Shown here piece after piece: positions 1 to 64,000 of a stretch of 64,000 bases of DNA (position 1 is its first letter; each line of letters begins with the position of its first letter). Where the stretch lies: assembly GCA_046160545.1 (NCBI GenBank), contig JBJXGS010000245.1, positions 25,280 through 89,279 on the forward strand, written 5' to 3'. The position numbers and the translations under genes are program-made. Under the pieces are notes generated by a model. The model did no database searches. It was not told the DNA's origin and saw only the letters and a program-made list of their open reading frames with translations. Source of the stretch: Burkholderiales bacterium (GTDB lineage: Bacteria; Pseudomonadota; Gammaproteobacteria; Burkholderiales; JAEUOS01).

Positions 1-3000
1 CCTGCAGCGCCGAATGATTGCCCAGAATGCCGCTGCCGCCCAGGTTGGCCCCGGAGAAAGTCAGCGTGCCGCCGTTGACCAGCAGCGTGCCATCGAGTAT
101 GGGCGCGCCGCTGACTGCGCCGCCCGCAGCCGCCTCGACGGTGGTGCTGCCGGCGATCGTTCCACCGCTGAAAGACAGGGTTTGTGTTTGCACCGTGCCG
201 CCGGATAGCGTCGACCCGGGACCGATGTCAAGCTGGTTGGCGGTGGAGGTGCCCTGGTTGAAAAGGTCGCCGCCGGCAAGCGTGACGCGGTTGATGTTGA
301 ACCCGGCCGGCATGTCGGCCGAGCCGCCTGCATTGATGTCGATCGCGTCGCCCTGCTGCACGAATCCTGCAAAGGCGGTCGGCGCGCCGATCAGGAGGTT
401 GCCGGCGCCCGAAACCGGAACGTTGAGGGCGACAGGGTTCGCGCCGAAGGTCTGCAGTTGTGCATCGTTGACGATCGCACCGCTGCCGTTGATGGTGACG
501 TCGTCAAGCGCCAGGGTGGCGCCGTTCTGGTTTGACAGCGTGCCACCGAGGGTGCGCGTGCCACCGCTGATGCTGCCGCCCTGCTGAAGCCGGACGTCGA
601 CACCCGCGGCGATATTTCCGCCGGTCCAGAAGAATGGCGCATCGACTACCAGAGCGGTGTCGCCGCCAATCTGCCCGCTCTGCTGATCAAAGCTCCCCGC
701 GCGGATGGTGCGCGCACCGCCGGCGCCGGAAACTGCATTGATCTGGCCTGTATTGGTGAGGGTGCTGCCGCCGAGATCGAGGGTTGCATTTCCGCCGGAG
801 CCGCTCGAGGTCAGGTTGATCGTGGTGCTGTTGACAAGCGACCCGCCGATGACAAGCGTGGTGTCGCCGTTTTCGGCATCGACGCTGAGCACGCCGTTGT
901 TGACGAGGCCGCCGCCGTTGGTGAGCGAGGAGAGGCCTGTCGCGCGCAAGTTCGCGCCGCTGGCGACGGTCACCGTCCCCGACCCGGAGACGTCGCTGTT
1001 GGCAAGAGTGGTCGTGCCGCCGTTGAGGTTGAGCGCCGCGTCGAGAACGACGAAATTCGCGATCGTGCCGCCATTGGCGATATCAATAGTCCCGGCGGTC
1101 AGCGCCCCGCCATTCCAGGAGATGGTGTTGGCTGTCACGTTCGGCGTCGCGCCGCCCACGGTCAGGTCCGCAAACAACTCCAATGCGCCGACGACGCTGA
1201 TCGGTGCGTTCACCGTCGTCGGGTTGTAGAAGACGAGATTCTGCGAAACGTTGAACTGGTTGGCATCGACTGTGCCGCCCAATACGGACAGATACACCCC
1301 CACGCCGGGTTGGAAGTTCAGGATTCCGGTGCCGCCCAATTGCACGTTCGAGGCCAGGTCGATGAAGTTGCCGCCGATGGTGGCATTGCCGCTGTTGGCC
1401 CGGATCGCAAAAGTATCGCCGTCCAGATCGGTCATGGTGACGTTCTGGAAGGTGCGCAACACGATGTCGCCAGTACCGGTGACGCGCGCGTCGGCGTTGT
1501 AGATGTCGTTACTGCTGTTCTGCAACGAGACGCCGTCGCGGGCCGTGGCGAGCAGTCGAAAAGCGTTGATCACCCCGCTGCCGCCGGCATCATCGATGCG
1601 GCCGTTCAGCGCCTCAAGGCGCACCAGTCCGTCGGCGTTGCCGCCGCTGCTGGTGAAGAACTGCGAGCCTGACACCCCTGCTGTCCCGTTGAGCGCACCA
1701 GCGACTCCAATGCCCGCGGCGCCGCCCGCGCCTGCACTCTGCGGGCCACCGGCGACGCCGGCCGCGACGCTGACACCGCTTCCGCCGATGATGTCGATGT
1801 TGCCGCCGCCGCTTGAGATGAGGATCGCATCCGGCAAGGCGAGGTTGCCGCCGTTACCTCCAGACGGCGCACTGCCGCCGGTACCGCCATTGCCGCCGCG
1901 CCGCGGGTTGGTGGCACCGGGACCGAAGAAGCCGCTCGCACCGCCGCCGGCACCACCATTGCCGCCGTTGCCCCCGCCACCGGCGTTACCGGCCCCGGCA
2001 TAGACCGAACCCGCAACGCTGATGCTGCCACCGGTCGAGGGCGTCGTGCGCAGGGTCACGAGAGCGACGTTGCCGCCATTTCCGCCCACCCCGCCCGATC
2101 CGCCGCTGCCGCCATTGCCGCCGTTGGAGAACGCCAGGCCGTTGCCACCGACGCCACCTAAGGCGCCGTTGCCGCCCTCGCCACCGTTGGCAGCGCGCGA
2201 TTCGATCGCGCCACTCGCGTCGATGGTCGTGTTGGCCAGTACTTGCACCGTCCCGCCTGCGCCGCCAACGCCACCCGTGCCGCCTGCACCACCAGTCTGG
2301 CCATTGGTCGCGAAGACTATGGCCGACACCGCGTTCGCGCCCGCACTGCCGGCAGCGCCATTGCCACCGATGCCTCCCAAGGCGCCCAGCGACTGCACGA
2401 CACCCGAGAAACCGACTGCGACCGCACCGCTGGTGCTGTTGATCGTGACCGCGCCGCCCGCGCCGCCGGCAGCAGCTGCTGTCCCCGCGTCGCCCGCGAC
2501 GACGGCGTCGAAGCCGCGTCCGCCGGTGCCGCCGGTCGACACTACGTTGCCGTCGATGGCGATGTTGCCGCCGATGCCGGTCACGTTTACCGCGCCGCCT
2601 GCCTGCCCGGCAGTCGCCGCCAGCACTGCCGTGGCGTTGGCGCCGTTGGTACCGGTGCTACTGATGGCGGCACCTCCGGCAACGTGCACCGCGAGCCCAC
2701 CGCTGCCGGCCGTGCCGGTTACGCTGACATTGCCGCCGGCCAGCGACCTGACCGCGCCACCTCCAGCGATGGTCACACCGTGGTTGTCCGTGCCGCTGCC
2801 GGCCCCGCCTACGCCGACGATGCCGATCGCGCCGCTTGCGCTGCCGACAAGGGTTCCGCCACCGATGCTCACGCCATGGTTGTTGCTGACGCCTGCGAAC
2901 CCGGTGCCGCGGATGCTGATCGCGCCGCCGCCCGTGCTGATGGTCGTGCCGAACAGCCCGACACCATCGTTGAAAAAGGCAGTGCCGACCGCGGATGTCG

Positions 3001-6000
3001 TCAGCGGATCGGCCCCGCCGCCCGCGGTGAACGTCCCGCCGGCCGTAGTGATGCTGGTGCCGCCGAAGAGCGCAATCGCACCGTCGCCCGCGCCGGCACG
3101 ATCGGAATTGAGGATGACGTTCAACGGCTGGGTGGTGCTGATGCTGCCGGTCCCGCCGTTGCTGAAGACGACGCTCGCGTCCGAAATGGCGGCGAAGCTG
3201 CGGCCGGCCACCCCGGCCGTGTTGGTGTAGGCGGCATTGACGACCACGTCGGCCTGGCCGCGCAATGTTGTGCTGCCTGCGCCGCTGATGGCCCCCTGCA
3301 TGGTCACACCGGCACCTAGCGCCTGCACAAACAAGTTGTCCAATACGTTGGAGGCGCCGAGCAACACCGAACCGTTGGTGATGAACTGCGTGACGCGCGT
3401 GCCGCTGAAGCGGAACACGCCGCTGCCGCCGACGATATTGCCGAGATTGGCGAGCGTCACGTCGCCCAGGGTCGAACCCGCGACGATGCGCACGTTGCGA
3501 TTGCCGAAGTTGATCGCCGCAGCCTGTGTCAGGTTGTAGTCGATCGCGCTACCGGTGCTGAGGAGCGGATCTATCGTGCGTAGCGTGAGCGGCCCGGCAA
3601 TGCTGTTGCCGGCATTGGCAAGCGTGATCGCAGCTGCGGTCGGTGTCGGTCCGCCCGCGGTCGTGTTGGTACCGGTGAGCAGGATGTCGATGTTGGCCTG
3701 CGTCGCCTGGTCGTAGACCGACTGCGTCAAGCCGAAGTTGGTTCCCCCTCCGCCGGCGGTGATGGTCGAGGTCCCGGCGCCGTTGACGACTCCAGCGCCG
3801 CTGGCCTGCCCGTTGACGCGCTGGTTGGCGGTGTTGTGCGTCCCGCTGGTGGTGACGGACACGGTCCCGCCGATATCGACGGTCGAGCCATAGTCCACGT
3901 TGCGCGTCCCTGCGGCAAGCGTGAAGTTACCGGCGATGCGCGAACCGCCCGCGATCGTCAGCCCGCCTCCGCCGGGGTTCTGCGCAGTCACATCGACTGA
4001 ACCCAGGGTCGCAGCGGCCGATGTGTCGAAGGTCGCGCCTGCAGCGGCGGTGATCGAGGTGCCGCCGGCCTGCGTGATCGCGGCGTTGTTGATGATCGAG
4101 AGCGCGCCGGCGGAGGTGATGTTGCCCAGCGCCAGCGCGCCTGTATTGCGCACGCTCGCTGCCCCCCCGCTGGTGTTGGACATCGTGAGCGACCCGGTCG
4201 CCGTGTCGAGGTCGATGCCGTTGATCGCACTCAGTGTGACCGTCGGCGCGGTCACGTTGACCGTGCCGGCGCCGTTTGCGTCGGTGATGGCACCGGCGGG
4301 TGCCGCGAGCGTGACCGAACTGGTCGCTGCAAACGAAGGCGCCGCCAGATTTCCGGTCGACTGGGTGATGCTGATATTGGCCAGAGTCCCGGCCAGAGTC
4401 CCGCCGGTGCGGCTGTAGCTGTTGGTCACCGTCAGGTTGCCGCTGCCCCCCATGCTGCCGCCGCTTTGCGACAAGGTCGGGACGGTGAGTGTCTGCCCGG
4501 CAGCAAGGGTCGTCGTGCCGCCGGCCTGGACGAAACTCATGCCTGGGCCGAGCGTGGTATTGCCGGCGATGGTCGCGGTGTCGTTCAGGCCGAGCAGTCC
4601 AACTGTCCAGATGCCGTCGCCAGTGAGGCTCGAGCCGGCGTTCATGTTGATCGTGCCGAAGTGCCCGTTGGTACCGTTGCGGAACTGGGCGCCGAGGGCG
4701 AACACCATCGACCCGGAGTTGTTGAAGGTCGCGCCGGTGAGGTAGTTGAAGTTGCTGCCAGCGGCGATGTTGATGGTCGCGCCCGCCGCGTTGTTGAACG
4801 TACCCTCGAAGGTTGCGTCGGTGCCGCCGCCGGGGTTGCTGTTGAAGACGGCCCCGGACTGGTTGTTGAAAATGCCCGTACCTAACAGGTCGTGGGCGTT
4901 GTTCGAGGTCTGGGCGTTGAACACGCCCGAGTTGGTGATCGTGCCAATGTTGGTTACCGCACCGCTGCTCCAGGTGGTGGTGCCGGCATTGGTCAGAGTG
5001 CGCGAATTGGTGACACCTCCTGTGATCGCCAACGTCGCGCCCGACTGGAGGGCAGTCGTGCCGCCACCCGCCATCGACCCACCGGACCAGGTCATCGCTC
5101 CGCTGACGTTCACCAGGCCAGTACCGGTCAGGGTACCGCCGGATTGGGTCGCGTTGACCAGATTGGTCGGGCCGTTGAAGGTCGCCGTGCCGCTGGGCAG
5201 TGCGAGCGAGTTTGCACTGAGCGTGCCGCCGAAGGTGGCGCTTGCCCCGCTGACGGACAGGTTGGCGATATTCATCGCCGTGGCCGGCGCGAAGGTCGCG
5301 GTCGCGCTGCCCGATCCGCCGTTGCCGACGGTCACATCCCCGGACAGCGAGAAAGCGCCGTTGACGTTGACGTTGCCGCCGCGGAAGACATGGAATCCGC
5401 CCGCGCCGGTGAACGACGACGCCGCCGAGTGTGTGGCCGGCCCGCCCCACTCGATGTTGGCGCCGGAGGCGACCGTGGTGGCGCCGTTGTTCGTGACCGT
5501 GCCGCCGCCGGTGGCGCCGTTCTGGCCGAAGTTGAACTGCAGGGTGCCGACCTGCACGTCGATCGCACCGTTGTTGGTGAAGTTGATGAAGTTGGCAGTG
5601 CCGGCGACCGCGCCCAGGGATCCCAGCGTGGTCGCCGAATTGCTGTTGGGCGCACCCGGACCGCCGGACTTGCGGATGATGCCGGTGGCGCCGTTGGTGA
5701 AGCTGACTGTTCCGACGCCGCCGCTCCTGTCGCCCAGATTGAGGTTGGTCGTCGTTTCGAACAGACCGTTGTTGACGACCGTGCCGTTGCCGACGACGTC
5801 GATCATCCCCGCGCTCCAGAGGAAGGTGCCGCCGCTGTCGATGGTCAGCGTGCCGGCGCCGATGCGCTTCTGCGCGTCCGTCGGGCCGATGACGTTGAGC
5901 GTCGCGCCCGTGCCGACGCGCAGGCCGCCGCTCAGTGTCGTCTGCGCCGTGTCGGTCCATGTGCCCGTGCCGGTCAACGTCACCCCGCCGGCTCCGGCGG

Positions 6001-9000
6001 CGATGGTTCCGCCCGACCAGGTGAGGCCGCCCGTGTTGACAATGCTGGTCGGCGTGAAGGTACCGCCGGAGATGGTCAGAGACCCGAGGGTACTCGCCGC
6101 CCCTGCGTTGAACATCGTGGTGCCGGCGGAGGTGACAGTGCCGGCAGTCGCACCGGAGGCGCCGTTGAAGAGCGCGGTGGTGCCGGCCGCGACATTGAAG
6201 TCACCGCCGGTCACCGCGCCGCTCACGGTGTTGTTGCCGGCGCCGGTGAAACTGAAGAGGGCTCCGCCACCGAAGGACGAGCTCGCGCCAAAGGTGCGAA
6301 CGCTGCCGGAGAAGTGCACGATTCCGCCCGCAAGCCCCGTGTAGGCCATCTGGTTGGTACCGCTGAAACTGCTTAAGGCCAGTGTTCCGGCCTGCCCGTC
6401 GACGCTGCCGCTGCCGGTCCAGGTATTCGCGCCGTCGCCGGCCGACAGCGTCGCAGTACCTGCACCGGACTTGACGATCTGGCCGGCATTGGTGAACTGG
6501 TCGACGCTCGAAATCGTCCCCGCGCCGACCAGATTGAGTATGCCGGTGGCCTGGTTGTTGAAGATGGTCGTGCCGTCGCCCAGGTTGAACGACGCGCCGT
6601 TGTGGTTCCAGGTGCCGGCGTTGTTGACCGTAATGCCGTTGTCGCCCAGGACCGTGCCGCTGATATTGGCGATGGCACCATTGCCGATGTTGAGCACCGG
6701 CAGGTTGAAGGCAGCGCCGCCTGCCCAGTTGAGGGCTGTGTTGACGGTCAGCGATTCCCCGTTGGCACCGCCCGCCCCGGCGACTGTTCCGGCGTTCCAG
6801 TTGAGGGTGTTGACCGAACTCGGACGCAGGAACTGCAGGGTGTAGTTGGTTCCGGGGGACAAGGTGACCGTGTTGAGCGCCGCGCGCGCATCGACGGTGA
6901 CTTGCGGGCCACCGACGCCCGAGAGCGTCCAGGTGCCGCTGGAGAGCAGGCCCGTCCCGACGTTGCTGCTGGTGAGCGTACTGCCTAACCCGGAAAAGCT
7001 GACGTTGGCCGCGCCAAAATCGATGACTCCCGCGCCTGCGTTGATGTTACCGCCGATCGAAAGCGTGCCGGCGCCGGACAAAAGCGTGGTGTCGCCGCCG
7101 GTGATGAGCGTGCCGCTGAGCGTCAGACCGGTAGCGCCTGTGACGCCTAAGGTGCCGGTGACGGTCGATGCGCCCAGTACCGTGGCGTCTGCCACCGTCA
7201 AAGCAGTGTTGCGGGTGTTGGTGAAGGTCGCCTGCGAAAGCGAATTGTTGCTGGCGTTAGTGAGCGTCACGTCGTTGACGCCGCTTCCGGTCACCGTCAG
7301 GTTCTTGCCGCCAAAGTTGAGCGCGCCTCCCTGCACCAGGTTGTAGGCGGCCGGGCCAGTGCTGATGACGGGATCGGCCGTCCGAATGGTGACCGGACCG
7401 GTGATCACGTTCGGGGCAGCGGCGAGCGCAATGGCCGAAGCGGACCGGACGTTGCCCGCGGTATAGGCTGCGCCCGTCAGGTTGACTACGACGTTGGCCT
7501 GCGTGGCAGATCCGTAGAGGCTGGACAGATCGAAGTCACTGCCGGCACCGCCGGCGCCGCCGGCGGTGATGGTGGAAGTGCCTGCGCCGTTGACGATGCT
7601 CGCCGCGATGCCCTGCCCGGTGACACGCAGGTTGCCGGTATTGGTCTGGCCGCCGGCGGTGATGCTGGTCGTGCCGCCGACATCGACGGTGCCGCCGTAG
7701 TCGACGATGCGCCCACCGGCGTTGAGGGTGAGGTTGCCCGCGATCTTCGAAGTGCCGGCAATCGAGAGGATGCCACCGCTGTCCGCACGCAGCGCCACCG
7801 ACCCGTTGTTGGTCGACGCACTGGTGTCCAGCGCAAGACTGCTTGCGGTGATGGTGCCGGACGCAGACTGATTGATCGTGCCGTTGAGGGGCGCGGTCGC
7901 GGTGAGGCTGACGGCTCCGCTGCCGGCACTAAGCGGAGCATCGAGTTGGAGGATGGCGGCATTCAGGTTGACCGCACCGTTGTTGGTCGACGATGATCCG
8001 AAGACGGATAGAAAGCCGCTCGAGTTGACCGTCACCGAGCCGCCGGGCACGTTGTTGAAGAAAGTCAATCCCACGATCGACACGCCGTTCGCGGCCGTGA
8101 TGTTGCCACTAGTGGAGACGCTGAGGTTGGCGACACCGAGGCTGTTGGTCGCGTTGGTCAGGTTGATGCCTTGCGCTGCGTGTGCAAACGTGTTGCTGCT
8201 CGCGATCCGGCCGGCGCCGGTAATCGTGCCTGTGTTCGTCCCGCCTTCGGTCGTCCGCACAAACAGTGCTTCGGTAGTGGAGATGTTGGCGTTGAACGCG
8301 ATGTTGCCGCCGCGTGTCGTCAAATTGGTGAAGATCGGTTGCAACGCGCCGGTAAGCACGATGTTGCCGGCGACCGTGAGCGGCGCCGCCCATGCGGCGA
8401 TGGTGAGGTTGCCGCTGTTGAGCGTGAAAGTGTCGAGCATGGACTGCGTGACGACACCGGCACCGGAACCACTGTCGGTCAGGACGATGGGCACGGTCGA
8501 GTTGGTCGGCGCGAGGATCTGGATGCCACCAGTGCTGCCAAAGGTCGTGGCGTTGGTCGTACTGCCAGCGCCGATGATGAGATGATCGGTCGTGTAGACC
8601 ACCCGACCGCCACGCACCTGCCCATTGACGGTTGTGCTGGCCGTCCCGCCGATCCCGAGATTGCCCAGATTCAACGTGCCGCTACCGGCGTCGACATCCT
8701 CGCTGGCGGCGGTATTGGCGACCGTGACGTTGCTGTTGGCGCCGGTGGTCTGCACGGTAAGGTTGGCGTTATTCGTGCGCACGCCGTCGAGGACGTCCAC
8801 CGAGCCGATCAAGACGCCAGAGTTATTGGTCAGCGACAAGGCCTGACCGGCGCCGCTGACTGTCGCGGCGAAGCTGCCCACCTGCGTCCCGCCGGCCAGC
8901 GAAACGGCGTTGACTGCGCGCACCCCAAGAGCGCCGGCAGTGATGTTGCCGCCGCCGATGGTGGCGACGCCGCCGCCCGTTTCCAGCGACAAAACGCCAG

Positions 9001-12000
9001 GGCTCACCGTGATCGGGTTTGAGATCGAAATGTCGCCCGCAGTGCTGGTGCCAATGCGCAGCATCGCGCCTGTAATGCTGCCGATCTCGCTCGCGGTCAG
9101 GCTGAGCGCCCCCGCGACTTCGGTTCCCAAGTCGATTGGTCGGCCCGGGCTGACATTGAAGAAACGCACCGCGCCGGCAGTACCCGCGTTGACGCTGCCC
9201 GCTGCGGACCCCAGCGCCGCGTTGTCGACCGAAAAGACGATGTCTCCACCGGTGGACGTCGCGCCGTTGCCTGTCGAATTGACCGCGTTGGCGCCGGTCG
9301 CAAGAATCTGCACGCTGCTTGCACCCAGCGACACCAGCCCGCCGTTGCTCTGTACTCTTCCGCCGATGGGCACGATGATTCCGCCCGTGGCGCCGGCGCT
9401 GCCGACGTTGCCGCCCGGGGCACTGTTGGTCGCGCTGAAGTTGTAGGAGCCGCCGGAGTTGTTGTTGACGGCCAGGTCTCCGGTTGTGCTGTTGGTGCCG
9501 ATGTAGCTGGCGAAGCTGTTGATGCCCGCAGTGAGTACGGTGCCCGCGCCGGAAGTAGTGGTCAACGCACCGGCATTGATGACGCCACCTATAGCCTGAC
9601 TGATCGACCCGCCCGCCGCACTGGTCGTCAGCGACGCGCTGCCGCCGGTTCGGATCTGGCCGGCGTTGAGCGCGAGGTTGCCAGTGCCGCCCAGGCCGGC
9701 GTTGACAGTGACCGAGCCGGCGCCTGATGTGCTCGACCCGACGATCGCGCCGCCAACCGCGCCGGCATTGAGGGTGACTCCACCCTGCACGTTCGCCGTC
9801 ACGGTCGCGCCGGCGTTGATGGCACCGACTATGGCGACAGACCCGATCGTGCCTGCGCCGCTGCCCCCCGTGAGTTGCAGGGTGCCGCCAACAGTAAGCG
9901 TGGTGTTCGCCGGGTTGTCGAGGCTGCCGATGATTGCCGCGGAGTCGTTACCGGCACCGCCTTGCAACGTCACGTTGCCGGTGGCGTTGACGACCTGCGT
10001 CTGAAGTGCGTTGCCGACGACGATAGCCGCAGCGCCGATGGTCCCGCCGGCGCCGCCGGTCAACGAGATGCTGCTGGCGTTGATGGTCTGCGTACCCGAT
10101 CCCACCAGGTCATCAACGACGATGGCGGCCGCGTTGTCGTCATTGACCGCCCCGCCGCTGGCACCACCAACCGCGGCGATCGCCGCGTTGCCGTTGATAG
10201 TCTGATTGCCGCCGTTGACAACGATCACCGCGGCGTTGCCGTTGCCGACCGTGCCGCCGGTCAGGTTGATGTTGCCGCCTGAGGCGAAGGAAATGGTCTG
10301 GCTCGTCGCGCTCGCCAGGTTGTTGTCGAACGAAGCCTCGTTGCCATTGCCGCCGGTGCCGCCGAGAATGGTCAGCACACTGCCGGCGGCCGAGAAATCG
10401 AGGGACTGGATGGGCCCGCTATTCTCGATGCGCGCGAAATTGTCAGTGCCAGTCCCGCCCGCGATAAAAACGTCGCCTCCGCCATTGACCGTGATCGTCT
10501 GGTGGGTCGCGGCGCCGGTCTGCTTGATACCGGCCCAGTTGTTGGTTCCCGTGCCGCCACTGACCGCGATGCCGCCGGCGCCGACGGTGATGATCTGCCC
10601 GCCGGCCGACCTGATCTCCGCGAAATTACCGCTGCCGCTTGCAGCACCTTGCACGGTGATGCCGTTGGCGTTGATGGTCTGCAAGCCAGTGGATTCGATG
10701 AAGGTCTGGCCCGGGATCGCGACGACGCCTGCGGCCACCGTGAGGGTACCGGTCGCGTTGATCGAAAGCGTCCCGCCGGCATTGATGGTGGTGTCGTTGA
10801 CGACCACATTGTTGGCGCTGATCGCGATGTTGCCGCTGGTCAGTGTCCGGTCGAGCGACGCCGCGAAGAAGGGGGTGAAAGTCAGCGTCCCGCTCGCCTT
10901 GGTGACGCTTACGTTACCTGCGCCGTTGGTCGTGAGGCGCCGCACGTTCGTGTTGCCGGCGCTGGTCTCGGTAAGAGTGACATTGTTGCCACCGCTTCCG
11001 ATTACGCGGAATGAAGGAGCGGAAAACACCATTCCCGCGCTGCCGGACGCTTGTCCGATCGCGCCCAGCGCGTTGAAAGTGACGGCGTTGGCGCTGAGCG
11101 TGAGTGCATTCGCAGTGCCGGTGTTGCTGTCGCGATCGATCGTTCCGGTGGTGCCGAACGCGCCGGAACTGGTCGGCAGCAGGGTCACTGAGTTGGCACC
11201 GGTGCCGAAGGTGATCGGCCCGCTGGAAAACGTCACGCTTGGCGTCGGGCTGCCGACGCGCAGGAGCCCGCCGGTGCTGTTCGCGCCGACCCGGTTCAGG
11301 TGGATGCGATCGATGGTCGCCTGAGACAACCTGAAGGTCGGCAGCGCGTTGCCGTTGGGCAACAGTCCTGAGGTCTGATTGCCGACATAGATCTCGGCCA
11401 GATAGGCGCCGTTGATGCCGCGCGGCGCCACGTAGACGTCGGCGTTGTCGCCGACATTGACGTCGCCGGCGATGTTGAGACTCGCGCCGACCAGCTCCAC
11501 AGGAAGGACACCGTTGGGGACGCCGGCCGCATCCGTCACGTGCGCCGTCGATGTGGTGGTCAGAAACTTGCCGGCGGCCAGGTTCACGGCGTTCGTGGCC
11601 GTGCCCGTCCGATTGCTGTCCGCCAGCGCCCATAGCCGTCCAACGCCGACGTTGACGTTGTCGTTGAAGTTGATCGCACCGACCGATGAGGCGATCAGCC
11701 CGCGCGTGCTTGTCTGGTTGGCGCCGCTGTCGCCGTTGATCGTGACCAGGCCGAAATTGAGGTTGGCACCGCCGGAGATCCACACGTCGGTGGGCGCATG
11801 GGTCTGGCCGATGGCGATGCTGGACGGCGCCTCGACACCGGAGAATGCCAGGTAGTTGGCGGTATCGATGGCATTCTGACTTGGAAACAGCTGCCAGGTC
11901 CCCGAGCCGATCGCACCGGTGGTATCGAGGGTGACCGCGCCGTTCTGCGTGCCGACGTGTGAGTTGAGCGACGTCGGCCCGCGCGGCACTATGATGCCGC

Positions 12001-14719
12001 CGGCGCCGGCAATGATCGAGAGGGCCCGGCCGGTCGTACCCAGCTCAATACCGCGCAATTCGTAGCTGCTGCCGCCGATCTGGCCGTCGCCGTTGGTCGA
12101 GGAAAAATAATCGATGCTGAGCGCACCGGGGCCGGCAGGCGCCTGGCGCAGGTTGAGCGCCGTCAGTCCGGTCACGCCGGTGTAGGGCCCCGCAGCACTG
12201 AACTGGGCACCCTTGACGACGATGTTCGCGAGTTGCGAGGCACTGCCGATGGTGAGCACGGCGGTTTCCAGCCTTTGCAGGTCGGAATTCGAAATGATCA
12301 GCCCGGTGCCGACGGCTTCGCCGAGCAGGATTGCGCGCGTTCCCGGGGAGAACGGCGCGATCGTGATTGACCCGCCGGGTGCCGCAATCTGGCCAGCGCC
12401 GAATGACACCGAATCGGCAGTCAACGCGATCGTGCCGCCGTTGGAGGAGACCGCGGTCGCCGCCAGGGTATTGATGTCCAGGCCGAGACCGGAAGGCGCG
12501 ACCCCGGTCAGCGACACCGTCCCGGTGCCGGCGTGGGCAATGTTGTTGCTGCCGATCATGCTGATGCCGGAGCCACTGGTGCCGTTGGCCGTGCCGACCA
12601 AGGTGATGAGTCCGCTGCCGCTTGTCTGCAGCCCCCCGGGTCCGGTGATCCGGACGCCGTTGGCGCCGTCGACCGAGGTGCGCGCATTGATGGTGATGTT
12701 GCCGCCGCCGGCATTGATCAGACCGCGTATTTCCGCACCGTCGTTGGCGGTATAGGGCCCGGAAATTCCACCCGCGGCAGAGGCCGCGCCGCCTCCGCCG
12801 GTCAGGGTGACGTTGCCGCCGTTGGAAAGGATCTGCGAGCCGTTGTCGAGGATGATGCCGCCGTTGTTGGCTGCCGCGCTGTCGGCGTTGAGTGTCACAT
12901 GCAGGCGACCGGCGCTCGAAGCAATCGAGATGCCCGACTCGACAATGATGTTCTGATGGGCGTTGAGGGTCAGGCTGGCGTCGCCGCCGGCTGTCTTGGA
13001 GATCGATGCCTGGACGCGGATGAAGCCATCCTGGCTGTTGGCGCCCGCCGTACCGGTGGTCACTGTCACCGAGGTACCTGCTTCGAGCGCGGCAACAATC
13101 AGGCTGACATCGACGATTGAATCGTTGTCGGTGCTGGTGAAGTTGGGGCCTGCGGTGACGTTCTGGGACGTGACGCCGATGCGGATGTTGTTGGGATCGA
13201 GCAGCCACTCGCCGCCACGACCACCGCGCCGCGCGTGGACAGTCGGCGCGCGCGTGACCATGAGCATGCCCTTGCCGGAGGTCTCGACGAGGCCGCCATT
13301 GCCACCCTGCGTCCCGCCCATGGCGGAGATGCTGCCGGTGACCACGGTCGAAACGTCGGCCCAGACGATCGCGCGCCCGCCGTCGCCGCGCAGCATGGCG
13401 TCGGCGCGCAGGACGACATCCGGCGCGATGCGGGTAAAAAGGGCGTTTTGCACCTGTGCATTGCGTCCCTGGAAGTCGCCGCCGACCAATAGCGTACCGC
13501 CGCCCGCATCGCCACTGACGTCGAGCAACGCGGCTTCGGTGAGGGCGACTTCGCGGCCCAGCACTTCGACGCGACCGCCCACGGCCGGAAGCGCGTCAGC
13601 GCCGGCTGAGGACGCGCTTGCGGTCGAGCCTCGCGCCGAGACTTCGCCCGCAAAAGTGGTCACGCCGCTGCGTGCCTGCAAGGTCACGCTGCCGCCTGAG
13701 GATCCGTCGACGCTCAGGCGCGCGCTGGTCTCGACGATTACGGAACCTTGGTCCGCGCGGACGACTACGGTGCCGCCGGAGCCGCCGGAGCCGCCGACAG
13801 GATTCGTGATCGCGGCGACCGCGGACGTTCCACTCGCGCTGATCTGCGCGCCGCGCTCAATGGTGAGGGCCCCGGACTCACTGCGAATCTCGACGTTGCC
13901 ACCCGTCCTGCCGTCGGCAACCGTCTGGCTACCCGTCCCGATGGTAAGGGCGTCCCTGGCGGCGAGTACGATCTTGCCGCCTTCGCCGGCCGCGGTCTGA
14001 GCGCGAATGTCGCCGGAATGCTTGAGCGTGCCGGCAAAAACGCCGACGGCTCCGCCGGAGAGCTTGCCCAGCACCAGCGCCTGGTTGGCTGGCGCCTGCA
14101 CCTCGAACTTCATGTCGTTCAGGTTGCGGCTGCCGAGATCGACTTTCTCCCCGGCCGCCAGGACGACATTGCCGCCTTCGCTGCGGATCACGCCTTCCTT
14201 GGCGACGCTCACGTTGGGCGCGATGATGTAGATGTCGCCGCTGCCCCCGTTGACAAAACCTTGCACCTGGATCGCGCCGGCCTGGCCCTCCTTGGCGAAC
14301 TTGAGTACGCCCTTCTTGAAGTCGGCGTCACTGATGTTGAGCGTGGAGGCGATCAGGCCCTGGGTGTCGACGCGGCTGCCGGCCCCGAAGAGGATGCCGT
14401 TCTGGTTGATCAGGAAGACCTGACCGTTTGACGAAAGCGTGCCCAGGATGACGCTGGGGTCCTGGCCGCGCACGCGGTTCAAGACGGTGCTGGCGGCACT
14501 TTGCTGCTGGAAGCGCGTGGTCTCGCCGGCGCCGATCGAAAAGCTCTGCCAATTGATGATCGCGCCGGGCGTATTGGTGACCGTGAGGGCCTTGCCCTGG
14601 GACTGAAAGGTCGCCTGCCCGTTGGTGACGACGGGGTTCGTCGGGTTGGCCTGTGCGTACGCCACGAACGCGCCTGCGACGGCAAGCGTGAATGGTCTAA
14701 GCGGCAACCGGCAATCCAT
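1..14719 (-). CDS. Giant filamentous haemagglutinin/HMW1-type TpsA exoprotein (>4,900 aa; 3' end beyond the window)
   Basis: Manual translation from ATG 14719 (GAGG upstream; alternative ATGs 14728/14734): MDCRLPLRPFTLAVAGAFVAYAQA|NPTNPVVTNGQATF...AIINWQSFSIG...VLNRV.G.DPS.ILG.LSSNGQVFLINQNGILFG, i.e. signal peptide plus TPS domain; later GGLVETSG...GEWLLDP. The same frame reads at position 16, no stop-bounded ORF in this frame appears in the track, and the Pro/Val-rich + strand shadow ORFs keep one register throughout. Confidence 0.92.
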   Translation of the reverse strand, partial: MDCRLPLRPFTLAVAGAFVAYAQANPTNPVVTNGQATFQSQGKALTVTNTPGAIINWQSFSIGAGETTRFQQQSAASTVLNRVRGQDPSVILGTLSSNGQVFLINQNGILFGAGSRVDTQGLIASTLNISDADFKKGVLKFAKEGQAGAIQVQGFVNGGSGDIYIIAPNVSVAKEGVIRSEGGNVVLAAGEKVDLGSRNLNDMKFEVQAPANQALVLGKLSGGAVGVFAGTLKHSGDIRAQTAAGEGGKIVLAARDALTIGTGSQTVADGRTGGNVEIRSESGALTIERGAQISASGTSAVAAITNPVGGSGGSGGTVVVRADQGSVIVETSARLSVDGSSGGSVTLQARSGVTTFAGEVSARGSTASASSAGADALPAVGGRVEVLGREVALTEAALLDVSGDAGGGTLLVGGDFQGRNAQVQNALFTRIAPDVVLRADAMLRGDGGRAIVWADVSTVVTGSISAMGGTQGGNGGLVETSGKGMLMVTRAPTVHARRGGRGGEWLLDPNNIRIGVTSQNVTAGPNFTSTDNDSIVDVSLIVAALEAGTSVTVTTGTAGANSQDGFIRVQASISKTAGGDASLTLNAHQNIIVESGISIASSAGRLHVTLNADSAAANNGGIILDNGSQILSNGGNVTLTGGGGAASAAGGISGPYTANDGAEIRGLINAGGGNITINARTSVDGANGVRITGPGGLQTSGSGLITLVGTANGTSGSGISMIGSNNIAHAGTGTVSLTGVAPSGLGLDINTLAATAVSSNGGTIALTADSVSFGAGQIAAPGGSITIAPFSPGTRAILLGEAVGTGLIISNSDLQRLETAVLTIGSASQLANIVVKGAQFSAAGPYTGVTGLTALNLRQAPAGPGALSIDYFSSTNGDGQIGGSSYELRGIELGTTGRALSIIAGAGGIIVPRGPTSLNSHVGTQNGAVTLDTTGAIGSGTWQLFPSQNAIDTANYLAFSGVEAPSSIAIGQTHAPTDVWISGGANLNFGLVTINGDSGANQTSTRGLIASSVGAINFNDNVNVGVGRLWALADSNRTGTATNAVNLAAGKFLTTTSTAHVTDAAGVPNGVLPVELVGASLNIAGDVNVGDNADVYVAPRGINGAYLAEIYVGNQTSGLLPNGNALPTFRLSQATIDRIHLNRVGANSTGGLLRVGSPTPSVTFSSGPITFGTGANSVTLLPTSSGAFGTTGTIDRDSNTGTANALTLSANAVTFNALGAIGQASGSAGMVFSAPSFRVIGSGGNNVTLTETSAGNTNVRRLTTNGAGNVSVTKASGTLTFTPFFAASLDRTLTSGNIAISANNVVVNDTTINAGGTLSINATGTLTVAAGVVAIPGQTFIESTGLQTINANGITVQGAASGSGNFAEIRSAGGQIITVGAGGIAVSGGTGTNNWAGIKQTGAATHQTITVNGGGDVFIAGGTGTDNFARIENSGPIQSLDFSAAGSVLTILGGTGGNGNEASFDNNLASATSQTISFASGGNINLTGGTVGNGNAAVIVVNGGNQTINGNAAIAAVGGASGGAVNDDNAAAIVVDDLVGSGTQTINASSISLTGGAGGTIGAAAIVVGNALQTQVVNATGNVTLQGGAGNDSAAIIGSLDNPANTTLTVGGTLQLTGGSGAGTIGSVAIVGAINAGATVTANVQGGVTLNAGAVGGAIVGSSTSGAGSVTVNAGLGGTGNLALNAGQIRTGGSASLTTSAAGGSISQAIGGVINAGALTTTSGAGTVLTAGINSFASYIGTNSTTGDLAVNNNSGGSYNFSATNSAPGGNVGSAGATGGIIVPIGGRVQSNGGLVSLGASSVQILATGANAVNSTGNGATSTGGDIVFSVDNAALGSAAGSVNAGTAGAVRFFNVSPGRPIDLGTEVAGALSLTASEIGSITGAMLRIGTSTAGDISISNPITVSPGVLSLETGGGVATIGGGNITAGALGVRAVNAVSLAGGTQVGSFAATVSGAGQALSLTNNSGVLIGSVDVLDGVRTNNANLTVQTTGANSNVTVANTAASEDVDAGSGTLNLGNLGIGGTASTTVNGQVRGGRVVYTTDHLIIGAGSTTNATTFGSTGGIQILAPTNSTVPIVLTDSGSGAGVVTQSMLDTFTLNSGNLTIAAWAAPLTVAGNIVLTGALQPIFTNLTTRGGNIAFNANISTTEALFVRTTEGGTNTGTITGAGRIASSNTFAHAAQGINLTNATNSLGVANLSVSTSGNITAANGVSIVGLTFFNNVPGGSVTVNSSGFLSVFGSSSTNNGAVNLNAAILQLDAPLSAGSGAVSLTATAPLNGTINQSASGTITASSLALDTSASTNNGSVALRADSGGILSIAGTSKIAGNLTLNAGGRIVDYGGTVDVGGTTSITAGGQTNTGNLRVTGQGIAASIVNGAGTSTITAGGAGGAGSDFDLSSLYGSATQANVVVNLTGAAYTAGNVRSASAIALAAAPNVITGPVTIRTADPVISTGPAAYNLVQGGALNFGGKNLTVTGSGVNDVTLTNASNNSLSQATFTNTRNTALTVADATVLGASTVTGTLGVTGATGLTLSGTLITGGDTTLLSGAGTLSIGGNINAGAGVIDFGAANVSFSGLGSTLTSSNVGTGLLSSGTWTLSGVGGPQVTVDARAALNTVTLSPGTNYTLQFLRPSSVNTLNWNAGTVAGAGGANGESLTVNTALNWAGGAAFNLPVLNIGNGAIANISGTVLGDNGITVNNAGTWNHNGASFNLGDGTTIFNNQATGILNLVGAGTISSVDQFTNAGQIVKSGAGTATLSAGDGANTWTGSGSVDGQAGTLALSSFSGTNQMAYTGLAGGIVHFSGSVRTFGASSSFGGGALFSFTGAGNNTVSGAVTGGDFNVAAGTTALFNGASGATAGTVTSAGTTMFNAGAASTLGSLTISGGTFTPTSIVNTGGLTWSGGTIAAGAGGVTLTGTGTWTDTAQTTLSGGLRVGTGATLNVIGPTDAQKRIGAGTLTIDSGGTFLWSAGMIDVVGNGTVVNNGLFETTTNLNLGDRSGGVGTVSFTNGATGIIRKSGGPGAPNSNSATTLGSLGAVAGTANFINFTNNGAIDVQVGTLQFNFGQNGATGGGTVTNNGATTVASGANIEWGGPATHSAASSFTGAGGFHVFRGGNVNVNGAFSLSGDVTVGNGGSGSATATFAPATAMNIANLSVSGASATFGGTLSANSLALPSGTATFNGPTNLVNATQSGGTLTGTGLVNVSGAMTWSGGSMAGGGTTALQSGATLAITGGVTNSRTLTNAGTTTWSSGAVTNIGTITNSGVFNAQTSNNAHDLLGTGIFNNQSGAVFNSNPGGGTDATFEGTFNNAAGATINIAAGSNFNYLTGATFNNSGSMVFALGAQFRNGTNGHFGTINMNAGSSLTGDGIWTVGLLGLNDTATIAGNTTLGPGMSFVQAGGTTTLAAGQTLTVPTLSQSGGSMGGSGNLTVTNSYSRTGGTLAGTLANISITQSTGNLAAPSFAATSSVTLAAPAGAITDANGAGTVNVTAPTVTLSAINGIDLDTATGSLTMSNTSGGAASVRNTGALALGNITSAGALSIINNAAITQAGGTSITAAAGATFDTSAAATLGSVDVTAQNPGGGGLTIAGGSRIAGNFTLAAGTRNVDYGSTVDIGGTVSVTTSGTHNTANQRVNGQASGAGVVNGAGTSTITAGGGGTNFGLTQSVYDQATQANIDILLTGTNTTAGGPTPTAAAITLANAGNSIAGPLTLRTIDPLLSTGSAIDYNLTQAAAINFGNRNVRIVAGSTLGDVTLANLGNIVGGSGVFRFSGTRVTQFITNGSVLLGASNVLDNLFVQALGAGVTMQGAISGAGSTTLRGQADVVVNAAYTNTAGVAGRSFAAISDASVVFSNGGTGSISTTQPLNVILNSDRAGAGDGAIALFGGTSITTAGGTFTAGGGADPLTTSAVGTAFFNDGVGLFGTTISTGGGAISIRGTGFAGVSNNHGVSIGGGTLVGSASGAIGIVGVGGAGSGTDNHGVTIAGGGAVRSLAGGNVSVTGTAGSGGLAVHVAGGAAISSTGTNGANATAVLAATAGQAGGAVNVTGIGGNIAIDGNVVSTGGTGGRGFDAVVAGDAGTAAAAGGAGGAVTINSTSGAVAVGFSGVVQSLGALGGIGGNGAAGSAGANAVSAIVFATNGQTGGAGGTGGVGGAGGTVQVLANTTIDASGAIESRAANGGEGGNGALGGVGGNGLAFSNGGNGGSGGSGGVGGNGGNVALVTLRTTPSTGGSISVAGSVYAGAGNAGGGGNGGNGGAGGGASGFFGPGATNPRRGGNGGTGGSAPSGGNGGNLALPDAILISSGGGNIDIIGGSGVSVAAGVAGGPQSAGAGGAAGIGVAGALNGTAGVSGSQFFTSSGGNADGLVRLEALNGRIDDAGGSGVINAFRLLATARDGVSLQNSSNDIYNADARVTGTGDIVLRTFQNVTMTDLDGDTFAIRANSGNATIGGNFIDLASNVQLGGTGILNFQPGVGVYLSVLGGTVDANQFNVSQNLVFYNPTTVNAPISVVGALELFADLTVGGATPNVTANTISWNGGALTAGTIDIANGGTIANFVVLDAALNLNGGTTTLANSDVSGSGTVTVASGANLRATGLSSLTNGGGLVNNGVLSVDAENGDTTLVIGGSLVNSTTINLTSSGSGGNATLDLGGSTLTNTGQINAVSGAGGARTIRAGSFDQQSGQIGGDTALVVDAPFFWTGGNIAAGVDVRLQQGGSISGGTRTLGGTLSNQNGATLALDDVTINGSGAIVNDAQLQTFGANPVALNVPVSGAGNLLIGAPTAFAGFVQQGDAIDINAGGSADMPAGFNINRVTLAGGDLFNQGTSTANQLDIGPGSTLSGGTVQTQTLSFSGGTIAGSTTVEAAAGGAVSGAPILDGTLLVNGGTLTFSGANLGGSGILGNHSALQ
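3491..3943 (-). repeat. Copy 2 of a ~151-aa module inside the giant TpsA
   Basis: SRIAGNFTLAAGTRNVDYGSTVDIGGT...VNGAGTSTITAGG...TQANIDILLTG...GPLTLRTIDPLLSTG..DYNLTQ...NFG aligns by eye with 7298-7750. Confidence 0.85.
7298..7750 (-). repeat. Copy 1 of a ~151-aa module inside the giant TpsA
   Basis: SKIAGNLTLNAGGRIVDYGGTVDVGGT...VNGAGTSTITAGG...TQANVVVNLTG...GPVTIRTADPVISTG..AYNLVQ...NFG; 3,807 nt from copy 2. Confidence 0.85.
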
Positions 14720-15004
14720 ATCGAACATCCTCATGCATCAGCGTCAGGAAGTCCTGTCCGCCTGCCCGACGCTACTTCTCGACTGCTCTCAACGTTCCCT
14801 TATCTCACGAACAGCTCACGATTGCCAAAGGCCAAAGGTATGACCAGCCCGCGCGCAGGCAGACTGCCTTTTCCAATGTTGGTCGAACGCCACGATTCCA
14901 ATGTTTCGCAACATTCCCCCAGCGCAAACGGGTTTGCGCGCATTGTCGCAAATCCCTGCCATGACAAGGGAATAACGCAGGCCCTGCGTTGAGCGAGTGA
15001 TTCT

Positions 15005-15080
15005 TGGTGCCGCCTATCTGACTCGAACAGATGACCTACCGCTTACAAGGCGGTTGCTCTACCAACTGAGCTAAGGCGGC
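15005..15080 (-). tRNA. tRNA-Thr (anticodon TGT)
   Basis: Reverse complement GCCGCCTTAGCTCAGTTGGTAGAGCAACCGCCTTGTAAGCGGTAGGTCATCTGTTCGAGTCAGATAGGCGGCACCA: 76 nt, D loop, CTTGTAA anticodon loop, TTCGA T loop, encoded CCA. Confidence 0.97.
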
Positions 15081-15132
15081 GCAGGGTGAATCGTACCCGG
15101 ACTCGGGCGGCTGCACGCCGCCCGCACGAAGG

Positions 15133-15666
15133 CTATTTGACGACCGTAAGCTTGGGCTTGCCGCCCTTGGCAGGTCGGGCCGGTGCGGTGGCCGCCGTCG
15201 GGTTGTCGACCTCGGCATCCGGACGGTGCTCGCTTTTCACTTCCGCGACCTCGAAACCCATGCCGTGGCCATTTTCGCGCGCGTAGATGGCTGCCACGCG
15301 TGGAATCGGCACCACGATGTCGCGCGCCACGCCGCCAAAGCGCGCGGCGAACTCGATCGCCTCGTTGCCGATCTTGAGGTTGGACGTCGCGTCGAATGAC
15401 ACATTGAGCACGATCTGGCCATCCTTGACGTACTCGGTCGGCACGCGCGTGTGCGCATCGACGACCACTGCCACGTAGGGCGTGTAGCCGCTGTCGGTAC
15501 ACCACTCGTAGATGGCACGGATCAGGTACGGCTTGGTAGAGCGATCGTGGCCCTTCGCCCCGCCATCCCCTTGGTCGGGCCTGCCGGCATCCGCCCCGTC
15601 CACGTCGGACCTGTCCGCGTCCGGACCATCCCCACCGGAGCCGCCGTTGCCGTGGTTGGCGCTCAT
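15133..15666 (-). CDS. sspB: ClpXP adaptor, stringent starvation protein B
   Basis: STKPYLIRAIYEWCTDSGYTPY...F.ARFGG..., C-terminal KPKLTVVK; start reassigned to ATG 15666, just after sspA. Confidence 0.95.
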   Translation of the reverse strand: MSANHGNGGSGGDGPDADRSDVDGADAGRPDQGDGGAKGHDRSTKPYLIRAIYEWCTDSGYTPYVAVVVDAHTRVPTEYVKDGQIVLNVSFDATSNLKIGNEAIEFAARFGGVARDIVVPIPRVAAIYARENGHGMGFEVAEVKSEHRPDAEVDNPTAATAPARPAKGGKPKLTVVK

Positions 15667-15677
15667 TGCCGGCTGGC

Positions 15678-16274
15678 TTACTTGCGCATTACCTTCTCCG
15701 AGGGCGTGAGCGCCTCGAAGAAGGCCGGGCGTGAAAAGATGCGCTCGGCGTATTTCATGACCGGCGCCGCCTGCCGCGGCAGGTCCACGCCGTAGTGGGT
15801 AAGGCGCCACAGGAGCGGCGCGATCGACACGTCGAGCATCGAGAAATCAGGCCCCAGCATCCACTCCTGCTTTGCAAGGTTGGGCGCCAGCTGGGTCAGC
15901 ACCGCGGCAACGCGCTCGCGCGCGCGGTCCTGCTGTTTCTGGTTGCCTTTTTCCAGCGCATCGATATGGATAAAAAGCTCGCGCTCGAAATTGAGCAGGA
16001 AAAGCCGCGTGCGCCCGCGCATGACCGGGTCGGCCGGCATGAGCTGGGGGTGCGGAAAGCGCTCGTCAATGTACTCGTTGATGATGTTGGATTCGTAGAG
16101 GATCAGCTCACGTTCGACCAAGATCGGCACCTGGCCATACGGATTCATGACCGAGATGTCCTCGGGCTTGTTGAACAGATCGATGTCCTTGATCTCGAAA
16201 TCCATGCCTTTTTCGTACAGGACGAAACGGCAGCGATGCGAAAACGGACAGGTGGTGCCGGAATACAAGACCAT
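15678..16274 (-). CDS. sspA: Stringent starvation protein A (GST fold)
   Basis: MVLYSGTTCPFSHRCR...NPYGQVP...LYESNIINEYIDERFPHPQLMP; follows petC. Confidence 0.96.
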   Translation of the reverse strand: MVLYSGTTCPFSHRCRFVLYEKGMDFEIKDIDLFNKPEDISVMNPYGQVPILVERELILYESNIINEYIDERFPHPQLMPADPVMRGRTRLFLLNFERELFIHIDALEKGNQKQQDRARERVAAVLTQLAPNLAKQEWMLGPDFSMLDVSIAPLLWRLTHYGVDLPRQAAPVMKYAERIFSRPAFFEALTPSEKVMRK

Positions 16275-16368
16275 CGTGTAACCCTTCTATGAAGCGGATA
16301 TGCGCCGCACCGGCGCTTGGCGCCGGGCGGTCGAAGCTCACCGCACGCGGGCGCGCGCGGCGCAAAAG

Positions 16369-17139
16369 CTAGTGGATGTCCTTCCAGTACGCGCGGTTGA
16401 GCATCCACGCGCAGGGAAACAGGATCAGTCCCAGGAACAGCAGCACCCATATGCCGAGCGTGCGACGCTCAGCGGCCACAGGCTCGGCCACCCATACCAG
16501 GAACGCGACCAGATCGGCCATCGCGTTGTCGTACTCGAGCTTGTTCATGCGGCCAGGCTTGACGATCTCGAATTTCTCGAATTTTTCGACGGTCTTGGCA
16601 GCGTCGTGCGGATCCTTCTCTTTGACGAACTTGGCCGCCTGTTCCCCTTGCAGCTCGTAGAGCACGTGCGGCATGCCGACGTTGGGATAGACCAGGTTGT
16701 TCCAGCCGGTATCCCGGCCGGCGTCACGATAAAAGGTGCGCAGATAGGTATAGAGCCAGTCAGCGCCCGCGCCCGAATTGCCGATCGCCCCGCGCGCGCG
16801 CGCGATCACCGACAGATCCGGCGGTGTAGCGCCGAACCAGTCCTTGCCGTCCTTGCGCGTCATCGAGGTCGTCATCAACTCACCGACCTTTTCGGCACTG
16901 AACAAGAGGTTGTTCCTGACCTGCTCGTCGGCGATGCCGATGTCCTTCAAGCGGTTGTAGCGCATCGACTGCAAGCCGTGGCAGGACAGGCAATAGTTGA
17001 CGAACAGTTGCGCGCCGCGCTGCAGCGACTGCATGTCGTCGAAGCGCTCCTTGGGCGCGCGATCCAGCGGATGCCCGCCGCCGGCGGCGAGTACCGCAGG
17101 CGCAATCGCGGCCAAGAGAATGAGGATTATTTTTTTCAT
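16369..17139 (-). CDS. petC: Cytochrome c1
   Basis: Signal peptide, CLSCH haem motif, PPDLS, C-terminal TM helix. Confidence 0.96.
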   Translation of the reverse strand: MKKIILILLAAIAPAVLAAGGGHPLDRAPKERFDDMQSLQRGAQLFVNYCLSCHGLQSMRYNRLKDIGIADEQVRNNLLFSAEKVGELMTTSMTRKDGKDWFGATPPDLSVIARARGAIGNSGAGADWLYTYLRTFYRDAGRDTGWNNLVYPNVGMPHVLYELQGEQAAKFVKEKDPHDAAKTVEKFEKFEIVKPGRMNKLEYDNAMADLVAFLVWVAEPVAAERRTLGIWVLLFLGLILFPCAWMLNRAYWKDIH

Positions 17140-17149
17140 GTCGCAGGCT

Positions 17150-18448
17150 TCAGTGCATGGTCACGCGCGAGGGCACGGGCTTGAACTGACCCCAGCGGCT
17201 CCACCACGGCATGAGCAGAAAAAAGGCGAAATAGATGGCCGTGCAGACCTGCGAGACGATCTCACCCTCAGGCGAAGGCGGCAGGGTTCCCAGGTAGCCC
17301 AGGATGAGGAACGAGACGATGAAGGCCGTCAGGATCCACTTGTGCAATGAAGGACGGTAGCGCATCGACTTGACCGGCGAACGATCCAGCCAGGGCAGAA
17401 GAAAGAAGATCACGTTGGAGAGCCCCATCGCGACCACGCCCCACACCTTGGCGTCGATGTAGAAGAAGTTCCACACCATGGCGCGCAGGATCGAGTAATA
17501 GGGCGTGAAGTACCACACCGGCGCGATATGCTCCGGGGTCTTCAAGGGGTCGGCCGGGATGAAGTTGTTGAACTCAAGGAAATAGCCGCCCATCTCGGGG
17601 GCGAAGAACACGATCGCCGAGAAGATGAACAGGAACACCACCACACCGACGATGTCGTGCACGGTGTAATAGGGGTGGAAAGGAATGCCATCGACCGGTA
17701 TGCCGGTCTTGGGATCCTTGTTCTCCTTGATTTCCACGCCATCCGGGTTGTTCGATCCGACTTCGTGCAGCGCCAGGATGTGCGCGGCGACCAGGCCCAG
17801 GAGAACCAGCGGCAGGGCGATCACGTGAAAGGCGAAAAAGCGGTTCAGCGTCGCATCCCCGACCACGTAGTCACCACGGATCCAGATGGCCAGTTCCGGG
17901 CCGATCAGCGGAATCGCGCCGAACAGGTTGACGATGACCTGCGCGCCCCAGTAGGACATCTGGCCCCACGGGAGGAGGTAGCCGAAAAAGGCCTCGCCCA
18001 TGAGTGTCAGGAAGATCATCACGCCGAACACCCAGATCAGTTCGCGCGGCTTGCGATACGAACCGTACAGAAGACCGCGGAACATGTGCAGGTAGACGAC
18101 GACAAAGAACATCGACGCACCGGTGGAGTGCATGTAGCGGATCAGCCAGCCCCACGGCACCTCGCGCATGATGTACTCGACCGACTCGAAGGCCTTGGCC
18201 GCATCGGGCTTGTAATGCATGGTGAGGAAGATGCCGGTGACGATCTGCATCACCAGTATCAGCATCGCCAGCGAACCGAAGAAATACCAGAAGTTGAAGT
18301 TCTTCGGTGCGTAGTACTCGGAAAGATGGCCCTTCCAGTTCTCCATCAGCGGAAAGCGCTGATCGATCCAGGTAAGCAGCCCCGAAGCAGGCTTGTCGAG
18401 GGCGCCCAGGCCTTCGACGACGACGGGTTCTTTGGGTCCGGCAGCCAT
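17150..18448 (-). CDS. petB: Cytochrome b of the bc1 complex
   Basis: RYMHSTGASMFF...YLHMFRG, LPWGQMSYWG, PVWY (PEWY-like) motif. Confidence 0.98.
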   Translation of the reverse strand: MAAGPKEPVVVEGLGALDKPASGLLTWIDQRFPLMENWKGHLSEYYAPKNFNFWYFFGSLAMLILVMQIVTGIFLTMHYKPDAAKAFESVEYIMREVPWGWLIRYMHSTGASMFFVVVYLHMFRGLLYGSYRKPRELIWVFGVMIFLTLMGEAFFGYLLPWGQMSYWGAQVIVNLFGAIPLIGPELAIWIRGDYVVGDATLNRFFAFHVIALPLVLLGLVAAHILALHEVGSNNPDGVEIKENKDPKTGIPVDGIPFHPYYTVHDIVGVVVFLFIFSAIVFFAPEMGGYFLEFNNFIPADPLKTPEHIAPVWYFTPYYSILRAMVWNFFYIDAKVWGVVAMGLSNVIFFLLPWLDRSPVKSMRYRPSLHKWILTAFIVSFLILGYLGTLPPSPEGEIVSQVCTAIYFAFFLLMPWWSRWGQFKPVPSRVTMH

Positions 18449-18452
18449 GTTG

Positions 18453-19052
18453 CTATGCCCCCTTCTTGTCTTCGCCGATCAGAAGGCGCGTATCGGACAG
18501 GTAAGTGTGCGGGGGGATCTCGAGGTTGTCAGGGGCCGGCTTGGCCTTCCATACCCGCCCGGCCATGTCGAAGGTCGACCCGTGGCAGGGACACACGAAG
18601 CCCATGTCGTCACCCAGCGTGACGTTGCCGCCGGCAGGGAAAGGACCGGTCGGCGAACAACCCAGGTGCGAGCAGATGCCGACGGCCACGAGCAGGTCTG
18701 GCTTGATCGAGCGATGTGTATTGCGGCAATACTCGGGCGTCAGTTCGGAGGGTTTGCGCTCGGACTTCGGGTCGGCAACCTTGGACTCGGTCTTGGCCAG
18801 CGAATCGAGCATTTCCTTGGAACGGCGCACGATCCAGACCGGCTTGCCGCGCCACTCGACGATCATGCGCTCGCCCTCCTTGAGGGCACCGACGTCGACT
18901 TCCACCGGCGCGCCGGCGGCGCGCGCCTTCTCGGACGGCGCGAAAGTCGAGACAAACGGAACGGCGGTGCACAGCGCACCCAGCCCGCCGACGGCGGAGG
19001 TCGCGATGATGGCGCCGCGGCGCCCGGAATCGGCGCTGGCTTGGTTACTCAT
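18453..19052 (-). CDS. petA: Rieske iron-sulfur subunit of the bc1 complex
   Basis: Twin-arginine N-terminus, CSHLGC and CPCHGS boxes. Confidence 0.97.
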   Translation of the reverse strand: MSNQASADSGRRGAIIATSAVGGLGALCTAVPFVSTFAPSEKARAAGAPVEVDVGALKEGERMIVEWRGKPVWIVRRSKEMLDSLAKTESKVADPKSERKPSELTPEYCRNTHRSIKPDLLVAVGICSHLGCSPTGPFPAGGNVTLGDDMGFVCPCHGSTFDMAGRVWKAKPAPDNLEIPPHTYLSDTRLLIGEDKKGA

Positions 19053-19303
19053 AGGGATGCCTCAAGGATGAATATCTCGAAAATCTCGACTGGCAGCGGC
19101 GTTACCTCATAAATCCAGCATTGCGAGCCGTGCCTTCGACAAACCGCAGAATTATATCCGATCATGCGGCGCAACAAAAGTTTTTCAGGATTTCATGTTT
19201 ATATTCAACAACTTGAATCTATCTCCTTGCCGAGATCAGACTGCGACGGTAAGATTCGCCAGCCGAATCCGGCATACCAACAAAAGCAAGGGGATCGCAA
19301 AGA

Positions 19304-19729
19304 ATGAGTTTCGCTTCGGAGTTCAAGGAATTCGCCGTCAAGGGCAGTGTTGTCGATCTGGCGGTAGGCGTGATCATCGGCGCTGCCTTCGGCAAGATCG
19401 TCGACTCTCTGGTGGCCGACATCATCATGCCAGTGGTCGGAGCCGTTTTCGGCAACCTCGATTTTTCCAACCTCTTCTGGGTCCTGGGCAAGAACCCGAA
19501 CAACCTGACGGTGTTGGCCGAGCTCAAGAAGGCCGGCATCCCGGTCTTCGCCTGGGGCAGCTTCCTGACCGTGCTGGTCAATTTCGCCATCCTCGCCTTC
19601 ATCATCTTCCTGATGGTCAAGCAGATCAACCGCATGAAGAACGAGGCGCCGCCCGCCCCGGCAGTTGCACCGGCACCTCCTGAGGATGTCATGCTCCTGC
19701 GCGAGATTCGCGACTCGCTCAAGAAGTAA
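19304..19729 (+). CDS. mscL: Large-conductance mechanosensitive channel
   Basis: [28 protein letters not shown]...[10 protein letters not shown]. Confidence 0.97.
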
Positions 19730-19730
19730 T

Positions 19731-19787
19731 CCGCCGCGCGGCAATCGCGTTTGCCGGAGCGGCCTTTTCGCCCCTGCTTCGGCAGGG
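19731..19787. terminator. Hairpins between convergent mscL and nif3
   Basis: CGGCAA..TTGCCG stem followed by CCTTTT, and a CCCTGC-TTCG-GCAGGG hairpin at 19772-19787. Confidence 0.5.
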
Positions 19788-19800
19788 ACACGGGCCGTCC

Positions 19801-20550
19801 TCAGACCGGGTTGTCGATGTCGTGGAAACAGTGGCCAAGGTCGAAACGCTGCGCCAGGTGCTCGGCCAAGGCGCACGCGCCATAGCGTTCGGTTGCGTGA
19901 TGGCCGGCAGCCACGAATGGCACGCCGGACTCGCGTGCCAGGTGAGTGGTCTGTTCGGAGGCTTCGCCGGACAGGTACAGATCGGCTCCGGCCGCGATCG
20001 CGGCCTCGAAATAGCCTTGTGCCCCACCTGTGCACCAGGCGATGCGGCGCACCTGCCGGGTCGCATCGCCCAGAAGTAGCGGCTCGCGCCCGAGCACCAG
20101 GCCAACCCGGGCGGCGAATGACGCGGCGGTAAGCGGTGCTTCGATCGCGGCCACCCGTCCCAGTTCCTGCTCACCGAAAGTAGACTCGGCAACCAGGCCT
20201 AAGCGTGTACCGAGCTGCGCGTTGTTGCCCAGTGTCGGGTGCGCGTCCAGGGGCAGGTGATATGCGAAAAGGTTTACTTCAGCCGACAACAGGCGTGCCA
20301 GCCGCGCGCGCCGGGTCCCGACGACCCGCATGTCATCGCCGCGCCAGAACACGCCGTGGTGCACGATGAGTGCGTCGGCGCCATCGTCGACGGCGCGTTC
20401 GATCAAGGCCAGGCTGGCGGTCACGCCGCTGGCTAAGCGCATGATCTGCGGCTTGCCTTCCACCTGCAACCCGTTTGGGCAATAATCGCGAAAGCGCCCG
20501 GGTTCCAGGAGCGCGTCCATCGCTTCACCGAGTGCCCGTCGATCCACCAT
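19801..20550 (-). CDS. Nif3/YbgI-like dinuclear metal-centre protein
   Basis: DYCPNGLQVEG, HHG, YHLPLDAHP..GNN, GHHATE; start reassigned to ATG 20550 (~249 aa). Confidence 0.92.
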   Translation of the reverse strand: MVDRRALGEAMDALLEPGRFRDYCPNGLQVEGKPQIMRLASGVTASLALIERAVDDGADALIVHHGVFWRGDDMRVVGTRRARLARLLSAEVNLFAYHLPLDAHPTLGNNAQLGTRLGLVAESTFGEQELGRVAAIEAPLTAASFAARVGLVLGREPLLLGDATRQVRRIAWCTGGAQGYFEAAIAAGADLYLSGEASEQTTHLARESGVPFVAAGHHATERYGACALAEHLAQRFDLGHCFHDIDNPV

Positions 20551-20557
20551 TCCCGCC

Positions 20558-21757
20558 ATGTTGCGACACCTCTGGTTGATTTTCGCGCAGACCGCGACCA
20601 TCTGCATCGCAGTGTGGTTTGTCGTCGCCACCCTCAAGCCGGAGTGGCTGCCGGCACCTCCGGCCACATCCGCGAACACGCCCGCGCAAACGGACCTGAA
20701 GCCGGTGACGGTCACCCAGGCCGCGGCTGAAGGGTCCGGCGCACCGCGCTCGGTCGGGTCCTACAGCGAGGCGGCGCAGGCGGCCATTCCCGCAGTGGTC
20801 AACATCTTTACCTCCAAGGAGGTAAAGGTACCGCAACACCCGTTCATGAATGACCCGCTGTTCCGGCACTTCTTCGGCGGCGACGAACGGGGCGCCACCC
20901 GCCGCACCAACAGTCTCGGCTCCGGTGTCGTCGTGAGCCCGCAAGGTTACATCCTCACCAACTATCACGTCATCGAGTCGGCCGACGAGATCGAGGTGCT
21001 GCTCACCGACAAGCGCCGTGCCCGCGCGCGCATCGTCGGCGGTGACCCCGAAACCGACCTGGCGGTCATCAAGCTTGATCTGCCCGACGTGCCGGCGATC
21101 GTTTTCGGTCGCCCCGATGCAGCCAAGGTCGGGGATGTCGTGCTGGCCATCGGCAACCCGCTTGGGGTGGGGCAGACCGTCACACTGGGCATCGTGTCAG
21201 CGCTGGGTCGCTCGCAGTTGGGTATCGCGCAGTACGAAAATTTCATCCAGACCGATGCCGCGATCAATCCCGGCAACTCCGGCGGTGCATTGGTCGACAG
21301 CCAGGGGCGACTCCTGGGCATCAACACCGCGATCTTTTCCCGTACCGGCACTTCAGCGGGCATAGGCTTTGCGATCCCCGCCAACATGGCGCGCGAAGTC
21401 ATGGAACAAATCATCGCCAATGGCGCTGTGACACGCGGTTTCCTGGGCATCGAGCCGCAGGAGATCACCCCCGAGCTGGCCGAATCCTTCAAGCTGCCGC
21501 GCGACCAGGGCGTGCTGATCTCAGGCATCGTGCGCGGCGGTCCGGCAGACCGCGGCGGAATGCGACCGGGTGACGTGCTGGTGGAACTGGGCGGCAACCC
21601 GGTACGCGACCCTCCGGCCATGATGAACCAGATCGCCGCACTGAAGCCGGGCGATGGCGTCAAGGCCAAGGTCGTGCGCCAGGGGCAGGTGGCTGAATTC
21701 AATCTGACCGTGGCCAAGCGTCCGCGCCCGGGACGCCGCCCTGGCCAGGGTGAATAG
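20558..21757 (+). CDS. degS: HtrA-family serine protease, DegS/AlgW-like (one PDZ domain)
   Basis: N-terminal TM, TNYHV, DLAV, QTDAAINPGNSGG, single PDZ. Confidence 0.88.
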   Translation: MLRHLWLIFAQTATICIAVWFVVATLKPEWLPAPPATSANTPAQTDLKPVTVTQAAAEGSGAPRSVGSYSEAAQAAIPAVVNIFTSKEVKVPQHPFMNDPLFRHFFGGDERGATRRTNSLGSGVVVSPQGYILTNYHVIESADEIEVLLTDKRRARARIVGGDPETDLAVIKLDLPDVPAIVFGRPDAAKVGDVVLAIGNPLGVGQTVTLGIVSALGRSQLGIAQYENFIQTDAAINPGNSGGALVDSQGRLLGINTAIFSRTGTSAGIGFAIPANMAREVMEQIIANGAVTRGFLGIEPQEITPELAESFKLPRDQGVLISGIVRGGPADRGGMRPGDVLVELGGNPVRDPPAMMNQIAALKPGDGVKAKVVRQGQVAEFNLTVAKRPRPGRRPGQGE

Positions 21758-21781
21758 CGCTCGCGGCCAGCCCGCTGCGCT

Positions 21782-22564
21782 TCAGGTCGCCTTGGACTGC
21801 GAGGCGTCCTCTTCCTCTTTTGGGCGGTCACGCTCGATCAAGCGCGCACACAGAATGCCCACCTCGTAGAGCAGGCACATCGGCACCGCCAGCGCGAACT
21901 GGGATACCACGTCCGGCGGCGTGACCACCGCAGCGACCACGAAGGCACAGACGATGAAATAGCCGCGCCACTCCCTGAGCTTTTGCACGCTGATGATGCG
22001 CGTGATCACCAGCACCACGACCGCCACCGGCACCTCGAAGGCAACGCCGAAAGCGATGAACATCGTGAGGACAAAACCGAGATAGGCCTCGATATCCGGT
22101 GCCGGCGTGATCGAAGTCGGCGCGAAAGAATTGATAAATGCGAAGAACTGGCCGAAGACAATGTAATAGCAAAAGGCGATGCCGATCAGGAACAGGAAGG
22201 TCGAGGAAAACACCAGCGGCAGGGCCAGGCGTTTTTCGTGGCTGTAGAGGCCGGGCGCCACGAAGGCCCACGCCTGATAGAGATAGAACGGCAGGCCGAC
22301 CACGAAGGCAAGCATGGCCGTCACCTTGAGTGGCACGAGGAATGGCGAGATTACCGAGGTGGCGATCATCTTGGTCCCTTCGGGGAGGGACTTGATCAGG
22401 GGCAGCGCAAGGAAATCGTAGACCGGCCCGGCCTTGGGCCAGACGAAAAATGCGAACACAAAGAGCACCAGAAACACGATCACGCTGCGCAACAGCCGAT
22501 CGCGCAACTCCACCAGATGCGAGATAAAGCTGTCTTCCTTGCCGCCTTCGGCCGATTCGCTCAT
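21782..22564 (-). CDS. tatC: Tat translocase TatC
   Basis: HLVELRDRL, F..PGLYSHEK, TPPDVVSQ. Confidence 0.97.
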   Translation of the reverse strand: MSESAEGGKEDSFISHLVELRDRLLRSVIVFLVLFVFAFFVWPKAGPVYDFLALPLIKSLPEGTKMIATSVISPFLVPLKVTAMLAFVVGLPFYLYQAWAFVAPGLYSHEKRLALPLVFSSTFLFLIGIAFCYYIVFGQFFAFINSFAPTSITPAPDIEAYLGFVLTMFIAFGVAFEVPVAVVVLVITRIISVQKLREWRGYFIVCAFVVAAVVTPPDVVSQFALAVPMCLLYEVGILCARLIERDRPKEEEDASQSKAT

Positions 22565-22580
22565 GCAGGCGCCATCCCTA

Positions 22581-23063
22581 TCAGGCCTTCAGCACCGGCT
22601 GCGCCGGGTCGTCCAGGGCAAGCGAAGCCTGCACCGAAGGCGACCCGGCTACAGGCGGGCTGCCGGACGCTGCGGTCGAGGACGTATCGGCCAGCGCGGC
22701 TGGTGCGACAGGACCGCCTTGCGCGGACTCGCCCGCGGGTGTTGACGGCGTACTGCCGTCCGCGGACAGGACACCGTTGGCCAGGTTGTTGATCTCGCTG
22801 GCCTGGGCTTCGAAGCCGGAAACGGTCTCGCGCACCGACGACTCGATGGTGGCCGCCGCCTCGCTGACGCTGGTCTTGAGCTTTTTCAACTCGTCGAGTT
22901 CTATCTCGCGGTTGATATCGGCCTTCACATCGGCGACATAGCGCTGCGCGCGTCCCATGAGGGCGCCGATGGTGCGAGCAACGCGCGGCAACTTTTCCGG
23001 CCCGATGACCAGCAATGCCACCACACCGATGACCATCATCTCGGAAAAGCCGATGTCGAACAT
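22581..23063 (-). CDS. tatB: Tat translocase TatB
   Basis: MFDIGFSEM..IGVVALLVIGPEKLP. Confidence 0.96.
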   Translation of the reverse strand: MFDIGFSEMMVIGVVALLVIGPEKLPRVARTIGALMGRAQRYVADVKADINREIELDELKKLKTSVSEAAATIESSVRETVSGFEAQASEINNLANGVLSADGSTPSTPAGESAQGGPVAPAALADTSSTAASGSPPVAGSPSVQASLALDDPAQPVLKA

Positions 23064-23152
23064 GGCGGGACTCTTGGAAAATTAATGGCTCAGGATCGAC
23101 AGCCAGGAGCCGCGATCCAGGGGCCGGCGCAATGCCGGCCGGACGCCTTGCT

Positions 23153-23386
23153 TCAGACCCTGGACTTCTCTTCGGGCTTGACGTCGATGGTCTGCCCGAC
23201 CTTGCCCGGCTCGGCCGCAGCTGCCTTGGCAGCGTCGGCCGTCGCCTGACCTTCCTTCATGCCGTCCTTGAAACCCTTGACGGCGCCGCCCAAGTCGGCT
23301 CCCATGTTGCGCAACTTCTTGGTGCCGAAAACGAGCATCACGATGACCAGGACGATCAGCCAATGCCAGATGGAAAATGAACCCAT
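23153..23386 (-). CDS. tatA: Tat translocase TatA
   Basis: [38 protein letters not shown]. Confidence 0.97.
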
Positions 23387-23483
23387 GGAACGGTCTCCTT
23401 GAATCGGTTGGTTCGGCAGGACCGCAGCGTCGGTTCTTATTGTTTCTTGGCCACGTTCTATGCCCTGCAGGGACGGAAGACGG

Positions 23484-23843
23484 TCAACCGCGCCGCCAAG
23501 GCCGCGGACCGCCCATCACATGCATGTGCAGGTGCAACACTTCCTGGCCGCCTTCGCGGCCGTTGTTGATGGCGACGCGAAATCCGCCCTCGCGCCCCGG
23601 ATTCGCCCCATGCGCAGGTGCGAGCCGTGCCGCCAACAACATCATTCTACCAAGCAGCGCCTGATGATGCTCGGCGGTAAAGGCCAGAGATTCGATGTGC
23701 TCGCGAGGAACGATCAGGAAATGAACCGGGGCAGCCGGGTTGATGTCGTGGAAAGCGAACAGTTCGTCATCCTCGAAGATCTTGCGCGAAGGAATGCGGC
23801 CGTCGATGATCTTGCAAAACAGGCAGTCGGGATCGGTATGCAT
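23484..23843 (-). CDS. hinT: HIT-family nucleotide-binding protein
   Basis: [28 protein letters not shown] triad; start reassigned to ATG 23843. Confidence 0.92.
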
Positions 23844-23886
23844 GAAGGTTCCAGATGCGCCGGAAATCGGGAGATGGGTCGCTGGC

Positions 23887-24237
23887 TTATGCGCCGGATT
23901 CGCCGACGGAACGCGCTGCGTCCTTGCGCGCCGCCTTTTCGTCGAGCCCTGACAAACCCTCGCGCCGGGCCAGTTCATCCAGTACAAGGTCTGGCGTGAG
24001 TCCGTAGTGTTCCAGGGCAATCAGACTGTGAAACCACAGGTCGGCGAATTCGGCGACGATGCGTTCGGGCGCTCCGTCCTTGCAGGCCATGACTGCCTCG
24101 GTGGCTTCCTCGCCGATCTTTTTCAGGATTGCGTCTTCACCGCGCGCCAGGAGCCGGGCGACATAGGACTTGTCGGGGTCCGCGCCGCGTCGCGCAGATA
24201 CCATCGCGGCCAGTCGCTTGAGCACCGAGTCACTCAT
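23887..24237 (-). CDS. hisE: Phosphoribosyl-ATP pyrophosphatase
   Basis: SYVARL...KKIGEEA.E...ADLWFH; ATG 24237 overlaps the hisI stop. Confidence 0.95.
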
Positions 24238-24650
24238 TTGCGATAAATCTCCGCCGGGTCGCGCAACACCGGCGCGGTCACCTTCCATTCGCCGTTCTCG
24301 AGCTTGCGGAAGAAGCAGTCGTGCCGGCCGGTATGGCAGGCAATGCCGCCCTGCTGTTCGACGGTGAGGAGAACGACGTCGCCATCGCAGTCAAGGCGCA
24401 CGTCGACGACACGCTGACGGTGCCCGGACTCTTCGCCCTTTTTCCACAGTTTCCCGCGCGAGCGCGAGAAATACACGGCAAGGCCGGATGACACAGTCAA
24501 TCCGAGCGCTTCGCGGTTCATCCATGCGACCATCAGGACACTGCCGCTGCCGACCTCCTGGGCAATGGCGGGGACGAGGCCTCGGTCGTCGAAGACCACC
24601 TCGTTTAGCCAGGCGGGGGCAGACGGCGCAGCGCCAGTTTGCGCGCTCAC
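24234..24650 (-). CDS. hisI: Phosphoribosyl-AMP cyclohydrolase
   Basis: [14 protein letters not shown]...DCDGD...ACHTG...CF. Confidence 0.96.
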
Positions 24651-25405
24651 AGGCGCACCTCCACACCGCGCTCGGCTAAGCGCGCCTTGGCCTGTCCGAC
24701 AGTGAATTCACCATAATGAAAAATGCTCGCCGCGAGTACCGCGTCGGCGTGGCCCACGGTCACCCCGTCGGCCAGGTCGTCGAGCGAACCCACCCCGCCC
24801 GAGGCGATCACCGGAATCGATACAGCATCGGCCACCGCCCTCGTCAGTGCCAGGTCGAAGCCCGAACGCGTGCCGTCGCGATCCATGCTGGTGAGAAGGA
24901 TTTCGCCAGCGCCCAGCGCCTCGACGCGGCGCGCCCAATCGACCGCATCCAGGCCGGTGTCATTGCGTCCACCATGGGTGTAGACATGCCAGGCACCGGG
25001 GCCGGCCGCCTTGGCATCGATCGCCACGACGATGCACTGCGCGCCGTAGCGCCCGGACGCCTCGGCCACCAGCTGCGGATTGGTGACGGCGCTGGTGTTG
25101 ATGCTGATCTTGTCCGCCCCGGCGTTGAGCAGGCGCCGCACATCGCCAACCTGGCGCACCCCGCCCCCGACGGTGAGCGGGATGAACACCTGCGCTGCAA
25201 CCGCCTCGATGATGTGCAGAATCAGGTCGCGGTCATCGGAGGATGCCGTGATGTCCAGAAAGGTCAGTTCGTCGGCGCCTTGCTCGTCGTAGCGCCGCGC
25301 GATCTCGACCGGGTCACCGGCGTCTCTCAGTGCAACGAAATTGACGCCCTTCACCACACGGCCGGCGGTGACGTCGAGACAGGGGATGATGCGCTTGGCG
25401 AGCAT
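24647..25405 (-). CDS. hisF: Imidazole glycerol phosphate synthase, cyclase subunit
   Basis: [31 protein letters not shown]. Confidence 0.98.
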
Positions 25406-25484
25406 GGGGGAAGCGGAAGGCCACGAAAATCCCGCGGCACTCGAATGATACTGCGCAGCGCGCTATGGAAATTGCCGCGCGCCG

Positions 25485-26216
25485 CTATTTGGCGGCTTCG
25501 GCAAGTGCCTTCCTGAAATCCAGCGTGCCGTCGTAGATGGCGCGGCCGGCGATGACACCTGTCACGCCGTCGCCCTCGAGCCCCTTCAGGGACTTGATGT
25601 CCTTCAGACTGGAAAAACCGCCCGAGGCGATCACGGGAATGCTCACCGCCTCCGCCAGGCGCTGCGTCGCCTCGATATTGATTCCGGTCAGCATGCCATC
25701 GCGGCCGATATCGGTGTAGATGATCGCCTCGGCGCCGTAGTCCTGGAATTTCTTCGCCAGATCGATCACATCGTGTCCGGTCAGCTTGCTCCAGCCGTCG
25801 GTTGCGACCTTGCCGTCGCGCGCATCCAGGCCGACGATGATGTGCCCCGGGAACGCGCCGCAGGCATCGTGCAAAAAGCCCGGGTTCTTGACCGCAGCGG
25901 TGCCGATGATGACCCAGGACAGGCCATCGTCGAGGCAGCGCTCCACCGTATCAAGGTCACGGATGCCACCGCCCAGTTGCACCGGCAGTTCGTCGCCAGC
26001 AGCGGCGACGATTCTGCGAATCGCCGCTTCGTTCTTGGGCTTGCCGGCAAATGCGCCATTCAGGTCAACCACGTGCAGGCGCTTGGCACCCTGCACCTTC
26101 CAATGCGCGGCCATCGCCGCCGGATCCTCGGCAAATACCGTCGCGTCGTCCATCTCGCCCTGCTTCAAGCGGACGCAGCGGCCGTCTTTCAAGTCGATTG
26201 CGGGAATGATCAGCAT
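25485..26216 (-). CDS. hisA: ProFAR isomerase
   Basis: [37 protein letters not shown]; start ATG 26216 (or 26222). Confidence 0.96.
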
Positions 26217-26271
26217 GGACATGCTGCGCCAGGCAAGCGGCCGGTGGCGCCGGGGCCGATAGGGAAAGCAA

Positions 26272-26907
26272 TCACGGATTCCATGCGACGAAGTTCGAAA
26301 ACAGGCGCAGGCCGGTGGTGTGACTCTTCTCAGGGTGAAACTGTACGCCGAACAGGTTGTCACGCGCAATCGCGCATGTAAAGTGTATCCCATACTCTGC
26401 GCTGCCGGCCACCACGCTTGCGGCCACCTGGTCCGGATGATAGCTATGCACAAAATAGAAGCGGCTGTCATCGTCGATGCCGGACCAGAGCGCGTGCGGG
26501 CGCGCCTGGCGCACCTGGTTCCATCCCATGTGCGGCACCTTGAGGAGCGCGCCATCCGGACCACGCATGCCGTGCCGGAAACGCGCCACCCGGCCACTGA
26601 ACAGCCCCAGCCCGGGCGTCTGGCCTTCCTCGCTGGAATCGAACAGCATCTGCATGCCGATGCATATTCCCAGGAAGGGCTTGTTCGCGGCTGCCGCAAG
26701 AATCGCTTCGCGCAGTCCCGAGGCTGACATTTCGCGCATGCAGTCGGGCATCGCCCCCTGGCCCGGGAAAACGACGCGATCAGCGGCGCCGATCTGCTGC
26801 GGATCGCCGGTAACAAGCACACGTGCATCCGGCGCGACGTGCTCGATCGCCTTGGATACCGAGCGCAGATTGCCCATGCCGTAATCGATGACAGCGACGG
26901 TTTGCAT
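26272..26907 (-). CDS. hisH: IGP synthase glutamine amidotransferase subunit
   Basis: [24 protein letters not shown]; start ATG 26907. Confidence 0.96.
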
Positions 26908-26948
26908 GTCGTTCCTGTCGCCTGCCTGCAGCGACACCCGGGAGAAGT

Positions 26949-27536
26949 TTAGAGCGAGCCCTTGGTCGAGGGAATGCTGTCTGCGGCCCGCGCATCGACC
27001 TCGCAGGCCATGCGCAGGGCACGGCCGAAGGCCTTGAACACGGTTTCGCACTGGTGGTGTGCGTTCTCGCCGGCCAGGTTGTCGACGTGCAGGGTCACCA
27101 GCGCGTGATTGACGAAGCCCTGGAAGAACTCGTGGGCGAGATCTACGTCGAAGCCGCCGATCATGGCACGCTTGAACGGAACGTTGAACTCAAGGCCTGG
27201 CCGCCCGGAGAGGTCGATCACGACACGCGACAAGGCTTCGTCCAGAGGCACATAGGCATGGCCGTAGCGCCTCAGGCCCTTCTTGTCGCCGGCGGCCTTC
27301 GCGAATGCCTGGCCCAGCGTGATGCCGATGTCCTCGACGGTATGGTGCGCGTCAATGTGCAAATCGCCCGTGGCCTCGATGTCCAGATCAATCAGGCCAT
27401 GGCGCGCAATCTGGTCGAGCATGTGGTCGAGAAAAGGCACGCCGGTGACGAAGGCGGCACGTCCGGTGCCGTCCAGGTCGAGGCGAACGCGAATCTGCGT
27501 TTCCTTTGTGTTGCGAACGATTTCAGCTTGTCTCAT
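26949..27536 (-). CDS. hisB: Imidazoleglycerol-phosphate dehydratase
   Basis: [29 protein letters not shown]. Confidence 0.97.
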
Positions 27537-27594
27537 GGGATCAATCCGCCTGCGACGGTTACTGTGAGCAGAGCACCGGAACGCACATGGCGGT

Positions 27595-28674
27595 TTACTT
27601 TAGCGCGTTTTCCAGCGCCGCCAGCATGGCACGATTCTCTTCAGGCGTGCCGATCGAAAGGCGCAGGCAATTGGCCATCAGCGGATGGCCGCCGTCAAAA
27701 TTGCGCACCAGCACACCATCGGCCTTCATCGTTTGGTACGCCGCCGTGCCGCTGCCGGGCGGCCCCTCGATGCGCACGCAGACGAAATTGGCGGCACTCG
27801 GGAACTGCGTCACGCCCTTGATTTTCGCCAGCCCGGCCTGCACGACCGGCCGCTCGGCGAGCACCTGCGCCGCCAGTGCGTCGATGATGTGCTTGTTCTC
27901 GAGGATCTTGATCGCCACGGCTTCGGCCAGGACACCGATGTTGTATGGCGCGCGGGCCTTGTCAAATTCGACCAGCCACTCGGGGCTGGCAGCGACATAG
28001 CCCAGGCGCACGCCAGCCATGCTGATCTTGGAAACCGTGCGCATGACGGCGAGATTCTTGAAATCGGGCAGGCGGCGCATGAAGCTGTCACCGGCGTAGG
28101 GCTGGTAGGCCTCGTCGATGACGACCAAGCCCGGCGCGGCGCGCACGATGCGCTCGACCTCGGCGTGCGAATAGGGGCTGCCGGTCGGGTTGTTCGGATA
28201 GGCCAGCCAGATCAGCGCCGGCCGGTGCTCTTCGATGGCGGCGAGAAATGCATCGATGTCGAGCGCGAAATCCGGCTTGAGCGGCACTCCGACGAATTTC
28301 AGGCGGTAGAAAAACGCATGCATCTGGAACATCACGAACGACGGCGCCGGCGCCATGACCACGGCCCCCTCGCGGGCGCAGGCCGCTGTGATGTACTGGA
28401 TGCACTCGTCCGAACCGTTGCCGCACAACACATCGAATCCCGCCGGCACACCCATCTTTTCGCGAATCAGCTGGCGCAATCGGGAAAGCGACGGCACCGG
28501 ATAACGATTCAGGGCGAGCCCCGTGACAGTCGCACCGATCTCGCGCGCCAGGTCGTCAGGCAGGCGATACGGACTCTCCATGGCGTCAAGCTTGATCATT
28601 CCGGTGGCGTCGGACACCGGGTAGGTCGCCATGGCGCGGATTTCCGGGCGGATGACAGCTTCGACGGGATTCAC
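27595..28674 (-). CDS. hisC: Histidinol-phosphate aminotransferase
   Basis: GNGSDE, PNNPTG, DEAY, RTVSK..AG.RLG; within the his operon. Confidence 0.94.
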
Positions 28675-29969
28675 AATCGGACCTCTGCGGCGCGCGCATG
28701 CGCGTCAAGACCTTCTCCATGTGCCAGCGTGGAAGCGATGCGCCCCAGCACCGTGGCCCCCTGGCGCGACACCTTGATCAGGCTCGAGCGCTTCTGAAAA
28801 TCGTAGACCCCGAGTGGCGAGGAAAAGCGCGCTGTGCGCGACGTCGGCAGGACATGGTTGGGCCCCGCGCAGTAATCGCCCAGCGACTCGCTGGAGTGGG
28901 CTCCAAGGAAAATCGCGCCGGCGTGACGAATCAGGGGCAGGAGCGCCTCGGGATCGGCTACCGACAATTCGAGGTGCTCGGCGGCGATGAAATTGGCGAT
29001 CTCGCAGGCGTGCGCGAGGTTGCGTGACAGGATCAATGCGCCACGCCCGGCCAGGGAGGCGGCGATGATCTGTCGCCTTGGCAGCGTGTCAATGAGCCGC
29101 GCGATCGACGCCTGGACACGATCGAGATAGGCCGTGTCCGGGCTGATCAGGATCGCCTGCGCCATCTCGTCGTGTTCGGCCTGGCTGAAAAGGTCCAGGG
29201 CTATCCAGTCGGGATCGGTGCTGCCGTCGGCGATGACGAGGATCTCGGAGGGTCCGGCAATCATGTCGATGCCGACCTTGCCGAAGACACGGCGCTTGGC
29301 CTCGGCGACATAGGCATTGCCGGGTCCAACGATCTTGTCCACCGGTGCGATCGATGCAGTGCCGTAGGCGAGCGCTCCTACGGCCTGCGCCCCGCCGATG
29401 GTATAGATCGTATCGACCCCGGCGATCGCCGCCGCGGCCAGCACCAGCGGATTGCGTTCGCCGCGCGGGGTCGGCGAAACCATCACCAGCTCGCGTACGC
29501 CTGCGACCCTGGCCGGGATCGCGTTCATGAGAAGCGAACTGGGGTATGCCGCCTTGCCACCCGGGACGTATAGCCCGACCCGGTCCAGTGGCGTGACCTG
29601 CCAGCCGAGTTCGGTGCCATCGGTCTCGCGATAGCGCAGGCCAGGGGCACACTGGCGCTCGTGGAAGGTGCGAATACGCTCGGCAGCGGCCTGCAACGCA
29701 TCGCGCTCGGCGGCGCCGATGCTTTGCAGGGCAGCGGCAATCTCCGCGCCGGAGATCGTCAATTCGGCGATGGTCGTCGCGCGCACATCGTCAAAGCGCG
29801 CCGTCGCCTCGAGGACCGCGGCATCGCCGCGGGCCCGCACGTCGGCGAGGATACCCTGCACCGCGGCTTCGATCGCCGCATCGCCCGCACTCTCGCGGTC
29901 AAGCAGCGACGCCAGTTCTTCGGTGAAACGTGCGTGCGACGCGTCCAGGCGCCGGATCAGTCCGGTCAT
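28671..29969 (-). CDS. hisD: Histidinol dehydrogenase
   Basis: [41 protein letters not shown]. Confidence 0.97.
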
Positions 29970-30613
29970 CGCGCCGCCGCTTCAAACGCGTCAATCAGTG
30001 TCTGGACGGCCGGACGTTTGGTCTTGAGCGCCGCTTGGTTCACGATCAGGCGCGACGAGATAGCGCGGATTTCCTCCACCGCGCGCAGGCGATTGGCCTT
30101 GAGTGTCGCTCCGGTCGAGACCAGGTCGACGATGGCCTCGGCCAGGCCCACCAGCGGCGCCAACTCCATCGAACCATAGAGTTTGATCAAGTCGACGTGC
30201 ATGCCCTTGGCCGCGAAATGCTCGCGCGCCGCGCTCACGTACTTGGTCGCGACGCGTATGCGCGCGCCGCGACGCACCGCGTTCTCGTAGTCGAACTCCT
30301 CATGGACCGCGACCATCATGCGACAACGGCCGATACCCAGATCAAGCGGCCGATACAGGCCGTCGCTACCGTTCTTGGCGTCGTGCTCGAGCAACGTGTC
30401 GAGGCCTGCCACGCCCAGGTCGGCGGCACCGTACTGCACGTAGGTCGGAACATCGGAGGCGCGCACAATGATGATGCGCAGGTCGGCTTGGTCGGTTGCC
30501 AGAATCAGCTTGCGCGAAGCCTCCGGGTCATCGGCGACCCGGATGCCGGCTGCCTTGAGCAACGGCTCGGTCTCTTCGAAAATCCGCCCCTTGGAAAGAG
30601 CAAGGGTAATCAC
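29966..30613 (-). CDS. hisG: ATP phosphoribosyltransferase, short form (HisZ-dependent)
   Basis: [39 protein letters not shown]; 215 aa. Confidence 0.96.
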
Positions 30614-30719
30614 GTCGGTTCTTCAGCAAAACCGTGATTTTACCTCTTAAGGTGTAACGTTTCGCCAGCAGGCACCCGCGCCGCAGGCGCGCAGGCTGCG
30701 CATGCGCCCCGCCGCCGCC

Positions 30720-31982
<1,263 letters not shown>

Positions 31983-32225
31983 CTAGCGCGCCGCCCACTC
32001 GGCAGGAGTGAGGGTCTTCATCGAAAGCGCATGAATTTCGTTGCCCATCTTGGTACCGAGCGCACGGTTGACCAACTGGTGGCGCGCCACACGCGACTTG
32101 CCTTCGAAGGCGGGGCTGACGATGACAGCATCGAAATGCGCGCCATCTCCGTCGACCTCAAGGTGATCGCAGGCGAGCCCTTGCGCGATAAGGGAACGAA
32201 CGTACTCGGGAGTGATCATGTCCAT
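31983..32225 (-). CDS. ibaG: BolA-family protein (IbaG/YrbA)
   Basis: GDGAHF.A.IVS..F.G...V.RHQ.V, IHAL; upstream of murA. Confidence 0.9.
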   Translation of the reverse strand: MDMITPEYVRSLIAQGLACDHLEVDGDGAHFDAVIVSPAFEGKSRVARHQLVNRALGTKMGNEIHALSMKTLTPAEWAAR

Positions 32226-32270
32226 GCTTTTGCAATCCTTGGTAGTTGACGATTCCTGTAACCGCCAACA

Positions 32271-32435
32271 CTAATGCGTGCTTGGCGCCCCGCTCGACGC
32301 TGCCACGATTCCGCTGGAGACTGTCAGCGACAGCCGAAGAGGAACGTCACTCTGCTCGAAAAAGCCGTGGCGAAAAACGTCAATCATGAAATACAACGGG
32401 TTGAAATGAGATATTTTCTGCCAGAACGCAGGCAG
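32271..32435 (-). pseudogene. C-terminal relic of a YadH-like ABC-2 permease
   Basis: LPAFWQKISHFNPLYFMIDVFRHGFFEQSDV resembles the LP..W..+S..NP..YMI.GFRYGF motif; no start codon or N-terminal part; sits where yadGH normally lie between mlaB and bolA. Confidence 0.7.
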
Positions 32436-32455
32436 GCACCGCCCTGGACTGCGCC

Positions 32456-32716
32456 CTAGCCGAACAGGGTCGATTCGACGCCGTACAGGCCGGCGATGCT
32501 GCGTAGACCTGCCGGCACATTGATGAGCGCCAGCTCGCCCCGGCTGGACAGCGCGTGGCGCTTCCAGTCGATCAGGCAGGCGATGAGGCTGGAATCGAAA
32601 TCGACCGCCCGAGCAAGGTCGATCGTCGCTTCTCCAGCAAGCACCGCGGCGCGTCCGCGTTCGACCAGTGCCGCGGCATCGTCGATTCGCACCCGTGCCG
32701 GAACCTCGAAGCTCAT
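32456..32716 (-). CDS. mlaB: STAS-domain protein MlaB
   Basis: IDL.....DSS.IA.L..W, L.S+A.LYGV; in the mla operon. Confidence 0.88.
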   Translation of the reverse strand: MSFEVPARVRIDDAAALVERGRAAVLAGEATIDLARAVDFDSSLIACLIDWKRHALSSRGELALINVPAGLRSIAGLYGVESTLFG

Positions 32717-33342
32717 CAGGAACGGCTGCGTGCTTCGACGGCGCGATTCTTGGCACCCAGCGCCTTGATCAGTCCGTCGATGCCGTTGGCGGAGATTTCG
32801 GAGTTGAACTGTCCCTGGAAGGTCTGCACCAGGCGCGCTCCGAGAACATTGATGTCGACCACTTTCCAGGCGCCGTCTATGCGCTCGACGTAGTAGTCCA
32901 GCTGGATTGGTTCGCCATTGCGTGCCTTGACCGATGAGCGTACCACCGCCTCGTTGTCGCCGGGCTGCATGCGCAGCGGACGATACTCGATTACCGTGTC
33001 GGCCCGATACGCGGTAAACGCGCCAGCGTACGTGTTGGTCAGGAGTGCCTTGAACTCGCGCACCAGGGATTGCTGCTGCTCAGGTGTCGCACGCGCCCAG
33101 TGGCGTCCGACCGCCGCCTGGGTCATGCGCTGGAAGTTGAGGTAGGGAACGATCTTGGCTTCAACCAGCGCGTTGAGCTTTTGCCGGTTGCCCGCCTGGA
33201 TTTCACGGTCGGCGAGAAGCGCTGCAGCCGCCTCGTCGACCGCGCGCTTGATTACGACATCCGGGCCTTCGGCAGCCATCGCCGCGACCGGCCCGCAAAC
33301 CAGGAGGACGCCCAGAATCAGGGCGCGCAGAACCGCGTGCAT
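32716..33342 (-). CDS. mlaC: Periplasmic phospholipid shuttle MlaC
   Basis: Signal peptide, F.RMT..AVG..W, LL.NTY, WKVVD+NV.G. Confidence 0.93.
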   Translation of the reverse strand: MHAVLRALILGVLLVCGPVAAMAAEGPDVVIKRAVDEAAAALLADREIQAGNRQKLNALVEAKIVPYLNFQRMTQAAVGRHWARATPEQQQSLVREFKALLTNTYAGAFTAYRADTVIEYRPLRMQPGDNEAVVRSSVKARNGEPIQLDYYVERIDGAWKVVDINVLGARLVQTFQGQFNSEISANGIDGLIKALGAKNRAVEARSRS

Positions 33343-33347
33343 CGTTG

Positions 33348-34226
33348 CTAGAACTCCCGCACGACGATTCCGGCCAAGGCTTGACGAGGCGCTTCGGTGC
33401 GCGGCGCCGGCAGAACCAGTGCCTCGGCACGCTGGGCAACCCGCTGGTTGGCCGCATCTACCCAGATGTTGGCCGGCAGACGCCGCGGCAGGGACTCGGC
33501 AGCGTTGAGCGCGACCGCGGACGGAACCCGCAATGCACTGGTGCGATTGTCGTTGTCAATCATCCCCTGGCGCCGCTGCAGGTAGGCATCACGTACAAAA
33601 GAGTACTTGTCCAGCGCGGCTTCCTCGAGAACGTTGCCGGCCTCGAGCAGTTCGGCGCGCCGATTGACCGCGCGCAGCGAATACAGCACGTTGCGGGTGC
33701 GCACGTGATCCGCCCACACCGGATCGAGGTTGGTATAGATCAGGGTTCCGATGCCTTCACGGACCGTCTGCGGGCCGAGGAAGGGCAATACCAGGTAGGG
33801 GCCGGGGCCGAAGCCCCACTTGCCGAAAGTCTGGCCGAAATCGCGGTCGTGCTTTTCCAGGCCCAGCTTGGAAGCCACGTCGAAACAACCCAACAGGCCG
33901 ACCGTGGTGTTGACGACAACGCGGCAGACATCCGACACCGCATCTCCGAACTTGCCTTGCAGTAAGCTGTTCAAACCGACGAAGATGTCGTTGATGTTGG
34001 CGAACACATTGCCGACGCATTCGCGCGCCGGCTCGGGGACAACCGTCTTGTACCCCTTGGCAACTGGTTGTAGTACAGCTTTGTCGACTCCCTCGTTGAA
34101 GCCGAACATGGCGCGGTTGAACCCTTCAAAGGGATCTCCCGGCGTGCCACTGGTCGCACAGCCACCTGCGCAGCAGGCGATCAAAAGCGCCAGCAGCAGG
34201 CCTTTGAGCTTGTCGAGCATGATCAT
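33348..34226 (-). CDS. mlaA: Outer-membrane lipoprotein MlaA/VacJ
   Basis: Lipobox AGGC, DPFEGFNRAMF.FN, DFGQT.GKWG, GPYLVLPFLGP, RDAYLQRR. Confidence 0.94.
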   Translation of the reverse strand: MIMLDKLKGLLLALLIACCAGGCATSGTPGDPFEGFNRAMFGFNEGVDKAVLQPVAKGYKTVVPEPARECVGNVFANINDIFVGLNSLLQGKFGDAVSDVCRVVVNTTVGLLGCFDVASKLGLEKHDRDFGQTFGKWGFGPGPYLVLPFLGPQTVREGIGTLIYTNLDPVWADHVRTRNVLYSLRAVNRRAELLEAGNVLEEAALDKYSFVRDAYLQRRQGMIDNDNRTSALRVPSAVALNAAESLPRRLPANIWVDAANQRVAQRAEALVLPAPRTEAPRQALAGIVVREF

Positions 34227-34696
34227 TTGTTGTCGCTCTTGCCTTCCGCAGCCTTGTTGAACACCAGCTGGCCGATCAGGTTCTCCAGCACCATCGCCGA
34301 CTGGGTGGACTTGATGCGCCCGCCATCAGCCAGCTTCTTGCTGTCGCCACCTGCTTCCAGCCCCAAATACTGCTCACCCAGCAAACCGGCGGTAAGAATC
34401 TTGGCCGAAGTGTCCTGCGGAAACGAAAAACGCTTATCAAGCGCCAGCGTCACCACCGCCTCGTAGGTCTGATCGTCAAAGGCGATCTTGACCACCCGGC
34501 CCACTACCACCCCGGCGCTCTTGACCGGCGCCCTAGCCTTCAAGCCACCGATGTTATCAAACTTCGCAAGCACTTGATACGTCTCGGAAAAGCTGAAAGC
34601 GGCCAGATTTCCGGCTTTCAGCGCGAGCACCAGGATCGCGGCAAATCCAGCCATGACGAACAGGCCCACCCACAAGTCGGTCAATTTGCGATTCAT
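34223..34696 (-). CDS. mlaD: MCE protein MlaD
   Basis: FDNIGGLK.RAPV..AGV.VGRV, T.GLLGEQY. Confidence 0.95.
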   Translation of the reverse strand: MNRKLTDLWVGLFVMAGFAAILVLALKAGNLAAFSFSETYQVLAKFDNIGGLKARAPVKSAGVVVGRVVKIAFDDQTYEAVVTLALDKRFSFPQDTSAKILTAGLLGEQYLGLEAGGDSKKLADGGRIKSTQSAMVLENLIGQLVFNKAAEGKSDNK

Positions 34697-34718
34697 ATGA
34701 GGCTTTCCATGGCGTCGA

Positions 34719-35501
34719 TCAGGTGGCGCTGAACATCAACGCGGTGAGGATGAAATCCAGTGCCAGCACCACCAGCGAAGAGGTGACGACGGTGCGCGTG
34801 GTGGCGTGCGACACCCCTTCCGGAGTCGGCTGGCAATCATATCCTTCGAAGACGGCGATGAACGTGACAGCGATGCCGAACACCACGCTCTTGACCACCC
34901 CGTTGCCGACGTCCTCCAGCCAGTCGACGCCATTTTGCATCTGGCTCCAGAATGCCCCTTCGTCGACGCCGATCAGGACCACGCCGACGACGTAACCGCC
35001 AAACACACCGACGGCCGAGAAAATCGCCGCCAGGAGCGGCATCGCGATCACGCCCGCAAGAAAGCGCGGCGCCAGCACGCGCGAGACTGGCGAAACCGCC
35101 ATCATCTCCATCGCCGCAAGCTGCTCGCCCGCCTTCATGAGGCCGATCTCGGCCGCAATCGAGGTCCCGGCGCGCCCGGCGAAGAGGAGCGCTGTGACCA
35201 CCGGCCCGAGTTCGCGCACCAGCGACAGGGCCACAAGCAGGCCCAACGCCTGCTCCGATCCGTAGCGCTGCAAGGTGTTGTAGCCCTGCAACCCGAGCAC
35301 GAAACCGACGAACAGGCCCGAAACCGCGATGATGATGAGCGAATAGTTGCCGATGAAATGGATCTGCGCCACGGTCAGGCGAAAACGCCGCAACGCGGTG
35401 CCGCAAGCACCCAGGAGGATCAGGAACAGGCGCGTGGCGTAGCCGAGCTTGGCCACGCCGTCGATGCTGGCATGCCCTATCCGGCGTGCCAGTGCGATCA
35501 T
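34719..35501 (-). CDS. mlaE: ABC permease MlaE
   Basis: RELGPV..ALLFAGRAG..IAAEIGLMK..EQ, TT.TVV. Confidence 0.96.
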   Translation of the reverse strand: MIALARRIGHASIDGVAKLGYATRLFLILLGACGTALRRFRLTVAQIHFIGNYSLIIIAVSGLFVGFVLGLQGYNTLQRYGSEQALGLLVALSLVRELGPVVTALLFAGRAGTSIAAEIGLMKAGEQLAAMEMMAVSPVSRVLAPRFLAGVIAMPLLAAIFSAVGVFGGYVVGVVLIGVDEGAFWSQMQNGVDWLEDVGNGVVKSVVFGIAVTFIAVFEGYDCQPTPEGVSHATTRTVVTSSLVVLALDFILTALMFSAT

Positions 35502-36322
35502 CGGGACAGTCCCAGGTCAGCCGCGTAGTCAGGCGCGGGGTAATGAAAGCGCACCGGGCCTTCCGGACTGCCGGCGATGAACTGGCGCACATACGGCGCC
35601 TCGGAGGCACGGATTTCGTCCGGTGTGCCGCGCGCGACTATGCGTCCCTCGGCAAGAAAGTACACGTAGTCGACAATCGCCAGCGACTCGTGCACGTCGT
35701 GAGTGACGATGATCGACGCCGCGCCCAGGGCGTCGTTGAGCCGGCGGATGAGCCGCGCGGTGATCCCCAAGGAAATCGGGTCGAGCCCCGCGAACGGTTC
35801 GTCATACATGACCAGCCCCGGATCGAGCGCGATGGCACGTGCCAGCGCAACGCGGCGCGACATGCCCCCGGATATCTCCGACGGCATGAGCGCATGCGCC
35901 CCGCGCAAGCCGACCGCGTCGAGCTTCATGAGCACCAGATCGCGGATCGCCGACTCGGGCAGCGCGGTGTGCTCGCGCAGCGGAAAGGCGACGTTGTCAA
36001 ACACGCTCATGTCGGTGAAAAGCGCGCCGAACTGGAACAGCATGCCCATGCGCCGGCGCAGGTCGTACAAACCCTTGCGATCCTGTTCATGGACGTTCTT
36101 GCCATCGACACTGACCGTACCTGCTTGAGGGCGCACCTGGCCTCCCAGGAGGCGCAGCACGGTGGTCTTGCCGGAGCCAGATCCGCCCATCAACGCGACC
36201 AGTTGGCCGCGTCCGACGGTAAAGTCCACCCCAGACAGGATCTGGCGCCCAAGGGCGCCGGTCAGCGTGGGATATGCGAAGGAAACGCCCTCCATCGAGA
36301 CAAAGGGCGAAGAGTCAGGCAC
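35498..36322 (-). CDS. mlaF: ABC ATPase MlaF
   Basis: GGSGSGKT, LFQFGALF.D, ISGGM.RRVALARA, DEPF.GLDP. Confidence 0.95.
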   Translation of the reverse strand: MPDSSPFVSMEGVSFAYPTLTGALGRQILSGVDFTVGRGQLVALMGGSGSGKTTVLRLLGGQVRPQAGTVSVDGKNVHEQDRKGLYDLRRRMGMLFQFGALFTDMSVFDNVAFPLREHTALPESAIRDLVLMKLDAVGLRGAHALMPSEISGGMSRRVALARAIALDPGLVMYDEPFAGLDPISLGITARLIRRLNDALGAASIIVTHDVHESLAIVDYVYFLAEGRIVARGTPDEIRASEAPYVRQFIAGSPEGPVRFHYPAPDYAADLGLSR

Positions 36323-36436
36323 CGGGGCGGTCGTCGGTAGATAGCAGCAGCGCCGAAGTGTAGCAGCCCGCTTGTGGCCCGAAAAATGCGACGCGGGCTT
36401 CCGCTATAGTGACGGCATGTCGATCATGACCAACCC

Positions 36437-37198
36437 TTGCACCGCGTGAGCGACAGCCGCGCGCAGGCAGCGCTGCGATTTGCCGGGGTCGCCAAGCGCT
36501 ATGGCGAACATGCCGCACTCGCAGAGGTGTCTTTCGAGGTGATGCCAGGCGAATCCTTCGGCTTGGCCGGGGTCAACGGCGCAGGCAAGACAACGCTGAT
36601 CAAATGCCTTCTCGACCTGACCGCACCGGACGCGGGAGAGATCTCGATTTTCGGCGTTGTCGCAGGCCTGCATAGCGCGCGCGCGCGCCTGGCCTATCTG
36701 CCTGAGCGATTCATGCCGCCGCACTACCTCAACGGTCGCGAGTTCCTCGGCATGATGGCCGGGCTGCGCGGCGGCGCCTACGACGACGAAGCAGCGCGCC
36801 GCATGCTCGATCGACTCGATCTCGACACTGCAGCGCTGGCCAAACCGGTGCGCGACTATTCCAAGGGAATGACGCAAAAGCTGGGGCTCGCTGCCTGCTT
36901 CATGGCCGATTGCGACCTCCTGATCCTGGACGAGCCGATGAGCGGGCTCGACCCCAAAGCGCGCGCACGGGTCAAACACCTGCTCTCCGAGTGGCGCGGC
37001 AAGGGACGCACGCTCTTCTTCACCTCGCACGCGCTGGCCGACATCGAGGAAATCTGCGAACGGCTGGCGGTGCTGCACGGCGGCCAGCTGCGCTATCTCG
37101 GCGCGCCGCTCGATCTGGTGCAACAAAGCGGCGCGTCAAACCTTGAAAGCGCGTTCCTCGCGACCATCGGCGAGTCAATCGCAGCGCACCAGCCATGA
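36437..37198 (+). CDS. ABC ATP-binding protein (PilH/XapD-like), first gene of the filament cluster
   Basis: Walker A GVNGAGKT, signature YSKGMTQK, LLILDEPMSGLDP, FTSH; overlaps the next gene; start TTG 36437 or GTG 36446. Confidence 0.85.
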   Translation: MHRVSDSRAQAALRFAGVAKRYGEHAALAEVSFEVMPGESFGLAGVNGAGKTTLIKCLLDLTAPDAGEISIFGVVAGLHSARARLAYLPERFMPPHYLNGREFLGMMAGLRGGAYDDEAARRMLDRLDLDTAALAKPVRDYSKGMTQKLGLAACFMADCDLLILDEPMSGLDPKARARVKHLLSEWRGKGRTLFFTSHALADIEEICERLAVLHGGQLRYLGAPLDLVQQSGASNLESAFLATIGESIAAHQP

Positions 37199-38649
37199 GC
37201 CTGACGCCTCGTCCGAGCGTCCTTCTGGTTGACGACGACCCGCTGATCGTCGAAACCCTGAGCCTCGCCCTGGGCCACCGTTTTCACATCCAGAGCGCTA
37301 CGACGCGCGCAGATGCGATTGCCCTGTTGCGCGCCCTTCCCGAACCTCCGCCGCTGGCGCTGATTGACCTCGGCCTGCCGCCGACCCCGCACCTGCCCGA
37401 CGAAGGCTACCGCCTGACCACGGCTCTCCTGGCACTGGCTCCCCAGACCAAAATCGTGGTGCTCTCCGGACAGGCGGCGGAAGCGTCCGGCAGACATGCG
37501 CGTGCGCTGGGAGCGGTCGAATTCGTCGCCAAGCCGGTAAGCCCGGCGCAACTGATCCGCGTGCTCGAGGACGCGCTGGCGGCCGGGCAGGCGGAGTCCG
37601 CGGCCACCGTGGTCGCCGACCCGCTCACCGCGCTGATCGGCACATCGGCACCCATACTGGGACTGAAGACGCAGATACGCCTGGTGGCGACCTCGCCTTT
37701 TCCCGTCCTGATCGAAGGCGAATCGGGCAGCGGCAAGGAAGTTGTGGCCGGCGCGCTGCACGCCCTGTCAGGGCGCGGCGCGGCGCCTTACCTTGCTCTC
37801 AACTGCGCGGCGATCGCCCCGTCGTTGGTCGAGCCCACCCTGTTCGGCTATGCGAAGGGTTCGTTCACCGGCGCCGTCGGCGCAAAGGCCGGCTATTTCG
37901 AGGACGCTCGCGATGGCACCCTGTTCCTGGATGAAATCGGCGAATTGCCGCTGGAGTTGCAGGCCAAGCTTTTGCGCGTACTCGAGAATGGAGAGTACAA
38001 CCGCGTTGGCGAAACGCAGTCGCGCCGCTCACAGGCACGGGTGATCACTGCCACCAACCGCGACCTGCGCGCCAGCGCGCGCGGCGGGGGCTTTCGCGCC
38101 GACCTTTATCATCGCTTGTCCGTGTTCACGCTGCGCGTGCCGCCGCTGCGCGACCTGGGCGATGACAAGCTGGCACTGCTCGAGCATTTTTCGGCCATGT
38201 ATGCGCAAAAGGACGCTCGCCAGTTCACGTTGGACGCGCCTGCACGACGCCTGTGGCTCGAGTATCCGTTTCCGGGCAATGTGCGCGAACTGCGCAACGT
38301 GGTCATCCGCCTGGCCACTCGCTACCCGGGCCTGGTGCTGTCGGCCGAACAACTCGAGACTGAATTCGATTCCGGGGCCACGCTTGCGGCCGCGCCGTCC
38401 GGCGATGAAGTCGCGCGCGCCGCGTACGACGAACTCGCGCGACGCGGTGCATTCAATCTCGACACGCGCCTGGCGCACTGGGAGCGCGCCTACATCGCCG
38501 CGGCGATGCAGCTGGCCGCGGGCAACATCAGCCAGGCTGCGCGGCTTCTCGGCGTCAACCGCACCACCCTGTATTCGCGCATGGCAGCGCTCGAACGCAA
38601 CGCCGGGGCGGATGTACCGGAGCGCGACAACCCGCAGGGGAGAAGTTAG
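37195..38649 (+). CDS. Sigma54-dependent response regulator (REC-AAA+-Fis HTH), PrsR/PilR-like
   Basis: VDDD, DLGLPP.P...EG receiver loop, KP, GESGSGKE, GSFTGA, LFLDEIGE, FR.DLYHRL, PGNVREL.N, GN+SQAARLLGV.R.TLY. Confidence 0.93.
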   Translation: MSLTPRPSVLLVDDDPLIVETLSLALGHRFHIQSATTRADAIALLRALPEPPPLALIDLGLPPTPHLPDEGYRLTTALLALAPQTKIVVLSGQAAEASGRHARALGAVEFVAKPVSPAQLIRVLEDALAAGQAESAATVVADPLTALIGTSAPILGLKTQIRLVATSPFPVLIEGESGSGKEVVAGALHALSGRGAAPYLALNCAAIAPSLVEPTLFGYAKGSFTGAVGAKAGYFEDARDGTLFLDEIGELPLELQAKLLRVLENGEYNRVGETQSRRSQARVITATNRDLRASARGGGFRADLYHRLSVFTLRVPPLRDLGDDKLALLEHFSAMYAQKDARQFTLDAPARRLWLEYPFPGNVRELRNVVIRLATRYPGLVLSAEQLETEFDSGATLAAAPSGDEVARAAYDELARRGAFNLDTRLAHWERAYIAAAMQLAAGNISQAARLLGVNRTTLYSRMAALERNAGADVPERDNPQGRS

Positions 38650-40272
38650 ATGTACCTGAGTCATTTCGGCCTGTCCGAAGCGCCATTCCGCATCACCCCG
38701 CACACGGACTTCTTTTTCGACGGCGCCAATCGCGGCGCGACCCTCGAGGCGCTGCTCTACACGATCACCAACGACGAAGGCATCGTCAAGGTCACCGGCG
38801 AAGTCGGTAGCGGCAAAACCATGTTGTGCCGCGTGCTCATCGAGCGACTTCCGGCGCACGTGCAGACCGTCTACCTCTCCAGCCCGTCTCTTGGTCGCGA
38901 CGAAATCCTGCGTTCCATTCTCGACGACCTCAACGTGAGCGCCCCAGGGGAGCGTCCGGTCACGATACTGCGCGTACTTCAGGAGCATCTGATCGACTTG
39001 TACGGGCAGGGCCGGCGCGTCGTGGTGCTGATCGACGAGGCGCACGCGATGGCGCCGGAGACGCTTGAAGAAATTCGCCTGCTCTCCAATCTGGAAACCA
39101 AGCGCGAAAAGCTCATGCAGATCGTGCTCTTCGGCCAGCAGGAGCTGGACGACCTTTTGGGCATGCCGCAGATGCGCCCCTTGCGCGAACGCATCGTGCA
39201 CAGCTTTCGCCTGGAGCCGCTGGTGCGATCCGACATCGGCACCTACCTCATGTTTCGCATGCGCCAGGCCGGCTACAGGGGCCCGAACCTTTTCGCCGCG
39301 ACGGCGGTACGGCACATCGCCGAGGCCTCGCAGGGCCTGACCCGGCGCATCAACATCCTTGCCGACAAGGCACTCCTCTCGGCGTTCTCGGACGGCGAAC
39401 ACGAGGTCAATACGCGCCACGTCAAGGCTGCCGTGGCGGACTCCGAGTTCACGCGCCTCATCAAGCCGACCGCAAGACGCTTATCCCCCTGGGTCATGTG
39501 GGCCGGAGCACTGGGCCTCCTGGCCGCCGGCGCCGCGCTAACCATGATCGCCACGCGCTGGCATGATAGACCGCCAGCGCCGGCACCCGCTGCCTCATTG
39601 GCCCGCCCTCCCGAGCCTCCCGCTACGCCGGCCGCGGCAGCTCTGCCCGCGCCGGCCGCGGCGCAAGCCCCTTCCGGCGTGCTGCGCCCTGAAGCAACCC
39701 CCTCCGCGCCGGCTCAGGCGACAGGAGCCCCCCCGAGTACAGCCGGCCCGTCACCGGCACCGGCACCTGCACCTGCACCTTCGTCTGCACCTTCGACTGC
39801 ACCGACGGGCGCGCTCGCGCCAGCTGCTGTTGCGGCGAACGCTCCGAATGCGGCTGGAGCCGCACCTGTAGCATCGCCGGCCAAGTCCGCCCCCGTACCG
39901 CCCGGCGCGGCCGTCGGCGCCGTGTCACGCACGCCCAGACTCGATGCGCGCTTCACCGCCACGGACGCATGGTTAAAGGAAGCACCGGCGGATGCCTACG
40001 CGCTGCAACTTATGGCCATCGACCCGGTACGCACACGCGAACTCGACGATTGGCTGCGCCGAGTCCCGCCCGGAGTTCCCCTGGACCGTGTCTTCATTTT
40101 TGGCGCACGCAGCAGCCATTCCGATGCGCAACGGCTGCATGTTGTGCTCGGAACTTTCGCCAACCGAGATGAGGCGCTGGCCACGGCCAAGTCCCTGCCC
40201 CCCCAGTTCGCGAGCAACAAGCCGCAACTGCGATCACTTTCGAACATTCGCAGCCAGGCACTGCCGCGATAG
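38650..40272 (+). CDS. ExeA/MshM-like AAA ATPase with TM, Pro/Ala linker and C-terminal SPOR-like domain
   Basis: MYL.HFGL...PF..TP, TGEVGSGKT, IDEAH, LRERI, G..RRINILADKAL; C-terminal YALQL...V+LG.F..R.EA...LP. Confidence 0.88.
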   Translation: MYLSHFGLSEAPFRITPHTDFFFDGANRGATLEALLYTITNDEGIVKVTGEVGSGKTMLCRVLIERLPAHVQTVYLSSPSLGRDEILRSILDDLNVSAPGERPVTILRVLQEHLIDLYGQGRRVVVLIDEAHAMAPETLEEIRLLSNLETKREKLMQIVLFGQQELDDLLGMPQMRPLRERIVHSFRLEPLVRSDIGTYLMFRMRQAGYRGPNLFAATAVRHIAEASQGLTRRINILADKALLSAFSDGEHEVNTRHVKAAVADSEFTRLIKPTARRLSPWVMWAGALGLLAAGAALTMIATRWHDRPPAPAPAASLARPPEPPATPAAAALPAPAAAQAPSGVLRPEATPSAPAQATGAPPSTAGPSPAPAPAPAPSSAPSTAPTGALAPAAVAANAPNAAGAAPVASPAKSAPVPPGAAVGAVSRTPRLDARFTATDAWLKEAPADAYALQLMAIDPVRTRELDDWLRRVPPGVPLDRVFIFGARSSHSDAQRLHVVLGTFANRDEALATAKSLPPQFASNKPQLRSLSNIRSQALPR

Positions 40273-40567
40273 TGGTGTGACATCCAGGATTGTTGCAAAA
40301 TCGCAACAAGCTATTTGACGCCGCTTCGCCGCGTCCCCGCATCGGCGCAGCCCCCGGGTTCCGAGCGACCGGTACATGAGGTGCTGCGGACACCGTTCCG
40401 CAGAAGCTAAAATCCCGGAAAATCATGAATTTGCGTCGCACATTTCATGTGATAACATCAAATTGGAAAAATATCACCACCCTGCACTGGTGGCGCTCGT
40501 TCGACACTGGTGCAGGTGTATCGCGGATCACTGGTGGCATCGGCTCGGCGCCGACGGAGGGTTCGGC

Positions 40568-42520
40568 ATGGGTAGCACAGCATCGACAGCATGGCCACGC
40601 GCGCTCGCGTTGGCGATCGCGCTTGGCCTGGTAGGCTGCCAGCAGGCGCCGCTCCAACCTGCGCCTCAGCACATCAACGCAAGCGCGCCGGCCGCACCGC
40701 TAGGCGCCATACCGCCGCCGCTACTGTCCGCACCGCTGCCGCCCAAGCCGCAGGCGGCCAAGCGCCCTGAAACCTTCAGCGTGGTCGTCAACGACGTTCC
40801 GGTGCGTGAACTGCTGTTCGCACTCGCCCGCGATGCCCGCATCAATGTCGATGTGCATCCCGGCATTGCCGGCAACGTGACGATGAACGCGATCAACCAG
40901 ACCCTGCCGCAGATCCTCACACGGGTCGCGCGCCAGACTGACATCCGCTGGGAGATGGACGGACAAAACCTTTCGGTACTGCCGGACACCGCCTTCCTGC
41001 GCATGTACAAGATCGATTACGTGAACATGTCGCGAGTTGCCGACATCAACGTGAGTGTCTCCACCGAGATCGGCTCCACCGGCCGGGGCGCTTCCGCCGG
41101 CGGCGCGACTGGCGGCGGCGGCAGCAATTCCTCGACCACCGTGGTCAGCCAGTCGGCCAACCGCTTCTGGGACTCGCTATCGCAAAACGTCTGCTCGCTG
41201 GTCGCCGCGACCCGCGTGATCAGCCAGGAGGAGCGCGACGCGCTGCGCGCCCAGCAGCAGCGCGAGCGGGAAGACCGCGTCAACCTGGCGCGCGCAGTGG
41301 CCGGCGCCGGTGCCGGCGCGTCCCAGCTCGCCCAACAGATCGCCCCGGCCAGTTCGACCGCGGTCACACAGCCGCTGCAGATCAACTGTGCTCCGCAGAC
41401 CGGCACAGCCGCAGCGGTCTCGCTCAACAATCCGGCTATCGTCAATCGCGAGTCAGGCATCCTCTCGGTCTACGCCACGCAGCGCCAGCAGGAAAGGGTT
41501 CAGGAGTTCCTCGACCGCGTCATGCTCAGCGCGCGCCGCCAGGTCATGATCGAGGCGACCGTGGTGGAGGTTGAACTGAATTCCAGCTACCAGCAGGGCA
41601 TCAACTGGCAGCGCCTGCAGGCCGGCGGGGCCAGCGGCACGTCGATCACGGTGCAACCGACGGGCCCCAACTCCCTGCCGGGCGGCGCCGTACCCGGGGT
41701 GCCCGGAGCAGCGGTCAATGCGGTCACCTCCGGGCTTACCAATCCCGGCGTCACCGCGTCCGGCCTGCTGCAGATTGGCTACCTGAATCCGCGATCGCTT
41801 ATCGGCAACATCTCCGGCGCCATCACCCTGCTCGAATCCTTCGGCAAGGTGCGCGTGCTCTCCAGTCCGAAACTCTCGGTGCTCAACAATCAGACCGCGA
41901 TCTTGAAGGTCGTCAACAACCTGGTCTACTTCACCATCGGTGCAACGACCACGCCGGGATCGCTGGGCACGCCGGCGGTCACCACCTACACCTCATCGCC
42001 GAACACCGTCGCAGTCGGTTTCGTGATGGCGGTCACGCCGCAGATCGACGACCAGGACGCGGTGGCGATCAACATCCGCCCGACGATCTCGCGCATCATC
42101 CGCTACGTCAACGACCCGAGCCCGGCGCTGGCCGCCGCCGGCGTGGTCAACCCCGTGCCCGAGGTGCAGACCCGCGAAATGGAGTCCATACTGCGTGTCC
42201 CGAACCAGGCGATCGCGATCATGGGCGGCCTGATGCAGGATTCCAGCGGCGGTGCTGAAGACAGCGTTCCGGGTGTGAACCGGGTACCCTTCCTGGGCGA
42301 CCTGTTTCGCTACCGCAGCGACCAGCAGCGCAAGTCGGAACTGGTGATTTTCCTGCGCCCTGTCGTGCTGCGCGACCCGACCCTCGATGGCGATTTCCGT
42401 GAGTACCGCGACATGCTGCCGGGGAAGGACTTTTTCTCGCGTGCCAACCCGCTGGAGCCGGAACGCATTCGGCTGCGCAGCGAAACCTCGGCCGGCGCCG
42501 CAGGCGAAGCAACCCGCTGA
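40568..42520 (+). CDS. Lipoprotein secretin, MshL/GspD-like
   Basis: GGAGG RBS, lipobox LVGC, FS+VV..V....LLF.LARDA, QVMIEA.+VEV.L....GINW, VLSSPK....NNQ.A, VP.LG.LF, K.ELVIFLRP; start reassigned to ATG 40568. Confidence 0.92.
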   Translation: MGSTASTAWPRALALAIALGLVGCQQAPLQPAPQHINASAPAAPLGAIPPPLLSAPLPPKPQAAKRPETFSVVVNDVPVRELLFALARDARINVDVHPGIAGNVTMNAINQTLPQILTRVARQTDIRWEMDGQNLSVLPDTAFLRMYKIDYVNMSRVADINVSVSTEIGSTGRGASAGGATGGGGSNSSTTVVSQSANRFWDSLSQNVCSLVAATRVISQEERDALRAQQQREREDRVNLARAVAGAGAGASQLAQQIAPASSTAVTQPLQINCAPQTGTAAAVSLNNPAIVNRESGILSVYATQRQQERVQEFLDRVMLSARRQVMIEATVVEVELNSSYQQGINWQRLQAGGASGTSITVQPTGPNSLPGGAVPGVPGAAVNAVTSGLTNPGVTASGLLQIGYLNPRSLIGNISGAITLLESFGKVRVLSSPKLSVLNNQTAILKVVNNLVYFTIGATTTPGSLGTPAVTTYTSSPNTVAVGFVMAVTPQIDDQDAVAINIRPTISRIIRYVNDPSPALAAAGVVNPVPEVQTREMESILRVPNQAIAIMGGLMQDSSGGAEDSVPGVNRVPFLGDLFRYRSDQQRKSELVIFLRPVVLRDPTLDGDFREYRDMLPGKDFFSRANPLEPERIRLRSETSAGAAGEATR

Positions 42521-42541
42521 TACCATGGTGCGAGGCAAACC

Positions 42542-44056
42542 GTGAGCCTACTCATGGACGCGCTCAAGAAAGCCGAGCGCGCCAAGACCGGTGAGAACGA
42601 GCGGGACGCGGGTACTGGCGCGTCTCCCGGCGCGGTCCGCGACCTGGCTGCCGAACTCGGGCTTGAGGCACGTGCCGCTGCGCCGCGCCCGAGTCCGGTG
42701 GCTACCGCCACATCCAGGGCCGAAACGCAGGATTTCGCCTCTTCATTGACCTTGGAGCCACTCTCGCCACCGGCGCAAACCGCGCAAGCCATAGCTATCG
42801 ACCGACCGGCGAACCCGGCGCCCGGCGCGGCGACGGCCTCACCAGTGGCGAATCCGCGTCCCAGCGGCGCGCCGCGCGCCGACCGGCAGGGTCCGCCCAG
42901 TACGCCGGGCCCGGATCGCCTGGCCGCGCGCGCAGTGTTCGCCTCCAAGCAGCCGCGCGGTCGCACCATCAGCCCGTTCCACGCGACGCTCGCAGTCCTG
43001 CTCCTTGCATGCGTTGCCACGGCTGCCTATTTCTGGTGGCAGCTGCGCCCGGCGCCGGCGCCGCCGGCCAAGCCGCTCGCCGCCGGCCCCGTCGCCTCAC
43101 CTCCGAGCGCGTCCGAGCCGGTACGGGCCGCGCCGCAGACGCCGCCAACGACCGTGCTGGCTCCTGCGATCCCGGCTTCTTCCGCGCCGGCAGAACCGGC
43201 TGCGGTCGCGCCAATTGCGGCAGTGCCGGCGACGAGCGCGGGCGCCGCATCGACACCAGCAACCCATGCGCTGCAGGCAGCGCCTGCGACGCCGTTTCGC
43301 GCCGCCACGCCTGCTGCCACAGAGCCCGATGCAACCACAGCGCGCCCTGCAACGGCTGCCGCCAAGGCGCCTGTGCCGGTCGGCCCGCGATCACCCGCCC
43401 CGAGCGCATTCGCGCAGGGCGGCACGCCGGTGGAAGCGCCGACGGGACTGCGCATTACACGCGATCAGGCCCAGGCCAGCGTCGACCCGGCGGTCAACGC
43501 CGGGTACGCGGCGCTGATCGAGGGCAACGATACAGCCGCACGCGATCACTACGGACGCGCCCTTGCCAATGACCGCACCAACCGCGACGCGCTCTACGGC
43601 ATGGCGACACTGGCCGCGCGCGCGGGACGCCCCGAGGAGGCGCAGTCCTACTATCGGCGCGTTCTGGACCTGAACCCGCGCGATGCCTTTGCGCAGGCGC
43701 AGCTGAGCGTGCTTGCCGGCGGCGGCCAGGCCGTCGACGAAAGTCGTGTACGCGGCCTGGTCGCGCAGCAGACCGACGCGGCCGCAGGTGCGCCGCTTTC
43801 GTTCACACTCGGCAACCGCCTCGCGGCACAGGGCCGCTGGGCCGAAGCGCAGCAGGCCTATTTCAACGCCTATGCGGCCGAGCCGGATAATCCGGACTAC
43901 TGCTACAACCTGGCCGTCGCGCTGGATCAACTACACCAGAGCCGTCCGGCGAAGACTTACTACGAGCGCGCTTTGGACCTGGCGCAGAAGCGGCGCGCCG
44001 GCTTCGACGTCGAACGTGTTCGCACCCGCCTGGCTGCAATCGCCGCGCAGCCATGA
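42542..44056 (+). CDS. MshN-like TM + Pro/Ala linker + TPR protein
   Basis: MSLLMDALKKAE N-terminus, one TM, C-terminal TPRs (W.EAQ.AYF.A....P.N.DY.YNLAV.LD). Confidence 0.8.
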   Translation: MSLLMDALKKAERAKTGENERDAGTGASPGAVRDLAAELGLEARAAAPRPSPVATATSRAETQDFASSLTLEPLSPPAQTAQAIAIDRPANPAPGAATASPVANPRPSGAPRADRQGPPSTPGPDRLAARAVFASKQPRGRTISPFHATLAVLLLACVATAAYFWWQLRPAPAPPAKPLAAGPVASPPSASEPVRAAPQTPPTTVLAPAIPASSAPAEPAAVAPIAAVPATSAGAASTPATHALQAAPATPFRAATPAATEPDATTARPATAAAKAPVPVGPRSPAPSAFAQGGTPVEAPTGLRITRDQAQASVDPAVNAGYAALIEGNDTAARDHYGRALANDRTNRDALYGMATLAARAGRPEEAQSYYRRVLDLNPRDAFAQAQLSVLAGGGQAVDESRVRGLVAQQTDAAAGAPLSFTLGNRLAAQGRWAEAQQAYFNAYAAEPDNPDYCYNLAVALDQLHQSRPAKTYYERALDLAQKRRAGFDVERVRTRLAAIAAQP

Positions 44057-45792
44057 ACGCCCCCGAGCCGCGTCCTGCAGCGACCCAGAAGCCGCTCGGG
44101 CGCATCCTGGTCGAGCGCGGCATCCTCTCCGAGGACCAGCTGCGCATCGCCTTGAAGGAGCAGCAGCGCACCAACCAGCCGCTCGGCAAGGCCTTGAAAA
44201 CCCTGGGCTTCGTCACCGAAGCCACGCTGCGTGACGCACTCTCTGAAAACCTGGGCGCGCGTGGCGTCGACCTAGCACACATCATCATCGATCCAGCGGC
44301 CATCAAGGCTGTCCCGCGCGATTTCGCCAAGCGGCACCTGATGTTCCCGCTGGAATTCAACCAGCGGGAGCGGCGCTTCACCGTCGCCATCGCCGACCCC
44401 AACAACGTGGTGGCGCTGGATCAACTGCGCGCGCAGCTCTTCTCGACCACGCGCGAGCCTGTCGAGATCGCCGTTCTACTGGCGGGCGAGTCCGACATCG
44501 CGCGCGCGATCGACCAGTATTTCGGCTACGAGCTCTCGATCGACGGCATCCTGAACGAGATCGAGACCGGCGAAATCGACCAGCAGAGCCTCGCCACCAC
44601 GACCGAGGAATACAGCCAGCCGGTGGTGCGCCTGGTCGATTCGCTCTTAGCCGACGCGGTGCAGAAGGGCGCCTCCGACATCCACTTCGAGCCGGAGCAG
44701 AACTTCCTGCGCATCCGCTATCGCATCGACGGCGTGCTGCGGCAAATCCGCGCCCTGCACAAGCAGTACTGGCCGGCCATGGTGGTGCGCATCAAGGTCA
44801 TGAGCGGCATGAACATCGCCGAGACGCGCGCCCCGCAGGACGGCCGCATCTCCTTAAGCCTGACCGGTCGCATGGTCGACTTTCGCGTCGCTGCGCAACC
44901 GACCTCGCACGGCGAGAACATCGTGCTGCGCATCCTCGACCGCATGCGCGGCCTGGTGCCGATGGACGACCTGGGCCTGCAGGACGCGCAACTCGGGCTG
45001 CTGCGTCTCATGATCGCGCGCCCCGAGGGCATCATCCTGGTCACCGGCCCGACCGGCTCGGGCAAGACCACCACCCTCTACTCGATCCTGAACCACATCA
45101 ATTCAGAGGGCATCAACATCATGACCCTCGAGGACCCGGTCGAGTATCCGATGAACATGGTGCGCCAGACCTCGGTCAACGAGGCCGCCAAGCTCGACTT
45201 CGCCACCGGCATCCGCTCGCTGATGCGCCAGGACCCAGACGTGATCCTGGTCGGCGAGATCCGCGACGCCGACACCGCCGAGATGGCCTTTCGCGCCGCC
45301 ATGACCGGTCACCAGGTCTACTCGACCCTGCACACCAACTCGGCCATCGGCGCGATCCCGCGTCTGCTCGACATCGGCATCCTGCCCGACATCATGGCCG
45401 GCAATATCGTCGGCATCGTCGCGCAGCGCCTGGTGCGCAGGCTGTGCTCGCACTGCAAGGAACCCTACGCCGCCGGTGAGGTCGAATGCCGCATCATGGG
45501 CCTGCCCGCAGATGCGGCGCCGGTCATCCATCGCGCGGTCGGCTGCGACCACTGCGAAATGCGCGGCTATCGCGGTCGCATCGCCATCATGGAAATCTTG
45601 AAGCTCGACTTCGATCTTGATGAACTCGTCGCGCGCCGCGCGACGACCCGCGAGCTGACCCAGCTGGCGCTGGCCAAGGGCTTCATCCCGCTGGCCGAAG
45701 ACGCGGTACGCCGCGTTTTGGACGGTACCACGACCATCGAAGAAGTCGCGCGCGTGGTCGATTTCACCAGTCGGGTCATGAGCCCGGCCTGA
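44053..45792 (+). CDS. GspE/PilB/MshE-family assembly ATPase with MshEN-like N-domain
   Basis: ASDIHFEP, PQDGR, TGPTGSGKTTTLY, EDPVEY, RQDPD.ILVGEIRD, TGH...STLH, CSHC..CDHC zinc site. Confidence 0.95.
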   Translation: MNAPEPRPAATQKPLGRILVERGILSEDQLRIALKEQQRTNQPLGKALKTLGFVTEATLRDALSENLGARGVDLAHIIIDPAAIKAVPRDFAKRHLMFPLEFNQRERRFTVAIADPNNVVALDQLRAQLFSTTREPVEIAVLLAGESDIARAIDQYFGYELSIDGILNEIETGEIDQQSLATTTEEYSQPVVRLVDSLLADAVQKGASDIHFEPEQNFLRIRYRIDGVLRQIRALHKQYWPAMVVRIKVMSGMNIAETRAPQDGRISLSLTGRMVDFRVAAQPTSHGENIVLRILDRMRGLVPMDDLGLQDAQLGLLRLMIARPEGIILVTGPTGSGKTTTLYSILNHINSEGINIMTLEDPVEYPMNMVRQTSVNEAAKLDFATGIRSLMRQDPDVILVGEIRDADTAEMAFRAAMTGHQVYSTLHTNSAIGAIPRLLDIGILPDIMAGNIVGIVAQRLVRRLCSHCKEPYAAGEVECRIMGLPADAAPVIHRAVGCDHCEMRGYRGRIAIMEILKLDFDLDELVARRATTRELTQLALAKGFIPLAEDAVRRVLDGTTTIEEVARVVDFTSRVMSPA

Positions 45793-45808
45793 CCGCGAGG
45801 GCGCGCGC

Positions 45809-47017
45809 ATGGGTGTGTACGCCTACCGCTCGGTCGATACGCTGGGCAAGCGGGTCACCGGCCGCATCGAAGCGGTCAACCTGCCCGACCTCGAGCTGCG
45901 ACTCAAACGCATCGGCCTGGACCTGATCAACGCGGTCCCGGCTGCCGAGGAGCGGCGCTCACTGTTCGGCGGCGGACGCATCTCGCGTCGCGACCTGATC
46001 ACCTTCTGTTTCCACCTGGAGCAGATGACCTCCACCGGCCTGCCACTGCTCGAGGGCCTGTCCGAGCTGCGCGACAGCGTGGAATCGCAGCGCTTTCGCG
46101 AGGTCATCGGCACCATGATCGAGGCGATCCAGGGCGGCAAGGTGCTGTCGCAGGCGCTCGAGGACCATCCGCGCGTCTTCGACGAAATCTTCGTAAGCCT
46201 GGTACGCGCCGGTGAGCAGACCGGGCAGCTGGGCGAGGTGCTCAAGCGCATCTCGGAGATGCTCAAGTGGCAGGACGAACTGGCTGCGCACACCAAGAAG
46301 ATCATCCTCTACCCCGCCTTTGTCGGCGTCGTGGTGCTGGCCGCCGTGGGATTCCTGATGGTGGTGCTGGTCCCGCAACTCGGGGCTTTCCTCAAGAACA
46401 TGGGCCAGACCCTGCCGCTGCAGACCCGCGCGCTGGTCGCGGTGTCGAATTTCCTGCGCGAATACTGGTACCTGATCCTCCTGCTGCCGCTCCTGGCGGT
46501 TGCGGGGGCTGCCGTTGCGGTGCGCACCTCGACGCACTTCGCCTTCGCGGTGGACCGCTACAAGCTGGCCATTCCCATGATCGGCCCGATCCTGCACAAA
46601 ATCATTCTGTCGCGCTTCGCCAGTACCTTCGCGATGATGTACGCGGCCGGAATCACGGTCTTGGACGCGATCCGCATTTCCGAGGACATCGCCGCCAACC
46701 TTGCCGTCTCGGATGCGTTGAAGCGCGCTGGCGCGCAGATCAGCGAAGGCCAGAACATCACGGCTGCGTTCCAGTCGGTGGGGCTGTTCCCGCCTCTGGT
46801 GCTGCGCATGCTCAAGATCGGCGAGGCTACCGGAGCGCTCGACGCTTCGCTGCTCAATGTCAGCTATTTCTACAACCGCGAGGTGCGCGAGTCGATCGAG
46901 CGCGTGCAGGCGTTGATCGAGCCGACCCTGACCGTGATTCTCGGGGCCATCATCGGCTGGGTGCTGCTTGCGGTGCTGGGCCCCATCTACGACGCCATCG
47001 GCAAACTCAAGCTGTGA
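45809..47017 (+). CDS. Inner-membrane platform protein (PilC/GspF/MshG)
   Basis: AGEQTGQL, YP, GE.TG.LD, LIEP.L...LG...G; three TM segments. Confidence 0.94.
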   Translation: MGVYAYRSVDTLGKRVTGRIEAVNLPDLELRLKRIGLDLINAVPAAEERRSLFGGGRISRRDLITFCFHLEQMTSTGLPLLEGLSELRDSVESQRFREVIGTMIEAIQGGKVLSQALEDHPRVFDEIFVSLVRAGEQTGQLGEVLKRISEMLKWQDELAAHTKKIILYPAFVGVVVLAAVGFLMVVLVPQLGAFLKNMGQTLPLQTRALVAVSNFLREYWYLILLLPLLAVAGAAVAVRTSTHFAFAVDRYKLAIPMIGPILHKIILSRFASTFAMMYAAGITVLDAIRISEDIAANLAVSDALKRAGAQISEGQNITAAFQSVGLFPPLVLRMLKIGEATGALDASLLNVSYFYNREVRESIERVQALIEPTLTVILGAIIGWVLLAVLGPIYDAIGKLKL

Positions 47018-48603
47018 TGCGCCTGTTCTCGCCCTCCACCCACGTCCTGACCATTGGTACGGCCGGCGCCGAATGCCATCGAGCCGGCGCCCGCGGCACG
47101 CAGCGCGAGGCCGGCTTCGGACCCGGGGAGACCGATGCCTTGCAGAAGTACGCGGCAGCGCACAGGCGTTCGGTATTTGTGGTCTTGACCGACCTCATCG
47201 AGGAGGATTTCCGCCAGGACACCATTCCTTATCTGCGCGGGTCGGCACGCAGCGAGGTCCTCGAGCGCAAAGCCGCGCAGATCTATCGCGACACGCCGTT
47301 TCACACCGTGCAGTCGATCGGGCGCGTCAAGGACGGACGGCGCGACGAACGCGTGCTCCTGATGGCGCTGACAAACGCGCCGCTGCTCAATGACTGGCTG
47401 GCGCCCCTGGTCGCCGGCGGCGCGCGGATCGCGCGCCTGGTCACGCCGCCCGCGCTCTCGCCGCAGTTGGTCCAGGCCCTGGCGGGCACCACCCGCGGCG
47501 AAGGTCGGCGCGCGATGCTCGTGACCCTGAATCGCGCCGGTCTGCGCCAGACGCTGGTCGAAGATGGCAAGACACGCTTTTCCCGGCTCGCGGCAATCCC
47601 GCGCGGCGAGCCCAGGGAGACCGCCACCGCCTGCCTGGCTGAAGTCACACGCACCCAGCAATACCTGGGGGGACTGCGCCTGCTCCCGCGAGACGAGCGC
47701 CTGCCGCTCGTTCTGGTCACGCCACCGGGAGAAGCCGAGTTATGGCAGTCCAGCTCGGCGCTGCCGGCGTCGATTGATGCCTCTTTCATGGATTTGGTCG
47801 AGGCCTGTCGGCGTGCCGGTGCCGCCAGCGCTGCCTCTGATGGATTCGCCGATGGCCTGTGGATGGCGCTGGCAGCGCGCGCGCGCGGCGGCATCGATTT
47901 TGCGCCTGCCTGGCTCAAAGAAGCCTACCGACTCTGGCAGGCCAGGAGCGCGCTCTGGGCGGCAGGTGCGGGAACCCTGGTGGCCAGCTGCCTTTTGGCG
48001 ACCGCGCAGTATTTCGGCGCGCTCAGCCAGCGCGAAGACGCGATGCATTTCCTCGAGCAGGCGACCCGCGACGAGCGCGACTTCAAGTCCGTCAAGGCCA
48101 CCCTGCCCCCACTGCCGGCCTCCGCCGAGCAGATCAAGGCCGGCGTCCTGGCGCTGGAAAAACTGGGCGGTACCACCCTGGCACCGGCGACCCTCCTTGG
48201 CGACATCGCGCGGTCGCTCAACGCGGCGCCGGAGTTCAGCCTGGAACGCTCCGACTGGATCCGCGGCACCAGTGCCGACGACACGCCGGAGCTGGTGCTC
48301 ACGCGCGGCGGCGCGCCCGCGCCCGGCGGCGAAGCCGGGCGCTACGAGATTGCGGTCCTGACCGGGACGGTGACCGCCCGCGCGGACACCGCCGGTGCGC
48401 GCGGCGTGCTCGCTTCCGCAGAGCGCACCGTGGCAGCCCTGCGCGGTGTTCCCGGATCACAGGTGCAGGTTGTGCGCGCACCGTTCGACCTGTCATCGTC
48501 AGGCAATGTGACCAGCGGCGAGGGCATCGCGGCAGGCGGGACACAGCCGGAGGCCGCTTCAGCCAGCTTCACGGTGCGCGTGGTGCGCAAGGTGGCGCCG
48601 TGA
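47017..48603 (+). CDS. PilM/PilN (GspL/MshI)-like alignment protein
   Basis: TGATG coupling to the platform gene; cytoplasmic domain (D..EEDF...+P, GLRQT.......FSRL), TM, coiled coil and periplasmic domain. Assigned from position and architecture. Confidence 0.65.
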   Translation: MRLFSPSTHVLTIGTAGAECHRAGARGTQREAGFGPGETDALQKYAAAHRRSVFVVLTDLIEEDFRQDTIPYLRGSARSEVLERKAAQIYRDTPFHTVQSIGRVKDGRRDERVLLMALTNAPLLNDWLAPLVAGGARIARLVTPPALSPQLVQALAGTTRGEGRRAMLVTLNRAGLRQTLVEDGKTRFSRLAAIPRGEPRETATACLAEVTRTQQYLGGLRLLPRDERLPLVLVTPPGEAELWQSSSALPASIDASFMDLVEACRRAGAASAASDGFADGLWMALAARARGGIDFAPAWLKEAYRLWQARSALWAAGAGTLVASCLLATAQYFGALSQREDAMHFLEQATRDERDFKSVKATLPPLPASAEQIKAGVLALEKLGGTTLAPATLLGDIARSLNAAPEFSLERSDWIRGTSADDTPELVLTRGGAPAPGGEAGRYEIAVLTGTVTARADTAGARGVLASAERTVAALRGVPGSQVQVVRAPFDLSSSGNVTSGEGIAAGGTQPEAASASFTVRVVRKVAP

Positions 48604-49280
48604 GGGATTTCCTCATGCAATTGCGCTGGAGCATCGCCGGGGCAGTCTTGCTGGCGATCGTCGGCGTGGCGACCGCGTACTACTTCCACCTGGACCAGCG
48701 TCGAGCGGCAGCTGAACTGGCGCTAGCGCGGGCCGCCAGCCTGGGTGCATCCGCGAACCTGGCCGCTGCGCACGCAGAACGCCAGGAGATTATCGAATTC
48801 CTGCCGCGTTATCGCGTGCTTGAACGCCTGGGTGCGTTCGGCGACGAGCGCCGCCTGGACTGGATCGAGCGCATGGACGCGATTCGGGACGAGCTCAAGT
48901 CGTCCCGCTTGACTTACACGATCGCGCCGCGCGGGCCGCTGCCGGAGCGGCCTGAACCTGCGGCGGGACTGGCCTACGAGGGCAGCCGGGTGAAGATCGA
49001 ATTCGATCTGCTGCACGAAGGCGACCTGTTCTACTTGTTGCGGCGTCTGTCGCAGCCGGTCATGGGCTTTGCCGAAATCCAGTCATGCGCGCTGCGTCGC
49101 GTGCCGCGCGCGAACGCGTCGGCCAGCCGCGACGAGGGGCGAGACGGCGAACCAAACCTGACCGGCGACTGCCAGCTCGACTGGGTTTCGCTGATTGCTG
49201 CACGTCCTGCCGAAGCCGCGACCGAACCGGCCGCAACCACCCCTGCCTCTGCAACACGGCCCCCTGGAGCCGGATCGTGA
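48600..49280 (+). CDS. PilO/GspM-like protein
   Basis: GTG overlaps the upstream stop; N-terminal TM, coiled coil, ERRLDW+E, LLHEGDL, C...R...C.LDW. Confidence 0.6.
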   Translation: MRDFLMQLRWSIAGAVLLAIVGVATAYYFHLDQRRAAAELALARAASLGASANLAAAHAERQEIIEFLPRYRVLERLGAFGDERRLDWIERMDAIRDELKSSRLTYTIAPRGPLPERPEPAAGLAYEGSRVKIEFDLLHEGDLFYLLRRLSQPVMGFAEIQSCALRRVPRANASASRDEGRDGEPNLTGDCQLDWVSLIAARPAEAATEPAATTPASATRPPGAGS

Positions 49281-49927
49281 GATACGCCACCGTGCTGCTG
49301 ATGGTCCTGGGGTGCGCGCCTGCGCTCGCCCAGACCGAGCCGCCAGCGCTGGAACCGCGCGCAGGGCGGCTCTTCTTCACCCCGGAGGAGCGCGCCCGCC
49401 TGGACACCCTGCGCGGCAAGACTTCGGTCACGGAAGTCGTCGAAGCGCCGAATACGCTGACGGTCAACGGCTTCATCGCGCGCAGCGGACACAGGCCGCG
49501 CCCCTTCATCGACGGCCGCGCGGTGCCTGCCGAGGGACTCTCCGGGCTCACCATCGCCACATTTCCCGGCGGCGCCATGCGCATTACCCAACCGGGCGGC
49601 CAAAGCATCAATGTCAAACCGGGGCAACGCGTGGACCTCAACGCAGGAACCGTGACCGAAGGCTACGACCTGCCCGGTCCCCGCTCGGACAAGGCGGCAA
49701 CCGGCCTGCCGGCGCAGTTTCTGGCTGCCAACATTCCGAAGGTTGAAGCGGCACCCAAAGTGAAGGCATCGCGCAAGGCAAATCGCGGCCAGGGCCGGCG
49801 CGCAAAAGCGGCCGCTAGCGGGCCGACAGCGCCTCCCCCCGCACAGGTCGCACCGCCTGCACCACCGCCGATGGGCGCCGCCGCCCCGGGAATTCCTCTG
49901 CCACTTCCGACGCCTACGCCGCGCTAA
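49277..49927 (+). CDS. Exported PilP/GspC/MshK-like protein
   Basis: GTG overlap; signal peptide, GRLFFTPEERARLD, +NG.+.RSG, +KPGQ; Pro-rich tail. Confidence 0.55.
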   Translation: MRYATVLLMVLGCAPALAQTEPPALEPRAGRLFFTPEERARLDTLRGKTSVTEVVEAPNTLTVNGFIARSGHRPRPFIDGRAVPAEGLSGLTIATFPGGAMRITQPGGQSINVKPGQRVDLNAGTVTEGYDLPGPRSDKAATGLPAQFLAANIPKVEAAPKVKASRKANRGQGRRAKAAASGPTAPPPAQVAPPAPPPMGAAAPGIPLPLPTPTPR

Positions 49928-49964
49928 GCGCCGCTTTGGCCCGGAAATTGCGCAGTATCGCCGC

Positions 49965-51452
49965 ATGCAGTTGGTCCGACTCCATAACCGGCGCAGTTCG
50001 CGCCCGCCGCTGCGTCGCGCCCGTGGCGCGACCCTGCTCCTTTTCGCGCTGCTCATCGTCATCGCCGGCGCCTGGATGGGTCTGCGGGTACTGTCGGGTA
50101 GTCCGAGGACCGGCGATGCTGCATCGCAGGCGCTGGCCGACGCGCGCGATGCGATCATCGGCGCGTCGATGCAGGGTACCGGTGCCGCCGTGGTTTTCGG
50201 CACGGTTTCAAGCCCGGGCAGGTTGCCCGCCCCGGACATCAGCCAGTGGGAGGGTGACTATGACGGTACCGTCGATCCCGCCTGCCTGACCAGCACCGGG
50301 GGGACCAGTCCCCTGGGCGGATCCACCAACAACGCAGCCAACCTGCGCTGCCTGGGTAGGCTGCCATGGCAGGACCTGGGGCTGGGCCGGTACGCGGGCG
50401 AACCGGTCAACGACCCGCGCGGCGTGATTCCCTGGTACGCGGTATCGGCAAATCTCGTGACGCGCTGCCGGGCGCTCAATCCCGGCGTGCTCGCCTCGAT
50501 CTACAGCGCGTTCGGCGGCACCAACTGCGGAAGCGTTGCGCAGCCGTATCCGTGGCTCACGGTGCGCGATGAAAAAGGCAATGTCGTGACCAGTCGCGCG
50601 GCAGCGATCTTCATCGTCCCTGGTCCGGCCCTGCCCGGCCAGACCCGCCCGACCGCCCCGCTGCAAACCGCTGCCGCCTACCTGGACACTGTGACGGTCG
50701 CGGCAAGTTGCGTCGCGCCCTGCGTGCCAGGCACCTACAACAACGCGGCGCTAAACCTGCCAAACGCAACCGGACTTTCGTTCATTCGCTGTGCGATTGG
50801 CAAGGTCGAATCGAACAATCCGAATTTTGCGCAACCCTACAATTGCAATGACCGCATCGAGTTCATCACCATCGACCAACTGATGGAAATCGCCGAACGC
50901 CGGGTCGCCGAGTATGCGGCGGGGAAGCTGCGCGCCTATTTCGCGGCAAACGCGTTCTTTCCTTTCGCCGCGCCGCACGATCCGGCCGCCGCCAGCGGTC
51001 GTGGCGAATGCCAGAGCGGGCTTATGCGCGGCCTGATCCCGGCCCTGGCCGAGACCAACCCTGGCGATGCGCAGCGCTGCACCCACGCGGCATTCGATAC
51101 GCTGCTTGATTCCTGGTTCAAGGACAACGTCGCAGTCAATGACAACGCATGGGGCGACTGGATCTATTACGCCGTCTCGCCCGGCTGCACCCAGCCTGGC
51201 CCGGCCTGTGGCGCCGGTGTCCTTGCCGTCGGCACGCAGACCGGGCTGCGCGCGCTGGTGATCGGCAGTGGAGCGCCGATCGCCGCGGCCCCATTCGCGC
51301 CTTCCAGGGGCGCGGCACAGGTGCGACCTTCGGCAAACCTGGCCGACTATCTGGACAGCGTAGTCAACGCCGACGGCAACAACGCCTTTGAAGCCAGCTC
51401 GCTGCCCACCCGCTCCGACTACAACGACAAGGTACTGGCGGTGTCGCCATGA
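49965..51452 (+). CDS. Large PilX/GspK-like minor pilin, Cys-rich
   Basis: Basic leader RRARG|ATLLLFALLIVI without Glu+5; AL.DAR.A+IG, RLP.PD, GRLPW.DLGL. Confidence 0.7.
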   Translation: MQLVRLHNRRSSRPPLRRARGATLLLFALLIVIAGAWMGLRVLSGSPRTGDAASQALADARDAIIGASMQGTGAAVVFGTVSSPGRLPAPDISQWEGDYDGTVDPACLTSTGGTSPLGGSTNNAANLRCLGRLPWQDLGLGRYAGEPVNDPRGVIPWYAVSANLVTRCRALNPGVLASIYSAFGGTNCGSVAQPYPWLTVRDEKGNVVTSRAAAIFIVPGPALPGQTRPTAPLQTAAAYLDTVTVAASCVAPCVPGTYNNAALNLPNATGLSFIRCAIGKVESNNPNFAQPYNCNDRIEFITIDQLMEIAERRVAEYAAGKLRAYFAANAFFPFAAPHDPAAASGRGECQSGLMRGLIPALAETNPGDAQRCTHAAFDTLLDSWFKDNVAVNDNAWGDWIYYAVSPGCTQPGPACGAGVLAVGTQTGLRALVIGSGAPIAAAPFAPSRGAAQVRPSANLADYLDSVVNADGNNAFEASSLPTRSDYNDKVLAVSP

Positions 51453-52315
51453 ACTCATGCCGCAATGCGTCTGGTTTCACCCTGGCCGAACTCGCCATTG
51501 TCGTGCTCATCATCGGCCTGGTCCTGGCCGGACTGTTGGGGCCGATCGGCGCGCAGTTCCAAATCGCCCAGGCGAGTTCCAACCAGGAGCGCCTGGACGC
51601 CGCGCGTGATGCGGTGATCGGCTTCGCGGTCGCAAACCGGCGCCTGCCCTGCCCGGACCGCACCGGTGACGGCGTGGAGGATCAGCGCGGTGGCGGCGAT
51701 CCGGCCACCTTCGGCTGCGCCGGCAACATCTACGAGGGTTTCCTGCCCTGGGCAACCCTGGGTCTGACACCGGGCGACTACTTTGCCACCCGGCTGCGCT
51801 ACCGGGTCAGCGCAGAGTTCACGCGCGCCAACGGCGACGCCAGCGCCGCGACCTGCGCGGTGACAGCACAAAACCCGAACGCCTGCACCTTCGAGAGTTC
51901 GGACACTGGCGACATCCCGGTCTGCCAGGCGCGCAACGGCTGTCCCGCGGGCGCAGCGGGCGCAGGCTGGCTCATGCGACCGTCTGCCGGACCGCCAGCG
52001 ACAGCCGGTGCCGCTTTCGTGATCGTCTCCCATGGCGCGAATCGCCTCGGCGGAACCGGCACTGATGGCACAGCCCTGCCAGCTCCTCCGGGCGGCACCG
52101 ACGAGGCGCTCAACGCACCGCTCATCGCCGGGATCGCGCCTGGCCCGCGCGCAACCGCCAATCCGTTCATGAGCCGGCCGATCATCACCGGCGCAGACGC
52201 GGCTGCCTGCGCCGACGCCGGCGCGACGCTGTGCAATTTCGACGATCAACTGACCTTCGTGGGCGCCGGTCTGCTGGTCGGCAGGCTCACCCAGGCTGGT
52301 GTGCGCCTGCAGTAG
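51449..52315 (+). CDS. Type IV minor pilin/pseudopilin
   Basis: G|FTLAELAIVVLIIG prepilin motif; RLPCPD, G.LPW.TLGL, +VSHG.N, FDD. Confidence 0.9.
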   Translation: MNSCRNASGFTLAELAIVVLIIGLVLAGLLGPIGAQFQIAQASSNQERLDAARDAVIGFAVANRRLPCPDRTGDGVEDQRGGGDPATFGCAGNIYEGFLPWATLGLTPGDYFATRLRYRVSAEFTRANGDASAATCAVTAQNPNACTFESSDTGDIPVCQARNGCPAGAAGAGWLMRPSAGPPATAGAAFVIVSHGANRLGGTGTDGTALPAPPGGTDEALNAPLIAGIAPGPRATANPFMSRPIITGADAAACADAGATLCNFDDQLTFVGAGLLVGRLTQAGVRLQ

Positions 52316-54026
52316 CGCCCAGCGCGCTCGGCGCGCGACTCACGAGAGCAAAACGCACGCAGCCCGGCCGGTTCTCCGCCAGTACCACTGCGAAGCCGGC
52401 AGCGCGCGCCAGCTGCGCCGACTGGTACAGGCCGATGCCCAAGCCGTTGGCCGACGCCACCGGGGCCTCGAACAACGCGCCGGCGATGCCGGCGGCCAGC
52501 GGCGAGCCGTCGTCGGTGACTGCGAATTCGACCGCGCCGGCACGGGCCACGAGGCTGGCGCGAATCACCAGGCCCGCATGCGCCGCGCGCTTTTGCAGCG
52601 CGTTCTGCAGGAAGTTGTCTGCTGCGCTATCGAATACCGACGCCGGAACGGGCAGGTCGAGCTCCAGCTGCGCCGGGGTCATCTCGACTTTTTGGCCAAC
52701 GTATTGCCGCGCCAGTGCCTCCCACCAGGCCGACAGCGCAATGAGTTGCCGGCTGTCCGTGTCGGGGGACACGAGCTTGCTCAGCGTGGCGGAAAGGCGC
52801 TGCTCGATCACCGGCAGCTGACGCTCGATCAAGGCGCGCATGGCGCGATCGTCGTGCAGAACCGCGGACGCCCCAATCAGGCCCTTGAGCGACTGCAGGA
52901 GGTTTTTCACGTCGTGGGTGACGCGCGCGCCGGTCTCGTGGACCGCGCGCAGGTATTGCTGCGCACGCAGCCTCTCTTCGCGCGCCTTGGCGCCGTAGAA
53001 CTCGACCGCCAGGCGCGCCAGCAGGCGCACATGCCAGAGGTGCGACGGCGCGAACGGCTCCATGCTCGCCACGTCAAGCCGGATGCTCGGACTGCCAGCC
53101 AGTGGTACCGGCAATTCGATCGCTTCGACATGGCGTCCGGTCAGACCCGCGCTGCCTTCGCTGCCGGCCCCGCTCCAGCACACGCCGACGACCACGCCCG
53201 ACTCGCACAACGCGGCCATGGCCGCGGCGAAAAACTTGCGTGCGTCGGCTTCGTCGCGATTGAACCCGGCCAACCGATCCAGCCAGACTTCGTGCGGCAG
53301 GCTGTAGGAAAGCAGGTACCGCGACACACCGATCGCAAGCATTCCTCCGGCACCGCCCGAGCCACGGCGCAACAGGCCGATCGCCAGCAGCAGTCCGGCA
53401 ACGGTAGCCAAGGTGATGGCCATGCTTTGCGCATAGCCGCGCTGCGTGAGCGTCATCACGGCGATGCCGAAGAACGCGACCAGGAGCAAACCGAAGAGGA
53501 TTGCGCTCGCGTACAGGACATCGAAGTCGCGCGGTGCGCCCGCGCGCAACTGACGCAGCGCGAGGACCGCGACCAGGAGCAGCAGCGCAACCAGCACCCA
53601 GATCGCCGCAGCGCGCGGCAATGCGCCTGTATCGAGCCCCGCAGGCAGCATCGAAGGCACCACCAGCATGAACATGAGCCCGGTGAGGAATACCAGCGCA
53701 GTTGCCAGCAGGCGGCGCTGCGCCGCACTACGCGCGGCGAATCCGCGCCCGGCGACCAGCGCGCCGAGAAGTGCAGTCCAGACCAGTTCAACCCAGGCGG
53801 CCGGAACCACCGCCAGCGCGACCGTGGCCGCCGCCAGGACCAGGCCGGCCCGCCACGACAAGCGACGGTCGCCAGGAACCAGCGGCTGCCACCACAGGAC
53901 CGCACCGAGGTGGGCCAGGAACAGCGGCGCCCGCCACGGCATGTCGTGCCCCGCCGCTGCGGCCAGGAGCAGGCCCAGGGCAAGCACGAGTGCCAGATTG
54001 TCGAGGCCAGCGAGCTTGGCGCGCAT
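52287..54026 (-). CDS. Multi-TM sensor histidine kinase, PrsK-like
   Basis: ~8 hydrophobic segments, H box THDVKNLLQSL, N box NFLQNA, DDG, GLGIGLY; start probably ATG 54026. Confidence 0.88.
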   Translation of the reverse strand: MRAKLAGLDNLALVLALGLLLAAAAGHDMPWRAPLFLAHLGAVLWWQPLVPGDRRLSWRAGLVLAAATVALAVVPAAWVELVWTALLGALVAGRGFAARSAAQRRLLATALVFLTGLMFMLVVPSMLPAGLDTGALPRAAAIWVLVALLLLVAVLALRQLRAGAPRDFDVLYASAILFGLLLVAFFGIAVMTLTQRGYAQSMAITLATVAGLLLAIGLLRRGSGGAGGMLAIGVSRYLLSYSLPHEVWLDRLAGFNRDEADARKFFAAAMAALCESGVVVGVCWSGAGSEGSAGLTGRHVEAIELPVPLAGSPSIRLDVASMEPFAPSHLWHVRLLARLAVEFYGAKAREERLRAQQYLRAVHETGARVTHDVKNLLQSLKGLIGASAVLHDDRAMRALIERQLPVIEQRLSATLSKLVSPDTDSRQLIALSAWWEALARQYVGQKVEMTPAQLELDLPVPASVFDSAADNFLQNALQKRAAHAGLVIRASLVARAGAVEFAVTDDGSPLAAGIAGALFEAPVASANGLGIGLYQSAQLARAAGFAVVLAENRPGCVRFALVSRAPSALGATAGAHQPG

Positions 54027-54049
54027 CTGGGCCGCATAATAAGCCCTCG

Positions 54050-54832
54050 ATGAACGCACGTCCGCATGGCCTGTCCCAGGCGCTGATACTGGCGCGCTAT
54101 ACGCTTCTGGAGGCGCTCAAGAGTCGCCTGGGCATGGTGGGGCTGGCGGTCTGCGCGGCCGCGCTGGGCGTGGCCGCCTTCATCGATGCGCTGGCCCTGA
54201 CCGACTCCGCAGGTATCCGCAACACGGTGCTGGCCGCGCTGCTGCGCGCTTCCGCTGTGTTTCTGGCCGCAACTTTCGTGATCACCGCGATGGTGCGCGA
54301 CGAGAACGATCGCGGCCTTGAACTGCTCTTGTCCCTGCCTCTTAGCCGCGCTACCTACCTCGGCGGGCGCTGGGCCGGGTTCTCATTGGCGAGCGGCCTG
54401 CTGGCGCTGGCCGACACTGCCGTCCTGCTGGTGATGGGCGCAGGTGCACCTGCCGCGGCCTGGGGGCTCGCGTTGATGCTGGAATTGTGGATCGTCGTCA
54501 GCCTAGCCCTGGCGTGCGTGCTGACATTTCGTCATGTTGTGAGCGCACTTGCGGCCGTCGCCGCGTTCTATATCCTGGCGCGCGTCATGACCTCCCTGAT
54601 CGCCATTACGTCCAGTCCGGTCGCACCGGCCGACGCATGGTCGTTTCGCATCTCAGCGGCGATGCTGCAAGTCCTGGCCGCACTCATGCCACGGTTGGAC
54701 ATGTTCGCCCCGAGCAGTTGGCTTGGCGGCCACGTGACCGCCGACCTCGTACCGCTCCTGATGCAGACCCCGGTTTACGTCGGCTTGCTGCTGCTGGTGG
54801 CCTATGTCGATCTGGCACGCCGCAATCGCTAG
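54050..54832 (+). CDS. ABC-2-type permease (PilI/XapB-like)
   Basis: ARYTLLEA..R, RD...R...LLLS.PLSR..YL.G+, ~6 TM, LMP.LD; start reassigned to ATG 54050. Confidence 0.8.
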   Translation: MNARPHGLSQALILARYTLLEALKSRLGMVGLAVCAAALGVAAFIDALALTDSAGIRNTVLAALLRASAVFLAATFVITAMVRDENDRGLELLLSLPLSRATYLGGRWAGFSLASGLLALADTAVLLVMGAGAPAAAWGLALMLELWIVVSLALACVLTFRHVVSALAAVAAFYILARVMTSLIAITSSPVAPADAWSFRISAAMLQVLAALMPRLDMFAPSSWLGGHVTADLVPLLMQTPVYVGLLLLVAYVDLARRNR

Positions 54833-54833
54833 A

Positions 54834-55571
54834 TTGCGCATCGGCCGCTCCGACGAGCGCTCCTGGCGTGCCGTCCCTGTGACCGCCTGGATCGCACTTT
54901 CGCTTTCAATCTGCCTGCAGCTCGCATTTGACGCCGCCCAGCCGCGCCCGGCGGCCACTGCTAATGCCCTGGGCCCGCCACCTTCGGCGGCTGCGATCCG
55001 GCTCGCAAGTCTGGGCGACCCACTGCCGATCGCCAAGGCGCTCAACCTCATTTTGCAGGCACACGACAACCAGCCGGGCAAGTCGATTCCGTTTGCGGAG
55101 CTCGATTACCCGATGCTCATTCGATGGCTTACGCGCATCCTCGAAATCGATCCGCGCGGGCCCTATCCGCTCTTTGCCGCAAGCCGCCTGTACGGCGAGG
55201 TGCCGGACGCCGATCGCCAGCGCCTGATGCTGGATTTCGTGTACGAGGAATTCAAGCGCAACCCCGATCTTCACTGGGCCGCGCTGGCCCATGCCGCGCA
55301 TGTGGCGCGGCATCGCCTGCGCGACCTTGAACGTACGCGCATTTACGCCAAGAGCCTGCGCGAAGAAACCTCCGCAGACCGGGTACCCGCCTGGGCACGC
55401 CAGATGGAAATCCTGCTGCTGGCCGACCTCGACGAAACCACTGCGGCACGTGTGCTCCTGGGTGCAATGATTGAAAGCGGTGGGGTACGTGACGCTACCG
55501 AACTTCGCTTTCTCATGACGCGCCTGACAGAGGCGGAGGCGCGACAAGGAAGCGCCAGCTCGCGACCCTGA
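54834..55571 (+). CDS. Membrane-anchored helical/TPR-like protein (PilG/XapA-like)
   Basis: N-terminal TM, LDY..L..WL..IL.+DP...YP, P.WA.QM; start uncertain (TTG 54834). Confidence 0.6.
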   Translation: MRIGRSDERSWRAVPVTAWIALSLSICLQLAFDAAQPRPAATANALGPPPSAAAIRLASLGDPLPIAKALNLILQAHDNQPGKSIPFAELDYPMLIRWLTRILEIDPRGPYPLFAASRLYGEVPDADRQRLMLDFVYEEFKRNPDLHWAALAHAAHVARHRLRDLERTRIYAKSLREETSADRVPAWARQMEILLLADLDETTAARVLLGAMIESGGVRDATELRFLMTRLTEAEARQGSASSRP

Positions 55572-55589
55572 CTGTCGAAATTTCGACAG
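55572..55589. promoter_or_regulatory. Perfect 18-bp palindrome, candidate enhancer (UAS) for a sigma54 activator
   Basis: CTGTCGAAATTTCGACAG (TGT-N10-ACA), ~100-120 bp upstream of the -24/-12 site. Confidence 0.7.
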
Positions 55590-55691
55590 AAATGTCATGA
55601 CGGCGTCATGATTTTCCCGTTGTGGACAGCAGCGGCCGGGTCAAGCCTTCTCCACGCCCGTGATACTTGCGCTGCGGTCAGGCCACTTGCG

Positions 55692-55707
55692 TGGCATGAG
55701 TCTTGCA
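55692..55707 (+). promoter_or_regulatory. Sigma54 (-24/-12) promoter of the pilin gene
   Basis: TGGCATGAGTCTTGCA matches TGGCAC-N5-TTGCW with exact GG-N10-GC spacing, ~80 bp before the ATG. Confidence 0.82.
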
Positions 55708-55787
55708 CATGTCTGCGTAGTTGTCCCGGTGCAGGTTTGCGTTACCCTGATGCAGCCCGGCGCCCAATCAATTTCCGGAGGGGTTTC

Positions 55788-56510
55788 ATGCGCAGGCAAC
55801 AAGGCTTCACCTTGGTCGAAATTGCAATCGTGCTGGTCATCATCGGCTTGCTGCTGGGCGGCATCCTGCGTGGCCAGGAGCTCATCCAGGGCGCTCGGGT
55901 GCGCAACATCATCGACCAGCAAAACGGCATCCGGGCGGCATTCTTCGCCTTCCAGGATCGCTATCGCTCCATTCCCGGCGACCTGGCTGCGGCGCAGGTG
56001 CAGCTGGTCGGCAACGGCGCCCTTGTGGCGACTGCGGGTCCCGGCAACGGCGCGGTCGCGGCAGCCGATTCATCCACCGCATTCCAGAACCTCACGGCGA
56101 CCGGCTTTTTGTCCTGCTCCGTGTGCAACGTCTCAGGCGCGGCATCGACGGCCTCGAATTCACCGACCAACGTCTACGGCGGTGTACTTCAGTTCGTGAC
56201 CGACGGCGCCGCGGCGCAAGGGGCTGCGATCGTGTTGGCCGGCGGCCAGACACGCCTCAACATCAAGACCGGCAATCTGGTTCCATCCAACGTGATGGGC
56301 GAAATCGACCTCAAGGCCGACGACGGCCAGCCCAACGCCGGCAATCTGCGTCTGTCGGCCTGGACTGCGGCCGGCGCGGCAGCACCGACGATCGCGGCCT
56401 GCGCGACCGGCATGGCGGCCCCGCCGACCATTTCCGCGTGGAACAACGGCCAGGCTGCCGCCCCGGGCGGTCCGATCGGTACCAACTGTGGCGGCTCCAC
56501 GTTGCTCTGA
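55788..56510 (+). CDS. Type IV pilin, probable major subunit
   Basis: GGAGGGG RBS; MRRQQG|FTLVEIAIVLVIIGLLLGGILRGQELI...FQDRY..IPGD; own sigma54 promoter; start reassigned to ATG 55788. Confidence 0.92.
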   Translation: MRRQQGFTLVEIAIVLVIIGLLLGGILRGQELIQGARVRNIIDQQNGIRAAFFAFQDRYRSIPGDLAAAQVQLVGNGALVATAGPGNGAVAAADSSTAFQNLTATGFLSCSVCNVSGAASTASNSPTNVYGGVLQFVTDGAAAQGAAIVLAGGQTRLNIKTGNLVPSNVMGEIDLKADDGQPNAGNLRLSAWTAAGAAAPTIAACATGMAAPPTISAWNNGQAAAPGGPIGTNCGGSTLL

Positions 56511-56530
56511 CGCACCCCGCCCCACTGCCG

Positions 56531-56550
56531 AGCCCGCCACCTGGCGGGCT
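56531..56550. terminator. GC-rich hairpin between the convergent pilin and antiporter genes
   Basis: AGCCCGCC-ACCT-GGCGGGCT, 8-bp stem; weak U tract. Confidence 0.5.
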
Positions 56551-58522
56551 ATTGCCCGGCCAGTAGTCGTGCCTCGGCCCGCGCCACCGGTTCCGGAGTG
56601 CCCTTCAGGACCAACACGTCGCCTGCGACCAGCCTGAGGTCGGGTTCGGGCACCGGCGCCTTCGTGCCGGGGCGCCGGACCGACACCACCTCGACACCGA
56701 GACCCTCCAGATCGAGCTCCCGCAGGGTCCGCGCAATCGCCGATGCGCCCGCCTCGAGGGTCACCGAATGCAGGCGGACATGCACTGCCTCGGCCAGGTC
56801 CTCTGTAGCGTCCGAGGACCCATGGAAGAATCCGCGCAGGGTCGCGTAGCGGGAGTCGCGTACGCTGCGCACCCGTCGCACCACTTTCGAAATCGGCACA
56901 CCCGAAAGCAGCAGCGCGTGCGAGGCCAGCATCAGGCTGGACTCGAAGGCTTCCGGTACGACCTCGGCCGCGCCGGCGGCATGCAGACGGTCCATCTGCG
57001 CATCGTCCTTGACACGCACGATGACCGGCAGCCCCGGACGTGCCTCGTGGATGTGGTGCAGGATCCTGAGTGCTGCGGAAGCATCGGCGTAAGTGATCAC
57101 GACTGCCTGCGCACGCGACAGGCCTGCCGCCATCAGGGCCTCCTTGCGGCTCGCATCCGCGTAGACCACCGAGTCGCCGGCCGCGGCCGCTTCGCGAATG
57201 CGCTCCGGGTCCAGGTCCAGGGCCATGTAGGCGACACCTTCGGCCGCGAGCACACGCGCGATGGCCTGGCCGTTGCGTCCATAGCCACATACGATGACAT
57301 GCTTGCTGGTCTTGAGCGTGCGCGAGGCGATCTGCGTCAGGGCCAGCGACTTCAACATCCACTCGTCGCGCGCGAAGCGCATCGCGATGCGGTCGCTGGC
57401 GGCGATCAGAAACGGCGTGGCGATCATCGACAGCAACATCGCCGCGAGGATCGCGTCCATCAAGACGCTGTCGACCAGTTTCAAGCCGCCCGCCTGTGCC
57501 AGCAGCACGAATCCGAATTCGCCGGCCTGCGCCAACGCGATGCCGGTGCGTATTGCCGTGCCCTGGGGACGCTTGAAGGCACGCGCCAGGCCAGCCACGA
57601 CCGCGAACTTGACCAGCACCGGGATCACGGTGAGGAACAACACCACAAAGGGCTGAGCCACGACCGAGCGCACGTCGAGCAGCATGCCGATGGTAACGAA
57701 GAAAAGGCCCAGCAGGACATCACGAAACGGCTTGATGTCTTCCTCGACCTGGTGCCGGTATTCAGTCTCCGAAATCAGCATTCCGGCGACGAATGCGCCC
57801 AGCGCGAGGGACAGACCGGCGTGCTCGGTGATGTACGCCAGACCCAGGGTCATGAGCAAAAGGTTCAGGACGAAGAGTTCGGTGGAGCGCCGTCGTGCCA
57901 CGACCGTCAGCCACATGCGGACCAGCTTGCGGCCGGCAAACAGCAGAAGGCCCAACACCACGGTTGCCTTGAGGAAAGCAAGGCCCAACGCCGGGCCGAG
58001 ATTCTCCGGTTCGCGCGCCAGGGTCGGGACCAGGATCAGGAACGGAACGACTGCCAAGTCCTGGAACAAAAGCACGCCAATCACGTCGCGGCCGTGCGGG
58101 GTTTCGAGTTCTCCACGCTCGGCAAAGAGTTTGACCAGGATCGCGGTCGACGACATCGCAAGGGCCCCGCCCAGCGCGACGCCGGCCTGCCAGCCCAGCC
58201 CGAGCACGATGCCGGCGACGATGCCAAAGAGCGTGGTCACGGCCACTTGCGCCAAGCCCAGTCCGAAGACCACCCCGCGCATGGCCATGAGTTTGGCCAG
58301 GTTGAATTCCAGCCCGATGGAAAACATCAGGAAGACCACGCCGAATTCGGCCAGGTAGCGCGTCTCCGGCGTATTGGGAACGAAACCCAGCGCATGCGGG
58401 CCGATCACGATCCCGGCGATCAAATACCCGAGCAACGGCGGCAGGTGCAGCTTGCGCGCGAGCGCCACCACGCCGACCGCAGCGCCAAGAAAAATCAGAA
58501 CGATTTCAAGGGTATTGAGCAT
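56549..58522 (-). CDS. CPA2-family cation/proton antiporter (KefB/C-like) with TrkA-N/C domains
   Basis: AEFGVVFLMF.IGLE, SSTAI, LLFQDL, GAF+AG, GEF.FV, GYGRNG; start reassigned to ATG 58522. Confidence 0.93.
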   Translation of the reverse strand: MLNTLEIVLIFLGAAVGVVALARKLHLPPLLGYLIAGIVIGPHALGFVPNTPETRYLAEFGVVFLMFSIGLEFNLAKLMAMRGVVFGLGLAQVAVTTLFGIVAGIVLGLGWQAGVALGGALAMSSTAILVKLFAERGELETPHGRDVIGVLLFQDLAVVPFLILVPTLAREPENLGPALGLAFLKATVVLGLLLFAGRKLVRMWLTVVARRRSTELFVLNLLLMTLGLAYITEHAGLSLALGAFVAGMLISETEYRHQVEEDIKPFRDVLLGLFFVTIGMLLDVRSVVAQPFVVLFLTVIPVLVKFAVVAGLARAFKRPQGTAIRTGIALAQAGEFGFVLLAQAGGLKLVDSVLMDAILAAMLLSMIATPFLIAASDRIAMRFARDEWMLKSLALTQIASRTLKTSKHVIVCGYGRNGQAIARVLAAEGVAYMALDLDPERIREAAAAGDSVVYADASRKEALMAAGLSRAQAVVITYADASAALRILHHIHEARPGLPVIVRVKDDAQMDRLHAAGAAEVVPEAFESSLMLASHALLLSGVPISKVVRRVRSVRDSRYATLRGFFHGSSDATEDLAEAVHVRLHSVTLEAGASAIARTLRELDLEGLGVEVVSVRRPGTKAPVPEPDLRLVAGDVLVLKGTPEPVARAEARLLAGQ

Positions 58523-58687
58523 TCCGCCTGACTTGCCACCTCGTTCAGGCGGTTCGTTATCGGCGCCGCGGCGCAATCGATTTGTTGCACTGCGGCATCC
58601 GATTCGACGCCGCCCTCTGCAAAGATGATGCCAATTCCGGTTTATGTCCGAAATCGCTTTGCTATACTGGCCCGAATGATAGCCCCC

Positions 58688-59674
58688 ATGAGCGCAGAAC
58701 TCCATGCCCAGCCATGCGATGCCCTCGCGGTGGCCCGGGAGGTCTTCGCTATCGAGGCCGCCGCCGTGGCCGGGCTTTCGCGACGGATCGACGCCTCTTT
58801 TCGGACTGCGGTCGACTTAATCGTCGCCTGTCGCGGTCGCATCGTGGTCTCCGGGATGGGCAAATCCGGCCATATCGCACGCAAAGTGGCAGCGACTTTC
58901 GCCTCGACCGGTAGCGCAGCTTTTTTCGTCCACCCCGCTGAGGCCAGCCATGGCGACTTGGGGATGGTGCGTGCCGACGACCTGTTCCTGGCATTCTCCA
59001 ATTCGGGCGAAACCGCCGAGGTCCTGGCGATCGTGCCGGCCATCAAGCGCCTGGGCGCGCGCCTGATCGCGGTGACGGGCAATCCTGAATCCACTTTGGC
59101 CAGGCTCGCCGATGTGCGACTGGATGCTGCTGTCGACAAGGAGGCCTGCCCGCACAACCTGGCTCCTACCGCGAGCACGACCGCCCAACTGGCCTTGGGT
59201 GACGCCCTGGCCGTCGCGGCGCTGACTGTCAAAGGGTTCGGGCCAAACGACTTTGCGCGCTCGCATCCGGGCGGCTCACTGGGCAGCCAGCTCCTCACTC
59301 GCGTCGGCGACATCATGCGCAGCGGTGCGGCGATTCCCTGTGTGGGCCCGCAGGCAAGCCTGCGCGAGGCAGTGCGCGAGAACACGGCCAAACGCATGGG
59401 CATGGTGGCTATCGCCGATACCGACGGCCTCCTGGCCGGCATCTTCACCGACGGGGACCTGCGGCGCGCGGTGGAGCGCAATCTCGACCTCGACGTCACC
59501 CCCGTGGCGAGCGCCATGACCGCCGCTCCGCGCACCATCGCCCCGCAGGCGCTGGCCACCGAGGCGGTGCACTTGATGGAGGTGCATCGCATCACCCAGC
59601 TTCCGGTCGTCCTGCAGGGTCGCCTGGTCGGGGCGATCAGCCTGGCCGACCTGTTCCAGGCGAAGGTGGTGTAA
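58688..59674 (+). CDS. kdsD: Arabinose-5-phosphate isomerase
   Basis: GMGKSGHIA.K, HPAEA.HGDLG, EACP.NLAPT.ST, HPGG.LG, CBS pair; start ATG 58688. Confidence 0.96.
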   Translation: MSAELHAQPCDALAVAREVFAIEAAAVAGLSRRIDASFRTAVDLIVACRGRIVVSGMGKSGHIARKVAATFASTGSAAFFVHPAEASHGDLGMVRADDLFLAFSNSGETAEVLAIVPAIKRLGARLIAVTGNPESTLARLADVRLDAAVDKEACPHNLAPTASTTAQLALGDALAVAALTVKGFGPNDFARSHPGGSLGSQLLTRVGDIMRSGAAIPCVGPQASLREAVRENTAKRMGMVAIADTDGLLAGIFTDGDLRRAVERNLDLDVTPVASAMTAAPRTIAPQALATEAVHLMEVHRITQLPVVLQGRLVGAISLADLFQAKVV

Positions 59675-59677
59675 GCG

Positions 59678-60202
59678 ATGTCGGCACTGGTGCAACGCCT
59701 GCGCGGCCTGCGGCTCATGGCGTTCGACGTCGACGGCATCCTGACCGACGGGCACCTGATCTACACCGATACCGGCGCCGAAGCCAAGGCCTTCGACGTG
59801 CGCGACGGGCAGGGCATGACGCTCCTGCGCGATGCCGGCATCAAGCTGGCCCTGATCAGTGCGCGGCGTTCTGCGATTGTCGAGCGCCGCGCACGGGAGC
59901 TCGGCGTGCACTATTGCTTTCTTGGAGTCGCCGCCAAACTGCCCGCCTTCATGGACCTCTTGGCCGAACTCCAGCTCGACGCCACGGCGGCCGGCTACAT
60001 GGGCGACGACCTGCTTGATCTGCCGGTGCTGACCCACGCCGGTTTCGCGGCCAGCGTCAGCGCCGCCCCTGCCGCGGTACGCTCCCGGGTGCATTACATC
60101 GCCACCCGGCCGGGCGGCGCCGGCGCGGTGCGCGAAGTCTGCGAACTGATATTGCAGTCGCAGGGACGCCTGGATGAGCTCGTCGCGGGGTACCTGGAAT
60201 GA
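59678..60202 (+). CDS. kdsC: KDO-8-phosphate phosphatase
   Basis: FDVDG+LTDG, GDD..D, GG.GAVRE. Confidence 0.95.
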   Translation: MSALVQRLRGLRLMAFDVDGILTDGHLIYTDTGAEAKAFDVRDGQGMTLLRDAGIKLALISARRSAIVERRARELGVHYCFLGVAAKLPAFMDLLAELQLDATAAGYMGDDLLDLPVLTHAGFAASVSAAPAAVRSRVHYIATRPGGAGAVREVCELILQSQGRLDELVAGYLE

Positions 60203-60816
60203 AGCTGCTGCCACGCGGTGCCGCAGGCGCTGCCTTCCCTCTCGGGGTCATGCTGTTGCTGGCACTGCTGACGGTGTGGCTGGAACGTACCATCGAGCTT
60301 GCCACTCCGGAAGCGCGCCGCAGCGCCAGCGACGCGCCCGACTTCATCGTTGAGCGTTTCACGCTCACGCGGCTGGGCGAGGACGGGGCACGCCGCTATA
60401 CGGTCGCGGCGGCGCGCATGACCCATGTGCCGGACAACGATACCTCTGTCCTGGCCGACCTGCGCGTCACCCAGCCACTGACCGGTCGCGCCGACATGAG
60501 CGTGCGCGCCGACCGCGGTGTCATGGTCGCCGGAGGTGAAGTCATGCACCTCCACGACAACGTCAACCTGTTCCGGCCCGGAGCGCCCGCGGGCCCCGGC
60601 AACCCGGCCAGCGCCGACTTGCGCATGCACACGAGCTACCTGCGCGTCGTCCCCGACTCCGACCTTGCCGAAACACCGGAGCCGGTGCGAATCGAGGAGG
60701 GCGGGTCGATCTTGCGCGGGCGCGGCATGCGCTTCGACAACCGCTATCGGCGCTTTGCCCTGGACGCCGAAGTGCGCGCGGAATACCGCCGTAATACTTC
60801 GGGAGCACGCCCATGA
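60199..60816 (+). CDS. lptC: LPS export protein LptC
   Basis: N-terminal TM, PD+, beta-jellyroll pattern; located between kdsC and lptA. Confidence 0.87.
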   Translation: MKLLPRGAAGAAFPLGVMLLLALLTVWLERTIELATPEARRSASDAPDFIVERFTLTRLGEDGARRYTVAAARMTHVPDNDTSVLADLRVTQPLTGRADMSVRADRGVMVAGGEVMHLHDNVNLFRPGAPAGPGNPASADLRMHTSYLRVVPDSDLAETPEPVRIEEGGSILRGRGMRFDNRYRRFALDAEVRAEYRRNTSGARP

Positions 60817-61442
60817 AGCGCTGGCTGGCAGCCATCATCGCGTTTGCGCTATTCGCGCCTGGCGCCCCGGCCTTGGCCGAGCGCGCGGACCGCGACAAGC
60901 CGGTCAATATCGAAGCCGATCGCATGTCCTACGATGACCTGCGCCAGATCAACATATTCGAAGGCAAGGTCGTCCTGACGCAGGGAACCCTGATGATCCG
61001 TGCCGACAAGATCACGGTGCGCCAGAGCCCGGAGGGATTCCAGAGCGGTACCGCAGAGAAGGGGCAGGGTGGCCTCGCGTATTTTCGCCAGAAGCGCGAG
61101 GGGCTCGATGAGTACGTCGAAGGCTGGGGCGAGCGCATCGACTACGACACACGCACCGAAAAGGCCGTTCTCACCACCCGAGCGCGCATACTGCGCGGCG
61201 CCGACGAGGTGCGTGGCAATCTCGTCACCTACGACGGCCGGACCGAGTTCTTCGACGTGACCGGCTCGCGCGAATCCGCGACCTCCAACAACCCCGACGG
61301 GCGCGTGCGTGCCGTGATCCAGCCGCGCAGCCAGGGCGCTCCGCGCGAGGTCGCGCCGAGCAAGACACCGCCATTGAACCTGCGCCCTTCCGGCGGTCTC
61401 GCAGCGCCACGCGAGGAATATCCACGCCCGGGAAGCAAATGA
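60813..61442 (+). CDS. lptA: LPS transport periplasmic protein LptA
   Basis: D..KP+NIEAD, F.G.V..TQG...I.AD, GRV.A+IQP. Confidence 0.93.
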
Positions 61443-62161
61443 GTTCTCTCTCGGCGCTCGGCCTGAAGAAGAAGTTCAAGTCGCGCGAGGTCGTCAAGGA
61501 CGTGTCCTTCGAAGTCGCCAATGGCGAGGTCGTCGGCCTGCTCGGACCGAACGGCGCAGGCAAGACGACTTGTTTCTACATGGTGGTGGGCTTGGTCGGC
61601 GCCGATGCGGGGACGATCCGCATCGGCGATGTCGAGGTGACCCGTGCGCCCATCCACCGGCGCGCACGCATGGGGCTGTCCTACCTCCCCCAGGAAGCCT
61701 CGGTGTTCCGCAAATTGACCGTGCGCGAGAACATCCAGGCCGTGCTCGAACTGCAGGATCTGAGCACGCGCGAAGTCGAGGAGCAGCTGCAAGGCCTGCT
61801 TCGGGACCTCAACATAGGTGGCCTGGCCGACAACCCCGCATTGTCGCTTTCCGGCGGCGAGAGGCGGCGGGTCGAGATCGCCCGCGCGCTTGCAGCGCAG
61901 CCCCGTTTCATCCTGCTGGACGAGCCCTTCGCTGGTGTCGACCCGATCGCGGTGATCGATATCCAGAAGATCATCCGTTTCCTGAAGGAACGCGGCATCG
62001 GCGTACTGATCACCGATCACAACGTCCGCGAGACGCTCGGAATCTGCGACCGCGCCTACATCATCAGCGAAGGCCACGTACTGGCTGCCGGGGATCCCGG
62101 CACCATCGTCGCTGACGAGAGCGTGCGCCGCGTTTATCTGGGCGAGCATTTCCGTCTGTGA
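61439..62161 (+). CDS. lptB: LPS export ABC ATPase
   Basis: [17 protein letters not shown]+[35 protein letters not shown]. Confidence 0.97.
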
Positions 62162-62165
62162 TGCC

Positions 62166-63599
62166 ATGAAACAGACGCTGCAGCTCAAGCTTTCGCAGCA
62201 CCTGACGCTGACGCCTCAGTTGCAGCAGTCGATCCGCCTCCTGCAACTGTCGACGATCGAACTCAATCAGGAGATCGAGCAGATGCTGGCGGAGAATCCG
62301 CTGCTCGAACGCGAGGACGAGTTCGCGGCGCCCGACGGAGTCTTTGGCGGAGCCGAACAGCCGCGTACCGAATCGATCAACGACGCCTTCGGCGCCGAAA
62401 ACGCGGCGCCGGATGGCGAGTGGGGCGATTCCAGCGCCATGGCGCCCAGTTCTCCGCGGAGCGACGACGACGAAGACGCGCCGACGCGCCAGGTCGCCGC
62501 CGCCCGGGAATCGCTGCGCGAGCATCTGGGCGCGCAACTTGTGCTGACCCGCGTCACCCCGCGCGATCGCGGGCTTGTCACTGCCCTCATCGAAGCGCTT
62601 GATGAAGACGGCTTCCTCGAGATGGACCTCGCGGAGGTCCTCGCCATGCTTCCCGAGGAACTGGAGGTCGATGTCGACGAGTTGGGCGCCGCGCTCAAAC
62701 TGCTGCAGTCGCTGGAACCTGCCGGGGTCGGCGCGCGCTCCCTGCCGGAATCCCTCGAATTGCAGATGCGGGACCATCCTGCAGATGCCATCACAGGCCT
62801 GGCCCGGCGCATCGTGCGGGAGTTCCTTCCGGCACTGGCGGACCGCGATTTCGCTCTGATTCGCCGCGAGTGCCGATGCAGCGAGTCAGACCTCAAGGCC
62901 GCGCGCGAAGTCATCGTGGCCCTCAATCCGCGGCCGGGTGCACAGTTCAACCTGAACGACACACGCTATGTGACGCCAGACGTGATCGTGCGCAAAGTGA
63001 GGTCGACCTGGCGCGCAGCGATCAATCCGGACGCGGTGCCGCGCTTGCGCATCAATCGCATGTACGCCGAGATCCTGGCGCGCGAGCGGGTGCGCGGCGC
63101 CAGCGCCGAAGGTGCGACGGGGATGGCGACCCAGCTGCAGGAAGCCAAGTGGCTGCTCAAGAACGTGCAGCAGCGCTTCGAAACCATCGGCCGGGTCGCG
63201 CAGGCGATCGTTGATCGGCAAAGGCACTTCCTCGACCACGGCGAAGTCGCCATGCGGCCCCTGGTGCTGCGCGAAATCGCCGATGAACTGGACTTGCATG
63301 AATCGACGATTTCGCGGGTCACGACCAGTAAGTACATGCTCACTCCGAAAGGCCTGTTCGAGCTCAAGTACTTCTTTGGCAGCCACGTTGCAACCGACTC
63401 CGGAGGGGCTTGCTCTTCGACCGCCATCCGCGCTCTAATCAAGCAACTCGTTTCTGCGGAGGACCCGAAGCGCCCCTTGTCGGATTCCAAGATCGTCGAG
63501 ATCCTCGGGCAGCAGGGCATCGTCGTCGCCCGCCGCACGATTGCCAAGTACCGCGACGCGCTGAAGATTGCGCCCGCCAACATGCGCAAGGCGATCTGA
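62166..63599 (+). CDS. rpoN: RNA polymerase sigma-54 factor
   Basis: TPQLQQSIRLLQL, HESTISR, RpoN box ARRTIAKYR. Confidence 0.98.
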   Translation: MKQTLQLKLSQHLTLTPQLQQSIRLLQLSTIELNQEIEQMLAENPLLEREDEFAAPDGVFGGAEQPRTESINDAFGAENAAPDGEWGDSSAMAPSSPRSDDDEDAPTRQVAAARESLREHLGAQLVLTRVTPRDRGLVTALIEALDEDGFLEMDLAEVLAMLPEELEVDVDELGAALKLLQSLEPAGVGARSLPESLELQMRDHPADAITGLARRIVREFLPALADRDFALIRRECRCSESDLKAAREVIVALNPRPGAQFNLNDTRYVTPDVIVRKVRSTWRAAINPDAVPRLRINRMYAEILARERVRGASAEGATGMATQLQEAKWLLKNVQQRFETIGRVAQAIVDRQRHFLDHGEVAMRPLVLREIADELDLHESTISRVTTSKYMLTPKGLFELKYFFGSHVATDSGGACSSTAIRALIKQLVSAEDPKRPLSDSKIVEILGQQGIVVARRTIAKYRDALKIAPANMRKAI

Positions 63600-63805
63600 C
63601 CGGACATGCGTCCGCCCGGCCCGCGAGAGGCCGGAGTCGCGAAGCTGCCGTACCATGAACCCATAAGGACCTGCGCCCCCCAACCAGCCACTTCGACAGT
63701 CCTGTTCAGAAAATCGGCACCGGCGCCGTTAGCATGTCCTAGGGCATGTCACTGGCGAACCGGAAAGAGCGGTTGCCGTCCGACCGCGCATGTCAAGGAG
63801 AAAAC

Positions 63806-64000
63806 ATGAATTTCAAAGTCAGCGGGCACCATGTCACTGTCACACCCGCCATCCGCGACTATGTCCATTCCAAACTCTCGCGCATCAACCGTCATTTCGA
63901 TCACGTCATCGACGTCAGCGTGATCCTGTCGGTCGAAAAATTGGCCCAGAAGGCCGAAGTCAACGTTCATGTCCGAGGGCGGGACATCTTTGTCGAAACC
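63806..64000 (+). CDS. hpf: Ribosome hibernation promoting factor (partial, runs off the right edge)
   Basis: AAGGAG RBS; [44 protein letters not shown]; follows rpoN. Confidence 0.92.

Follow-up and report, generated by a model that had tools for sequence, protein, structure and literature searches.

Among the systems closest to the locus analysed here is the MSHA pilus of Vibrio cholerae, which is encoded by the mshI-F and mshB-Q operons and in which the order I-J-K-L-M-N-E-G can be read from the locus tags (PMC4624765). MSH systems are described as single loci that lack a prepilin peptidase (PMC6668835), PilT being unlinked in Vibrio (PMC4624765; PMC6668835), and Denise et al. 2019 give mshA, E, G, L and M as their mandatory genes (PMC6668835). 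Two further groups are relevant for the genes that accompany the filament core. Control of pilA by PilS/PilR and RpoN is described for Pseudomonas, Xanthomonas and Geobacter, with Nps/Npa in commensal Neisseria (PMC7170775, PMC6528607, PMC2725144). In Myxococcus xanthus an ABC ATPase, a polytopic permease and a third protein (PilG/PilH/PilI) are encoded beside the pilin and sigma-54 two-component regulators (PMC6060248), and in Geobacter the xap ABC genes lie beside pilA (PMC5585712).

We analysed a stretch of 64 kb (the window) from a metagenome-assembled genome of 338 contigs with 7.2% contamination. On sequence grounds, the locus that it contains probably encodes a self-contained type IV filament machine forming a distinct and widespread sister subtype of the MSHA pilus, most likely an adhesive surface pilus, to which two regulators and an ABC module are tied. 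The components identified agree with the original prediction in that the filament locus is self-contained.

Gene content of the locus

The 16 genes that had been proposed between positions 36437 and 56510 were all located there with the parts listed (Table 1). They are mostly coupled, as had also been proposed, with overlaps of 1 or 4 nt or gaps of at most 37 nt between neighbours except at g3/g4, at the kinase gene g13 and at g15/g16. The minus-strand position of g13 is a detail absent from the first description, and its start codon is uncertain (54059, 54026 or 53942). The flanks consist of housekeeping genes, mla on one side and kef/kdsD-lpt-rpoN on the other, with rpoN at 62166-63599.

Table 1. 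Genes and predicted regulatory elements of the filament locus (positions in the window)
Feature	Position	Strand	Basis
g1, ABC transporter ATPase, DrrA/NodI-like	36437..37198	+	PF00005 81 bits; TIGR01188 153.9 bits, under cut-off
g2, NtrC-family sigma-54 activator response regulator	37195..38649	+	Response_reg, Sigma54_activat (202.6 bits), HTH_8
g3, ExeA/MshM-type AAA ATPase	38650..40272	+	AAA_22 97.6 bits; TIGR03015 212.6 (cut-off 324.5)
g4, MshL-type secretin, probable lipoprotein	40568..42520	+	PF00263 116 bits; Secretin_N_2; TIGR02519 239.4 (cut-off 250.2)
g5, TPR protein, MshN position	42542..44056	+	Several TPR Pfam models at residues 319-483; one TM 146-164
g6, assembly ATPase, MshEN c-di-GMP-binding motif at the N-terminus	44053..45792	+	T2SSE 418.7 bits; MshEN (PF05157) 53.7 bits
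g7, platform protein, GspF/PilC family	45809..47017	+	T2SSF 168 bits; GspF model 312 (cut-off 424)
g8, PilM-PilN fusion-like (MshI/GspL-like) alignment protein	47017..48603	+	ESM Atlas structural neighbours; one TM 312-330
g9, bitopic protein, PilO/MshJ position	48600/48615..49280	+	N-terminal TM; role inferred from position alone
g10, probable lipoprotein, PilP/MshK position	49277..49927	+	Start and lipobox read by eye
Possible further sigma-54 -24/-12 element before g11, weak	49937..49951	+	TGGCCCGGAAATTGC, 1 mismatch
g11, large pilin-like protein lacking Glu5; by eye tip/GspK-like	49965..51452	+	N-terminus 'RQRGA-LL-ALL', kept in orthologues
g12, minor pilin	51449..52315	+	N_methyl 24.3 bits; GFTLAE motif
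g13, membrane-embedded histidine kinase, 7-8 hydrophobic segments	52287..54059	-	HATPase_c 22 bits; hydropathy
g14, ABC-2 type permease, 6 hydrophobic segments	54050..54832	+	ABC2_membrane_5/2/3 21-23 bits, under cut-offs; hydropathy
g15, bitopic protein, TPR-like all-helical domain	54804/54834..55571	+	One TM helix; AF2 pLDDT 91
Palindrome TGTCG-N6-CGACA, putative enhancer (UAS) for g2	55573..55588	.	TGTCGAAATTTCGACA; perfect match
Sigma-54 -24/-12 promoter of pilin g16, predicted	55692..55706	+	TGGCATGAGTCTTGC
g16, major pilin, 240 residues, short leader, GFTLVE	55788..56510	+	N_methyl 34.3 bits

The ATPase g3 is built of one TM (residues 282-300, hydropathy), a Pro/Ala-rich linker and a C-terminal periplasmic domain without an assigned family, and the lipobox of g4, read by eye, is LVGC. 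Several products lack any family match. The protein g8, which gave zero Pfam or NCBIfam matches, has PilM_2/PilN/GspL clusters of the ESM Atlas as its neighbours by structure (TM 0.45-0.57). No family was matched by g9 or g10; the 54 database relatives of g9 are all without name or Pfam domain, and g10 shows a weak hhalign match to canonical MshK (P 26.7%), which is the best value obtained when locus proteins were aligned with canonical MshI, J and K. The label "alignment-like" may be given to g9 and g10 from size, topology and position only. Likewise g11 matches no family, its nearest named ESM Atlas cluster (N_methyl, 0.94) being a lead only. In the major pilin g16 the N-terminal ca. 35 residues are near-invariant across classes, and the best PDB match of its AF2 model (pLDDT 74) is the type IVb pilin 9iuf (E 6e-4).

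Relationship to MSHA

The core formed by MshM, MshL-type secretin, TPR protein, MshEN-bearing ATPase and platform is MSHA-related, each part having a counterpart in the V. cholerae system. The N-terminal domain of g6 exceeds the MshEN cut-off (NF053729, 65.4 vs 38) and matches the MshE N-domain structure 5htl (E 1e-12), c-di-GMP binding being predicted from the sequence. While g4 falls short of the MshL equivalog cut-off, secretins from like clusters in other genomes pass it with 255-275 bits (e.g. 274.8 for G162:C1:82104 and 264.2 for G104:C32). Family-match proxies (N_methyl pilin, T2SSE with MshEN, T2SSF, secretin and AAA_22), used in place of the TFF-SF profiles themselves, are found in the locus for all five mandatory MSH genes. 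Because this set is present and like secretins pass the MshL cut-off, standard annotation pipelines would probably call the locus MSHA. These same points, together with the single locus without prepilin peptidase that is described for MSH, speak for an ordinary MSHA locus in which the regulators and ABC genes are mere neighbours without functional ties and nothing is set apart from the Vibrio system.

Several observations make that reading highly improbable. In an ATPase phylogeny of 76 rows, the 44 that belong to the g6 cluster type all grouped in a single clade with SH-aLRT 100 and a stem of 0.43. The canonical-MSHA ATPases formed another clade, also with SH-aLRT 100, and the PilB and GspE paralogues likewise stood apart; no supported branch joined the two MSHA-like clades. 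The ATPase does not group with MshE of canonical-order loci, which have profile scores of 320-495 as compared to 534-1086 for this type. The 14 canonical-type loci that were fetched, ordered secretin-MshM-(TPR)-ATPase-platform as in Vibrio, reach about half the score on profiles built from this cluster, and none of them matches g1, g8, g9, g10, g13, g14 or g15; neither the sigma-54 two-component pilin control nor the ABC-2 module was found in them. The order here is M-L-N-E-G-g8-g9-g10 and not I-J-K-L-M-N-E-G, the alignment proteins have no recognisable sequence homology with those of V. cholerae, and three pilin-like genes are found where Vibrio has seven, mshB-Q (PMC4624765). In addition, both types occur side by side in single genomes (e.g. 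G162 and G213), and the regulators are tied to the pilin promoter (see below).

The claim that the locus fits neither canonical T4aP, T2SS nor MSHA is therefore upheld by the separate ATPase clade and the gene order. The MSHA-like machinery that had been proposed is borne out in that the core is related to MSHA. As for an uncharacterised filament subtype, the clade is distinct and our literature search found no publication on this MSHA-related subtype, yet the MSH mandatory gene set is retained: judged by sequence, the locus is a sister subtype of MSHA and not a new class.

Comparison with secretion systems and T4aP

Membership in the T2SS was rejected with GspD, GspE and GspF models all under their cut-offs (154/351, 520/630 and 312/424 bits, respectively), and membership in the T4aP with PilB (523/675) and PilQ (109/284) also under theirs and PilT absent from the locus. 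A secretion machine, in which a T2SS-like pseudopilus would drive substrates through the secretin in place of forming a surface pilus, nevertheless draws on the likeness of g8 to GspL-type PilM-PilN fusions, on the GspK-like N-terminus of g11, on the ExeA-like g3 and on the link of such c-di-GMP-binding ATPases to T2SS as well (PMC4624772). We regard it as improbable since, besides the scores above, the locus has no GspC-like gene and three pilin-like genes against the five T2SS pseudopilins G-K, the model of g16 fits type IVb pilins far better than T2SS pseudopilins (E >3), and no conserved substrate candidates adjoin the locus, the flanks of which are housekeeping genes. A surface pilus remains the preferred reading.

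No Peptidase_A24 (prepilin peptidase) or PilT is encoded within the locus. As had been anticipated, they are found elsewhere: a Peptidase_A24 gene adjoins a PilB-like gene on contig C93, and PilT-sized ATPases occur in other parts of the genome.

Distribution and conservation

A neighbourhood survey, also suggested at the outset, found the architecture in all of the 80 closest loci, with gene order and strands kept wherever the contig reaches, in 69 genomes out of a sample of 400 from the class, and also in other classes. The expectation of similar clusters in other Betaproteobacteria is met in that they are common in betaproteobacterial MAGs, and in other genomes, too, the core is accompanied by the ABC and two-component genes. 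Where the sequence extends for 9.3 kb or more in both directions from the platform gene, which is so in 31 loci, 28 have the ABC ATPase, permease, g15, regulator and kinase together. Among 68 loci with at least 9.3 kb downstream, the kinase is present in 52, the permease in 50 and g15 in 47; three have the permease without g15 and none g15 without the permease, while 10 have neither kinase nor permease, g15 or pilin. In the near and distant loci whose gene maps were compared, the kinase, where present, is always on the opposite strand. In Rhodocyclaceae loci the regulators are retained without the ABC genes, and in loci of other classes the ABC genes without the regulators; the two accessory modules are separable. 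The subtype is widespread but unstudied.

Two-component regulators and the pilin promoter

The pair g13/g2 had been described as PrsK/R-like, a label that does not hold. As a PrsK, g13 scores 37.8 bits on TIGR02916 (cut-off 300) with its C-terminal part only, which puts it in 35th place among the genome's 40 kinase matches; the true PrsK of this genome (836.9 bits) lies on another contig (G000:C252). On the PrsR model (TIGR02915) and the NtrC model g2 scores nearly equally (316.3, cut-off 502.6, and 312.2), in both cases under the cut-off. What is shared with PrsK/PrsR, the regulators of PEP-CTERM/exosortase systems, is the combination of a multi-TM kinase with a sigma-54 activator, and for g2, g3, g5 and g13 alike the top NCBIfam match by name is a PEP-CTERM-system model scoring below threshold; the conserved target here, however, is the pilin promoter.

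The pair is better read as a putative PilS/PilR analogue acting on that promoter. Motif searches predict that the major pilin is preceded by a sigma-54 promoter with an activator site further upstream, and a kinase/NtrC-type pair is linked to them; these are features of the PilS/PilR type. The likeness is one of arrangement (membrane kinase, NtrC-type activator and sigma-54 promoter at the major pilin); the pair here, by contrast, belongs to an MSHA-type locus, its kinase has 7-8 hydrophobic segments with a PrsK-like C-terminal half at low score, and its predicted motif is TGTCG-N6-CGACA.

Neither motif is enriched across the window (90 sigma-54-like matches vs 88.5 expected; 3 palindrome matches vs 4.0 expected), so the argument is built on position and conservation. 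In 30 of 36 loci the pilin start is preceded, at a distance of 52-97 nt, by a sigma-54 site, the background rate being 0.045 per kb per strand. At 14 other genes in the cluster and its flank, such a site occurs in 0-1 loci. For the other 17 upstream regions compared, 11 have the site in no locus, four in a single locus, and the one ahead of g11 in 5 of 34, all closest relatives; the kef flank, also counted among the 17, had no locus suited to the comparison. At 28 pilin-promoter positions the palindrome, allowing at most one mismatch, lies 55-130 nt ahead of the -24 element; its background is 0.049 per kb. None lies upstream of the possible g11 element in the window. In distant loci the site is present at four of the six pilin genes that have both kinase and regulator and at none of the nine without both. 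A recognisable site is absent in 6 of the 36 near loci, some of which may be cross-hits to other pilin genes, and in 2 of the 6 distant loci with regulators.

The ABC module

The genes g1, g14 and g15 travel together. Within the window 17 kb separate the ATPase gene, at one end of the locus, from the permease gene, but across classes the trio adjoins the pilin, being contiguous with it in L104, L109, L125, L171, L182 and L184, the last three with the order permease-g15-pilin-ATPase. The PilGHI/Xap-like module that had been proposed is thus recovered as an architecture in six loci, though split in the window. The resemblance to PilGHI/xap is drawn from this architecture of ABC ATPase, permease and third protein next to a pilin; the host machine here is of MSHA type and not T4aP, and the g15 family has no annotation. 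Indeed, g15 has no family match and only weak TPR matches in the PDB by Foldseek (best E 0.05), and among 120 listed out of 740 relatives every named one is called "hypothetical" and Pfam domains are lacking throughout. A predicted g14-g15 complex gives weak support (score 0.39, best control 0.00), with at least 69% contact agreement between runs and a partner pLDDT of at least 69; of 80 solved complexes 58 attained the mark applied, as did 2 of 110 mismatched pairs, and passing scores of 0.60 or less came from just 7 of the 80 solved complexes and from both passing mismatched pairs.

The transporter could be a passenger that exports unrelated cargo, such as polysaccharide or lipid, and whose linkage reflects shared regulation or history only. 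The best models for g1 are DrrA/NodI/GldA-type exporters, xapD, a related ATPase in Geobacter, has been labelled a sugar ABC transporter (PMC5585712), and to this the weakness of the complex prediction may be added. The module is also missing from L046 and L056 (Rhodocyclaceae) over the stretch that these loci cover, and L045, which ends before the permease position, lacks g1; not every member of the subtype therefore needs the module. We nonetheless hold a passenger to be rather unlikely, in view of a trio that stays beside the pilin across classes, of a g15 that is never without the permease, and of Pfam and NCBIfam matches that reveal no glycosyltransferase or polysaccharide genes in the locus. 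A role tied to the pilin is preferred.

Proposed working of the system

The pilus would be built by the MshE-like ATPase g6, the platform g7, g8, the secretin g4, the ATPase g3 and the TPR protein g5 from two pilins that have a class III signal, with g9 and g10 presumably completing the alignment complex and g11 as a putative Glu5-less tip pilin. T4aP genes elsewhere in the genome would supply the prepilin peptidase and any retraction ATPase. The multi-TM kinase g13 is proposed to phosphorylate g2. The computed motifs, which are conserved and vary together with the regulators, suggest that g2 binds TGTCG-N6-CGACA and activates the sigma-54 promoter of the major pilin. Our leading guess for the signal is that g13, like PilS, senses the membrane pilin pool.

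As in Myxococcus PilGHI, g1, g14 and g15, the last a membrane-anchored periplasmic helical-repeat protein, may form one exporter that is genetically tied to the pilin, and we tentatively take it to serve the biogenesis of pilin or pilus and not an unrelated export. Wu et al. reportedly found in 1998 that pilGHI mutants lack pili. A more far-reaching and rather doubtful reading is that the locus offers the first description of a large type IV filament family, so far untouched by experiment, "MSH-2", in which the ABC-2 exporter and g15 are a dedicated module for handling or modifying pilin and the lipid-embedded kinase gauges the membrane pilin pool and adjusts pilin transcription by way of the TGTCG-N6-CGACA enhancer. 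If it holds true, this view of the ABC-2 transporter and g15 would also explain what PilGHI-type transporters do, a question that has stood since their discovery.

Gene content of the type IV filament locus

All 16 genes expected from the original prediction were recovered, 15 of them on the plus strand; the histidine kinase gene (g13) lies on the minus strand, where it converges on the minor pilin gene g12, the two overlapping by 29 nt, and is divergent from the permease gene. Since the G+C content of the window is ca. 65%, long spurious frames abound; the gene models were set from start-codon context and homology. Pfam and NCBIfam models identified, as predicted, the ABC ATPase (g1), the sigma-54 activator with receiver and HTH_8 domains (g2), the ExeA/MshM-type AAA_22 ATPase (g3), the secretin (g4), the TPR protein (g5), the T2SSE ATPase with MshEN (g6), the T2SSF platform (g7) and two N_methyl pilins, while the kinase and the ABC-2 permease (g14) were recognised through weak matches only. 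None of the core proteins reaches an NCBIfam equivalog cut-off (MshL, 239.4 vs 250.2; PilB, 523 vs 675.65; GspE, 520 vs 630.25; GspF, 312 vs 424) and the MshE-related c-di-GMP motif scores above its own (65.4 vs 38).

Neither Pfam nor NCBIfam gave any match for g8, g9 and g10 (proteins in alignment position), g11 or g15, and every one of these subtype-specific proteins represents an unnamed family. In structure, g8 is nearest to PilM_2/PilN/GspL-type fusion clusters of the ESM Atlas (TM by query 0.45-0.57); g9 and g10 are putatively assigned by size, topology and position. Comparison of g8, g9 and g10 by hhalign with MshI1, I2, J and K of canonical (Vibrio-type) loci, whose alignments hold 4-6 rows, gave no usable homology, with best P of 26.7% (g10-K) and 10.9% (g8-I2). 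Among the 54 relatives of g9 in the protein database none is named beyond "hypothetical protein" and none has a Pfam domain, and the named relatives of g15 among the matches listed are all "hypothetical protein". The N-terminus of g11 is hydrophobic, pilin-like and conserved, and lacks Glu5. In both g3 (C-terminal part) and g5 (N-terminal part) a TM segment is followed by very long Pro/Ala-rich linkers; the C-terminal ca. 100 residues of g3 appear SPOR-like by eye, with no Pfam model at E 0.1 or better. A scan for sigma-70 promoters and terminators over most of the cluster returned 2 promoter-like and 11 terminator-like sites, which is not above shuffled sequences.

The major pilin (g16) has a short leader and an N-terminal helix, GFTLVEIAIVLVIIGLLLGG-LKGQE, that hardly varies between the window and other classes. 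Its AF2 model is a type IV pilin (pLDDT 74, with low-confidence stretches at 141-153 and 206-232) that best matches large type IVb pilins (9iuf, E 6e-4, TM 0.44-0.50) and poorly matches T2SS pseudopilins (E above 3); the modelled fold weakly favours a pilus over a pseudopilus.

Positions of the features discussed in the text
Feature	Sequence	Position	Strand
mlaF-mlaE-mlaD-mlaA-like-mlaC-like operon	window	32716-36322	-
Filament cluster, g1-g16	window	36437-56510	
Region scanned for sigma-70 promoters and terminators	window	36900-56899	
g3, C-terminal part with TM segment and linker	window	39500-40272	
g5, N-terminal part with TM segment and linker	window	42542-43500	
Possible sigma-54 site before g11	window	49937-49951	
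Kinase gene g13	window	52287-54059	-
Overlap of g12 and g13	window	52287-52315	
Kinase 5' end	window	54026-54059	
Palindrome	window	55573-55588	
Sigma-54 element of the pilin gene	window	55692-55706	
Two further open frames	window	59678-60816	
rpoN	window	62166-63599	+
Full-length PrsK gene	window's genome, contig C252	20387-22429	
Neighbouring canonical and subtype loci (L102/L137)	genome G162, contig C1	76326-112000	
Neighbouring canonical and subtype loci	genome G213, contig C9	72551 and 95925	
Sigma-54-like site with upstream palindrome	locus L085	~5000-5115	
Long ATPase frame	locus L175	6006-8792	
Long ATPase frame	locus L178	10715-13540	
Long ATPase frame	locus L179	6525-9191	

Relation to canonical MSHA loci

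Of 400 sampled genomes of the class, 146 have a match above the cut-off of the MshL model TIGR02519 (a tally that takes in the unpublished genomes G141, G308, G039 and G296), and many genomes with the subtype cluster carry a second, higher-scoring MshL gene. Two MshL-type secretins were also seen in many other genomes of the class sample. The 14 second-MshL places that were fetched display the order secretin-MshM-(TPR)-ATPase-platform-pilins, preceded by genes for PilM-like, PilN-like ("INLYQP"), PilO-sized and small lipoprotein products; this is the gene order of Vibrio msh, as far as the locus tags VC0399-VC0405 give it (mshI-J-(K)-L-M-N-E). These canonical loci score about half on the subtype profiles (ATPase, 320-495 vs 534-1086; platform, ~150-270 vs 207-632) and none of the 14 has a match to the profiles of g1, g8, g9, g10, g13, g14 or g15.

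A maximum likelihood tree (IQ-TREE quick search, LG+G4) was built from 76 ATPases (83 matches less 7 identical copies), including all PilB/GspE-like paralogues above the search and coverage cut-offs from five genomes and three from the window's genome. In this unrooted tree all 44 subtype ATPases fall within one clade (SH-aLRT 100, stem 0.43), which agrees with the earlier view that the system is not canonical MSHA, while 10 of the 11 canonical ATPases and one paralogue form another (SH-aLRT 100). No supported branch unites the two clades, and the deep branches are unresolved. The subtype labels in the tree are partly circular because they were assigned by profile score; the difference in gene order and the finding that single genomes harbour both types, side by side in two cases (see table), are independent of this labelling.

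Conservation and modular organization

Searches with the platform protein, restricted to one genome per species, confirmed at least 419 relatives. The 80 best (58-81% identity) all belong to uncultured MAGs labelled Burkholderiales or Betaproteobacteria or to unlabelled metagenome bins, and their loci reproduce the order and orientation of all 16 genes as far as each contig extends, with the kinase always on the opposite strand. Profiles built for each gene from the orthologues of these loci were then used on further loci. A g8 homologue occurs in 69 of the 400 class genomes (40 coded families besides the window's own; the tally takes in the unpublished genomes G308 and G039). In 35 of the 40 g8 places fetched, a few of which end before the secretin, the order is secretin-TPR-ATPase-platform-g8-g9; the exceptions are L112-L115, with no TPR match, and L117, with g8 and g9 only. 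Regulator and MshM lie upstream in most of the 40, and kinase, permease and g15 downstream in about half.

Co-occurrence was counted over all 120 loci with score thresholds that we set for each profile. Of the 68 loci that extend 9.3 kb or more past the platform gene, 52 have the kinase, 50 have the permease and 47 have g15; 3 have the permease but no g15, no locus has g15 but no permease, and kinase, permease, g15 and pilin are all absent in 10. Upstream, 57 loci extend at least 9.3 kb, with ABC ATPase, regulator and MshM in 44 and regulator and MshM without the ABC ATPase in 10. Where both flanks are available all five accessory genes are present in 28 of 31 loci, so that the ABC and two-component genes do accompany the core as anticipated.

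Two Rhodocyclaceae-labelled loci, L046 and L056, have kept the kinase (L056 also the regulator) and lack the ABC genes as far as they extend; L045, which ends short of the kinase position, likewise lacks g1. Outside the class, the ATPase was detected at E 1e-150 or better in 50 of 401 sampled genomes of the phylum. The 16 places fetched from these include permease-g15-pilin-ATPase in L171, L182 and L184 and permease-g15 in L174 and L178, with the kinase in none and the regulator in only one, which belongs to the same taxonomic order as the window's genome. This pattern of presence and absence identifies the ABC trio and the two-component pair as mutually separable additions to a single conserved core. 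In L104, L109 and L125 the pilin gene and the three ABC-module genes are contiguous, and the split position of the ABC ATPase in the window is, judging from the sequence comparison, a lineage-specific rearrangement. Many related ATPases from other classes of the phylum occupy open frames 900-1000 residues long, i.e. with a long N-terminal extension, and some genomes have two or three copies.

A predicted sigma-54 regulon

A sigma-54 -24/-12 element, TGGCATGAGTCTTGC, is located 82 nt ahead of the pilin start. In 30 of 36 related loci a like site (at most one mismatch) precedes the pilin gene by 52-97 nt; the background, from 111 sites in a scan of 2.48 Mb, amounts to 0.045 sites per kb and strand. 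Upstream of the 15 other genes and two flanking genes, it was found in no locus for eleven and in one locus for four; the kef flank offered no testable locus, and for g11 it occurs in 5 of 34 loci, all five of them the closest relatives. The site ahead of g11, which has no palindrome in the window, is regarded as a possible second sigma-54 element. In distant loci, for which two mismatches were allowed outside an invariant GG and GC (background 0.20 sites per kb and strand), the site precedes four of six pilin genes when kinase and regulator are both present and none of nine when one or both are missing.

A perfect palindrome of the form TGTCG-N6-CGACA, TGTCGAAATTTCGACA, is situated upstream of the pilin promoter. 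Among 180 sigma-54-like sites in the window and the 120 loci, 31 have this palindrome (at most one mismatch) within 220 nt upstream (background 0.049 per kb); 28 of these, in the window and 27 loci, are just downstream of g15, at the start of the pilin gene, two are before g11 and one is in L085. The L085 site, away from pilin positions, may mark a further regulon member in that genome. Spacings cluster at ~65-68 and 87 nt, often with two copies 20 nt apart. Window-wide, counts of both motifs are at chance. Position, conservation and co-variation point to the pilin promoter as a visible target of the regulator pair.

The suggested PrsK/R-like nature of this pair was not borne out: g13 scores 37.8 bits over only the C-terminal third of the PrsK model, ranking 35th of 40 kinase matches in the genome, and g2 scores alike on the PrsR (316) and NtrC (312) models. 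As a PrsK, g13 was rejected; a full-length PrsK (836.9 bits) is encoded on contig C252 and suggests a PEP-CTERM/exosortase system elsewhere in the genome, unrelated to the pilus locus. The 7-8 hydrophobic segments of the kinase, separated by short loops, point to a signal read within the membrane; by analogy with PilS, the kinase would read unassembled pilin. The 5' end of its gene adjoins or overlaps the start of the permease gene and, as the kinase gene is antisense to the operon, transcription of permease and g15 requires a promoter within it or past it, or antisense read-through. All loci that have the kinase keep this inversion, and transcriptional interference may therefore contribute to the control.

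The ABC module

The module combines a DrrA/NodI-like ATPase (g1) and a six-segment ABC-2 permease (g14) with g15, for which one TM helix and an all-helical repeat domain are predicted with high confidence (pLDDT 91). When the PDB was searched by Foldseek with this model of g15, no match reached E 0.001 and those below that level were generic TPR proteins. Positive residues before the TM helix, read by eye, suggest a periplasmic location of the helical domain. Modelling lends only weak support to a g14-g15 complex (score 0.39, best control 0.00; contacts agreeing by at least 69% and partner pLDDT at least 69 across runs): 58 of 80 solved complexes attained the mark, as did 2 of 110 mismatched pairs, and passing scores up to 0.60 include only 7 of the 80 yet both mismatched pairs that passed. 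The closest known gene arrangement is Myxococcus pilA-pilG-pilH-pilI with its PilS/PilR pairs; experimental transport data for pilGHI are nonexistent according to a review (PMC6060248), and sugar export is the function ascribed to the Geobacter xap ABC genes, which lie near pil genes (PMC5585712).

Genomic context and functions in trans

The window comes from a MAG (338 contigs; completeness 95.8%, contamination 7.2%). An mlaFEDA(C) operon directly adjoins the cluster upstream; downstream are a CPA2 (Kef-type) transporter gene, then kdsD, lptA, lptB and rpoN, as well as two further open frames. The MlaF gene is kept as a neighbour in nearly all related loci reaching that far (58-83% identity by tblastn), indicating that the pilus locus occupies a fixed chromosomal place among envelope-maintenance genes. 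The rpoN gene (NF004598, 691.7 bits, above cut-off) sits in its usual kdsD...lptA-lptB-rpoN row, 5.7 kb downstream of the cluster, so that the sigma factor needed by the pilin promoter is encoded close by.

Prepilin peptidase and PilT had been expected to come from elsewhere unless the filament does not retract, and the sole Peptidase_A24 match of the genome is indeed beside a PilB-like gene on contig C93; a GspE-like gene (C65), another ATPase (C160) and four PilT-sized ATPases were also found. The missing peptidase and any retraction motor can thus be supplied in trans. The retraction ATPase PilT of Vibrio MSHA is likewise unlinked and shared (PMC4624765), and MSH loci are described as devoid of peptidase (PMC6668835). 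The organism is present in biofilter metagenomes (six DNA runs from two studies, with no RNA run among those listed), a habitat in which attachment matters.

Significance of the subtype

To our knowledge, MSHA-type pili are known almost only from Vibrio and kin. Environmental Burkholderiales-like bacteria commonly carry the subtype, which is also found further afield (69 of 400 class genomes, and other classes too), and the system is real, coherent and widespread. No description of it was found in the literature, mostly outside subscription journals, on type IV filament classification, MSHA in Betaproteobacteria, and MSHA and RpoN; existing annotation would probably lump it with MSHA, and the supplementary lists of Denise et al. 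may include systems of this sort under "MSH" or "generic". Some lineages possess the ABC module and others do not, and the same applies to the regulators; together they constitute a natural "deletion series" that could reveal what ABC transporters beside pilin genes do. With a kinase, an activator, a predicted enhancer motif, a sigma-54 promoter and a pilin, the locus makes a compact, fully specified regulon. With an unexplained transporter at its side, this regulon is testable.
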